Shown here: one piece after another, positions 1 to 35,189 of the stretch
Layout: every line of letters begins with the position of its first letter
Numbering within the stretch: position 1 is the first letter of the stretch
Source of the DNA: an uncultured Lentimicrobiaceae bacterium
GTDB lineage: Bacteria > Bacteroidota > Bacteroidia > Bacteroidales > 4484-276
Direction of reading: 5' to 3'
Assembly (NCBI GenBank): GCA_964395075.1
Contig: CAYNDN010000002.1
Location: 1,678-36,866 of the forward strand
Length of the DNA: 35,189 nt
Notes under the pieces: generated by a model
Told to the model about the DNA's origin: nothing
The model's database searches: none
The model's input: only the letters and a program-made list of their open reading frames with translations
Program-made: the position numbers and the translations under genes

Positions 1-287
1 ATAGGATATTTGCCGTTGTCGTAGGCCTGATCGAAGGCAATACCCCGTAAAAAGGCATGGTCGAAATTACCAATGATTCCGCCTTCACCACCGCTGAAGC
101 AAAGCGAATAGCCAATAGAAACCCATAAAATTGTTGTAATACCCAGCGACACAAAGGTTTGCATCATAATACCAAGGATGTTCCTTTTTCCTGCAAGGCC
201 GCCATAGAAAAATGCCAAACCCGGTGTCATCAACATCACCAGGCTGGTAGCCAAAATCATAAATCCGGTTGAACCACTATCAAACAT
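1..287 (-). CDS. amt: Ammonium transporter (Amt/MEP family), N-terminal 95 codons; the gene runs off the left window edge
   Basis: It is absent from the ORF track because it is open at the edge. The reverse complement from the ATG (CAT at 285-287) reads MFDSGSTGFMILATSLVMLMTPGLAFFYGGLAGKRNILGIMMQTFVSLGITTILWVSIGYSL. This contains the conserved Amt TM1-TM2 signature LMTPGLAFFYGGL. Confidence 0.85.
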   Translation of the reverse strand, partial: MFDSGSTGFMILATSLVMLMTPGLAFFYGGLAGKRNILGIMMQTFVSLGITTILWVSIGYSLCFSGGEGGIIGNFDHAFLRGIAFDQAYDNGKYP

Positions 288-305
288 AATTTTTATCTCC
301 TATTT

Positions 306-1019
306 TTAAAGTGAAAAACCAAAAACAATGAATATGTTTTCGGCGGTTGGGTTTGTAATTAATGAGCCACTCACCGGCAGGCTGAAATTATCTGTGATTT
401 TGATCTCTTTGGCCAGTGACAAACCAAAGTTTACCAGCCCAAAATCATCATCGTTTTTACCGTACAGGTAATAGTTTCCGGTGGCTGCACCCAGAAAAAT
501 ATTGTAATCTATTTCCTTATGTGTACCACCATATCCCAGTTCGAAATACAGGGAGTTGTCAGAATCAGCACCATAAAAATTCATGGCTGCCATAAAAGTT
601 ATTGGAAAGTTTTCGAGGCCGTTGAATGAAATAGTACCTTCAAAAACATGGCCTGTGGTGTCTTTACCATACTCAAAATAATTGTTACCGGCAGACGTGT
701 CGTTCGGGAAAAAATAATCGGTAAATGTGAGTGTTACAACCTCCCGGATGTCATAAGAAACAAACAGGTCTGCTTCCTGCATGCTGTTTGAGTTGGTGGA
801 GTATGAACCCCAGGCGCCAATGGTAAAGCCGGAGTTTGAATAGCTTGCCCACGGCTGGATGGCCGGTGAGTTTCCAAAGTCTGTACCACGCCAAACATAC
901 CTGTTAAAGACGTCGGTTCCTAAATCAAAACTACCGCCTTCCTGAGCGTTGATTGTAATGCAAAATGCGGTAATAAACAGCATTGCAAAAAATCCTTTTA
1001 GTAAATATTTCCTTTTCAT
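306..1019 (-). CDS. Putative outer-membrane beta-barrel porin (TorF/Gcw_chp-like), co-transcribed with amt
   Basis: ORF 306..1058 is trimmed to Met14, giving MKRKYLLKGFFAMLFITAFCITINAQ as a Sec signal peptide. The mature part has an alternating hydrophobic beta-strand pattern and the motif NRYVWRGTDFGNSPAIQP...GFTIGAWGS, which I recall from the TorF/Gcw_chp putative porin family. It lies 18 bp upstream of amt on the same strand. Confidence 0.7.
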   Translation of the reverse strand: MKRKYLLKGFFAMLFITAFCITINAQEGGSFDLGTDVFNRYVWRGTDFGNSPAIQPWASYSNSGFTIGAWGSYSTNSNSMQEADLFVSYDIREVVTLTFTDYFFPNDTSAGNNYFEYGKDTTGHVFEGTISFNGLENFPITFMAAMNFYGADSDNSLYFELGYGGTHKEIDYNIFLGAATGNYYLYGKNDDDFGLVNFGLSLAKEIKITDNFSLPVSGSLITNPTAENIFIVFGFSL

Positions 1020-1129
1020 GAAAATTTGGTATTTGTTAATGAACGTTAAACGCTGCAAAGCTTCATATTAAGTTTGGTTTACACAATACCGATATTTCTG
1101 AAAATGATTTAGGTGCTGCACTTATATTT

Positions 1130-1148
1130 TTTGCGTGATTTACGCAAA
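1130..1148. promoter_or_regulatory. Palindrome TTTGCGT-GATTT-ACGCAAA upstream of the porin-amt operon (candidate operator)
   Basis: It has perfect 7-bp arms and a 5-bp spacer. It sits about 110-130 bp upstream of the porin start codon, in the 148-bp gap between the porin gene and the response-regulator gene. It has no flanking T-tract on either strand, so it is not a terminator. Confidence 0.25.
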
Positions 1149-1206
1149 CCACATAGTAAGTAACAGATAATGAGAGGGTGAGAAGGCAGTGCTGTCCTGT
1201 GATGTT

Positions 1207-1872
1207 TTAAATCTCGATGATATTATTGCGTATGGCAAATTTGATCAGGTCAACGGTAGATTTTAATTCCAGCTTTTGCATGATATGATTTTTGTGAGAT
1301 TCAACGGTACGGACACTGATGAATAGTTGATCGGCAATTTCGGAGTTTGACAAACCCTCAGCAAAAAGCTTTAGGATTTCTGTTTCCCGGGTAGTTAATT
1401 CGTTTCCTTTCCGGCTGTCTTCATTTTTTGCCTGCTGGATAAAACTGCGCAAAATCACATTGGAAATGGCCTGGCTGAAATACTCCTCTCCTTTGTGCAC
1501 GGCTACAACTGCTTCCTGCAACTCACTCCGGTTTGTGGTTTTTGGCAGATAAGCTTTGGTGCCGGCTTTTACAGCATTAAAAATGTAGTCTTCGGTGTTA
1601 TACATCGAGAGCACCACCACTTTGATTTCAGGATATTCTGATGCCAGTTTTTTGGTGATCTCAATACCTGAGATATCCGGCAGGTTGATATCAAGCAGCA
1701 CAATATCAGGTTTATGGGTTTTGATCAATGCAAAAAAATGGGAGCCGGAATCTGCCTCGCCAATGATCTTAAATCTTTCATCCCCTTCCAGTAATGCTTT
1801 GATTCCATCCCGAACAATCAGATGGTCGTCAACAAGTATCAGTTTGATTTTGTTTTCATCAGAAGTATCCAT
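1207..1872 (-). CDS. Two-component response regulator, NarL/LuxR family (REC + HTH_LuxR)
   Basis: ORF 1207..1950 is trimmed to Met27 (MDTSDENKIKLILVDDHLIVRDG), which starts 10 bp after the kinase stop. The receiver motifs are DD, DINLPDISG and KVVVLS. The C-terminus LTTRETEILKLFAEGLSNSEIADQLFISVRTVESHKNHIMQKL is a LuxR-type HTH. Confidence 0.9.
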   Translation of the reverse strand: MDTSDENKIKLILVDDHLIVRDGIKALLEGDERFKIIGEADSGSHFFALIKTHKPDIVLLDINLPDISGIEITKKLASEYPEIKVVVLSMYNTEDYIFNAVKAGTKAYLPKTTNRSELQEAVVAVHKGEEYFSQAISNVILRSFIQQAKNEDSRKGNELTTRETEILKLFAEGLSNSEIADQLFISVRTVESHKNHIMQKLELKSTVDLIKFAIRNNIIEI

Positions 1873-1882
1873 TTTAGTAAGT

Positions 1883-3667
1883 TTATATTTTACATTCAAA
1901 CCTGATCCTGGTGCCATGTCCGGGTGATGAAATAATTTGCAGAAAGCCATTTAAAATTTGTGCCCGCTCCATTAAATTATTGAGGCCGTTTCCATGCTTA
2001 TGGTCACTATTTTCCATATCAAAACCGCAGCCGTCATCCTTAATTTCGAGTTTTATTGTATTTTCTTCAAAATCCAGCTTCACCTCAATATGCTTTGCCT
2101 GTGCGTGCTTAATGGCATTGGTGAGCGCTTCCTGGCAAATCCTGTAAATGTATATCCTGGACTTTTTTGGCAATTGTTGTGTCGATCCTGTGCTTTTAAA
2201 TTCAACAGGGATGGATGCTGATTGGCTGAATCCGCGGCAAAGATTTTTTAATGCGTTGGTTAGGCCAAATTCGTTCAGGACCGATGGAGCAAGGTCGTTC
2301 GACATCCTGCGGATATCCTCGATGGTTTGCTCGAAATAGGCTTTGATTTTTCCCATCTTCTCATTATCACCTTTCGATGCAGTCTCACAATAATTTTCAA
2401 GCTGGAGTTTGATGGCTATCAGCGATTGTCCCAATCCATCGTGCAAATCCCGCGACAGCCTCTGCCTTTCTTTTTCCTGACCATCGATGAGGGACCTAAG
2501 TCGCATTTTCTTTTCCTGATTAATTTGTTCCTGCTGCTGATTTAATTTAATTGCCATTTGATTGAAGGCCGAGGTGAGTTCACCTATTTCATCGTTGGAT
2601 TTTACAGGCAGGTTTACATCAAAATCTCCGTCAGAAATGTTTCCTGAAGCCGTTTTAAGCTGAATGATGGGTGATGTGATCTTTCTTGCCAGAATGTAGG
2701 CAAAAATGAAAATCAGAATGGCCACGGCCAATCCGATAATCAAAAAATCCGATAACAAATTTCTGATGGGTGCGGTAGTCTCAGCCGTGTCAATTTCTGC
2801 AAGTATTACCCAGTTTAAACCTGGAATATCCACCGGGCTGAAAGAGCTCAAAACACTGATATCCCTGTAGTCGTTAATCACCGATATGCCTTCATTTCCT
2901 GCCAGTGCTTCCTTTACGCCTGTTGTGTTAACAGTGGTTTTTAAAATGGAGTTCTCCTGGAAACGCGATTGGCTTCTCATTAGCAAATCTGATCCAACAA
3001 TGTAGGATTCTCCACTTTCCCCCAACCCCTCTTTTGGGTTTTTCTCGAGCATGATCCGGTTGATCTCCTCCAGCGACATTTCCATTATCAATACGGATAT
3101 ACCTGCTTTCAGGTAGATCGGTGTCGAGATGAAAATGGCCGGGTCGCGGGATTTTGATTGAAGGAATACATCATGAATTTTAACCTTTAGCTCTTCCAAA
3201 AAATCTAGTTTTACCGGAAGGATTTGTGATGATACATGCTCTTGATTAATTAGCATCCCCCCACTGTCGGCGATAAGTTTGAAGCTGATCAATGTGCCAG
3301 CAGAATCGAGAAACCATATTTTAGTGTAATAACCTGTAACACCAAGGTAATTTTGCAAATATGTTACAATCGCTGACTGAGAAAAGTGTTCATCCCCAAC
3401 CAAATCATTCCCTTCAATTTGCCATTGTGCAATTTTTTTAGCTTCTTCCGTGCTGGCCAGCAAATCAATGTCGCGAATTCTATCCTGGAAATAGGATTCT
3501 ATCTGCATTCTTTTGTTCACTCTTACTGAGGTTAATTGCTCGAAAGTGCGGTTTAACAGTGCTTCCTGTGTAGTGTAAAATGCAAAAACAGCAGTGATAA
3601 TTAATCCGGCAATGCCAATGATTACAAAATAGACCACTAATTTTTCGTTGAGCGAAATCTGTCGCAT
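1883..3667 (-). CDS. Sensor histidine kinase: N-terminal TM, Cache-like extracytoplasmic domain, second TM, HAMP, HisKA_3, HATPase_c
   Basis: Two hydrophobic segments (VVYFVIIGIAGLIITAVFAF and LIIGLAVAILIFIFAYILA) bracket about 280 aa. A HAMP-like region follows (PIIQLKTASGNISDGDFDV...DEIGELTSAFNQM). The H-box is RLSRDLHDGLGQSLIAIKL (HisKA_3/NarX-DesK type). ATPase N and G boxes are present (EALTNAIKHA, DDGCGF, GNGLNNLMERA). Confidence 0.9.
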   Translation of the reverse strand: MRQISLNEKLVVYFVIIGIAGLIITAVFAFYTTQEALLNRTFEQLTSVRVNKRMQIESYFQDRIRDIDLLASTEEAKKIAQWQIEGNDLVGDEHFSQSAIVTYLQNYLGVTGYYTKIWFLDSAGTLISFKLIADSGGMLINQEHVSSQILPVKLDFLEELKVKIHDVFLQSKSRDPAIFISTPIYLKAGISVLIMEMSLEEINRIMLEKNPKEGLGESGESYIVGSDLLMRSQSRFQENSILKTTVNTTGVKEALAGNEGISVINDYRDISVLSSFSPVDIPGLNWVILAEIDTAETTAPIRNLLSDFLIIGLAVAILIFIFAYILARKITSPIIQLKTASGNISDGDFDVNLPVKSNDEIGELTSAFNQMAIKLNQQQEQINQEKKMRLRSLIDGQEKERQRLSRDLHDGLGQSLIAIKLQLENYCETASKGDNEKMGKIKAYFEQTIEDIRRMSNDLAPSVLNEFGLTNALKNLCRGFSQSASIPVEFKSTGSTQQLPKKSRIYIYRICQEALTNAIKHAQAKHIEVKLDFEENTIKLEIKDDGCGFDMENSDHKHGNGLNNLMERAQILNGFLQIISSPGHGTRIRFECKI

Positions 3668-3791
3668 GAGGCGTCCAAAGATAGGTTAATTTCTAACCAA
3701 CTAATCCTTATTCTGACAGTTGGATTTTGTTTTTGAGAACTTCAAAATTTATTACTTTTACATCTTGAATTAACATCGAAAAAATATACTT

Positions 3792-4538
3792 ATGTCAGGA
3801 CACAATAAATGGTCAACAATTAAGCGGAAGAAGGGCGCAGCGGATGCAAAGCGCTCAAAGATCTTTTCGAAGATCATCAAGGAAATTACGGTAGCAGTTA
3901 AAGAAGGTGGCCCTGATCCCGAAGCAAACCCCAGGCTCAGGCTTGCCATCCAAAATGCCAAAGGTGCCAGTATGCCCAAGGACAACATCGAACGCGCCAT
4001 CAATAAAGGTAAAGATAAAGATGCTGCAGCATTTACTGAGCAAACTTTTGAAGGGTACCTGCCAAACGGAATTGCCGTGTATGTGGAATGTACAACCGAT
4101 AACCAGCAAAGAACGGTTAGTGCTGTGCGCGCCATCTTCAATAAATACGGTGGAAACCTTGGCACATCGGGTTCGCTGAGTTTTTTATTCGACCGGAAAG
4201 GCATCTTTTCTATCCCGCTCAAGGATGATATGGATATGGAAGAGTTTGAGCTTGAAGTGATTGATGGTGGTGCTGAAGATATTGCCGAAGAAGAGGGTAT
4301 GATTACGGTTACCACCTCGATGGAAGATTTTGGCAAAATGCAGAAAAAGCTCGAAGAATTGGGCATTGAAGCCGAAAATGCCGAACTGCAACGCATTCCT
4401 AACGATACCGTGACACTTGACCTGGAAAATGCTAAAAAAATACTGAAAGTAATTGATGCTTTCGAAGACGACGACGATGTGCAAAAAGTTTTCCATAACA
4501 TGGAAATCACCGAAGAGGTATTGGCCGATATGGAATGA
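3792..4538 (+). CDS. yebC: YebC/PmpR-family DNA-binding transcriptional regulator
   Basis: The N-terminus MSGHNKWSTIKRKKGAADAKRSKIFSKIIKEITVAVKEGGPDPEANPRLRLAIQNAK is the hallmark of the family. It is 248 aa. Confidence 0.95.
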   Translation: MSGHNKWSTIKRKKGAADAKRSKIFSKIIKEITVAVKEGGPDPEANPRLRLAIQNAKGASMPKDNIERAINKGKDKDAAAFTEQTFEGYLPNGIAVYVECTTDNQQRTVSAVRAIFNKYGGNLGTSGSLSFLFDRKGIFSIPLKDDMDMEEFELEVIDGGAEDIAEEEGMITVTTSMEDFGKMQKKLEELGIEAENAELQRIPNDTVTLDLENAKKILKVIDAFEDDDDVQKVFHNMEITEEVLADME

Positions 4539-4563
4539 TCCTCCAATAATTTGTTTAATATTA

Positions 4564-4591
4564 AGCCGGCTATTGTTGTCGGCTTTTTTTT
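4564..4591 (+). terminator. Rho-independent terminator after yebC
   Basis: AGCCGGC-tattgtt-GTCGGCT forms a 7-bp stem with one G.U pair, followed by T8. It lies 26 nt after the stop codon. Confidence 0.6.
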
Positions 4592-4659
4592 ATTAACAGA
4601 AATTTTAATTTACTTAAAAAGAGCGAATTACCGGCTGCCCGAATTATTAACAAACCATC

Positions 4660-4687
4660 TTGCCGGGAGGCAAAAGCCTTAATTTTG
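4660..4687 (+). promoter_or_regulatory. Candidate Bacteroidetes sigma-A promoter for dnaE (TTG-N17-TAATTTTG)
   Basis: A perfect -7 box TAnnTTTG (TAATTTTG, 4680-4687) lies 45 nt upstream of the dnaE ATG. The TTG at 4660-4662 is a weak -33 element, and its spacing is slightly short. Confidence 0.35.
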
Positions 4688-4732
4688 CTCTTCCTGTTTT
4701 TTGTTAATCACCCGTGAAATACCTCAATTTTT

Positions 4733-5300
4733 ATGTACCTGATTTTTGATACCGAAACCACCGGCTTACCCCAGAATTACAGTGCTCCGCTAACCGATTT
4801 CGAAAACTGGCCTCGTATGGTCCAAATTGCCTGGCAGCTCCATGATTTGGACGGAACACTTGTTGAATACAAAAATTTTATTGTAAAACCTGATGGGTTC
4901 ACCATTCCCTTTAATTCAGAAAAAATCCACGGGATTTCCACCCGCATGGCTGAGCACTATGGTCAGGATATCAAAATAGTGCTGGAGGAATTCGCTGATG
5001 TTATTGCCAGGAGTTCGCACATTGCAGGCCATAATGTGGAATTTGACATCAATATTACAGGATCGGAGTTTTTGAGAAATGGTTTGGAAAATGCCCTGAA
5101 GGGGAAACCTGTGGTGGATTCCATGATAGCATCGACTGATTTTTGTGCGCTGCCTGGTGGCCGCGGTGGAAAATTTAAATACCCGAGCCTTTCTGAATTA
5201 CATGCAAAGCTGTTTGATGTTGAGTTTGAGGAAGCACACAATGCAACAGCCGACGTAATAGCTACAACGCGCTGTATCCTTGAGCTCATCAGGATTGGGG
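4733..5300 (+). other. DEDDh 3'-5' exonuclease (epsilon-like) domain fused to the N-terminus of DnaE
   Basis: Exo I is LIFDTETTGL, Exo II is GHNVEFDINI and Exo III is HNATADVIAT (H-x4-D). A roughly 65-aa low-complexity linker (KLAKLAAEQKKTQITDTTSAEPEEAAP) follows before the PHP domain. Confidence 0.8.
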
Positions 5301-8300
5301 TGATAAATCAAACACATCTTAAGGTTAATCCGGAACAGTTGACAGCTTTCAGGGAGAAATATCCAAACACCATTGAGCCGGCCAAAATTGATTTTGAATC
5401 CAACAAAGCACTGAGTGAAAAACTGGCCAAACTAGCGGCTGAACAAAAAAAGACCCAAATAACAGATACCACCTCCGCTGAACCAGAAGAAGCTGCTCCT
5501 TTCACCCATTTGCACGTACATTCCTATTATTCAGTGCTCAACGCAACGCCACCCCTCGAAGGGTTGATCAGAAAGGCAAAATCACTGGGCATGAAGGCCC
5601 TGGCATTGACCGACCTGGGAAATCTTTTTGGAGCTTTCCAGTTTATTAAAGTGGCCAAAAAGAATGATATAAAGCCCATTATCGGTTGTGAGCTATACCT
5701 GACCAAAGATCGTAGAAAAGTAAAATTCACAAAGGATGATCCCGACAGAAGAACTCAGCAGATTTTCCTGGCAAAAAATATCAATGGCTATCGCAACCTG
5801 GCTAAACTGAGTTCAACAGGCTGGATTGAAGGAAATTATGCCGGATACCCCAGGATTGATAAAGCGGTTTTGCTGGAATGCAAGGATGATCTGATTACCA
5901 CCACAGGTGGGATTTATTCTGAAGTAAACAACCTGATTTTAAATGTGGGTGAGCAGCAGGCCGAAGAAGCTTTCAAATGGTGGCACGAACAATTTGACGA
6001 TGATTTTTATGTGCAACTTAACGGACATGAAACCCCTGAAGAAGAGCGCGCAAATGCTGTGTTGCTGGAGTTTGCCCAAAAATATAATGTAAAAGTGATT
6101 GCTGCCAATGAAGTATTTTTCCTGGAAAGAGAGGATTTTGACCTGCACGACAGCCTCATCTGCATCAAGGAAAATGAGTACCAGTCAACACCCAAAGGCC
6201 GTGGGCGCGACAAGCGGTTTGGATATACCAGCGACCAGTATTATTTCAAATCCCAAAAGGAGATGCAGATGCAATTTGCCCACATCCCGGAGGCTTTGGC
6301 CAATACTCAGGAGATTGTGGATAAAATTGAACCCTTTGAGCTAAGTCGTAACCCCATAATGCCTGAGTATGATATTCCCGGGGAATTTGGCACCATCGAA
6401 GCGTATCGCGAAAAGTTTACCAAAGAGATGCTCATCGCTGAATTTAACGAAGAAGGAGGCAAAAATAATTACAAACGATTGGAAGGTTATGATAAGGTGT
6501 TGCGCATTAAATTTGAATCCGACTACCTGAAGCTCCTGACTTACGATGGCGCAAAAATCCGCTATGGTGAGCTGACAGATCAGGTGAAAGACCGGATTGA
6601 TTTTGAACTGGATGTGATCAAAAAAATGGGTTACCCCGGATATTTTTTGATTGTCTGGGATTTCCTGCGTGAAGCCCGCGAAATGGGCGTTTGGGTAGGC
6701 CCGGGGAGGGGATCGGCCGCCGGATCGGTGGTGGCTTACTGCCTTAAAATTACGGATGTCGATCCCATCAGCTACGACCTGCTTTTTGAGCGTTTTCTGA
6801 ATCCCGACAGGATATCACTGCCCGATATTGATATTGATTTTGATGAGGACGGCCGCGACCGCATACTAAAATGGGTGGTGGACAAATATGGCCACGACCG
6901 GGTTGCTCATATTATTACCTTTGGTAAGATGGCTCCCAAAATGGCCATTCGTGACATAGCACGTGTTAAACAGCTTTCGTTGTCGGAAGCCAACCGGCTG
7001 GCAAAACTCATCCCCACAAAGCCTGGCACCGATTTCAAGGAAGCCTACAAGGAAACCCCTGAATTGCTGAAGGAAAAAATGTCGTCGAACGATCCGCTGG
7101 TGAAAAACACCCTCATCAGTGCAGAAAAAATGGAGGGGACTATCCGAAATATCGGTACACACGCATGTGGCATAATCATCAGCAAAGACAGCCTGATTGA
7201 TCATATCCCGTTAAGTACGGCCAGAGATGCTGACCTGCTGGTTACCCAGTTCGACGGCTCACACATCGAAGATGCCGGCATGCTTAAAATGGATTTCCTT
7301 GGCCTGAAAACGCTGTCCATAATCAAGGATGCGGTGGAAAATATCAGGAAATCAAAGGGTGTGGAAATCGATATCGAAAACATCCCCCACGACGATAAAA
7401 AAACGTATGAACTTTACAGCCGTGGAGATACAACCGGGATTTTTCAGTTTGAATCAGACGGCATGAAAAAGAATCTGCGACAGCTTAAGCCCAACCGGTT
7501 TGAAGATTTGATCGCAATGAATGCACTCTATCGTCCGGGCCCGATGGAATACATCCCCAATTACATAAGGCGTAAGCACGGTAAAGAAAAAGTGGAGTAC
7601 GATATTGCCGATATGGAGGAATATCTGAAGGAAACTTTTGGAATTACTGTTTATCAGGAGCAGGTGATGCGGCTGTCGCAAAAGTTGGCAGGTTTCACAA
7701 GAGGCCAGGCCGATAACCTGCGTAAGGCGATGGGAAAGAAAAAAGTGGCTCTGCTAAACGATTTGGAACCCAAGTTTTATAAAGGTGCCGAAGAGCGTGG
7801 CCATAAAAAGGAGATGGTGGCAAAAATTTGGAAAGACTGGCTGGAATTCGCCAAATATGCTTTTAACAAATCGCACTCCACTTGTTATGCATACGTTTCG
7901 TATCGCATGGCTTACCTAAAGGCACATTATCCTGCCGAATTTATGGCTGCGGTGCTCAGCCGTAACCTGAATGATATCAGCAAAATCACTTTCTTCATCG
8001 AAGAAACCAAGCGCATGGGTATTGAGGTGTTGCGCCCTGATGTGAACGAATCGGAGCAGCGGTTTATGGTAAACAAAAATGGCAATATCCGTTTTGGGAT
8101 GGCCGCGATTAAGGGTCTCGGTAGTGCTGTTGCAGAATCGATAATAGAAGAAAGAAAACAAAACGGGCATTACCAGAGCGTTTTTGATTTTGCCAAACGC
8201 GTAAACCTGAAAGTGGTGAACAAGCGCAGCTTCGAGGCATTGGCACGTGCCGGGGCTTTCGATTCTTTTGAGAACACACACAGAGCACAGTTTTTCTACC

Positions 8301-9103
8301 AGGAAAATTCCGAAGATTCCATCTTTGTCGAAAAGTTGATGCGTTTTGCCATTAAATACCAGGAAGAACAAAACTCCCAACAAGTATCCATGTTTGATGA
8401 TTTTAACCAGGTGGAGATATCCGACCCGCCCATGCCGGAATGTAAACCGTGGTCAAACATTGAACAGTTGCGCAATGAAAAGGAGGTTACCGGTTTTTAT
8501 ATCTCAGGCCATCCTTTAGACGAATTCAGGTTGGAAATTGAAAACTTCAGTACCCACAGTATTTCTGATTTCAAGGACAGGCTAAAAGATTTTGCTAATC
8601 GACAGATTACATTTGGAGGTATGGTGGTGGCTACCGCTCATCGAATGACAAAAGGCGATAAGCCCTGGGGTATTTTCACTATCGAAGATTTTGATGATAC
8701 CTTTGAGCTCCGGTTGTTTTCTGAGGATTATCTCAAATTTAAAAACTTCCTTACCGAAGGTTTTTTCCTGCTGATTTCAGGGACGGTTAGATCACGGTTC
8801 CGTTCAGAGGATGAATTTGAATTTAAAATCACTGATATCAAACTACTTCCTGAAATCCTGGAAAGGCAAACCAAACATATCAAGCTTCGCATAGCGGTTG
8901 ATGATCTCCAGCCGGAACTTGTGGATGAAATCTTTGAGCTTTCTAAAAAACATAAAGGTGGATGCCACCTGAGTTTCCATATTTATGATTCCGATGGTAC
9001 AAAACTCGACCTGAGTTCCAAAAATGTTAAGGTAAATGCGACTCACTTTCTCAAAGCCATCCAGCAATTGCCCGAAGTGAATTTTTTAATCAACAAAGTA
9101 TAG
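4733..9103 (+). CDS. dnaE: DNA polymerase III alpha subunit (DnaE type) with an N-terminal DnaQ-like 3'-5' exonuclease domain
   Basis: It is 1456 aa. The PHP domain starts at FTHLHVHSYYSVL. Pol III alpha core motifs are present (GPGRGSAAGSVVAYCLKITDVDP, PDIDIDF, TVYQEQVM). The C-terminal part is OB-fold-like. Confidence 0.95.
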   Translation: MYLIFDTETTGLPQNYSAPLTDFENWPRMVQIAWQLHDLDGTLVEYKNFIVKPDGFTIPFNSEKIHGISTRMAEHYGQDIKIVLEEFADVIARSSHIAGHNVEFDINITGSEFLRNGLENALKGKPVVDSMIASTDFCALPGGRGGKFKYPSLSELHAKLFDVEFEEAHNATADVIATTRCILELIRIGVINQTHLKVNPEQLTAFREKYPNTIEPAKIDFESNKALSEKLAKLAAEQKKTQITDTTSAEPEEAAPFTHLHVHSYYSVLNATPPLEGLIRKAKSLGMKALALTDLGNLFGAFQFIKVAKKNDIKPIIGCELYLTKDRRKVKFTKDDPDRRTQQIFLAKNINGYRNLAKLSSTGWIEGNYAGYPRIDKAVLLECKDDLITTTGGIYSEVNNLILNVGEQQAEEAFKWWHEQFDDDFYVQLNGHETPEEERANAVLLEFAQKYNVKVIAANEVFFLEREDFDLHDSLICIKENEYQSTPKGRGRDKRFGYTSDQYYFKSQKEMQMQFAHIPEALANTQEIVDKIEPFELSRNPIMPEYDIPGEFGTIEAYREKFTKEMLIAEFNEEGGKNNYKRLEGYDKVLRIKFESDYLKLLTYDGAKIRYGELTDQVKDRIDFELDVIKKMGYPGYFLIVWDFLREAREMGVWVGPGRGSAAGSVVAYCLKITDVDPISYDLLFERFLNPDRISLPDIDIDFDEDGRDRILKWVVDKYGHDRVAHIITFGKMAPKMAIRDIARVKQLSLSEANRLAKLIPTKPGTDFKEAYKETPELLKEKMSSNDPLVKNTLISAEKMEGTIRNIGTHACGIIISKDSLIDHIPLSTARDADLLVTQFDGSHIEDAGMLKMDFLGLKTLSIIKDAVENIRKSKGVEIDIENIPHDDKKTYELYSRGDTTGIFQFESDGMKKNLRQLKPNRFEDLIAMNALYRPGPMEYIPNYIRRKHGKEKVEYDIADMEEYLKETFGITVYQEQVMRLSQKLAGFTRGQADNLRKAMGKKKVALLNDLEPKFYKGAEERGHKKEMVAKIWKDWLEFAKYAFNKSHSTCYAYVSYRMAYLKAHYPAEFMAAVLSRNLNDISKITFFIEETKRMGIEVLRPDVNESEQRFMVNKNGNIRFGMAAIKGLGSAVAESIIEERKQNGHYQSVFDFAKRVNLKVVNKRSFEALARAGAFDSFENTHRAQFFYQENSEDSIFVEKLMRFAIKYQEEQNSQQVSMFDDFNQVEISDPPMPECKPWSNIEQLRNEKEVTGFYISGHPLDEFRLEIENFSTHSISDFKDRLKDFANRQITFGGMVVATAHRMTKGDKPWGIFTIEDFDDTFELRLFSEDYLKFKNFLTEGFFLLISGTVRSRFRSEDEFEFKITDIKLLPEILERQTKHIKLRIAVDDLQPELVDEIFELSKKHKGGCHLSFHIYDSDGTKLDLSSKNVKVNATHFLKAIQQLPEVNFLINKV

Positions 9104-9210
9104 CCAGGTAATATTTTCATTGAAGTGGTTGCGAACATTTTGATAAAATCAATTTGAAAACCATATCAGGAAATCTTAGCTGCACCAAAGAAACACTGGT
9201 TCATAAAACA

Positions 9211-9246
9211 AGCAAAGGCCGTCCCGGGCGGGTACGGCCATTTGCT
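9211..9246. terminator. Hairpin between convergent dnaE and sod genes (possible bidirectional terminator)
   Basis: The stem is AGCAAA-GGCCGT ... ACGGCC-a-TTTGCT (12 bp with one bulge). The flanking T-runs are short on both strands. Confidence 0.35.
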
Positions 9247-9355
9247 ATTAACCAAATTAGTGAGCTATGAAAAAAAATTACTTTACCACAAATCGAGCAA
9301 TGTCGATTAAATAATTAAGTACTTCAATAGGATAACGGAAGATTAACCCGTTTGT

Positions 9356-9985
9356 TTACCATTTAACATTTTTAAAGTTTTTGGCTACCGCTTCCCAATT
9401 TACCACATTAAACCAATTGTTAATGTATTCGGGGCGTCTGTTTTGATATTTCAGGTAGTAGGCGTGTTCCCAAACATCTAATCCCAGTATTGGCATTCCC
9501 TTTTCTTCGGCAACATCCATCATGGGATTGTCCTGGTTTGGTGTAGAAGTAACTTTAAGTTTTCCGGTTCCATCTACAATCAACCATGCCCATCCACTAC
9601 CAAATCGGGTAGCGGCTGCATTGCTAAATGCATCCTTAAATTTATCGAATGAACCAAAAGTGCTGTTTATTGCGTTGGCAAGTTCACCGGTTGGTTCGCC
9701 ACCACCCTGTTTTGCCATAACATTCCAAAATAAGTTGTGATTGATCAATCCGCCACCGTTATTCCTTGCACTTGCTGAAGCTGATGAAATATTCGCCAGT
9801 ACTTCGCCAAAAGGCTTATCTTCCAGTGGTGTGTCTTTTACGGTCGCTAAAAATTTATCGTAGTAGGCTTTATGGTGTTTTGTGTGATGCAATTGCATGG
9901 TTTGAGCGTCAATGTGAGGTTCCAGCGCATCATAAGAATAAGGCAATTCAGGAAATTTTAAATCTTTCACTGTTGTGTTTAACAT
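9356..9985 (-). CDS. sodA: Superoxide dismutase, Fe/Mn family (Mn-type or cambialistic by motif)
   Basis: Metal-ligand motifs are [11 protein letters not shown] and [22 protein letters not shown] and TPNQDNP resemble Mn-type rather than Fe-type SODs. Confidence 0.9.
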
Positions 9986-10138
9986 AACTTTAAAGTTCTT
10001 TTAGATTATTAATTTAGATTCATTCTGAACAACGAGACAATCCGGTAATTGTTTACCTAAATTTGGCTTTTTGTCTTTTTTAACAAGATTTTATGAGAAA
10101 GGATAGAATACAGATTCTGAAAAATGAGGTACTGCGGA

Positions 10139-10909
10139 TCAGGCGTTTTTCAGATTTTCGATCAGATTGGTGAGGGAAACAAATTCATCAATATCTAACT
10201 GCTCTGGCCGTTTAGCAAATACTTTGTCTGAAAGTGTTGATTCTTTTGGGATCAGGCTCCTGGTTGAGTTGCGGATGGTTTTCCGGCGCTGGTTGAATGC
10301 GGTTTTCACCACCTGTACAAAAAGCGTTTCATCGCATTTCAATTCAAAATTTGATTTTCGTTTCAGCCTTACTACTGCCGATTTCACTTTGGGTGGTGGA
10401 TTAAAAACATTTTCGCTGACGGTAAACAAATATTCAATTTCGTAAAACGCACCGAGAATGACCGATAGGATGCCGTAGGTTTTATTTCCGGGAGGGGCCG
10501 CCAGTCGCTCAGCAACTTCTTTTTGTATCATGCCAACAACCTCCGGGATAGCTCGTCTGTTTTGGATGATCCTGAAAAAAATCTGGCTGGAAATATTGTA
10601 GGGAAAGTTCCCGATGATGGCGAATTCATCACCAAAAACACTTTTTAGATCATGCTTCAGGAAATCTGCTTCAATAAGGTTTGACCGGATTTCCGGAAAA
10701 GCCTGTTGAAGAAAATTTACCGATTCCCGATCAATTTCAATAATTTTCAGGTTGTCAACCAAAGGTATCAGGTATTTGGTTAAAATTCCTGTTCCTGCGC
10801 CAATTTCCAGCACCTGTCGTGTAAACGTAAGGCTCTCAACGATTTTTCCGGCGATATTGTCGTCGGTAAGGAAATGCTGGCCGAGATGCTTTTTTGGTTT
10901 TACGTGCAA
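10139..10909 (-). CDS. rsmA: 16S rRNA (adenine1518/1519-N6)-dimethyltransferase
   Basis: KPKKHLGQHFLTD, the SAM-binding motif LEIGAGTGILT and GNFPYNISS are classic KsgA/RsmA motifs. Confidence 0.95.
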   Translation of the reverse strand: MHVKPKKHLGQHFLTDDNIAGKIVESLTFTRQVLEIGAGTGILTKYLIPLVDNLKIIEIDRESVNFLQQAFPEIRSNLIEADFLKHDLKSVFGDEFAIIGNFPYNISSQIFFRIIQNRRAIPEVVGMIQKEVAERLAAPPGNKTYGILSVILGAFYEIEYLFTVSENVFNPPPKVKSAVVRLKRKSNFELKCDETLFVQVVKTAFNQRRKTIRNSTRSLIPKESTLSDKVFAKRPEQLDIDEFVSLTNLIENLKNA

Positions 10910-10918
10910 AGGAATTGA

Positions 10919-10967
10919 GTTAATCGTTATTGGTTAATCGTTAATCGTTAATGGTTAATCGTGATTC
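10919..10967. repeat. Seven tandem degenerate heptamers (GTTAATC)n immediately upstream of the rsmA start
   Basis: Read directly as gttaatc gttattg gttaatc gttaatc gttaatg gttaatc gtgattc. It starts 10 bp from the rsmA ATG (minus strand). Confidence 0.75.
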
Positions 10968-11116
10968 GTACATCAGAGCCACCATAAATTACTATTAATT
11001 GATAATCCCGCCCGCGGCGGCATTTCATTTCGCTCAACTGATAACGGAAGCTTGCAACAAACTCATTGTTCAAAAAAAAAAGATTCATTGATTGAGGTGT
11101 GGTGGAAATAATTCAC

Positions 11117-12985
11117 TTAATTCAACTCATCCCCACGTAGTTCACGGAATCGTTTTCGGGCTTCAACCACAAAAAGGCTACCCGGGTAGTCGAGCATCAA
11201 TTGCTGGTAAATGGTCATTGCCGAGTCAGGATCATTAAACACAAAATCGTACAATTCAGCCCGTTGCATCAGCGCATTGTCGGCAAGTATATCATCCGGG
11301 TATATATCCGAAACCTGTTTGAAAAGGCTGTCTGCGATTTCAAAATTTCCTTTTTCTAACATGATCTCACCCTTGCGGAAAAGTACTTCGTCATGCAACG
11401 GATGCCACAATGCCACCATTTGTATGGAATCAAGTGTTGACAAAGCCTCATCATATTTGTTGCGATACATAAAAAGGTCGGCTTTGGAGAAATAACGTAA
11501 AGCCGTGTAGGAGCTATCCATATCTATATTGTCGCTGATGAGCAGAGCCAGGTCCATTGCATCGTTGGCAATAAGTTTGGATGTTGCCGCTTTCAAAACA
11601 TCGAGCTGTGCTTTGGCCCAGCTAAATTCTCCGATGTAGTATGACAGCTTTGCATTTTTATATTTGGCTGTATGTCCGATCGGATCATTTTTAAAATCAA
11701 GGTCAACCTGTGAGTATAAAAGTGTTGCATCCCATTGTTCACCAGAGAAAAGTAAAATGTCAGCCAGTTCAATTTTACATTCAGCAATCAATTGCGGACT
11801 TACATTGGGCATATCCACAGCTTTGTTGAGTAACAGGGTGGACTCGTCAATTTTATCGAGATAAAAAGCCTGCAGGTGAGCCAGGTATTTCATGATTGGC
11901 ACTGTAGATGAATTTTCGCCAAACTCATCGAGTGCTTTATGGTATTCCGTTTCCAGGGCTGTAAGATCTTCATTGGTGTAATCAAAGCTATTGGTAACTT
12001 TCAGATATCGTGCGTTTAACAGTCCTATCCGGGCATCAAGATAAAACGGTTCATATTCACCCTTTGAGATCACATAATTAAAAGCATCTACCGCTTCATC
12101 GTAAGCCTGATTCGATAGACAGATGTTTGCCAGTTCAATGATCCGTTCACCACTTTCGTTGAACCTGCGATCCAGTGATTTGCTTTGCATCAGGGCCATT
12201 TCAAAATCTTTTTGCTGTATGGAATACCAAATCAGCATTTCGGAGAAATAAATTTTTTCCGGGTTTTTCTGCACACGCCGCAACAATTCAGTTCTGATTG
12301 CATGCGCAACCAATCCTTCTTCTTCATCTTCAAGCGCAGATTGCAGTCTTCCACGTACGTATTCAGTCCGGCTCAAATCACTTTCAATTAGATCCAGGTA
12401 TTCGTTAACCATCTCATCATAATTTTCCAGTCGGTCATAAATTCGGGCTAACTCAAGGTTAAATGCATAATCAGAGATAAGTTTCCGGCCTTTCAGGTAA
12501 GTACTGATGGCATAATCGGTTTGGCCACGATAGTTGTATGCATTCGCCAGATCGCTGATCTGGCTGCGGTTGGCAGTAAGTTTATCAAGGGCTTCATCAA
12601 AAAGTTTTTCAGCTTTTTGCTGATTTCCCTCAAGTGAAAATAAAAATCCTTCATCAACAATGTAGCGCAATGTTTCAGGGTTTTCGCGCTGTTGTTTTCG
12701 CACAAGTTTAAAAGCTTTTTTGTAATCACCCAGTTCGATGAGGCAGTATATATAATAGGTGTAGAAAAACCGGGTTTGCTTTTCTTCAAAGAGCTGCTCG
12801 TATAGTACAAGTGCTTTTTCATATTCCTTATTTCTAAAATATTCAGAGGCCAGCTTTTCGTTATCGGGTTTTTCCAATTTCGATTTGGCAGTTTCAGCCC
12901 TGGGAAAGGCCGGAACCTCCTGCGCCAATACGCGCGGTGAAAACCAAACTGAAATTAGAAGAATTAGTGAAATGAAATATCTCAT
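11117..12985 (-). CDS. Tetratricopeptide-repeat protein with signal peptide
   Basis: ORF 11117..13024 is trimmed to Met14 (MRYFISLILLISVWFSPRVLAQE, a signal peptide). TPR-like A/Y/L-spaced helical repeats run throughout (YEKALVLYEQL, YKKAFKLVRK, YDEAVDAFNYV, YDEALSTLDSI). Confidence 0.8.
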   Translation of the reverse strand: MRYFISLILLISVWFSPRVLAQEVPAFPRAETAKSKLEKPDNEKLASEYFRNKEYEKALVLYEQLFEEKQTRFFYTYYIYCLIELGDYKKAFKLVRKQQRENPETLRYIVDEGFLFSLEGNQQKAEKLFDEALDKLTANRSQISDLANAYNYRGQTDYAISTYLKGRKLISDYAFNLELARIYDRLENYDEMVNEYLDLIESDLSRTEYVRGRLQSALEDEEEGLVAHAIRTELLRRVQKNPEKIYFSEMLIWYSIQQKDFEMALMQSKSLDRRFNESGERIIELANICLSNQAYDEAVDAFNYVISKGEYEPFYLDARIGLLNARYLKVTNSFDYTNEDLTALETEYHKALDEFGENSSTVPIMKYLAHLQAFYLDKIDESTLLLNKAVDMPNVSPQLIAECKIELADILLFSGEQWDATLLYSQVDLDFKNDPIGHTAKYKNAKLSYYIGEFSWAKAQLDVLKAATSKLIANDAMDLALLISDNIDMDSSYTALRYFSKADLFMYRNKYDEALSTLDSIQMVALWHPLHDEVLFRKGEIMLEKGNFEIADSLFKQVSDIYPDDILADNALMQRAELYDFVFNDPDSAMTIYQQLMLDYPGSLFVVEARKRFRELRGDELN

Positions 12986-13059
12986 GTTTTGTATTTTTCG
13001 GGTATTAAACCAACAAAGCAACACAAATATTATGTGTTGGTGGAAGATATGGCACTAAA

Positions 13060-13104
13060 AAATATTAAAAAACCCTGACCAAAATGTGCTCAGCCAGGGT
13101 TTTG
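13060..13104 (-). terminator. Rho-independent terminator after serS
   Basis: On the minus strand, AACCCTGG-ctgagcacattttgg-TCAGGGTT is followed by TTTTTAATATTTTTT. It lies 20 nt after the serS stop. Confidence 0.7.
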
Positions 13105-13122
13105 CTTTCATGTATCTTTAAT

Positions 13123-14388
13123 TTAATCAATGGTATCAAACCCTGTGTGCGAAACAAGTGCTTTTGGAATTTTAATGCCTTCAGGCGTTTGGTTGTTTTC
13201 TAACAATGCTGCAACAATCCTCGGTAGTGCAAGTGCACTTCCGTTGAGTGTATGTGCCAGTTCATTTTTGCCATCATTGTTTTTATAGCGAAGCTTCATG
13301 CGGTTGGATTGGTAGTTTTCGAAGTTGGAAACCGAACTCACTTCTAACCAGCGCTCCTGGGCTGCTGAAAAAACTTCAAAATCATAAGTGAGTGCTGAGG
13401 TAAAGCTCAGGTCGCCACCACAAAGTCTTAAAATTCTGAATGGCAGTTCAAGCTTTCTAAGTAATGTTGACACATATTCACGCATTTCTTCAAGGGCATC
13501 ATAAGATTCTTCGGGCTTGCGAATCTGCACAATTTCTACTTTATCAAACTGGTGCAGACGGTTCAGTCCACGCACATGTGCGCCCCACGATCCTGCTTCA
13601 CGACGGAAACAATTAGAATAAGCCACATTTCTGATCGGGAGGTCAGCCTCTTTAAGCATCACGTTGCGGTAAATGTTTGTAACCGGAACCTCAGCAGTGG
13701 GAATGAGATATAGCTTGTCTTCCGGAACTGCATACATCTGGCCGTCCTTATCCGGGAGTTGCCCGGTTCCATAAGCCGAATCTTCGTTTACCATGAGCGG
13801 TGGCTGGAATTCGATGTAACCGTTTGTTATGGCTTCATCCAGGAAGAAGTTGATCAGCGCACGTTGCAGCCTGGCACCTTTGGCCTTGTAAAACGGGAAA
13901 CCTGCACCTGTAACTTTGTTGCCAAGTTCAAAATCGATGATGTCGTATTTTTTAATCAAATCCCAGTGAGGCAGTTCCTTTTTCTCCGGGATGTCTCCTT
14001 CGCTGTAAACAACTTCATTGTCTTCTTCGGTTTTGCCAGGAGGCACACTTTCGTGTGGAATGTTGGGCAATTGCACGAGCGCATCGTTTAATTTTGAGGT
14101 TATTTTATCCAATTCGCTGCTCATGGTTTTCGATTCTTCTTTGAGTTGCCCCGAGCGTACTTTCTTATGGGCGGCTTCATCCGCTTTGCCCGATTTATAA
14201 AGTTGTCCGATGGATTTGGCAATTTTATTGGCTTCGGCGAGGGTTTGGTCTAATTGGTTTTGCAAATTGCGCCGTTTTTCGTCTAAGTTGATGATTTCAT
14301 CCACCAGTGCGGATGCGTCCAAATTTTTAATTTTTAACCGCTCTACCACAAGAGCCGGATTTTGACGGATGGTGTTGATTAGGAGCAT
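13123..14388 (-). CDS. serS: Seryl-tRNA synthetase
   Basis: It is 421 aa, with an N-terminal coiled-coil arm and class II motifs (FRREAGS, GSALALPRIVAALLENNQ). Confidence 0.95.
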   Translation of the reverse strand: MLLINTIRQNPALVVERLKIKNLDASALVDEIINLDEKRRNLQNQLDQTLAEANKIAKSIGQLYKSGKADEAAHKKVRSGQLKEESKTMSSELDKITSKLNDALVQLPNIPHESVPPGKTEEDNEVVYSEGDIPEKKELPHWDLIKKYDIIDFELGNKVTGAGFPFYKAKGARLQRALINFFLDEAITNGYIEFQPPLMVNEDSAYGTGQLPDKDGQMYAVPEDKLYLIPTAEVPVTNIYRNVMLKEADLPIRNVAYSNCFRREAGSWGAHVRGLNRLHQFDKVEIVQIRKPEESYDALEEMREYVSTLLRKLELPFRILRLCGGDLSFTSALTYDFEVFSAAQERWLEVSSVSNFENYQSNRMKLRYKNNDGKNELAHTLNGSALALPRIVAALLENNQTPEGIKIPKALVSHTGFDTID

Positions 14389-14413
14389 AATGTTTTAATT
14401 GTATTGGTATTAA

Positions 14414-14452
14414 CAAAAAAAATCTCCTGCTTTTAACTAAAACAGGAGATTT
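14414..14452 (-). terminator. Rho-independent terminator after rpmA
   Basis: On the minus strand, AATCTCCTG-ttttagttaaaag-CAGGAGATT (9-bp stem) is followed by T8. Confidence 0.8.
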
Positions 14453-14473
14453 CAATTTCCACACGGAATTTCT

Positions 14474-14752
14474 TTAGTTTGCAGCAGGTATTTCTTCGCT
14501 GGCCGGAATTATATTCACGTAGGATTTGTTGTCTTTTTTTCTGCGGAACTCAACTGTGCCGTCAACAAGGGCAAACAGTGTGTGGTCTTTTCCCATTCCA
14601 ACGTTTAAACCGGGATTATGGGCGGTTCCGCGTTGCCTTACAACAATATTACCAGCTCTTACATTTTGGCCTCCGAAAATCTTTACACCCAGTCGTTTAC
14701 TGTGTGATTCGCGGCCGTTGTTTGAACTACCTGCACCTTTTTTATGTGCCAT
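14474..14752 (-). CDS. rpmA: 50S ribosomal protein L27
   Basis: [29 protein letters not shown] is the canonical L27 N-terminus. Confidence 0.97.
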
Positions 14753-14781
14753 AATATTTAAATTTTAAATGTTTCTAAAAA

Positions 14782-15099
14782 TTATGCGCCAACCGTAATG
14801 CCTTCAATTTTCAGTTTGCTGAATTGCTGGCGGTGGCCGTTTTCAACCTGGTAACCTTTTCTGCGCTTTTTCTTGAAAACCGTTACTTTATCTCCTTTTA
14901 CATGCGATAAAATAGTAGCTGAAACTTTTGCACCATCAACGAATGGTTTTCCTACATTAATCGCATCCCCATCCTCGATAAGCATTACCTTGTCGAAATC
15001 AACAGTATCGCCTTCGTTACCTTCAAGGCGGTGAACAAATACTTCTTTGTCTGTCTCAACTTTAAACTGTTGTCCTGCTATTTCTAATATTGCGTACAT
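14782..15099 (-). CDS. rplU: 50S ribosomal protein L21
   Basis: MYAILEIAGQQFKVE ... KKKRRKGY is canonical L21. It lies directly upstream of rpmA. Confidence 0.97.
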   Translation of the reverse strand: MYAILEIAGQQFKVETDKEVFVHRLEGNEGDTVDFDKVMLIEDGDAINVGKPFVDGAKVSATILSHVKGDKVTVFKKKRRKGYQVENGHRQQFSKLKIEGITVGA

Positions 15100-15141
15100 T
15101 TCTAATTATGAATTGATAAACCTGTTTTGAAAAAAGGAGTG

Positions 15142-15171
15142 CAAAAGTATAAAATATTTCTAACTAACAAA
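15142..15171 (-). promoter_or_regulatory. Candidate sigma-A promoter of rplU-rpmA (TTTG-N18-TACTTTTG)
   Basis: On the minus strand, TTTG (15171-15168) is followed by 18 nt and then TACTTTTG (15149-15142). This matches the Bacteroidetes -33/-7 consensus and lies about 40 nt upstream of the rplU ATG. Confidence 0.45.
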
Positions 15172-15236
15172 TTGTTTTGAAGGTTTTTTTGAGTAGGGTT
15201 ATTTGCAGGCATTTCAAAACCACAGCATTAACAGCT

Positions 15237-16151
15237 TTATTTCGCAGGCCTGTTAACGAGAAGCACACCCAGCAGGATGACCCCGGCAAATAAAAATGCA
15301 GCCAAACTAAACCTTTCACCATCGGCAATTCCCCAGATCAATGCCACTACAGGAACAAAATAGGTTACTGAGGTTGCAAATACCGCATTTGTCATTTGTA
15401 CTAACTTGTTGTAAATGATGATCGCAATTGCAGAGGCCAAAAAACCAAGTAATGCTATGTAAAGGAATGCTGAAAAGCCCTTTGGATGGTTCACAATTAA
15501 GTGTGGAAAGTTGGTAAAGAAAAACAACATCAAAGTTGTTGGTATCCCGATAAAGAAAAATCCTAATGAGGCAATTGTAATGGAAGGCACATCATTTAAG
15601 TAGTACTTTATCATATTCGATTGAATAGCATAAAGCATTGTGGCGATGATGGCATAGATGGCAAACGAAAAATGAAACTCAAATGAACCGTTGCTCGTGG
15701 AATAGATCAGTCCTACAGCTCCGATTAAACCAAGAAAAACACCTGTTACGTTGAGGTATCTTGTTTTCTGGCTGAAAAAGATCAATCCCAGCACGAGGGT
15801 GAACAACGGAGTAAGTGAATTGAGGATGCCTGCAAGTGAACTGGCGATGTGTGTTTGGGCTTTGGCAAACAAAAAGGCAGGTAAGCCTGTACCGATCAAA
15901 CCAATTATGGCAATGATAATGATCTTTTTTTGCGGAACTTTATGGAGGCGCTTTAAGGCAAATGGCAGCAATAGGATGAAGGAAATAAAAATTCTTAGGG
16001 CACCTACTTCGAGGCTCGAATAAACCTCAAGCCCGCGTTTGATTAAAATAAAAGAACTCCCCCATATTAGCACCAGGGTAAAAAGCATAGCCCAGGGTAA
16101 AAAGCCGGTACTTTTGATATGAGAAATAAATACCATGATTTTATACTTCAT
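15237..16151 (-). CDS. EamA/DMT-family transporter (about 10 TM)
   Basis: It is hydrophobic throughout, with two similar halves. LIWGSSFILIK and ALIWGI are typical of EamA domains. The start could alternatively be Met6. Confidence 0.85.
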   Translation of the reverse strand: MKYKIMVFISHIKSTGFLPWAMLFTLVLIWGSSFILIKRGLEVYSSLEVGALRIFISFILLLPFALKRLHKVPQKKIIIIAIIGLIGTGLPAFLFAKAQTHIASSLAGILNSLTPLFTLVLGLIFFSQKTRYLNVTGVFLGLIGAVGLIYSTSNGSFEFHFSFAIYAIIATMLYAIQSNMIKYYLNDVPSITIASLGFFFIGIPTTLMLFFFTNFPHLIVNHPKGFSAFLYIALLGFLASAIAIIIYNKLVQMTNAVFATSVTYFVPVVALIWGIADGERFSLAAFLFAGVILLGVLLVNRPAK

Positions 16152-16868
16152 GAAAGGGGGGGTGAAAAGGCTGCAAAATAACGCATAAACCCCGAAACTT
16201 CGGCTGATTAATTAGAATGAATGATGAAATATCCTATTTTCAGTTTCTTTAGCGGGAATTTGGGTTGCTATCAAACGCTTAAAAAATGGTTCTACTAACA
16301 TTTTTGTGGATAAAATTTTCTATGCTGATTAGTGTATGTTTTTACTTTAACATCTTTACAAGTTTAACCAATTTAGCCAAAATCAATGTTTTGAGTTGTA
16401 AAAGCTTATTAACGCAGGTTTAGAAAAAAAAATCCAAAAAAAATGTCAAAATATTACAATTGTTTTATTTTTGCATTGCAAGTAAAAATTCAAATCATAC
16501 ATGATTAAACGCTTACTCCTTAATTTTGAGGTGTTTACGGAATTATTCAATTTATCTCCGGCCTTACACTATTTGTCACCAGGTTTTCGTGCAGCTTTTT
16601 GCAAAACAACCGTATCATTTTCTCACCGAACCTGTATGAAAAGGAACTTGTAGGGGAACCACCGGATTTCTCCTTTTAAAATCATTATCAAAATATTATG
16701 AACGAATTTTCTGAACGAAATCTATGAAAATGAAACAACAATCTAGAATGAACTTGATTCCCCCTTAGCTAATTCCGGGGATTTATTCAGTATCGCGAAT
16801 AGCAAAAAATAAAATTTTAACTTAAAACAAATCAAACTTGATTATTTACTAACTAAAAACAATTTCTT

Positions 16869-19800
16869 ATGAAGCAAATTACAAGTTTATGGCTGTTGAT
16901 GTTCTTTTTTGCATCAACCGCATTATTTGCACAAACCGCCAGTACAGGGTTGGCCAAACAGGCCGCTAATCCTGACTTGGATCAGCAAAAAATGGAGATG
17001 ATGCAAAATCTCAATGCTGAGACACAACCCGGCGTTTTACCTGGCGTAAACCAAACCAACGGGAACCATTACAGCAAGTTCCAGGGGCCAAACGGTACAA
17101 GAGACGTATTGTACGACAATGGTCCTTTTGTAACTGCTGAAGGAGTTGGTTCTAACGGAACAGACTACAGTGAGTTGCAGGATGCATCTCTCGGTATGGG
17201 AACTTATGGTTCCGGTGTACAACTTAGTGCCGGAAACTCACTCGCTGACGAATTTGAAGTAACCGGAACATGGATCGTAAACAGCATAACTGTTTATGGT
17301 TATCAAACTGGTTCAGGTCCGCCATCAACACTCACAGGTGTTTATATGCAAATTTGGGATGGTGATCCAACAGCAGGTGGTTCAGTTATTTGGGGTGATC
17401 TCACGACAAATATCATGGAATCAACCGAATGGACAAACGCCTGGCGCGTTCTTGAATCAGGCCCAACAGAAAACCGCCCGATTATGGCAGCAGTAGCTGA
17501 AATTGGTGGTGAGGTATTTAATGCCGGCACATACTGGATTGAGTATTCACTGGATGGCTCAGGTGCTTCAGGTCCCTGGAACCCACCGGTAACGATTGTT
17601 GGTGAAACCACAACAGGTAATGCACTGCAAAATCAATCAGGTACTTGGGTAGCTCTCGAAGACGTTGGCCCACAGGGCATTCCATTTGTAGTAGAAGGAT
17701 TTGAAGGTCAGCCGCCAGCCAATGATGTTAGCATTTCTGCTATCGTTGAGCCTGTATCAGGTGTTGACCTTACAGCTGCCGAACCTGTTACCATTACCAT
17801 TAAGAATAATGGTACTGACGAACAAAGCGACATTCCTTACGAAGTTACCTGGGATGGCCCGACTGGTACACAAACCGTTAGCGGAACCTTTGCAGGCCCG
17901 CTTGCCTCAGGAGCAACTGAAGATGTAACACTTGCAGAAACCGCTGACCTTTCAGCTTATGGCACATACGATTTCGAAGCCTGCACAATGCTTGCCGGTG
18001 ACGAATATCCTGATAACGACTGCAAAACCAAAACTGTAACCAATGACGAACCCAGCCTCTGTATTGAAAATCTTTACACAAGTGGTTGTGGCTTCGGTGA
18101 TGGTCTGATCTCATGGTCACTGGAAAATATTGAGGTTCCGGATATTCCATGTTCCGGTACACCGGAATGGTATCATGATTATACTGACCAGGTGCATAAC
18201 CTGCCTCCGGGAGATTATGATTTGACTGTTGTGGCCGGTTATGGCTCAACATACTTTGACGTTTGGATTGACTTTAACGATGACCTGCTCCTCACTGATG
18301 ACGAGTTGGTATTGGATGATGCTGTATGTACTGATGCTAACGTGCCTTATGTGTTTACGGTATCCGTTCCCTCAGGTGCTGCACCAGGACAACACGTGCT
18401 TCGTTTCCGTACAAACTGGATCGACCCCGTTCTTGATCCTTGTGAAACTTACTCTTATGGTAACTGCTGCGATTTCTCAGCATTGATTGGCGATGCTCCT
18501 GCAAATGATGTGGGTGTTACCTCAATCGACATGGCTACATTTTATGAGCCGGGTATGGTTACTCCTATGGCTACAGTTAAAAACTTTGGTACTGATACTC
18601 AAACATTTGATGTTACACTTACCATCGACGGTTACAGCTCAACAATGAATGTTGCCGGTCTAGCTTCAGGTGCTACCGAGCAGGTAACATTTGATGACTG
18701 GAATGCAACTGAAGGTTCATTTACAGCTGAAGCTTGTACAGATCTTTCAGGAGATGAAAATCCCAATAACGACTGCAAAACGCTTGGCATTACCGTTATG
18801 GAAGGCCAGTTCGTTTATGCTTATAATGCTTATGATCCTTCAGGTGCTTTGGTAGAAGGTCCGGTTTCATTCGACCTTGCTTTGCCGGGAATGGTTAACC
18901 TGATTGCTCCAACCACAAGTACCGACTTTATTGCAGGTGGTTGTTGGGCAGCAGATACCTGGTGGGGTGTTCAGTACGGTGGCGGCCTTTATACCATCGA
19001 CACAGAAACCGGTGACATGACACTGGTAGGCTCAAGCCCTGACTGCAGTGGCCTTGCTTTTGACGGATCCACAGTTTACGGTGCATCGATCACTGACCTC
19101 TACACCATTGATCCTGCCACAGGACAAGGTACCATGATTGGCCCAATGGGTAATACAGGTGCATTGATGATTGGAATCGGTTGTGACGCCGCAGGAAACC
19201 TTTACGGTTTCGATATTGGCGATGATAATTTCTACAGCATTGATAAAGTAACCGGTGCTGCAACACTTGTTGGATCAACCGGACAAAACTTTAACTATGC
19301 ACAGGATATGTCGTTCGATAAAGCTAATGATGTTTGTTACCTTTCAGGATATACTACCACCGGTGGGCTTTACACTGTTGATGTTGCAACCGGTGCAGCT
19401 ACATTACTCGGTGAATTCCAGGGTGGTGCCGAAATCACAGGTTTTGCTATTCCTGGTGCCGGCCTTCCTCCGGCAGGTCCTCCTCCAACAGCATTTGATG
19501 CCAATTTCTTTGAAGGCTCAGGTGTTGAAACCGAATGGATTGATCCTCAGGAAATGGGTACATGGATTGGTTATGACGACGGTGAGAACGTTGGTGGCCT
19601 TGGCCTGAATGGTGGTGGAGAATATTGGGCTGCCATCCGTTGGGAGCCAGCTGACCTGACTCCTTTTGATGGACAATACATAACTAAATTCCAGTTCTTC
19701 CCAAGTTTGTTTGCTGTTGAAGCTGACATCACTTTCATGATTTGGGAAGGTGCCGACGCCGCAACAATGGTTTATGAGCAAGTACTCAGTAATCTTGACT

Positions 19801-22800
19801 GGGATGAATGGAACACCATTATGCTTGATGCAATGCATACAATTGATGCATCACAGGAACTCTGGATTGGATTCCACGTTGTGCATGCAGATGGTGAATA
19901 TCCATTAGGATATGATGAAGGCCCTGCTGTAGCCGGATATGGTGATATGGTTTCATTTGATGGTGTGGACTTCGTTTCGATGGCCAATGAATACTCTATC
20001 GATAACAACTTCAACCTCCATGCTTTTGTTGCCGAAGAAACTGATGGTGTTATCAGCAACAAGCAGCCATTACCAATGCCTGGTGCAACTGTAACAAACA
20101 CTGAACTTGCTACTACCGAATTAAGGCCCACTGAAGCCCCAACTAACAGCAGGGGTTTTGTTGGTATTAATATATACAGGGATGGCATGGTCGTAAATGC
20201 TGATCCCGTTGCTCCCGGAGTGCAGGCTTACACAGATGCTTTCTTTGAGAATGGAACATACATGTATTATGCAACTGCTGTTTATGATGACGGCGAATCT
20301 GTTCCAACTGCAATGGTTGAAGTAACCATCGACATGGGTGCCGGTCCTGAAATTTCAGTAACTCCGGAATCGATGTATGAAACACATGTTGTACCTCCTG
20401 CACAGCAAACCACACAGGAACTCATGATTACCAACACCGGTACAGAAACACTGGATTGGGAAATTGAACTTGATCTTGGCAGAGGTGCCGAGCCAACCAT
20501 GACTCCAATGGATCCGGCAGAATATCAGCAATTGCTCAATGAGCGTATGCTTGCTGAAGGTGTTGCCCTTCCAAGTACAGGTCTTGCACCAAGAGGTTCT
20601 TATGAGCCATTGACAGGTGCAACAGGTAATCCGCTCAACACACGCGAAACATTCTATGCATACAATGCGTATGATCCAAGTGGTGCTTTGGCTGAAGGCC
20701 CGGCATACTTCGATAGCGAAACTCCTGGTGTTATTACCCAACTTGCGCCAACCACAAGTAGCGACTTTATCGCTGGTGGTTGCTGGGCAGCCGACGTATG
20801 GTGGGGTGTTCAGTATGGTGGTGGCCTTTACACCATCGATAACGAAACCGGTGACATGACATTTGTAGGTAATAGCCCTGACTGCAGTGGCCTTGCTTTT
20901 GACGGAACAACTGTTTATGGTGCTTCAATTACCGACCTCTATGAAATTGATCCTGCAACAGGACAAGGTACAATGATCGGTTCAATGGGTAACCCAAGTG
21001 GCCTGATGATTGCCATTGCTTGTGATGCCAATGGCGACCTTTATGGTTTTGATATTGGTGACGATACATTCTACAGCATTGATAAAGGAACCGGCGCAGC
21101 TACAGCTATTGGCGTAATGGGTCCGAACTTTAACTATGCTCAGGATATGGCATTCGATAAGGATAATGATGTATGTTACCTGGCCGGATATACCACTGCT
21201 GGTGGCCTCTACACTGTTGATGTAGCTACCGGTGCTGCCACACTCGTTGGAGAATTCCAGGGCGGTGCTGAAATGACTGCAATGGCTATTCCTTATGCAG
21301 GTGTAACTTACGAAAATGACATCAGCCTTTCTTCCATTGTTTCTCCTGTAACCGGCGTTGAACTCTCCGCTGCAGAAGATGTGATCATTAAAATTAAGAA
21401 TAATGGTACAGCTCCTCAGTCAGGTTTTGATTGGGAAGTTACATGGGATGGCCCAACAGGCCCCGGATCATATAGTGGTGTTTACAGCGAAACGCTTGCC
21501 GCCGGTGAATCGGTTGAAGCAAATGTTGGAACTGCTGACCTCTCAGTTTATGGTGATTATACTTTTGAAGCTTGTGTAACACTTGTTGGTGATGAAAATC
21601 CGGATAATGACTGCAAAACCAAAATGGTTACCAACAACGAGCCAAGTCTCTGTATTGATGGTCTCTATACATCAGGTTGTGGATTTGGCGACGGTCTGAT
21701 CTCATGGAACTTTGCTAACGTTGATGTTCCTGATATCCCATGTTCTGGTACACCGGAATGGTATCATGATTATACAGATATGGTTCATGCATTTGACGCT
21801 GGTGAAACCTATACACTGACCGTTGTTGCCGGTTACGCATCAACCAACTTTGATGTTTGGATCGACTGGAACGATGATCTTGACCTCACCGATGATGAAA
21901 TTATCCTTAACGATGGTGCTTGTACTGATGCCAACGTACCTTATACATTTGAAGTTACTATTCCGGCAGATGCTCCTGGTGGAGACCATATCCTGAGGTT
22001 TAGGACCAACTGGATTGATCCTGTTTTGGATGCCTGTGAAACTTACTCTTATGGTAACTGCTGCGATTTCAAAGCCAATGCAGGTGGTGGACAACCAAGT
22101 GAATGGCTCTCTGTTGATATGATGAGCGGTTCTGTAGAACCTGGTGATACACAAACTGTGATGGTTATGTTTGATTCTGAAGGCCTTGATCTTGGATTGT
22201 ACGAAGGTATGGCTATGGTAACAAGCAACGCAACAAATACCCCAACTGTTGAAGTATCTTGCACACTCGACGTTACTGATGAGCAGCTACCGGTTGCTAT
22301 TGAAGTTGATCCGGAATCACTCACAGAAACACATACAATTCCCGGTCCTCAGGTAACAACTCAGGAAGTTACCATTACCAATACAGGTGAAACCGATGAT
22401 CTGGATTGGGAAATTGCCGTTGATCTTGGTACTTCACCAAGCCAGCACATGGACGCCGAAGAATACGCACGTTTACTCGAAGAACGTCAGGCTTATGAAG
22501 GACAACCTGCCAATGACGTTCAATATGGAGTAACTCCGGGTTATAACGTAACAGGTGGAAACCACTACAGCAAGTTCCAGGTTTCAGACGGAACACGTGA
22601 TGTACTTTATGACAATGGTCCATTCATCACTGCTGAAGGTGTTGGTTCTAACGGATCAGACTACAGTGAGTTGCAGGATGCATCTCTTGGAATGGGAACC
22701 TATGGTTCAGGTGTACAGCTGAGTGCAGGAAACTCACTTGCTGACGAATTTGAAGTAACCGGAACATGGATCGTAAACAGCATTACTGTTTATGGTTATC

Positions 22801-25800
22801 AAACTGGTTCAGGTCCGCCATCAACACTTACCGGTGTTTACATGCAAATTTGGGATGGTAACCCAACATCTGGCGGATCAGTTATTTGGGGTGACCTCAC
22901 AACCAACATCATGTCCTCAACAGAATGGACAAACGTATGGCGTGTGCTGGAATCAGGCCCAACAGAAAATCGTCCGATTATGCAGGTTGTTGCTGACCTC
23001 GGTGGGTTAGCATTGAATGCCGGCACATACTGGATTGAGTACTCACTGGATGGTACAGGTGCTTCAGGCCCGTGGAACCCACCGGTAACGATTGTAGGCG
23101 AAACCACAACAGGTAATGCACTGCAAAATCAATCAGGTACTTGGGTAGCTCTTGAAGATGTTGGCCCACAGGGTATTCCTTTCATTGTTGAAGGTTTTGA
23201 AGGACAGCAGCCAGGTGATGACGTTAGCATCTCAGCTATTGTTGAACCCATGTCAGGTGTTGAACTTGGATCAGCTGAACCAATTACAATCACACTGAAG
23301 AACAATGGTACCAATGCACAAACAAGTATCCCATGGGAAGTTTCTTATGACGGCCCAACAGGCATGGAAACTTTCTCAGGTACATGGACAGGTAACCTTG
23401 CTTCAGGCGAAAGCCTTGACGTTACACTCGCTGAAACAGCTGACCTCTCAGCTTTTGGTGATTATGATTTCGAAGCCTGTACCATGCTTCCAGGCGATGA
23501 GTATCCTGATAATGATTGCAAAACCAAAACTGTTACCAACGATGAACCAAGCCTCTGTGTTGATAACCTCTACACATCAGGTTGTGGATTTGGTGATGGG
23601 CTGATCTCATGGAACTTTGCTAACATCGATGTTCCGGATATCCCATGTTCAGGTACTCCTGAATGGTATCATGACTACACTGATATGGTACACGAATTTA
23701 ACGCCGGTGAAACATATACACTTACTGTTGTTGCCGGTTATGCCACTACAAACTTTGATGTATGGATCGACTGGAATGACGACCTCCTCCTCACCGATGA
23801 CGAACTCATCCTTGATGATGGTGCTTGTGCTGATGCCAACGTGCCTTACACATTTGAAGTTACTATTCCTTCAAGTGCAACAGGTGGCGACCATATCCTG
23901 AGGTTCAGAACAAACTGGATTGATCCTGTTGTTGATCCTTGCGAAACATACAGCTATGGTAACTGCTGCGATTTCAAAGCTAACGCTGGCGGTGGCTCAG
24001 GTGGAGACGACTGGTTGTCAGTTGATATGATGAGCGGCTCACTGAGTCCCGGTCAATCTGAAACTGTAACTGTTACCTTCAACTCCGAAGATCTTGCTGT
24101 TGGCGTTTACAATGGTGCACTCATGATTACAAGTAATGCACAAAACAACCCAATGGTTGAAGTTCCTTGTACCCTTACCGTTGAGGAAGAAGGTGGTAAC
24201 ACTGTAGTATTCGAACCATTCGAAGACTATGTTGCTGATGACTATCTGGTTGCACAAGCTATTGCTCAGGGTAAAGAATACTGGACAACCTGGAGCGAAT
24301 CACCAGGTGGTGCAGAAGACCCATTTGTTAAAGATGACCAGGCTTATGAAGGGTCAAACTCTATGGTGATAGAAGGCACAAACGATGCTGTACTGATCAT
24401 GCCTGAAAATTATAGCTCAGGGCAGTTTAACATCGACTTTATGGTTTACATCCCAACAGGCAAGATTGGATACTTCAACGCTCTCCAGTTATTTGCTGGT
24501 ACTGCTAGTGAATGGGGTATGCAAGCATACTTTGATGTTGGAGGTGCTGGTTTGGTTGATGCCGGTGGTGCAGGTGCAGGTGCTTTCACCTATACTTACG
24601 ACACATGGCACAATGTGGAAATGATGATCGACCTCGACGCTGACAATGCAGAAATGTATTTCAATGGCGACATGATCGTTCAATGGCAGTGGAGTACCGG
24701 TTCATTCGGTACAGGTACACTCAATGAGTTCCACGCTATGAACTTCTATGCATGGGCTGAAAACGGTACACCAGGTGCTTACTTCGATAATATTGATATC
24801 ACAAAAGATGGTGGCGGTGAATTGCCAGATCCACCAATCAACTTTGTTGGTACCGATAGTGGTTCAGATGCATTGCTTTCATGGGAATATCCAGGCATAT
24901 TCGAACCAACCTGGATTACATATTCTGGTGAAGAGATCACCAACTCAATAGGTACAAACGCCGCTGCAAACTTTGATGTTGCTGCACGTTGGGAACCTGC
25001 TGATCTCACCGGATTTGAAAATGGTGCAGTAACCAAGATCAACTTTGTTCCTGGTGAACCTGGCGACATTTGTACATACACATTAAAAGTATGGCAAGGT
25101 GCCGGCAACCCAACACTGATTTATGAGCAGGAACTTACAGAAGTTGTTGCTGATGTGTGGAATGAAGTTACTCTGGATACTCCGGTTCCGTTTGATAATA
25201 CCCAGGAGCTCTGGATCGGTTTCAACAACAACACTACCGCAGGATTCCCCGCCGGATGTGATGATGGTCCACAGGATGAAGGCCTCGGTAACATGATGTT
25301 CTGGGAAGGTTCATGGGTAACCCTCACATCACTCAACCCGGATCTGATTTACAACTGGGCTGTTCAGGGTTACATCGAATTTGCCGGTGATGCTGAAGCA
25401 TTGCTGCCTATCGAAGGTGAACCTGTGGTAGTTGAAAACGAAGGAGATCTTGCATTGAATCCTGTTAAGATCACACCTCCGGCTATATTCATACCAGAAT
25501 CAGCAAGATCACTTACCTTCAACGTTTATCGTGATGGTGTAAAAATTGCTGAAGAAATTACCGGATTATCATACATTGATTCCGACCTCAATGCTGGTAC
25601 TTATGTTTATTATGCTACTGCTGTTGTTGATGATGTGGAATCTAATCCTTCAAATGAAGCAACAGTTGTAATTACAAGCATCAACGAACTCGCTGCTTCT
25701 TCATTCAAGGTATATCCTAACCCAACAAACGGCGTTGTAAATATCGAATCCGACCTCGAGCTGAAATCAGTTAAACTGGTTAACCTCACCGGACAGGTTG

Positions 25801-25925
25801 TTTACAGTGCACCGGTTAACGGTTCAACAATTCAGTTCAATGCAAGTGAATTCACCACAGGTGTTTACACACTGCAAATCGAAACTGAGGTTGGCGTTGC
25901 AGTACACAAGCTGATTATTCAGTAA
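16869..25925 (+). CDS. Giant modular secreted protein 1 (3018 aa), T9SS cargo. Module order: SP-A-B-C-B-E-D-F-G-E-B-C-H-G-A-B-C-H-I-D'-F-CTD
   Basis: It is one uninterrupted 9057-nt ORF. The signal peptide is MKQITSLWLLMFFFASTALFAQ. It contains CARDB-like, GEVED-like, propeller-like, Fn3-like, Ig-like and LamG-like modules and a type-A T9SS sorting domain at the C-terminus. Confidence 0.9.
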   Translation: MKQITSLWLLMFFFASTALFAQTASTGLAKQAANPDLDQQKMEMMQNLNAETQPGVLPGVNQTNGNHYSKFQGPNGTRDVLYDNGPFVTAEGVGSNGTDYSELQDASLGMGTYGSGVQLSAGNSLADEFEVTGTWIVNSITVYGYQTGSGPPSTLTGVYMQIWDGDPTAGGSVIWGDLTTNIMESTEWTNAWRVLESGPTENRPIMAAVAEIGGEVFNAGTYWIEYSLDGSGASGPWNPPVTIVGETTTGNALQNQSGTWVALEDVGPQGIPFVVEGFEGQPPANDVSISAIVEPVSGVDLTAAEPVTITIKNNGTDEQSDIPYEVTWDGPTGTQTVSGTFAGPLASGATEDVTLAETADLSAYGTYDFEACTMLAGDEYPDNDCKTKTVTNDEPSLCIENLYTSGCGFGDGLISWSLENIEVPDIPCSGTPEWYHDYTDQVHNLPPGDYDLTVVAGYGSTYFDVWIDFNDDLLLTDDELVLDDAVCTDANVPYVFTVSVPSGAAPGQHVLRFRTNWIDPVLDPCETYSYGNCCDFSALIGDAPANDVGVTSIDMATFYEPGMVTPMATVKNFGTDTQTFDVTLTIDGYSSTMNVAGLASGATEQVTFDDWNATEGSFTAEACTDLSGDENPNNDCKTLGITVMEGQFVYAYNAYDPSGALVEGPVSFDLALPGMVNLIAPTTSTDFIAGGCWAADTWWGVQYGGGLYTIDTETGDMTLVGSSPDCSGLAFDGSTVYGASITDLYTIDPATGQGTMIGPMGNTGALMIGIGCDAAGNLYGFDIGDDNFYSIDKVTGAATLVGSTGQNFNYAQDMSFDKANDVCYLSGYTTTGGLYTVDVATGAATLLGEFQGGAEITGFAIPGAGLPPAGPPPTAFDANFFEGSGVETEWIDPQEMGTWIGYDDGENVGGLGLNGGGEYWAAIRWEPADLTPFDGQYITKFQFFPSLFAVEADITFMIWEGADAATMVYEQVLSNLDWDEWNTIMLDAMHTIDASQELWIGFHVVHADGEYPLGYDEGPAVAGYGDMVSFDGVDFVSMANEYSIDNNFNLHAFVAEETDGVISNKQPLPMPGATVTNTELATTELRPTEAPTNSRGFVGINIYRDGMVVNADPVAPGVQAYTDAFFENGTYMYYATAVYDDGESVPTAMVEVTIDMGAGPEISVTPESMYETHVVPPAQQTTQELMITNTGTETLDWEIELDLGRGAEPTMTPMDPAEYQQLLNERMLAEGVALPSTGLAPRGSYEPLTGATGNPLNTRETFYAYNAYDPSGALAEGPAYFDSETPGVITQLAPTTSSDFIAGGCWAADVWWGVQYGGGLYTIDNETGDMTFVGNSPDCSGLAFDGTTVYGASITDLYEIDPATGQGTMIGSMGNPSGLMIAIACDANGDLYGFDIGDDTFYSIDKGTGAATAIGVMGPNFNYAQDMAFDKDNDVCYLAGYTTAGGLYTVDVATGAATLVGEFQGGAEMTAMAIPYAGVTYENDISLSSIVSPVTGVELSAAEDVIIKIKNNGTAPQSGFDWEVTWDGPTGPGSYSGVYSETLAAGESVEANVGTADLSVYGDYTFEACVTLVGDENPDNDCKTKMVTNNEPSLCIDGLYTSGCGFGDGLISWNFANVDVPDIPCSGTPEWYHDYTDMVHAFDAGETYTLTVVAGYASTNFDVWIDWNDDLDLTDDEIILNDGACTDANVPYTFEVTIPADAPGGDHILRFRTNWIDPVLDACETYSYGNCCDFKANAGGGQPSEWLSVDMMSGSVEPGDTQTVMVMFDSEGLDLGLYEGMAMVTSNATNTPTVEVSCTLDVTDEQLPVAIEVDPESLTETHTIPGPQVTTQEVTITNTGETDDLDWEIAVDLGTSPSQHMDAEEYARLLEERQAYEGQPANDVQYGVTPGYNVTGGNHYSKFQVSDGTRDVLYDNGPFITAEGVGSNGSDYSELQDASLGMGTYGSGVQLSAGNSLADEFEVTGTWIVNSITVYGYQTGSGPPSTLTGVYMQIWDGNPTSGGSVIWGDLTTNIMSSTEWTNVWRVLESGPTENRPIMQVVADLGGLALNAGTYWIEYSLDGTGASGPWNPPVTIVGETTTGNALQNQSGTWVALEDVGPQGIPFIVEGFEGQQPGDDVSISAIVEPMSGVELGSAEPITITLKNNGTNAQTSIPWEVSYDGPTGMETFSGTWTGNLASGESLDVTLAETADLSAFGDYDFEACTMLPGDEYPDNDCKTKTVTNDEPSLCVDNLYTSGCGFGDGLISWNFANIDVPDIPCSGTPEWYHDYTDMVHEFNAGETYTLTVVAGYATTNFDVWIDWNDDLLLTDDELILDDGACADANVPYTFEVTIPSSATGGDHILRFRTNWIDPVVDPCETYSYGNCCDFKANAGGGSGGDDWLSVDMMSGSLSPGQSETVTVTFNSEDLAVGVYNGALMITSNAQNNPMVEVPCTLTVEEEGGNTVVFEPFEDYVADDYLVAQAIAQGKEYWTTWSESPGGAEDPFVKDDQAYEGSNSMVIEGTNDAVLIMPENYSSGQFNIDFMVYIPTGKIGYFNALQLFAGTASEWGMQAYFDVGGAGLVDAGGAGAGAFTYTYDTWHNVEMMIDLDADNAEMYFNGDMIVQWQWSTGSFGTGTLNEFHAMNFYAWAENGTPGAYFDNIDITKDGGGELPDPPINFVGTDSGSDALLSWEYPGIFEPTWITYSGEEITNSIGTNAAANFDVAARWEPADLTGFENGAVTKINFVPGEPGDICTYTLKVWQGAGNPTLIYEQELTEVVADVWNEVTLDTPVPFDNTQELWIGFNNNTTAGFPAGCDDGPQDEGLGNMMFWEGSWVTLTSLNPDLIYNWAVQGYIEFAGDAEALLPIEGEPVVVENEGDLALNPVKITPPAIFIPESARSLTFNVYRDGVKIAEEITGLSYIDSDLNAGTYVYYATAVVDDVESNPSNEATVVITSINELAASSFKVYPNPTNGVVNIESDLELKSVKLVNLTGQVVYSAPVNGSTIQFNASEFTTGVYTLQIETEVGVAVHKLIIQ
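17058..18480 (+). repeat. A-B-C module block, copy 1 (gene 1)
   Basis: It is collinear with 22554..23976 at a constant offset of 5496 nt, and with 27026..28445 in gene 2. Confidence 0.85.
18807..19462 (+). repeat. E module (propeller-like, four LY-ID--TG--T-VG repeats), copy 1
   Basis: QFVYAYNAYDPSGALVEGP...LYTVDVATGAATLLGEFQGGAEITGFAIPGAG. It is repeated at 20649..21303 (offset 1842 nt) and at 28769..29420 in gene 2. Confidence 0.8.
20649..21303 (+). repeat. E module, copy 2 (gene 1)
   Basis: TFYAYNAYDPSGALAEGP...LYTVDVATGAATLVGEFQGGAEMTAMAIPYAG. Long stretches are amino-acid identical to copy 1. Confidence 0.8.
22554..23976 (+). repeat. A-B-C module block, copy 2 (gene 1)
   Basis: Landmarks are shifted by exactly 5496 nt relative to copy 1: 17064/22560, 17721/23217 and 18045/23541. 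The A part is about 90% nucleotide-identical by eye. Confidence 0.85.
25678..25922 (+). other. Type-A T9SS C-terminal sorting domain of gene 1
   Basis: FKVYPNPTNGVVNIESDLELKSVKLVNLTGQVVYS...FTTGVYTLQIETEVGVAVHKLIIQ matches the Por secretion CTD pattern (YPNP ... G..V ... GVY.L.I ... K.I.). Confidence 0.85.
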
Positions 25926-25946
25926 TCCTTAATTGGAACACAATAG

Positions 25947-25979
25947 AAAAAGGGAGCCCATCGGGTTCCCTTTTTTTTT
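25947..25979 (+). terminator. Rho-independent terminator of gene 1
   Basis: GGGAGCCC-atc-GGGTTCCC (8-bp stem with one G.U pair) is followed by T9. It lies 27 nt after the stop. Confidence 0.85.
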
Positions 25980-26020
25980 GTGCTTAAATTCTCAGGTACC
26001 ATTTCGATTTTCAATTTAGG

Positions 26021-26103
26021 AAACCTAACAGGTCTGCTACCCAAATCCTGGTATTTGAATGCAAGGCGTAATAAACTTTTCTGATTATTAACCTGTTAGG
26101 TTT
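26021..26103. repeat. 83-bp element bounded by a perfect 13-bp inverted repeat (AAACCTAACAGGT ... ACCTGTTAGGTTT)
   Basis: The arms at 26021-26033 and 26091-26103 are exact reverse complements, with a 57-bp interior. Confidence 0.6.
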
Positions 26104-26265
26104 ATTTTCCGGAACGCTGACAGGGTTCCGAACCATGTCAGAGTTTGTTTGTCTAAGACTCCATAGGAGTCAAATATCTATAAAAGAGATGTTTTAGTTG
26201 TTAATCAACGATCCCGGCGTGGGTCGAATAATCCCCTGGTGGCTTAAAGACCTAACCACAGAATT

Positions 26266-26302
26266 TTTGCATTTCACTAATCAATATATTAACTTTACAC
26301 CC
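26266..26302 (+). promoter_or_regulatory. Orphan copy of the giant-gene promoter cassette (TTTG-N20-TAACTTTA-CACCC), facing palindromic unit U1
   Basis: TTTGCATTTCACTAATCAATATATTAACTTTACACCC aligns with the cassettes at 26755 and 33579. The U1 left arm starts 9 nt after the -7 box. Confidence 0.4.
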
Positions 26303-26305
26303 ATT

Positions 26306-26398
26306 AAACTGTCAGACAGTTTTTGCTATTCCTAAAAAATCAAATTTACACAGATATTTCATGTATTCTTTAAGGGTCATATAAACTGTCTGACAGTT
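26306..26398. repeat. Palindrome-bounded unit U1 (93 bp)
   Basis: The left arm is AAACTGTCAGACAGTTT (26306-26322) and the right arm is AAACTGTCTGACAGTT (26383-26398). It is nearly identical to U2. Confidence 0.9.
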
Positions 26399-26435
26399 AA
26401 TTCTGACTAACAACACTAAAAATTGAAATGCACCA

Positions 26436-26473
26436 GGAAAAATGAAAAGTACAGACGCCCAATTTGGGCGTCT
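26436..26473 (-). terminator. Strong hairpin AGACGCCC-aattt-GGGCGTCT with a T-rich tail on the minus strand
   Basis: The perfect 8-bp GC-rich stem spans 26453-26473. Minus-strand downstream sequence is GTACTTTTCATTTTTCC. It lies 12 nt after the end of the frameshifted small ORF. Confidence 0.55.
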
Positions 26474-26484
26474 CTACGGATGCC

Positions 26485-26614
26485 TCATTCGTTAAAGAAA
26501 TGCATACGTAATTGCCAGAATAAAGAAATTTCCACACAATTATTGGAATTCACTATGCTCAGCAATTATTCGATAAGCCTCTTCCTCCCAAATCCTTTCA
26601 TTTCTCTTTTTCAT
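26485..26614 (-). pseudogene. Degenerate small ORF (24 codons, then a frame shift, then about 19 codons); possible RelE/ParE-like toxin remnant
   Basis: The minus strand reads MKKRNERIWEEEAYRIIAEHSEFQ* (26614..26540). The adjacent frame continues NNCVEISLFWQLRMHFFNE* and ends at 26485, just before the terminator. The YRII...VEI..W..RM pattern loosely recalls RelE/ParE C-terminal halves. Confidence 0.25.
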
Positions 26615-26634
26615 ATAGTAACTTTACACCCATG

Positions 26635-26726
26635 AAACTGTCAGACAGTTTTTGCTATTCCTAAAAAATCAAATTTACACAGATATTTCATGTATTCTTT
26701 AAGGGTCATATACTGTCTGACAGTTT
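26635..26726. repeat. Palindrome-bounded unit U2 (92 bp)
   Basis: The left arm is AAACTGTCAGACAGTTT (26635-26651) and the right arm is ACTGTCTGACAGTTT (26712-26726). It differs from U1 by a 2-nt deletion next to the right arm. Confidence 0.9.
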
Positions 26727-26754
26727 ACACCAATAACTTCTCCCGCCATTAACC

Positions 26755-26790
26755 TTGCATTTCACGATTCAAAATATTAACTTTACACCC
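26755..26790 (+). promoter_or_regulatory. Candidate promoter of giant gene 2 (TTG-N20-TAACTTTA)
   Basis: The -33 TTG is at 26755-26757 and the -7 box is at 26778-26785, 39 nt before the ATG. The whole cassette and the 5' UTR end (AAACCCAATTACCTATGAAAAAAG) are conserved upstream of gene 3. Confidence 0.5.
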
Positions 26791-26824
26791 TTATTATTTC
26801 TCAATTCTCTAAACCCAATTACCT

Positions 26825-29800
26825 ATGAAAAAAGTTTTTACACTCCTTGCGCTTTTGTTCCTGGCCTCCACACTAACTGTTCATGCACAAACTGCCGAAA
26901 ATACCGGGCAATCAAAATCCCTCACCGATACTGACCAACTGAAAATTGAGTTGCAGCAAAATCACAAAGTTCAGCAACACCAGGATAGGCTCCCAAATGT
27001 TGGCTCCGGCACCCAAAATCCCAAAGGTGTACATTACAGTCACTATCAAAACAAGAACAACCGTGACTTCGTAATTTGGGACAATGGCCCCATCATCACC
27101 GATTCCTTAGCCGGGAGCAGCGGTTCACACTACAGCCGCTTGCAGGACACAACACTTGGCATGGAAACATTTGGTTTTGGATGCCAGCATTCAGCAGGAA
27201 ATTCCATTGCCGACGACTTTGAAGTTATTACGGATTGGGAAATTCATAAAATTACAGTTTATGCCTACCAAACCGGATCAGATCCGCCGTCAACATTTAC
27301 AGGTGTTTATATGCAAATTTGGGATGGTGATCCAACAGCTGGCGGCTCAGTAATTTGGGGTGACCTTAATACAAACGTCCTTGAATCAACAGAATGGACA
27401 AATATTTGGCGGGTCAATGAATCTGCTCCGGAAGAAAACCGCCCGATCATGGCAGTTGTTGCTGATGTTACATATATTTTACTCGATGCAGGAACCTATT
27501 GGCTCGAATATTCGCTTGATGGCACTGGAACATCCGGACCCTGGAATCCACCAGTTACTATAACTGGCGAGACCACCACAGGTAATGCTATACAAAATCA
27601 ATCCGGAAACTGGGTTGCGCTCACCGATTTTGGTCCACAGGGTATTCCTTTTATTATTGAAGGGAGTCCGGGTGCATGGGCAATAGATGATGTAGCGGTA
27701 TTTTCAATCCTTGAACCTGCTTCCGGAATAAACCTTGGAAATGCAGAACCGATAACTGTGAGACTTTTTAATAATGGTGCTGATACCCAAACCAGTATTC
27801 CGGTAGAGGTGAGCATGAATGGCCCAACAGGAAGTGTAATGATTTCAGAAACATGGTCCGGAAGCCTTAGTATAGCTCAAACTGTGGATTTCACACTCAC
27901 CCAAACTATGGATTTATCAGTTTTTGGTGATTATGAAATTGAGGCATGCACCCAACTTCCAGGCGATGAGAATCCAGACAATGATTGTAAAATCAAGACT
28001 GTTACTAACTTCGAGCCAAGCCTCTGTATTCCTGATTATTCGAACGGTTGTGGATATGGTGATGGTTTGATTTATTGGTCACTGGAAAATATTGAAGTTC
28101 CGGATATTCCTTGTTCCGGAGTACCAGAATGGTATCATGATTACCGCGACATGATACATAACCTGACTTTTGGTGATTTTGATCTGACAGTTGTTGCTGG
28201 TTATTCAACAACAAATTTTGATGTTTGGATAGATTTTAATGATGATTTGTATTTTTCAAACGAGGAATTAGTATTAAACGATGCCCAATGTGTTGATGCT
28301 AATGTTCCTTACACATTTACCATTACTGTGCCTACATATGCTGTTCCTGGTGAGCACTTCCTTCGTTTCCGCACAAACTGGATTGACCTGGTGACTCATG
28401 AATGCCAAACCTATAGCTATGGCAATTGTTGTGATTTTTCAGCGGACATATTGCCTCCGTTAATTATGGATGTAGGTGTTGAATTCATTGATATGCTGGA
28501 CTTCTATGAACCTGGCATTATTATTCCTAAAGCAACCCTAAAGAATTTTGGTATGGGTATGTGGACATTTGATGCAATTATGACCTTCGGCAACTATAGC
28601 TCAACAGTTGAGGTCACCGATTTAATTCCGGGGTCAAGCCAACAGGTGATTTTCGACACCCTCGAAATAGGGCCCGGAACTTACACCGCTGAAGTTTGCA
28701 CATTTCTTCCTGAGGATGAAAATCCCGCCAATGACTGCAAAACAAAAACCATAACCGTTGTGGAGGGCGAAACCTGGTATGCCTACCTGGCCGAAGACCC
28801 TTCAGGCACGCTGGTAGAAGGCCCGGTGAACTTCGATCCATCCGCACCCGGTGGAATTACTCAACTTGCCCCAACCTCCAGCAACGAAATCATTACCGGC
28901 GCATGCTGGGCGGGTGATACCTGGTGGGGATGTCAGCAGGGTGGAGGGCTTTATTGGATTGACCACACAAACGGAGATATGACTTTTGTGGGTGATGGCC
29001 CTGCACTCAATGGCCTTGCCTTTGACGGTACTGTGGTTTACGGAGCTTCTGATACAGAACTTTTTGAGATAGATCCGGCAATCGGACAGGGAACCCCCAT
29101 TGGTATAATGGGTAATGCCGGCGGGCAGATGATGGGGATTGCCTGCAATGAGAATGGTGATCTGTTTGGCTTCGATGTGGGCGATGATACATTTTACAGC
29201 ATCGATAAAGCCACCGGAGCAGCCACAGCTATCGGGCCGTTGGGTTACAATTTTGAAGGCCCGCAGGATATGGCTTTCAACAAGGCCACGGGCCAGTGCT
29301 ACTTAACAGGTTACACCACCACCGGGGGGCTTTATGCGGTGGATATAAATACAGGTGCTGCAAGTCTGATTGCTGAGTTTCCTGATGGAATCAGGTTGGC
29401 CGGCTTTGCCATTCCTGATGCTGCACCACCCCCTGTTGGTGATCCCCCACAGGGCTTCGATGCTCAGTTTGTTGAAGGTGTTGGCGTGGAATGTTCCTGG
29501 GGTATGAATACGCCCAACGAAGCCTGGCTTGGCTTTGATGATGGAACAAATAGTAATAATCAGTATAATTATTCTGGAATTATCTGCAACGCTATTAACC
29601 TGGATAGGTATATACTTTATGATTATGATGAATGGGAGCTCACACACATAAAGCTTTTTCCAAACAAAGTTACTGATGAATCAGAAATTACTCTGAAGGT
29701 ATGGTCCGGTATGAATCCCGTAACTTTGATTCATGAGCAGGCTATTGAGAACCCCAACTGGAATACATGGAATACGATTCAACTGACAAATTCGGTCACC

Positions 29801-32800
29801 ATTAATTCAACAGTAGGTTTATTGGTTGGATTTCAATACAGTGCTCCGGAGGGTGAACAGCCCATAGGCCATGATGATGGGCCGGCTGTTGCCGGTTACG
29901 GTGATTTGGTTTCTATGGAAGGCGTGTACTTTTATAGTTTAAAATATGCCATAGGGGCTGATTTAAATTTCAACATACATGCATTTGTTCAGGAAAACCC
30001 AGGAGAAGAGTACGTGGTTCTGAGTCCTCACCTTCAAGGCTATCCGGACAATTCAGGCATTTCAAACAGTACAGAAGTAAAAAGTGAAAGCAACCCAAAG
30101 CTTGAATTTCTTGGTGTAAATATTTACCGCGATGGCAACCAGGTAAATAGTAATCTCATCGAACCTGGAGTTACGGAATACATCGATCCATTTTTCGATC
30201 CCGGAACCTGGACTTACACGGCAAGGGCCGTTTACGATGAAGGACTTTCTGATCCCACACCGGGAGTGGAGGTAATAATTCCGGGAACATCGCAAATCTC
30301 CGTTGCCCCTGATTCCATTTTCGAAATCCATGAAACCCCACCCCAAATCACCACACAGGAACTCACCATCACCAATACCGGCGATGAACCGCTGGAATGG
30401 GAAATTGCGATTGATTTTGGAAATGAAAAATCAAAAATTCAGAAAATATCAACAAAGGAATTTGCAAGGCTTTCTGGCAACAGCATGAATAACGATGTGG
30501 GTATTTGGTCGATTGTTGAACCCGCTTCGGGTGTTTACCTCGGCAACGAAGAGCCCGTCACCATCAAGATTCAAAATTATGGAGGCGAAACCCAGACGGA
30601 AATACCCTGGGAAGTAACATGGTCAGGGCCTACCGGAGGCGAAACCTTTTCAGGTACCTGGACTGGCAGCCTCTCAACAGGTGAGGAGGTGGACATTACC
30701 CTCGACGAAACAGTGGACATGTCGGTGTTTGGAGATTATGAATTCGAAGCCTGCACTCAGCTTTCGGGTGATGAAAACCCGGATAACGATTGCAAAACAA
30801 AATGGATAGGCTGTGTGGCACCATCACTTTGTATCGAGAATCTTTATTCTTCAGGCTGTGGTTTTGGCGATGGATTGATTTCATGGCAATTAGCAAATGT
30901 TGATATTCCCGATATTCCCTGTTCAGGAGAGCCGGAATGGTACCACGATTACACTGGCCAGGTGCATCAGTTAGAGGCAGGTGAGACATACTCCCTGATT
31001 GTTGAGGCCGGTTATGAAAGCACATATTTTGATGTGTGGATCGACTGGAACGATGACCTCCAACTCACCGATGATGAACGCATTGTAGATGACGGTTTTT
31101 GCTCATCACCCAATACACCCTACGTTTTCGAAATTGTAACCCCGGCTTCCGCACCGATTGGTAATCATGTGCTGAGGTTTAGAACCAACTGGGTTGATGT
31201 TGTTTTAGACCCATGCGAAACCTACCAGTATGGCAATTGCTGTGATTTTGGTGCTAATCTTATAGGTATTACGCCAATGGAAGACTGGCTATCGGTTGAT
31301 ACAACCAGCGGCGTTATAGCGTCAGGAGCATCACAAATTGTTACTGCAATATTCAATTCCGAAGATTTCTATGCGGGTTCTTATGAGGCTGATATGGTGA
31401 TTTTAAGCAATGATCCTGAAAACCCGGAAGTTATTGTGCCGGTGAGTTTATCAGTTGCCGACACGGTATTACCTGCTTCAATCATTTTTGAGCCCTTTGA
31501 AAGCTACCTGGCCGGTGATTACCTCGTACAACAGGCCGTTGCCCAGGGCAAGGAATACTGGACCACCTGGAGCGGAAGCCCGGGAACTGTCGAAGACCCA
31601 TTCGTTTCAGATTTCTATGCTTACGAAGGCTTTAACGCGATGGTGATCGAAGAATCGAATGATGCGGTATTGGTATTGCCCGAAAATTATACCTATGGCG
31701 TATTTTACGTGGATTTTGAGGTTATGGTACCTGCCGGAAAAACAGGTTATTTCAACTGTTTGCAATCCTTTGCAGGAACAAGCAGCGAATGGGGAATGCA
31801 ATGTTTCCTTGATGTTGACGGAGCAGGCTCTGTAGATGCAGGCGGTGAGGGAAGTGGATCGTTTACCTATGAATACGATGAGTGGAATCATGTACAAATG
31901 ATGATTGATCTGGACGAAGATCACGCCGAAATGTATTTTAACGATGATTTAATTGTGGAATGGCAATGGAGCACAGGCAGTTTTGGAACAGGATCATTAA
32001 ATGCGTTTCATGCGATGAACTTTTTTGCCTGGAGCGATAATGGTACGCCAGGTGCTTTCTTTGATAATATTGACATATCCGTACCGGAAACAAACTTTTT
32101 ATTGCCACCCAACAATTTTACGGGATATGTTGACTGGCTGGGATTTGGTTTCGAGTGGATGCCACCCGGTAGTTTCGAACCACAGTGGATCACTTATTCC
32201 CAGGAAGAAATCAATAATTCCATCGGCACAAATCAAGAGATCAATTTTGATGTTGCAGCGCGCTGGGAACCCGCCGACTTAACCAACTTTGTAACCGGAG
32301 CCGTAACAAAAATAAACTTTGTTCCTGGCGAACCGGGCGATATTTGTACCTATTCGCTCAGGGTATGGCAGGGCAGCCAACCAGACCCTACCCTGATTTA
32401 TGATGAGGTACTCACCGAAATTGTGTCAGATGTATGGAACGAAATAGAACTGGAAAATCCGGTACCGTTTGATAACTCCCAGGATTTATGGATTGGTTTC
32501 AATTGCAATACAACCTCGGGATTTCCGGCTGGTTGCGATGACGGTCCACAGGATGAAGGATTGGGAAATATGATGTTTTGGGAAGGAGAATGGGTGACGC
32601 TGTCTTCTTTAAACCCCGATCTGATATTCAACTGGGCAATCATGGCATATATCGAAAGCAGCCCGCTAAATGAGCCGCCCACACCGCTTTCAATAACCTA
32701 TCCACAGCATAATAGTGGTGGGCAGTTTACGCTTTGCCCTCAATTGATTGATCCTCCTGCAGTGTTCAGCCCCGACAATGTGGCCGCTACGCTGCTGGGC

Positions 32801-33214
32801 TATAACCTTTACAGGGACGGGGAAATTATCCTGGAGGCATATCCGGGCACCGATTATTTTGATGGTGATGTTGATGCCGGGATATTGTATGAGTATTACC
32901 TTACCGCCTTGTACGATGTGGGAGAATCGCCGCCAACTCAAACCTTATACCTGGAGATACCGGATGGCATTGAAGAAGTTGCGCAGGATGCTGTTCAATT
33001 GTATCCAAATCCTGCAGGTGAGCAGCTAAATATTTCTTCTGAACTGGAAATCCTTAGCATCAATTTGTACGATGTAAAAGGTGTTAATATTTTCAAAATT
33101 GATGAATCAGGAACAAATTTTCAAATCAACACCTCACACCTCAAACCCGGCGTCTATACTCTGCAATTAGAAACAGAAAAGGGATTGTCGGTGCATAAGT
33201 TGGTTATAAGATAA
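26825..33214 (+). CDS. Giant modular secreted protein 2 (2129 aa), T9SS cargo. Module order: SP-A-B-C-B-E-D-F-G-B-C-H-I-D'-F-CTD
   Basis: It is one uninterrupted 6390-nt ORF. The signal peptide is MKKVFTLLALLFLASTLTVHAQ. It is collinear with the first roughly 1200 aa and the last roughly 900 aa of gene 1. Confidence 0.9.
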   Translation: MKKVFTLLALLFLASTLTVHAQTAENTGQSKSLTDTDQLKIELQQNHKVQQHQDRLPNVGSGTQNPKGVHYSHYQNKNNRDFVIWDNGPIITDSLAGSSGSHYSRLQDTTLGMETFGFGCQHSAGNSIADDFEVITDWEIHKITVYAYQTGSDPPSTFTGVYMQIWDGDPTAGGSVIWGDLNTNVLESTEWTNIWRVNESAPEENRPIMAVVADVTYILLDAGTYWLEYSLDGTGTSGPWNPPVTITGETTTGNAIQNQSGNWVALTDFGPQGIPFIIEGSPGAWAIDDVAVFSILEPASGINLGNAEPITVRLFNNGADTQTSIPVEVSMNGPTGSVMISETWSGSLSIAQTVDFTLTQTMDLSVFGDYEIEACTQLPGDENPDNDCKIKTVTNFEPSLCIPDYSNGCGYGDGLIYWSLENIEVPDIPCSGVPEWYHDYRDMIHNLTFGDFDLTVVAGYSTTNFDVWIDFNDDLYFSNEELVLNDAQCVDANVPYTFTITVPTYAVPGEHFLRFRTNWIDLVTHECQTYSYGNCCDFSADILPPLIMDVGVEFIDMLDFYEPGIIIPKATLKNFGMGMWTFDAIMTFGNYSSTVEVTDLIPGSSQQVIFDTLEIGPGTYTAEVCTFLPEDENPANDCKTKTITVVEGETWYAYLAEDPSGTLVEGPVNFDPSAPGGITQLAPTSSNEIITGACWAGDTWWGCQQGGGLYWIDHTNGDMTFVGDGPALNGLAFDGTVVYGASDTELFEIDPAIGQGTPIGIMGNAGGQMMGIACNENGDLFGFDVGDDTFYSIDKATGAATAIGPLGYNFEGPQDMAFNKATGQCYLTGYTTTGGLYAVDINTGAASLIAEFPDGIRLAGFAIPDAAPPPVGDPPQGFDAQFVEGVGVECSWGMNTPNEAWLGFDDGTNSNNQYNYSGIICNAINLDRYILYDYDEWELTHIKLFPNKVTDESEITLKVWSGMNPVTLIHEQAIENPNWNTWNTIQLTNSVTINSTVGLLVGFQYSAPEGEQPIGHDDGPAVAGYGDLVSMEGVYFYSLKYAIGADLNFNIHAFVQENPGEEYVVLSPHLQGYPDNSGISNSTEVKSESNPKLEFLGVNIYRDGNQVNSNLIEPGVTEYIDPFFDPGTWTYTARAVYDEGLSDPTPGVEVIIPGTSQISVAPDSIFEIHETPPQITTQELTITNTGDEPLEWEIAIDFGNEKSKIQKISTKEFARLSGNSMNNDVGIWSIVEPASGVYLGNEEPVTIKIQNYGGETQTEIPWEVTWSGPTGGETFSGTWTGSLSTGEEVDITLDETVDMSVFGDYEFEACTQLSGDENPDNDCKTKWIGCVAPSLCIENLYSSGCGFGDGLISWQLANVDIPDIPCSGEPEWYHDYTGQVHQLEAGETYSLIVEAGYESTYFDVWIDWNDDLQLTDDERIVDDGFCSSPNTPYVFEIVTPASAPIGNHVLRFRTNWVDVVLDPCETYQYGNCCDFGANLIGITPMEDWLSVDTTSGVIASGASQIVTAIFNSEDFYAGSYEADMVILSNDPENPEVIVPVSLSVADTVLPASIIFEPFESYLAGDYLVQQAVAQGKEYWTTWSGSPGTVEDPFVSDFYAYEGFNAMVIEESNDAVLVLPENYTYGVFYVDFEVMVPAGKTGYFNCLQSFAGTSSEWGMQCFLDVDGAGSVDAGGEGSGSFTYEYDEWNHVQMMIDLDEDHAEMYFNDDLIVEWQWSTGSFGTGSLNAFHAMNFFAWSDNGTPGAFFDNIDISVPETNFLLPPNNFTGYVDWLGFGFEWMPPGSFEPQWITYSQEEINNSIGTNQEINFDVAARWEPADLTNFVTGAVTKINFVPGEPGDICTYSLRVWQGSQPDPTLIYDEVLTEIVSDVWNEIELENPVPFDNSQDLWIGFNCNTTSGFPAGCDDGPQDEGLGNMMFWEGEWVTLSSLNPDLIFNWAIMAYIESSPLNEPPTPLSITYPQHNSGGQFTLCPQLIDPPAVFSPDNVAATLLGYNLYRDGEIILEAYPGTDYFDGDVDAGILYEYYLTALYDVGESPPTQTLYLEIPDGIEEVAQDAVQLYPNPAGEQLNISSELEILSINLYDVKGVNIFKIDESGTNFQINTSHLKPGVYTLQLETEKGLSVHKLVIR
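27026..28445 (+). repeat. A-B-C module block, copy in gene 2
   Basis: It is homologous to 17058..18480. It includes a 41-nt run identical to gene 1 (27299-27339 = 17334-17374). Confidence 0.8.
28769..29420 (+). repeat. E module, copy in gene 2
   Basis: ETWYAYLAEDPSGTLVEGP...LYAVDINTGAASLIAEFPDGIRLAGFAIPDA. Confidence 0.75.
32960..33211 (+). other. Type-A T9SS C-terminal sorting domain of gene 2
   Basis: VQLYPNPAGEQLNISSELEILSINLYDVKGVNIF...LKPGVYTLQLETEKGLSVHKLVIR. Confidence 0.85.
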
Positions 33215-33223
33215 AACGCTGAT

Positions 33224-33265
33224 AGCAACCACTCCGGAGTATGTTTCTGGGTGGTTGCTGTTTTT
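33224..33265 (+). terminator. Rho-independent terminator of gene 2
   Basis: AGCAACCAC ... GTGGTTGCT (9-bp stem, 18-nt loop) is followed by GTTTTT. It lies 10 nt after the stop. Confidence 0.75.
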
Positions 33266-33277
33266 AATACCGTTATG

Positions 33278-33369
33278 AAACTGTCAGACAGTTTTACTAA
33301 TCCGAAAACAACATTTTCCAGCAAGCATTTTATGTAACCTTTAAAGGTCATTTAAACTGTCTGACAGTT
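33278..33369. repeat. Palindrome-bounded unit U3 (92 bp)
   Basis: The left arm is AAACTGTCAGACAGTTTT (33278-33295) and the right arm is AAACTGTCTGACAGTT (33354-33369). Confidence 0.9.
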
Positions 33370-33432
33370 AAAGGGCCTATTTCGCTCATAATGGTAATAA
33401 TTGTCGAGTGGCTGATTCCTTCAATATTCATG

Positions 33433-33526
33433 AAACTGTCAGACAGTTTTTACCAATCCCCAAAACAACATTTTCCAGCAAGCATTTTATGTAACCTTTA
33501 AAGGTCATTTAAACTGTCTGACAGTT
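33433..33526. repeat. Palindrome-bounded unit U4 (94 bp)
   Basis: The left arm is AAACTGTCAGACAGTTTT (33433-33450) and the right arm is AAACTGTCTGACAGTT (33511-33526). It is nearly identical to U3. Confidence 0.9.
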
Positions 33527-33578
33527 AACACCAACAAACTTAATAACGAATAACCAATAACTTCTCCCCCCAATACCC

Positions 33579-33614
33579 TTGCATTTCCCTTTTCAATATA
33601 TTAACTTTACACCC
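33579..33614 (+). promoter_or_regulatory. Candidate promoter of giant gene 3 (TTG-N20-TAACTTTA)
   Basis: The -33 TTG is at 33579-33581 and the -7 box is at 33602-33609, 37 nt before the ATG. It is the same cassette as upstream of gene 2. Confidence 0.5.
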
Positions 33615-33646
33615 ATATTATCTTAAATCTCAAAACCCAATTACCT

Positions 33647-35189
33647 ATGAAAAAAGTATTTATATTCCTTGTGCTGGTTTTGCTCAACTCCACATCAAGA
33701 ACTTTTGCCCAAATGGGTGATCCACCTTCCGGTTTCACAGCTGATTTTGTTAAAGATGTTGGCGTGGAATGCTCCTGGGGCATGGCTTCACCTCCAACCT
33801 GGTTAGGGTACGATGATGGAGTGAATGCCGGCGGCCTTGGGGCAAATGGCGGAGGCTCATTTTATGTTGCCATTCGCTGGGATTCAGCAGACCTTATTCC
33901 ATATAACGGAAGCTCTTTGACGGCTTTTAAGTTTTTCCCGTTGATGTTTGCCGTTCCTTCCGAGATTACCTTTCATATCTGGGAAGGTAACATTTCTCCA
34001 CAGGTTGTTTATGAACAGGTGCTTCAGAATTTAAACTGGAACGAATGGAATACCATTTACCTGGATGAACCCTACATCATAACTGCTGAACAGGATTTGT
34101 ATGTGGGCTTTAAAGCTACGCATCCTGATGGAGAAGATCCAATCGGCTATGATGATGGCCCCGCCATTTCCGGTTATGGCGATTTAATTTCGTTTGATGG
34201 TACGAATTGGGTAAGCATGAGTGTTGAATTTGGTATGGATAATAATATTAACCTGCAAATATTAGTGGAGGAAGACCCGGATGTACAAGTTATAACAAAC
34301 CCCGGAAACTCGAAGTTAGAATTTCTTGGAATAAATATTTACCGGGATGGCAACCTGGTTAATGGCACCCTCATCGAACCGGGCGTTGAACATTATACTG
34401 ATCCTTTTTTCGATCCCGGAACCTGGACATACACAGCAAGGGCTGTTTACGATGAAGGCCTATCTGAGCCTACCCCGGGAGTTGAGGTAATCATCCCTTA
34501 TGGTCCGCAGATAGCAGTAGAACCCGATGAATTGAATGAAGTCCATAACGCTTTTCCACAAGTTTCGGCACGTGATCTCGTAATAACCAACACCGGTGAT
34601 GAACCGCTGGAATGGGAGATTGAAATTGAGCTGGAAACAAAGCAAACCCAAAAGCAACCCATGGATCCCGATGAATATGCAAAGCTGTTGGCTGAAAGGC
34701 GGGCACAGGAAGGCTTTCAGGCAAATGATGTGCAGCCCGGAGTAATTCCCGGCAATCCTCAAACCAACGGAAATCATTATAGCAAATACCAGCGTAAAAA
34801 CGGAAGCAAGGATATTGTTTTCGATAATGGCCCCTTTATTACTGCTGAAGGTGTTGGTTCAAATGGCTCAGATTACAGTGAATTACAGGATGCAACTTTG
34901 GGTATGGGAACCTATGGATTTGGCTGCCAGATTTCAGCGGGCAACTCCATTGCTGATGATTTTGAATTGACCGGCCCACACAGTATCCCGTATATCGTAT
35001 TTTATGCCTACCAAACAGGTTCCGGACCTCCATCAACCATAAACGATGTGCGAGTACAAATTTACGATGGAGATCCTTCCAACGGTGGAAATGTAATCCA
35101 CGGTGACCTAAGCACTAATGTTTTGTTATCAACAGAGTGGACCAACGTATGGCGGGTGTGGGAATCATATCCCCAGGAAAACCGGCCTA
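33647..35189 (+). CDS. Giant modular secreted protein 3, N-terminal 514 codons (open at the window end). Module order: SP-D-F-G-linker-A...
   Basis: It is not in the ORF track because it has no stop codon in the window. Manual translation from ATG 33647 gives MKKVFIFLVLVLLNSTSRTFAQMGDPPSGFTADFVKDVGVECSWGMASPPTWLGYDDG...INIYRDGNLVNG...ITNTGDEPLEWEIEIE...DPDEYAKLLAERRAQEG...NGNHYSKYQRKNGSKDIVFDNGPFITAEGVG...ENRP. It has no stop and is homologous to modules D, F, G and A of genes 1 and 2. Confidence 0.85.
   Translation, partial: MKKVFIFLVLVLLNSTSRTFAQMGDPPSGFTADFVKDVGVECSWGMASPPTWLGYDDGVNAGGLGANGGGSFYVAIRWDSADLIPYNGSSLTAFKFFPLMFAVPSEITFHIWEGNISPQVVYEQVLQNLNWNEWNTIYLDEPYIITAEQDLYVGFKATHPDGEDPIGYDDGPAISGYGDLISFDGTNWVSMSVEFGMDNNINLQILVEEDPDVQVITNPGNSKLEFLGINIYRDGNLVNGTLIEPGVEHYTDPFFDPGTWTYTARAVYDEGLSEPTPGVEVIIPYGPQIAVEPDELNEVHNAFPQVSARDLVITNTGDEPLEWEIEIELETKQTQKQPMDPDEYAKLLAERRAQEGFQANDVQPGVIPGNPQTNGNHYSKYQRKNGSKDIVFDNGPFITAEGVGSNGSDYSELQDATLGMGTYGFGCQISAGNSIADDFELTGPHSIPYIVFYAYQTGSGPPSTINDVRVQIYDGDPSNGGNVIHGDLSTNVLLSTEWTNVWRVWESYPQENRP
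34766..35189 (+). repeat. A module, partial copy in gene 3
   Basis: NGNHYSKYQ...DNGPFITAEGVGSNGSDYSELQDATLGMGTYGFGCQ...YQTGSGPPST...ENRP aligns with 17058.., 22554.. and 27026... Confidence 0.8.

Follow-up and report, generated by a model that had tools for sequence, protein, structure and literature searches.

Three neighbouring genes for very large, probably adhesin-like T9SS cargo proteins built from shared modules

Three neighbouring paralogous ORFs in one orientation (G1, G2 and G3) encode very large predicted secreted proteins in the window, by which we mean the whole stretch of 35,189 nucleotides analysed here. They represent a real and fairly ordinary case of adhesin-like proteins arising from domain shuffling, in which two of the module families are uncatalogued. 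G1-G3 are probably multivalent, fibrillar-adhesin-like T9SS surface proteins, and an adhesive or ligand-binding role is plausible given the types of domain present and the weak fold similarities of the modules. The analysis shows the ORFs, the module map, the export signals, the folds of A and D, how old and how constrained the duplicates are, and that the cis element recurs; surface anchoring, ligand binding and co-regulation are inferred.

Module architecture and export signals

A preliminary description of this DNA proposed that the three co-oriented paralogues draw on one set of modules, and both the ORF calls and our homology searches bear this out. Using G1-derived modules as phmmer queries against all three proteins, together with piecewise and whole-protein BLASTP, we obtained the orders SP-A-B-C-B-E-D-F-G-E-B-C-H-G-A-B-C-H-I-D'-F'-CTD for G1, SP-A-B-C-B-E-D-F-G-B-C-H-I-D'-F'-CTD for G2 and SP-D-F-G-A... 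for G3, identical to the module strings given previously. The E-values of the module matches run from 1e-9 down to 1e-149, far past chance, and G1 corresponds to G2 with an inserted block E-B-C-H-G-A. The window makes up nearly all of the single 36866-nt NCBI contig that carries G1 and G2, and G3 therefore stays incomplete (Table 1).

Table 1. Coordinates of genes, modules and intergenic features in the window
Feature	Position	Strand	Remarks
G1	16869..25925	+	3018-aa T9SS type-A cargo; ORF call, Pfam + NCBIfam, module map
Module A, G1 copy 1	17052..17714	+	Jelly-roll, uncatalogued family; AF2 pLDDT 89.9
Module E, G1 copy 1	18807..19466	+	DUF4394 PF14339: 47.8 bits (isolated module), 55.6 (whole protein); cut-off 29.6
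Module D, G1	19524..20063	+	Jelly-roll, AF2 pLDDT 90.4; Foldseek best: Cwp84 lectin-like domain, TM 0.55
Module E, G1 copy 2	20646..21305	+	79% aa identity to copy 1
Module A, G1 copy 2	22548..23213	+	Versus copy 1: 90% aa, 86% nt identity, dN/dS 0.11
Module I, G1	24195..24812	+	~205 aa; 37-38% identical homologue in L009/L007 cargo (38% from a three-sequence alignment)
Module D', G1 (divergent D)	24870..25463	+	Alignment; weak DUF4082 match, E=0.007, under cut-off
Type-A T9SS CTD, G1	25704..25922	+	PF18962 49.9 bits; TIGR04183 41.2 bits
Intrinsic terminator after G1	25945..25977	+	15-bp stem + T-run; conserved in orthologous locus L016
Promoter-like block P1	26267..26297	+	TTG-N20-TAACTTTA; e1 directly after
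Paired-palindrome element e1	26303..26400	.	AAACTGTCAGACAGTTT ... AAACTGTCTGACAGTT
Promoter-like block P2	26596..26626	+	-33 degenerate, TTT; e2 directly after
Paired-palindrome element e2	26632..26727	.	~98 nt upstream of G2 ATG
Promoter block P3, G2	26755..26785	+	Ends 40 nt upstream of ATG
G2	26825..33214	+	2129-aa T9SS type-A cargo; ORF call, Pfam + NCBIfam, module map
Module A, G2	27017..27676	+	phmmer module map
Module E, G2	28769..29428	+	phmmer; Pfam 27.3 bits, slightly under cut-off
Module D, G2	29486..30016	+	Alignment, phmmer module map
Module I, G2	31475..32086	+	70% aa identity to G1 copy
Module D', G2	32147..32707	+	Alignment, phmmer module map
Type-A T9SS CTD, G2	32993..33211	+	PF18962 49.0 bits; TIGR04183 42.1 bits
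Terminator-like hairpin after G2	33225..33265	+	GCAACCAC/GTGGTTGC stem 33225-33258, then TGTTTTT
Paired-palindrome element, G2-G3 spacer copy 1	33275..33371	.	
Paired-palindrome element, G2-G3 spacer copy 2	33430..33528	.	~119 nt upstream of G3 ATG
Promoter block, G3	33579..33609	+	Inside 69-nt repeat copy 33553-33621, 88% identical to G2 copy
G3	33647..35189	+	5' part of third paralogue; 514 codons from ATG 33647, open at window/contig end
Module D, G3	33764..34303	+	Alignment, phmmer module map
Module A, G3	34760..35188	+	First 143 residues only; phmmer module map

The families recognised by Pfam and NCBIfam are CARDB, GEVED, HYDIN/VesB Ig, BACON_2 and DUF4394, all of them adhesin- or stalk-type. 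This profile search, which the preliminary description had suggested, upheld the assignments of module B to CARDB and module C to GEVED and recovered TIGR04183, and it matched no catalytic family, in agreement with the earlier statement that no catalytic motif could be recognised. It gave no family for module I: the proposed LamG/ConA-like module had no match in Pfam at E<=10, in NCBIfam or among PDB sequences. In every C copy of the window, GNCCD stands in place of the GEVED motif. The four LY.ID..TG..T.VG repeats reported for module E were seen, and this propeller-like module matches the Pfam family DUF4394.

Judged by eye, the N-termini of G1, G2 and G3 look like Sec signal peptides (MKQITSLWLLMFFFASTALFA, MKKVFTLLALLFLASTLTVHA and MKKVFIFLVLVLLNSTSRTFA, each followed directly by Q), one per gene as had been claimed. 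The type-A T9SS sorting domains described at the ends of G1 and G2 score above the cut-offs of both PF18962 (27 bits) and TIGR04183 (23 bits). In the Bacteroidota that have been studied, the type-A CTD is cleaved off on export and a lipopolysaccharide anchor is put in its place; the CTD at the chain end would provide surface anchoring in the same way. No T9SS machinery genes were found within the window, which counts against the adhesin reading.

Based on these domain types, each protein can be pictured as a string of beta-rich modules in which the jelly-rolls A and D/D', probably also I, and the propeller-like DUF4394 module E would act as putative ligand-binding heads, while CARDB (B), the GEVED variant (C), Fn3-like (F) and Ig/BACON-like (G, H) modules would form the stalk or spacers between them. 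Such surface proteins may bind polymers, particles or other cells multivalently, and the presence of several different heads per molecule and of three paralogues could make binding broader or stronger.

Folds and distribution of the candidate heads

Neither module A, which could not previously be assigned to a family, nor module D gave a match in Pfam, NCBIfam or PDB sequences. The AlphaFold models of both are confident jelly-rolls, as had been proposed for D, and alignment shows D and D' to be homologous. In the structure check that had been recommended, the best Foldseek matches of these two modules are binding domains: the lectin-like domain of Cwp84, PHR, CBM3/6/35, and C-terminal domains of phage minor-tail and fibre proteins. 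The matches are weak, with TM values of 0.34-0.55, and "lectin-like" therefore denotes a fold class only for these modules, a point that counts against the adhesin reading. Capsid-decoration and phage-fibre domains among the best fold matches, very large T9SS-anchored proteins rich in beta-modules, and three paralogues under purifying selection would also suit a surface coat or S-layer-like shield, that is, a mainly protective or structural layer directed for example against phages or grazers. We saw no likeness to known T9SS S-layer proteins, however, and varied head-type modules on spacers fit adhesins better; a coat is decidedly unlikely.

Module A defines a large family, uncatalogued so far, with 2781 cluster representatives and 253 word-index homologues. 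A survey of its taxonomic spread, also suggested earlier, found homologues in many phyla. The module is often the entire secreted protein (~265 aa), and these stand-alone forms occur in Acidobacteriota, Methylomirabilota, Chloroflexota, Deltaproteobacteria, Ignavibacteria and Bacteroidota; it is also present in many other giant multi-module proteins. In line with the adhesin reading, it is found with alternative C-terminal surface anchors: the T9SS CTD, a hydrophobic, IPTL-/PEP-CTERM-like segment and a PVELQSFxVE tail. Identity across phyla is 45-59%, with invariant polar residues D73, Y91, Q92, R139, R149 and S180. Such conservation exceeds that of most carbohydrate-binding modules; it might point to an enzyme or to a ligand of high specificity, and it counts against the adhesin reading as it stands.

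Hydrolases are common among the T9SS cargo of environmental Bacteroidota, and module A, with its unusual conservation and frequent role as sole domain of a small secreted protein, could be a new catalytic domain (as could I or E), for example a polysaccharide- or peptide-degrading one, making the giant proteins surface degradative enzymes equipped with binding modules. Against this, the absence of catalytic matches extends to PDB sequences, the jelly-rolls that came up as fold neighbours have binding or structural roles, and stand-alone A genes lie in varying genomic contexts that connect them to no pathway. We consider hidden enzymes quite unlikely.

D-F-CTD is likewise found as a small stand-alone T9SS cargo of ~350 aa, and small secreted units such as A alone and D-F-CTD may have been fused into the giant chains. 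That these building blocks (SP-A and D-F-CTD) exist elsewhere as complete secreted proteins also speaks for polyprotein precursors, which would be exported and cut at linkers into smaller associated surface proteins, as in gingipain/HagA of Porphyromonas gingivalis. A conserved linker, ..DPxEYxxLLxERxAxEG.., does lie after G and before A or E in G1, G3 and the G1 orthologue P0145 described below. The Pfam search, however, found neither a protease domain nor Cleaved_Adhesin (PF07675), and internal fragments would be without an anchor of their own. Processing of this kind is unlikely, and it would be compatible with the adhesin reading rather than exclusive of it.

Duplication history and intergenic elements

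The locus had been described as rapidly reshuffling, which the analysis does not support. Even the youngest intragenic duplicates are old, with dS values of 0.55-1.5, and the genes are saturated at synonymous sites against each other; the duplicates' dN/dS values of 0.07-0.24 indicate purifying selection, and the locus is syntenic with that of a relative. The family would have originated through old block duplications and insertions, such as the block by which G1 exceeds G2, with the copies retained by purifying selection.

The synteny comparison that had been called for showed that the giant gene is kept in this relative with a different module order. Its positional orthologue P0145 (3126 aa; ENA ERZ28617157, scaffold_70, locus L016), from an independent assembly, is like G1 in its neighbours (KsgA, TPR, SerS, L27/L21 and EamA in both loci), signal peptide, 5' leader, terminator and module vocabulary, at 55-57% identity. 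Unlike G1, it is ordered SP-A-B-C-B-E-D-F-G-[A-B-C-H-G]-[E-B-C-H-G]-A-H-D'-F-CTD, with an additional A-B-C-H-G block and without the last B-C and module I, and unlike in the window copies, the canonical GEVED motif is intact in two of its three C modules. The housekeeping neighbours are only 65-76% identical between the two genomes, and module blocks have been both gained and lost between the orthologues on a long time scale.

Internally repetitive genes on a 36.9-kb metagenome-type contig might raise the suspicion that a short-read metagenome assembly had created chimeras or collapsed repeats in the giant ORFs. Collapse is unlikely because exact repeats in the coding sequence reach 53 nt at most, and the DNA identity of the repeats is at most 86%. 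The ORFs are moreover unbroken over 9.1 and 6.4 kb, and P0145 has the same start and end, so that an artefact is hardly credible.

Of the cis elements placed between the genes by the preliminary description, the terminators of G1 and G2 were recovered, each as a stem with a T-run; the G2 hairpin, whose loop exceeds the scanner's limit, was read directly in the sequence. A promoter for each gene was only partly confirmed: a Bacteroidetes-type block, TTG-N20-TAACTTTA, is common to G2 and G3, and no convincing promoter was found for G1. The spacers also contain a real repeated unit of ~95 nt with 17-nt palindromes at both borders. With an expectation of 0.01, the palindrome matches 16 times in the two spacers and 17 times in the whole window, and the same paired palindromes also precede related cargo genes at two metagenome loci that are independent of each other. 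G2 and G3 are both preceded by the promoter block and by paired 17-bp palindromes, so that one DNA-binding regulator probably controls the two genes. Two observations count against the overall reading here: G1 has neither the shared promoter block nor the palindromes, and the distance from element to start codon varies among loci.

Comparison with known systems

The GEVED domain was first defined in the CshA fibrillar adhesin of Streptococcus gordonii, and domain shuffling has been argued to build adhesins (PMC10952558). Like CshA-type fibrillar adhesins, the window proteins are predicted to be secreted, anchored, non-enzymatic mosaics in which GEVED and Ig-like/CARDB-type stalks bear putative ligand-binding heads, and their architecture varies through module gain and loss. 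They differ in their anchor (a T9SS type-A CTD instead of LPXTG), in the GNCCD variant of the GEVED motif, and in their putative heads: in place of the CshA NR2 head they have DUF4394 and jelly-rolls of uncatalogued type (A and D, probably I), which are spread along the chain instead of being confined to the tip.

Like the HagA/gingipain polyproteins of P. gingivalis, they are T9SS type-A cargo of very large size in which beta-sandwich adhesin modules are repeated, and they have module-sharing paralogues, whereas no Cleaved_Adhesin or C25 protease domain was found in the window proteins. The SprB/RemA gliding adhesins of Flavobacterium johnsoniae are likewise giant, repetitive, T9SS-exported surface proteins of Bacteroidota, but have type-B CTDs and SprB-type repeats, while the window proteins have a type-A CTD (TIGR04183) and no repeat-family match. 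The stand-alone A and small D-F-CTD proteins have domains in common with the window proteins, with an identity of 45-59% for A and 30-45% for D. These are single-head proteins, and the A forms have different C-terminal endings; a window gene, by contrast, strings together in one chain as many as two heads each of A, D-type and E.

Module order, export signals and age of the locus

The locus comprises three co-oriented, paralogous genes encoding type IX secretion system (T9SS) cargo, here G1, G2 and G3, of which the first two are complete and the third is represented by its 5' part. As the NCBI contig is 36866 nt long, the window covers nearly all of it and the rest of G3 lies beyond these data. 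G1 and G2 are singletons at 90% identity in a cluster look-up, both derived from this one contig. Upstream of G1 the contig (36.9 kb) carries only housekeeping genes of an ordinary kind, which are distant or lie on the opposite strand and encode a LuxR-type response regulator, a histidine kinase, DnaE, SodA, KsgA, a TPR protein, SerS and an EamA transporter. In the DNA polymerase III alpha subunit (1456 aa), an N-terminal RNase_T-type exonuclease domain precedes the PHP domain. No Pfam family matches two further ORFs of about 250 aa; one of them faces an ORF of the same length on the complementary strand, leaving its coding strand ambiguous.

By inspection, G1, G2 and G3 all begin with a Sec signal peptide (SP) consisting of a lysine-rich n-region, a hydrophobic core of 15-18 residues and an Ala-Gln cleavage motif, cut between the two residues. 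Glutamine at +1 is typical among exported Bacteroidota proteins. The last ~72 residues of G1 and G2, at the extreme C-terminus, match the type-A T9SS sorting domain (CTD) in both TIGR04183 (41.2 and 42.1 bits; cut-off 23) and Por_Secre_tail PF18962 (49.9 and 49.0 bits; cut-off 27). This domain is a cell-surface anchor signal, and we infer that both proteins are anchored through it.

The preliminary description had read the proteins by eye as permutations of one module set. Cutting G1 into these modules and searching them with phmmer against G1, G2 and G3, together with piecewise BLASTP, recovered identical strings for all three ORFs: SP-A-B-C-B-E-D-F-G-E-B-C-H-G-A-B-C-H-I-D'-F'-CTD for G1, SP-A-B-C-B-E-D-F-G-B-C-H-I-D'-F'-CTD for G2 and SP-D-F-G-A... 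for G3. The module matches, with E-values from 1e-9 to 1e-149, are far past chance, and G1 differs from G2 by an inserted block, E-B-C-H-G-A.

Several modules match recognised families, and CARDB, GEVED and TIGR04183, which had been expected, all score above cut-off in G1. Module C matches GEVED PF20009 (G1 89.9 bits, in three stretches; G2 63.4 bits; cut-off 24.4), module B matches CARDB PF07705 (G1 62.3 bits; G2 20.7 bits; cut-off 22.7) and module H matches BACON_2 and HYDIN/VesB Ig-like domains in Pfam. Module E matches DUF4394 PF14339, a family without known function (G1 55.6 bits, isolated E1 47.8 bits; G2, at 27.3 bits, just under the cut-off of 29.6), and these matches cover only profile positions 107, 142 or 168 to 230 of 230. 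F is Fn3-like and G, like H, Ig-like. Modules A, D and I have no match in Pfam (E<=10) or NCBIfam (E<=1), and A, D, E and I find only chance-level matches among PDB sequences. For the LamG/ConA-like assignment first proposed for I, no match came from Pfam at E<=10, from NCBIfam at E<=1 or from a profile search of PDB at E<=10. A literature search on DUF4394 and on this module architecture found nothing.

The Pfam GEVED match covers only the last ~78 of the ~150 residues of module C. All five C modules in the window carry YGNCCDF in place of the eponymous YGEVEDY, and the extra cysteines suggest a disulfide-stabilised GEVED variant. A short conserved linker of the form ..(M)DPxEYxxLLxERxAxEG.., possibly a helical hinge or a site of processing, is common to G1, G3 and P0145 (3126 aa), which is G1's orthologue by position. 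The linker comes after module G and before A or E.

P0145, the top representative, lies on a contig (L016) with the same neighbours as G1, namely KsgA, TPR, SerS, L27/L21 and EamA. The two giant proteins are 55-57% identical and the neighbouring housekeeping proteins 65-76%; the giant gene thus appears to evolve somewhat faster, yet has been retained at the same position over a long divergence. The order in P0145 is SP-A-B-C-B-E-D-F-G-[A-B-C-H-G]-[E-B-C-H-G]-A-H-D'-F-CTD, and it differs from G1 through gain and loss of whole module blocks. Two of the three C modules of P0145 keep the canonical YGEVEDY. The last ~33 nt before the G1 ATG and the terminator after G1 are nearly unchanged at P0145, which, despite the 55-57% protein identity, suggests that these untranslated regions are constrained. 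The P0145 contig ends 185 nt past the gene, before any position of G2 or G3.

Among module duplicates within G1, the youngest pair, the two A copies, is 90% identical in amino acids and 86% in nucleotides (dS 0.55, dN/dS 0.11); the corresponding values are 79%, 77%, 1.05 and 0.13 for E1/E2 and 89%, 84%, 0.89 and 0.07 for C2/C3, and between the paralogous genes synonymous sites are saturated. On these rates the duplicates are old copies under purifying selection. The earlier view of a rapidly reshuffling family is not supported by this result, and rapid or diversifying evolution is rejected, also because the position is kept in the P0145 locus. An assembly artefact is very unlikely: the longest exact repeat within coding sequence is 53 nt and duplicates are at most 86% identical in nucleotides, which rules out collapse, and P0145 is syntenic.

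In the GTDB species genomes there is no close relative, only simpler architectures: A-x-CTD in Aequorivita marina and Marixanthomonas spongiae, x-D-F-CTD in Bacteroidales MAGs, and A-E-CTD and x-E-CTD in a Flavobacteriaceae MAG. The last two stand in a tandem array of four T9SS cargo genes (locus L002), three of which contain module E and one of which is A-E-CTD, so tandem arrays of this module family recur.

Features of the locus and of comparison loci (positions without a locus handle refer to the window)
Feature	Position	Strand	Remarks
ORF without Pfam match	306-1058	-	~250 aa
ORF without Pfam match	3770-4546	-	~250 aa
Mirror ORF	3792-4538	+	
DNA polymerase III alpha subunit	4733-9103		
Conserved leader of G1	16835-16868		L016 9967-10000 at P0145
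G1	16869-25925	+	complete, 3018 aa
GEVED-type C modules, G1	18045-18491, 21636-22085, 23541-23990		YGNCCDF
Linker, G1	~20490-20570, 22450-22530		aa ~1209-1232, 1862-1885
Terminator of G1	25926-25977		L016 19382-19434 at P0145
Promoter-like blocks, G1-G2 spacer	26267-26297, 26596-26626		
~95-nt units, G1-G2 spacer	26303-26400, 26632-26727		
G+C-rich hairpin	26453-26473		
Promoter-like block of G2	26755-26785		40 nt before ATG
G2	26825-33214	+	complete, 2129 aa
GEVED-type C modules, G2	28010-28453, 30815-31267		YGNCCDF
~95-nt units, G2-G3 spacer	33275-33371, 33430-33528		
Promoter-like block of G3	33579-33609		38 nt before ATG
G3	ATG 33647, open through last window base	+	514 codons
Linker, G3	~34660-34740		aa ~338-362
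Tandem T9SS cargo array, uncultured Flavobacteriaceae MAG	L002 1127-12936		four co-oriented genes: 1294, 1213, 609, 630 aa
~95-nt unit, metagenome	L008 3651-3744		
~95-nt unit, metagenome	L009 1348-1442		
Second T9SS cargo gene	L008 6979-8655		
LytTR response regulator	L009 605-1345		ends exactly at element start; same locus in L007
Stand-alone LytTR-domain gene	L009 1607-1915		102 aa, between element and cargo; same locus in L007

Jelly-roll domains A and D

A search of 5.8 billion clustered proteins returned 253 homologues of module A at 45-59% identity, most of them stand-alone proteins of ~265 aa consisting of a signal peptide and A. They are spread over Acidobacteriota, Methylomirabilota, Deltaproteobacteria, Ignavibacteria, Holophagae, Caldilineales and Bacteroidota, and the stand-alone homologues have no Pfam domain except for the T9SS CTD of the Bacteroidota members. 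Searching 1.84 billion representatives with a profile extended this to 2781 proteins at E<=1e-3 (1713 at E<=1e-30), among them many giant proteins with two to four copies of A. Nineteen alignment positions are invariant and include, numbered on the 231-residue query, D73, Y91, Q92, R139, R149, W169 and S180-G-P-W183. With no relative in Pfam, NCBIfam or PDB, module A defines a large unannotated domain family.

The ends of these proteins vary. In 32 of the 120 listed homologues a PVELQSFxVE tail directly follows domain A (P0005, P0016, P0023, P0028, P0046, P0059, P0062 and others), and others end in ..TWGxVKxLF(Q), a hydrophobic C-terminal anchor or a T9SS CTD. The hydrophobic anchors resemble IPTL- or PEP-CTERM sorting signals, and the two short tails may be unrecognised sorting signals. 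This interchangeability of anchors argues that domain A works at the cell surface. Three stand-alone A genes had no shared neighbours in their genomic context.

The AlphaFold model of A is an all-beta jelly-roll (pLDDT 89.9, pTM 0.87), for which Foldseek found no close solved relative in the PDB. The best query-normalised TM score, 0.41, was for a mycobacteriophage Bxb1 tail-tip protein (9d93); CBM3, CBM6 and Cwp84 (CBM/lectin-like) reached at most 0.37, and the matches with the lowest E-values 0.34-0.38. The PDB matches comprised phage capsid and fibre proteins, CBM3/CBM6, the Cwp84 lectin-like domain and PHR, and against viral models the best matches were phage minor-tail and collagen-like fibre proteins (TM up to 0.44). 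Module A may hide an enzyme; against this, the Pfam and NCBIfam matches of the cargo proteins include no catalytic family, in keeping with the preliminary description, which had recognised no catalytic motif. Partial NCBIfam matches to M36 and M4 peptidase models involve only the C-terminal, non-catalytic parts of those models (CTD and GEVED-like regions).

The alignment of modules D and D' contains 22 invariant columns. A single-sequence search with D gave one match only, and a profile of the five D/D' copies in the window was needed to recover 22 homologues, mostly small (~350 aa) T9SS cargo arranged D-F-CTD; D-F is thus a conserved pair and occurs on its own as well. DUF4082 (PF13313) scored 16.8 bits on D' (E=0.0068), below its cut-off of 28.4. 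The AlphaFold model of D is likewise a jelly-roll (pLDDT 90.4), closest in Foldseek to the Cwp84 lectin-like domain 4ci7 (TM 0.55), followed by PHR domains (0.44-0.54) and CBM6/CBM35 (~0.3-0.4). A and D have a similar motif layout, but the profile-profile probability of 15% over 53 columns is too low to establish a common origin. Based on these models, both share a fold class with CBM/lectin-like jelly-rolls, a likeness that falls short of demonstrating membership.

Palindromic units in the intergenic spacers

That cis elements lie between the genes had been proposed at the outset, and two kinds of repeat could be located in both spacers, of 899 bp between G1 and G2 and of 432 bp between G2 and G3. 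The Bacteroidetes -33/-7 promoter consensus is TTG...TAnnTTTG. The first repeat, TTG-N20-TAACTTTA, present in four copies, fits this consensus and is promoter-like. The second is a ~95-nt unit bounded by AAACTGTCAGACAGTTT and a near-identical partner, AAACTGTCTGACAGTT, found within the window only in the two spacers (four copies). It consists of two 17-bp palindromes, AAACTGTC[A/T]GACAGTTT, separated by about 76-78 bp, and its interior varies; the palindrome has 17 matches in the window against 0.01 expected, 16 of them in the two spacers. The arrangement of element, promoter and ATG is homologous upstream of G2 and G3, and the G1-G2 spacer holds two further elements, each directly after a promoter-like block. 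The element is absent from G1 and from its orthologue P0145.

Scanning 241 million metagenome records for the exact pattern gave four contigs, representing two independent loci. In each locus a T9SS type-A cargo gene composed of the same modules is found downstream of the element. In the first (L008/L006) the element begins 5 nt downstream of a perfect -7 box, TATCTTTG, and 15 nt separate its end from the ATG of a 947-aa cargo protein (CARDB-GEVED-Ig-BACON...CTD). A second T9SS cargo gene in L008, after the element-bearing one, encodes a Porphyromonas-type peptidyl-arginine deiminase domain and a type-A CTD. In the second locus (L009/L007) the element lies between a LytTR response-regulator gene and a stand-alone LytTR gene, after which comes a 1095-aa cargo protein (GEVED-CARDB-Fn3-I-Fn3...CTD); both LytTR genes are possible regulators of this gene family. 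The LuxR-type response regulator at window positions 1207-1950 is a further candidate. Palindrome identity in these matches follows from the construction of the search, which allowed a spacing of 50-70 nt, and despite this range every one of the six copies has its palindrome cores 64-66 nt apart. Between loci the interiors show no relation; palindromes and spacing are all that is kept.

The ~95-nt unit is a candidate for paired operators of a dimeric DNA-binding protein or, alternatively, for a 5'-leader stem. In the predicted RNA its ends pair as a 16-bp stem (z about -4 to -6), which follows from the palindromes themselves. Rfam had no match anywhere in the window, and a literature search on the palindrome sequence found nothing. 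Origin as a generic MITE is disfavoured, as all independent loci with the element adjoin this gene family and the element interiors are unrelated. A leader peptide was considered from the ATG abutting three of the elements and rejected: the frames stop after 10, 20 and 23 codons, their sequences differ, and no ATG stands at this place in L008 or L009. Among the small ORFs listed for the 899-bp spacer, no remnant of a deleted paralogue stood out. The same spacer contains a G+C-rich 9-bp hairpin, AGACGCCCAAATTGGGCGTCT, with a T-run on the minus strand only and no gene apparent there.

A more far-reaching proposal, which we consider doubtful, takes both observations together. Domain A would be a new, strongly conserved, cross-phylum surface family of at least 2781 clusters at 50% identity with one specific ligand or activity, used either singly, with exchangeable anchors, or in several copies within giant proteins; jointly, the ~95-nt unit would be a dedicated regulatory device of related T9SS cargo genes, defining their regulon in one Bacteroidota lineage.

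Comparison with known surface proteins

The preliminary description is confirmed in its observations and partly supported in its interpretation: a family of very large, adhesin-like surface proteins accompanied by its own intergenic elements is retained, and rapid reshuffling is not. Giant T9SS cargo makes up a large, mostly unannotated share of the surface of environmental Bacteroidota and probably decides what they stick to and feed on. For this cargo the locus yields clean domain boundaries and confident models of the uncatalogued heads A and D. Its chains string together units that occur elsewhere as complete proteins, and it documents the growth of giant proteins through fusion of stand-alone secreted units. 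There are two by-products. One is the unannotated family A, which is widespread and merits its own database entry as well as screening for binding or activity; the other is a candidate cis-regulatory element associated with this family of genes.

The giant proteins probably belong to a known class, the mosaic, fibrillar-adhesin-like surface proteins, in view of their export signals, their stalk-type domains, their jelly-roll or propeller heads of several kinds and the lack of any catalytic family. As in fibrillar adhesins, G1 has repeated stalk-type domains (CARDB, GEVED and the Ig/BACON-like H), and the type-A CTD of G1 and G2 would provide the surface anchor. Unlike in fibrillar adhesins, no known adhesive-domain family was found in G1 or G2 (Pfam, NCBIfam), and the candidate heads are A, D and I. 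The giant proteins may also form a surface coat, or may be processed polyproteins; against a polyprotein of the gingipain/HagA type, Cleaved_Adhesin PF07675 and the C25 protease are absent (Pfam, E<=0.01 for whole proteins and E<=10 for modules). The SprB/RemA gliding adhesins have a type-B CTD and SprB repeats, whereas G1 and G2 have only a type-A CTD and no SprB-repeat family (NCBIfam).

The GEVED domain was defined in the fibrillar adhesin CshA, in a paper arguing that domain shuffling generates adhesins (PMC10952558). Our locus overturns no current idea and extends this picture; particular to it are the T9SS type-A CTD anchor, the uncatalogued heads A, D and I, the GNCCD variant of GEVED and the accompanying palindromic element.

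Follow-up and report, generated by a model that had tools for sequence, protein, structure and literature searches.

Within the window (the whole 35,189-nt stretch of DNA that was analysed), three giant genes follow one another on the plus strand, and four repeat units of about 92 nt, here called U1 to U4, lie in the two intergenic regions between them. The giant genes are the context of the units and stand outside the repeat element itself. The upstream region of giant gene 3 is paralogous to that of giant gene 2, and the region is made up as follows.

16869..25925, plus strand: giant gene 1 (3018 aa), with GEVED, CARDB and DUF4394 domains and a T9SS C-terminal sorting domain
25945-25977: terminator-like hairpin 3' of giant gene 1
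26267..26304, plus strand: P' (TTGCATTTCACTAATCAATATAT-TAACTTTA-CACCCAT), a promoter-like copy truncated at the U1 left arm
26306..26398: U1, probable REP doublet; arms 26307-26321 (A-centred) and 26384-26398 (T-centred), interior of 62 nt
26399..26634: U1-U2 spacer, 236 nt, conserved in the related locus L081
26453-26473, minus strand: terminator-like hairpin in the U1-U2 spacer
26596-26633: degenerate promoter-like copy within the U1-U2 spacer, abutting U2
26635..26726: U2, probable REP doublet; arms 26636-26650 and 26711-26725
26755..26790, plus strand: promoter-like segment preceding giant gene 2, separated from U2 by 28 nt
26825..33214, plus strand: giant gene 2 (2129 aa), paralogous to gene 1 and likewise carrying a T9SS sorting domain
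33278..33369: U3, probable REP doublet; arms 33279-33293 and 33355-33369
33370..33432: U3-U4 linker, about 63 nt (62-63), part of a 155-nt tandem period of unit plus linker
33433..33526: U4, probable REP doublet; arms 33434-33448 and 33512-33526
33579..33615, plus strand: promoter-like segment preceding giant gene 3, separated from U4 by 52 nt
33647..35189, plus strand: giant gene 3 (5' part), running off the window

The coordinates given for the units in the preliminary description were confirmed on the sequence, and so was its statement that the proximal units end 28 and 52 nt short of the TTG in the promoter-like segments. Two features had been overlooked in that first reading, namely P', located directly before U1, and the degenerate copy abutting U2. 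Bacteroidota promoters follow the consensus TTG / TAnnTTTG, by which P' would be a promoter, and P' is near-identical to the promoter-like segment before the next giant gene in L081, a homologous locus in a related genome. A terminator-like hairpin follows giant gene 2, and U3 and U4 are situated downstream of it. The linker between these two units (AAAGGGCCTATTTCGCTCATAATGGTAATAATTGTCGAGTGGCTGATTCC..CATG) is common to the window and L081, where it separates the units within each intergenic region; its minus-strand ORF (MNIEGISHSTIITIMSEIGP) gave no Pfam match.

Structure and conservation of the units

A search of the window for AACTGTCWGACAGTT, allowing up to two mismatches, returned the eight arms of the four units (AACTGTC[A/T]GACAGTT), starting at 26307, 26384, 26636, 26711, 33279, 33355, 33434 and 33512, with a single mismatch and an adjoining 2-nt deletion in the right arm of U2 (26711). 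The ninth match was an intragenic chance match with two mismatches at position 11755. Shuffled sequences gave an expectation of 0.03 matches, and within the window the arms are confined to the four units. Each arm is itself a near-perfect palindrome of 15-17 nt, and the centre base is A in 4/4 left arms and T in 4/4 right arms, the rule that had been noted from the start. The left arm had also been described as the reverse complement of the right one, as in a stem, and this was borne out by folding each unit as single-stranded DNA (ssDNA), in which the arms paired into a stem of 15-17 bp around a variable loop (z = -3.8 to -6). For U1, the stem comprised 16 bp, with a folding energy of -15.9 kcal/mol and z = -5.2.

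U1 and U2 share 96.8% identity and U3 and U4 share 95.7%, in keeping with their description as near-identical pairs. The accompanying statement that the interiors had diverged heavily between the pairs was somewhat overstated, as identity between the pairs amounts to 76-78% over the whole unit and still to 64-68% in the interior. In the related genome, unit L081_237 is 90% identical to U1 and L081_7376 is 91% identical to U3. The proposal that the arms are under more constraint than the interior was supported by nucleotide diversity across 14 homologous units, which was 0.025 in the arms versus 0.18 in the interior.

Dispersal of the arm pairs and association with a transposase

The preliminary description had placed the units between the giant genes only. 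More than 20 strictly extragenic sites beside unrelated housekeeping genes were, however, found to carry the same arm pairs; their neighbours include aroC, genes resembling ychF, der and rpsP, and response regulators. The motif is accordingly a generic dispersed repeat at many unrelated intergenic sites, an outcome that the same description had named as counting against its reading. All non-redundant sites were extragenic (24/24, outside ORFs of at least 120 aa), in tandem, convergent and divergent gene arrangements and in both orientations relative to the neighbouring genes. Many units lie 3-15 nt past a stop codon, and no enrichment at promoters was found among the sites. That the units of the window occur only between the giant genes is explained by the tandem duplication of a gene together with its upstream region, and by local amplification of the array.

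A paired-arm search located the arm pairs on 15 contigs of two Lentimicrobiaceae-type metagenome-assembled genomes (MAGs; 7 and 8 contigs, and 7-9 contigs per MAG when exact arm pairs are counted), and further metagenome contigs also carry them. These copy numbers are lower bounds, given the fragmented state of the MAGs and a search that accepted exact arms only. That search demanded exact 13-mers, which accounts in part for the perfection of the arms outside the window; degenerate arms do exist. MAG contigs are broken by the repeat, many units being situated at contig ends. Compared with the hundreds of classical REPINs, the copies known here are few.

The geometry of the pairs was strictly kept, with the spacing from an A centre to a T centre being 75-80 nt in 52/54 A-to-T neighbour pairs (mode 78). 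The interiors were not kept: among 31 non-redundant interiors, none was similar to another at an unlinked site, and pairs with similar interiors always shared their flanks. There is consequently no direct trace of recent whole-unit transposition, and whole-unit copying is visible only locally, in tandem arrays such as those of L081, in which window-type units and linker are present in 5-6 copies per intergenic region. Downstream of aroC, the orthologous site holds a decayed unit in one relative, only a left-arm remnant in another and no unit in a third, and a paralogous site in L048 is also without a unit; these differences bear on the age of the units and are at most an indirect hint of RAYT-dependent mobilisation. 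Across 61 oriented sites, the GT[AG]G tetranucleotide of canonical REPs was absent and no conserved tetranucleotide was seen outside the palindrome; a weak GCCYG is present on the interior side of one arm.

A candidate partner enzyme is encoded at L015, where a 196-aa ORF matched the full profile of NCBIfam NF047646, 'REP-associated tyrosine transposase' (RAYT), with E = 7.5e-17 and a score of 61.6 bits, which is below the curated cut-off of 80. Pfam Y1_Tnp gave no match to this ORF at E < 0.01. The family is called RayT by several sources, its alignment contains invariant PNHFH (HUH) and YIHxNP (Tyr) motifs, and its profile matches E. coli TnpArep (4ER8; E = 9e-9). Four independently assembled RAYT loci (L015/L041, L017/L018, L019 and L020) each carry several arms on both sides of the gene, the three independent homologues of the L015 protein with flanking arms being 69%, 68% and 50% identical to it. 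A 48%-identical homologue has on both sides a single hairpin, AAGCTGTCAGACA-loop-TGTCTGACAGCTT, which is the unit stem motif with a short 10-nt loop, and another homologue, at 45% identity, has a different perfect palindrome as its flanking repeat. Near the RAYT genes, the arms follow no consistent left/right order and are seen in direct arrays, in nested sets and singly. Next to the L015 gene, they form direct-repeat [arm-33 nt-arm] blocks that differ only in both centre bases (A,A versus T,T).

Origin of the units and alternative explanations

A REPIN consists of two inverted REPs and a spacer and is mobilised by RAYTs (PMC3337134). The units are very probably REP doublets, REPIN-like and non-autonomous, of a RAYT-partnered repeat family in Lentimicrobiaceae-type Bacteroidota. 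The family is atypical in its details, and the units are not a switch or regulator dedicated to the giant genes. In the folded unit, each arm AAACTGTC[A/T]GACAGTT provides one strand of the 15-17-bp stem: on ssDNA an A-centred arm pairs with its T-centred counterpart some 78 nt further on, giving a hairpin whose loop of about 63 nt is unconstrained in sequence. In the proposed mechanism, by analogy with E. coli TnpArep and the TnpA of IS200/IS605, the RAYT would recognise and cut such hairpins on ssDNA, and in this way create and maintain the copies. No RAYT is encoded in the window, so that the units there are passive copies. They lie upstream of giant T9SS genes that were duplicated in tandem, in regions paralogous to one another, and have been amplified locally as a tandem array of unit plus 62-nt linker, with copy number differing among relatives. 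Any effect on the giant genes, whether as RNA hairpin, transcriptional insulator or recombination hotspot, would be incidental.

A variant of this mechanism, to which only a small chance is given, is that the RAYT system installs or re-creates two arms about 78 nt apart around local DNA and does not copy whole units. If true, this would be a mode of REP propagation so far undescribed, and would account both for the fixed spacing with unrelated interiors at unlinked sites and for the [arm-33 nt-arm] blocks beside the L015 gene.

Similarly improbable is a role mainly at the RNA level, in which transcribed hairpins would serve as small RNAs, 3'-end stabilisers, RNase III targets, or terminators or insulators. 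The 16-bp stem would be expected to form equally in RNA, one promoter-like copy ends exactly at U1 and another likewise at U2, the position of many units just past stop codons would suit such a role, and effects of REPs on mRNA stability and termination are among those reported elsewhere (PMC3733652). The units, however, matched no Rfam family, their interior (the loop) lacks conservation, they occur in both orientations relative to neighbouring genes, and U3 and U4 are placed downstream of the terminator-like hairpin that follows gene 2. An RNA-level role would be a side effect on top of REP identity and does not offer an alternative origin.

An initial hypothesis was that the arms are paired operators. 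In the form weighed here, a dimeric or tetrameric transcription factor would loop the DNA between sites about 78 bp apart and so regulate the giant genes. This is now considered very unlikely. The arms are indeed near-perfect 15-17-bp palindromes of the T.GT...AC.A type with a tight spacing of 75-80 bp, the units precede the promoter-like segments of genes 2 and 3, and binding of REPs by host proteins is described for other bacteria (PMC6006769). Arm pairs are, however, also found past stop codons, between convergent genes and beside unrelated housekeeping genes, and are not confined to the promoters of a coherent regulon. Tandem arrays of up to 6 units, and arms on both sides of a transposase gene in four independent loci, also speak against such a function. 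The inverted relation of the centre bases, present in 52 A-to-T pairs at this spacing, would be needless for a symmetric dimer, and because 78 bp corresponds to about 7.4 helical turns, the two arms would face different sides of the helix. Furthermore, no GntR/FadR-type regulator is encoded in the window, where the only regulators are a LuxR-type two-component pair, 23 kb away.

Of the three initial hypotheses, only that of a hairpin RNA or MITE pointed in the right direction, in that REP doublets are tied to a RAYT. A rival reading is a conventional MITE with terminal inverted repeats, moved as double-stranded DNA by a DDE transposase. A unit of about 92 bp with terminal inverted repeats of 15-17 bp, extragenic and dispersed, would agree with this description. 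It is nevertheless hardly tenable: the unit boundaries show no target-site duplication, a DDE transposase with such ends was not found, and the interiors are unrelated between sites, contrary to what is seen in MITE copies. The occurrence of arms in direct arrays, in nested sets and singly, crowded around a Y1 transposase gene, and the single short hairpin of identical stem flanking a related RAYT, also speak against it.

Least probable of all is an invertible promoter switch, in which a site-specific recombinase would flip the interior of about 60 bp between the arms: these are perfect inverted repeats with an orientation set by the centre base, conserved inverted repeats with variable interiors are also a feature of the loci of the global invertase Mpi in Bacteroides, and the minus-strand -7 box TAAATTTG is present in U1 and U2 as had been noted, but the interior kept the same orientation in 25/25 same-locus comparisons across samples (at assembly level), the window encodes no recombinase that could be found, and the associated enzyme is a single-strand HUH transposase and not an invertase. 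The box looks like a chance occurrence, with TAnnTTTG occurring at chance frequency in the 31 non-redundant interiors (3 observed versus 3.04 expected) and being absent from U3, U4 and the closest L081 units, and a segment of 60 bp is much shorter than the known invertible regions, all of which are, to our knowledge, far longer.

With the units read as REP doublets, an attractive but wrong lead falls away, namely that they serve the giant T9SS surface-protein genes as a switch or operator of their own. A probable REP-doublet/RAYT pair is also documented in an uncultured Bacteroidota lineage, REPINs having been studied mostly in Proteobacteria. The interest for REPIN biology may lie in the self-palindromic arms, in the loop of about 63 nt that is fixed in length and unconserved in sequence, and in the related transposase with a hairpin of the same stem and a loop of only 10 nt. 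For annotation and assembly, variable-copy arrays before surface-protein genes are of relevance, as these could pass for regulatory elements.

Comparison with known systems

In IS200/IS605 elements, ssDNA hairpins are recognised by a Y1 HUH transposase. The present system resembles these ends and the PATEs in having a relative of that transposase, in the lack of target-site duplication and, by analogy, in hairpins that would be recognised on ssDNA. It differs from IS200/IS605 in that no defined element with distinct left and right ends contains the transposase gene, and in that the arms near the RAYT have no consistent left/right arrangement.

The BIMEs and REP clusters of E. coli, and REP dimers in general (Di Nocera et al. 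2013, PMC3733652), likewise consist of REPs in alternating orientation with linkers; clusters are dimers reiterated in tandem with flanking DNA, and spacers of 20-100 bp vary in sequence while their length is kept. The repeat sequence is another one here, without a GTAG or CGTC tag, and the linkers and spacers are not of BIME types.

Among the TnpA-REP genes, those of Bacteroidetes 'flanked by atypical secondary structures' form subclass 2.6 of Quentin et al. 2018 (PMC6006769), which shares with the present family a Bacteroidota RAYT of about 180-200 aa with NHxH and YIHxNP motifs, and non-canonical flanking hairpins that recur elsewhere in the genome. With NHFH, LF[EQ] replacing WQ, and YIHLNP, the RAYT described here would fit subclass 2.1 in the table of that paper no less well than 2.6; subclass 2.1 is reported there to be without REPs. 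PMC6006769 contains no description of a split hairpin with a 63-nt loop.

The REPIN-RAYT systems of Pseudomonas and Enterobacteria (Bertels & Rainey; PMC3116915, PMC3337134) differ from the units in host phylum (here Bacteroidota), in the GT[AG]G tag that is lacking here, and in the arms, which are here only 15-17 nt long and self-palindromic. Known copies number tens here versus hundreds, and the spacers of unlinked copies are unrelated, so that no 'master sequence' population is visible. Both, however, have two inverted palindromic repeats around a spacer of fixed length, the whole unit forming one hairpin, with extragenic, dispersed copies that flank the RAYT gene and are inherited vertically with decay.

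Local tandem amplification of the units at the giant-gene locus

The positions of the four two-arm units described previously were confirmed in the sequence, as was the centre base of the arms, which is A in every left arm and T in every right arm.

26306-26398, unit U1, between giant genes 1 and 2
26635-26726, unit U2, between giant genes 1 and 2
33278-33369, unit U3, between giant genes 2 and 3
33433-33526, unit U4, between giant genes 2 and 3

A search of the window with AACTGTCWGACAGTT, allowing up to two mismatches, recovered the eight arms, seven of them exact and one (26711) with a single mismatch, together with one further two-mismatch match at 11755 within a coding region; from shuffled sequences, 0.03 matches would be expected in the search. 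U1 and U2 are 96.8% identical and U3 and U4 95.7%; across the two pairs, identity falls to 76-78% for the whole unit and to 64-68% for the interior (the DNA between the arms of one unit). The distances of 28 nt and 52 nt from the units to the promoter-like segments of genes 2 and 3 were also correct. Small minus-strand ORFs within the units (MT[LF]K[EG]Y...) were rejected as coding, as the stop position moves from unit to unit, the differences between U1 and U3 showed no synonymous bias by eye, and a Pfam search gave no match. An ORF in the linker (MNIEGISHSTIITIMSEIGP) was likewise rejected as a transposase remnant; it had no Pfam match and is part of a 155-nt array period common to the window and L081, a retrieved metagenomic locus. 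No Rfam family was matched anywhere in the window at gathering thresholds, no gene for a REP-associated tyrosine transposase (RAYT) was found in it by tblastn, and no recombinase gene is encoded there, the other window genes being those of an ordinary chromosome (a LuxR-type two-component pair, DnaE, SodA, KsgA, SerS and EamA).

None of the retrieved loci overlapped the window. The closest homologue of giant gene 2 (57% identical) lies on L081, where the intergenic regions both upstream and downstream of the gene are homologous to those of the window and each holds five to six units with a period of 155 nt, made up of one unit and a 62-nt linker. U3 and U4 are separated by this same linker, L081 also conserves the 236-nt U1-U2 spacer, and the L081 arrays contain both U1-type and U3-type interiors (90-91% identity). 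From this comparison, the window holds short versions of tandem arrays that vary in copy number. Across 14 homologous units, 4 of 33 arm columns and 30 of 61 interior columns are variable, with nucleotide diversities of 0.025 and 0.18, respectively, which supports the proposal, made earlier from the window's own copies, that the arms are under constraint. L082, a more distant syntenic relative with a giant gene 43% identical and the same KsgA-TPR-SerS-L27-L21-EamA neighbourhood, had no arms in 21 kb; it carries a single 3700-aa gene where the window has three giant genes.

The giant genes encode GEVED, CARDB and DUF4394 domains and a T9SS sorting domain, and form three tandem paralogues for T9SS-secreted proteins (16869-35189). 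Genes 2 and 3 have their upstream region in common; that of gene 1 is different and lacks units. The promoter-like segment found at genes 2 and 3 (TTGCATTTC...TAACTTTACACCC) recurs immediately 5' of U1 and, in degenerate form, 5' of U2, the block of promoter fragment plus unit being itself duplicated (122 nt, 92%).

26267-26304, plus strand, promoter-like copy 5' of U1
26596-26633, degenerate promoter-like copy 5' of U2
26453-26473, minus strand, terminator-like hairpin (AGACGCCCAAATTGGGCGTCT, then a T-rich run) inside the U1-U2 spacer

Both promoter-like copies end with ...ACACCCAT, right at the left arm of the unit that follows, and the copy before U1 is nearly identical to the segment 5' of the next giant gene in L081. 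This points to the insertion of a unit long ago, or to a rearrangement mediated by units, immediately 3' of a -7 box. The copies could direct transcription into the units. The hairpin is kept in L081; no convincing minus-strand gene was found upstream of it, the sole candidate being a 24-aa ORF (26540-26614). There was no evidence of a specific role of the units for the giant genes.

Dispersed units with hairpin potential that persist vertically and decay

The units had been reported only between the giant genes. When genomes, each species being represented once, were scanned for arm pairs separated by 45-75 nt (ACTGTCWGACAGT N45-75 ACTGTCWGACAGT), 16 loci resulted. Two MAGs, 'Bacteroidetes bacterium 4572_114' and an uncultured Lentimicrobiaceae bacterium, account for 15 of these, each on a contig of its own; the remaining one (L011, from a 'Metamycoplasmataceae' genome) was discarded as an unrelated 25-nt tandem repeat. 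The same pattern gave 54 loci in metagenomes, about half of them the same or related Lentimicrobiaceae-type loci. The rest, discarded as well, were tandem repeats of satellite type, with a period of 28, 31 or 64 nt, that contain the 13-mer ACTGTC[A/T]GACAGT (including L021, L024, L028, L038, L039, L043, L051, L058, L065, L067 and L073) and appear unrelated to the present family. Neighbours of the units are unrelated genes (among them chorismate synthase, YchF-, Der-, ribosomal protein S16-like and IspG-like genes, response regulators and T9SS proteins), and all 24 non-redundant sites fall outside ORFs of at least 120 aa, between gene pairs that are tandem (11), divergent (3) or convergent (2), or at contig ends with one known neighbour (the other 8). 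Units are frequently found 3-15 nt past a stop codon. Many stand at contig ends, as expected of a repeat that breaks assemblies. The specificity to the giant genes was therefore not upheld, the units being a dispersed extragenic repeat beside unrelated genes, an outcome that the preliminary description had itself named as refuting its proposal. As arms outside the window were found via exact 13-mers, their perfection is partly a matter of ascertainment; degenerate arms exist.

Comparison of about 60 sites, oriented with A at the centre, placed the unit interior invariably 3' of the site. The two arms of a unit differ in what follows them, GCCYG, often with CTTTATT, for one and a T(T/A)(A/G)CG-like sequence for the other. 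These interior flanks are not complementary, so the stem stops at the arms and a hairpin extended past them was rejected. Centres of neighbouring A-to-T pairs were 75-80 nt apart in 52 of 54 cases (mode 78). Besides these pairs there were singletons, nested sets, and direct arrays in which A follows A or T follows T at that spacing. The interiors (31 non-redundant) are AT-rich, with 31% GC, and have no sequence relation to one another. When each unit is folded as single-stranded DNA, its arms pair over 15-17 bp, with an energy of -14 to -18 kcal/mol and z from -3.8 to -6. At 4419-4606 of L015, a locus with a RAYT gene, a block of arm, 33 nt and arm beside that gene is directly repeated with one unit between the copies; the first copy has A at the centre of both arms and the second has T, the 33-nt piece being in the same orientation in both, and the centre base therefore changes independently of its flanks. 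A second subfamily in the same genomes has AGCTGTCAGACAGTT as its arms, which are spaced more closely (64-69 nt), and a motif that is conserved in the interior (..ACACACTG..); it occurs at the following sites.

L008 6552-6635, second-subfamily site
L016 6947-7025, second-subfamily site
L001 4746, second-subfamily site
L017 855, second-subfamily site

The age of the units was apparent downstream of aroC, where the reference locus (L042) has an intact unit 7 nt past the stop codon. In L084 (AroC 86% identical) the orthologous unit has decayed arms (3 and 1 mismatches) and an interior that can still be recognised as homologous; L083 (92%) retains only a remnant of the left arm, and L085 (83%), where synteny differs, has no unit. 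Furthermore, a paralogous intergenic site in L048 (3720-3790) is without a unit, and the right-hand boundary coincides with the outer end of the T-arm. A different palindrome of 44 nt (AAAATTTCCTTAGCGACTT/GAAGTCGCGAAGGAAATTTT) is present at this site and may be another REP-like family. The units are therefore long-lived, vertically inherited and able to decay, which accounts for much of the interior diversity. Two similar units 6 kb apart in L048 were rejected as a recent transposition, their flanks being segmentally duplicated. No pairs of units with similar interiors and different flanks were found, and recent transposition of a whole unit is thus not documented.

Repeats flanking RAYT genes with conserved catalytic motifs

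The arms in L015 cluster on both sides of a 196-aa ORF, with four upstream and, downstream, two perfect and two degenerate ones. The ORF matched the whole NCBIfam profile NF047646, 'REP-associated tyrosine transposase', with E = 7.5e-17 and 61.6 bits (curated cut-off 80), and had no match in Pfam. Its 1055 homologues are mostly from Bacteroidota, and nearly all are unnamed or called 'REP element-mobilizing transposase RayT'. Both PNHFH, the HUH motif, and YIHxNP, the tyrosine motif, are invariant in a 15-member alignment, the profile of which matches E. coli TnpArep (PDB 4ER8, E = 9e-9).

The key evidence for the link to the transposase is given by the flanks of the homologues. The three closest independent ones (L017/L018, 69%; L019, 68%; L020, 50%) have several AACTGTC[A/T]GACAGTT arms on each side, arranged as units, and those of L020, which is from the same JGI sample (3300040801) as L081, have the arm flanks of the window (CATGA-arm-TTTTACTA). 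A homologue 48% identical (L077) has a single hairpin with the same stem motif and a short loop, AAGCTGTCAGACA-(10 nt)-TGTCTGACAGCTT, on both sides, and one from Winogradskyella (L080, 45%) a different perfect palindrome on both sides. Such a pattern, in which the RAYT gene is flanked by repeats that vary along with it, has been reported for REP-RAYT pairs (PMC3337134, PMC5581495, PMC6006769). A further homologue, 46% identical to the L015 RAYT (L075 10001-17925 and L076), lies directly 5' of a type II CRISPR-Cas locus encoding a 1428-aa protein with HNH and RuvC domains, Cas1 and Cas2; in L075 it is flanked by two different long hairpins, unlike those of L077 and L080.

Three explanations had been offered in the preliminary description, and a hairpin RNA or MITE came closest. 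The units are non-autonomous repeats able to form hairpins; they are of the REP/RAYT kind and not a MITE with terminal inverted repeats, as no target-site duplications are visible and the interior is not conserved. Paired operators for a dimeric regulator would imply a regulon, against which the dispersed sites and their distribution around RAYT genes argue; incidental protein binding may still occur. An invertible switch bringing a -7 box in U1 and U2 to face gene 2 was dismissed, since all 25 same-locus comparisons across samples keep the interior orientation relative to the flanks (at the assembly level), TAnnTTTG occurs 3 times in the 31 interiors where 3.04 are expected, and the box is not conserved in U3/U4 or L081.

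Proposed mechanism and placement among REP systems

By analogy with E. coli TnpArep and the IS200/IS605 TnpA, the RAYT would bind the unit hairpin on single-stranded DNA and would cut and rejoin it, thereby seeding or maintaining copies. Owing to the centre base, the 5' and 3' arms differ in sequence on any one strand; folded singly, they would present a CAG loop at the 5' arm and a CTG loop at the 3' arm, and we speculate that the two ends might be distinguished in this way.

In full-text literature searches, no paper dealing with REPs or REPINs came up for either Lentimicrobiaceae or Bacteroidota. The motifs of the L015-type RAYT clade (NHFH, LF[EQ], YIHLNP) resemble entry 2.1 of the PMC6006769 table at least as much as 2.6, motif-level hints only, and subclass 2.1 is reported there to be without REPs. 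Of the eight features that define the REP doublet/REPIN-RAYT class, the system shares five. It has no GT[AG]G tag, no population of near-identical dispersed copies is seen, and the known copy number is only in the tens; a further defining feature, cleavage or mobilisation by the RAYT, is the step proposed above by analogy. REP dimers with spacers of equal length and different sequence, and REP clusters reiterated along with flanking DNA, are already described in PMC3733652, and Bacteroidetes RAYT genes flanked by 'atypical secondary structures' in PMC6006769. From this fit and these prior descriptions, the window family was therefore rated as belonging to the known REP/RAYT kind, with some details atypical.
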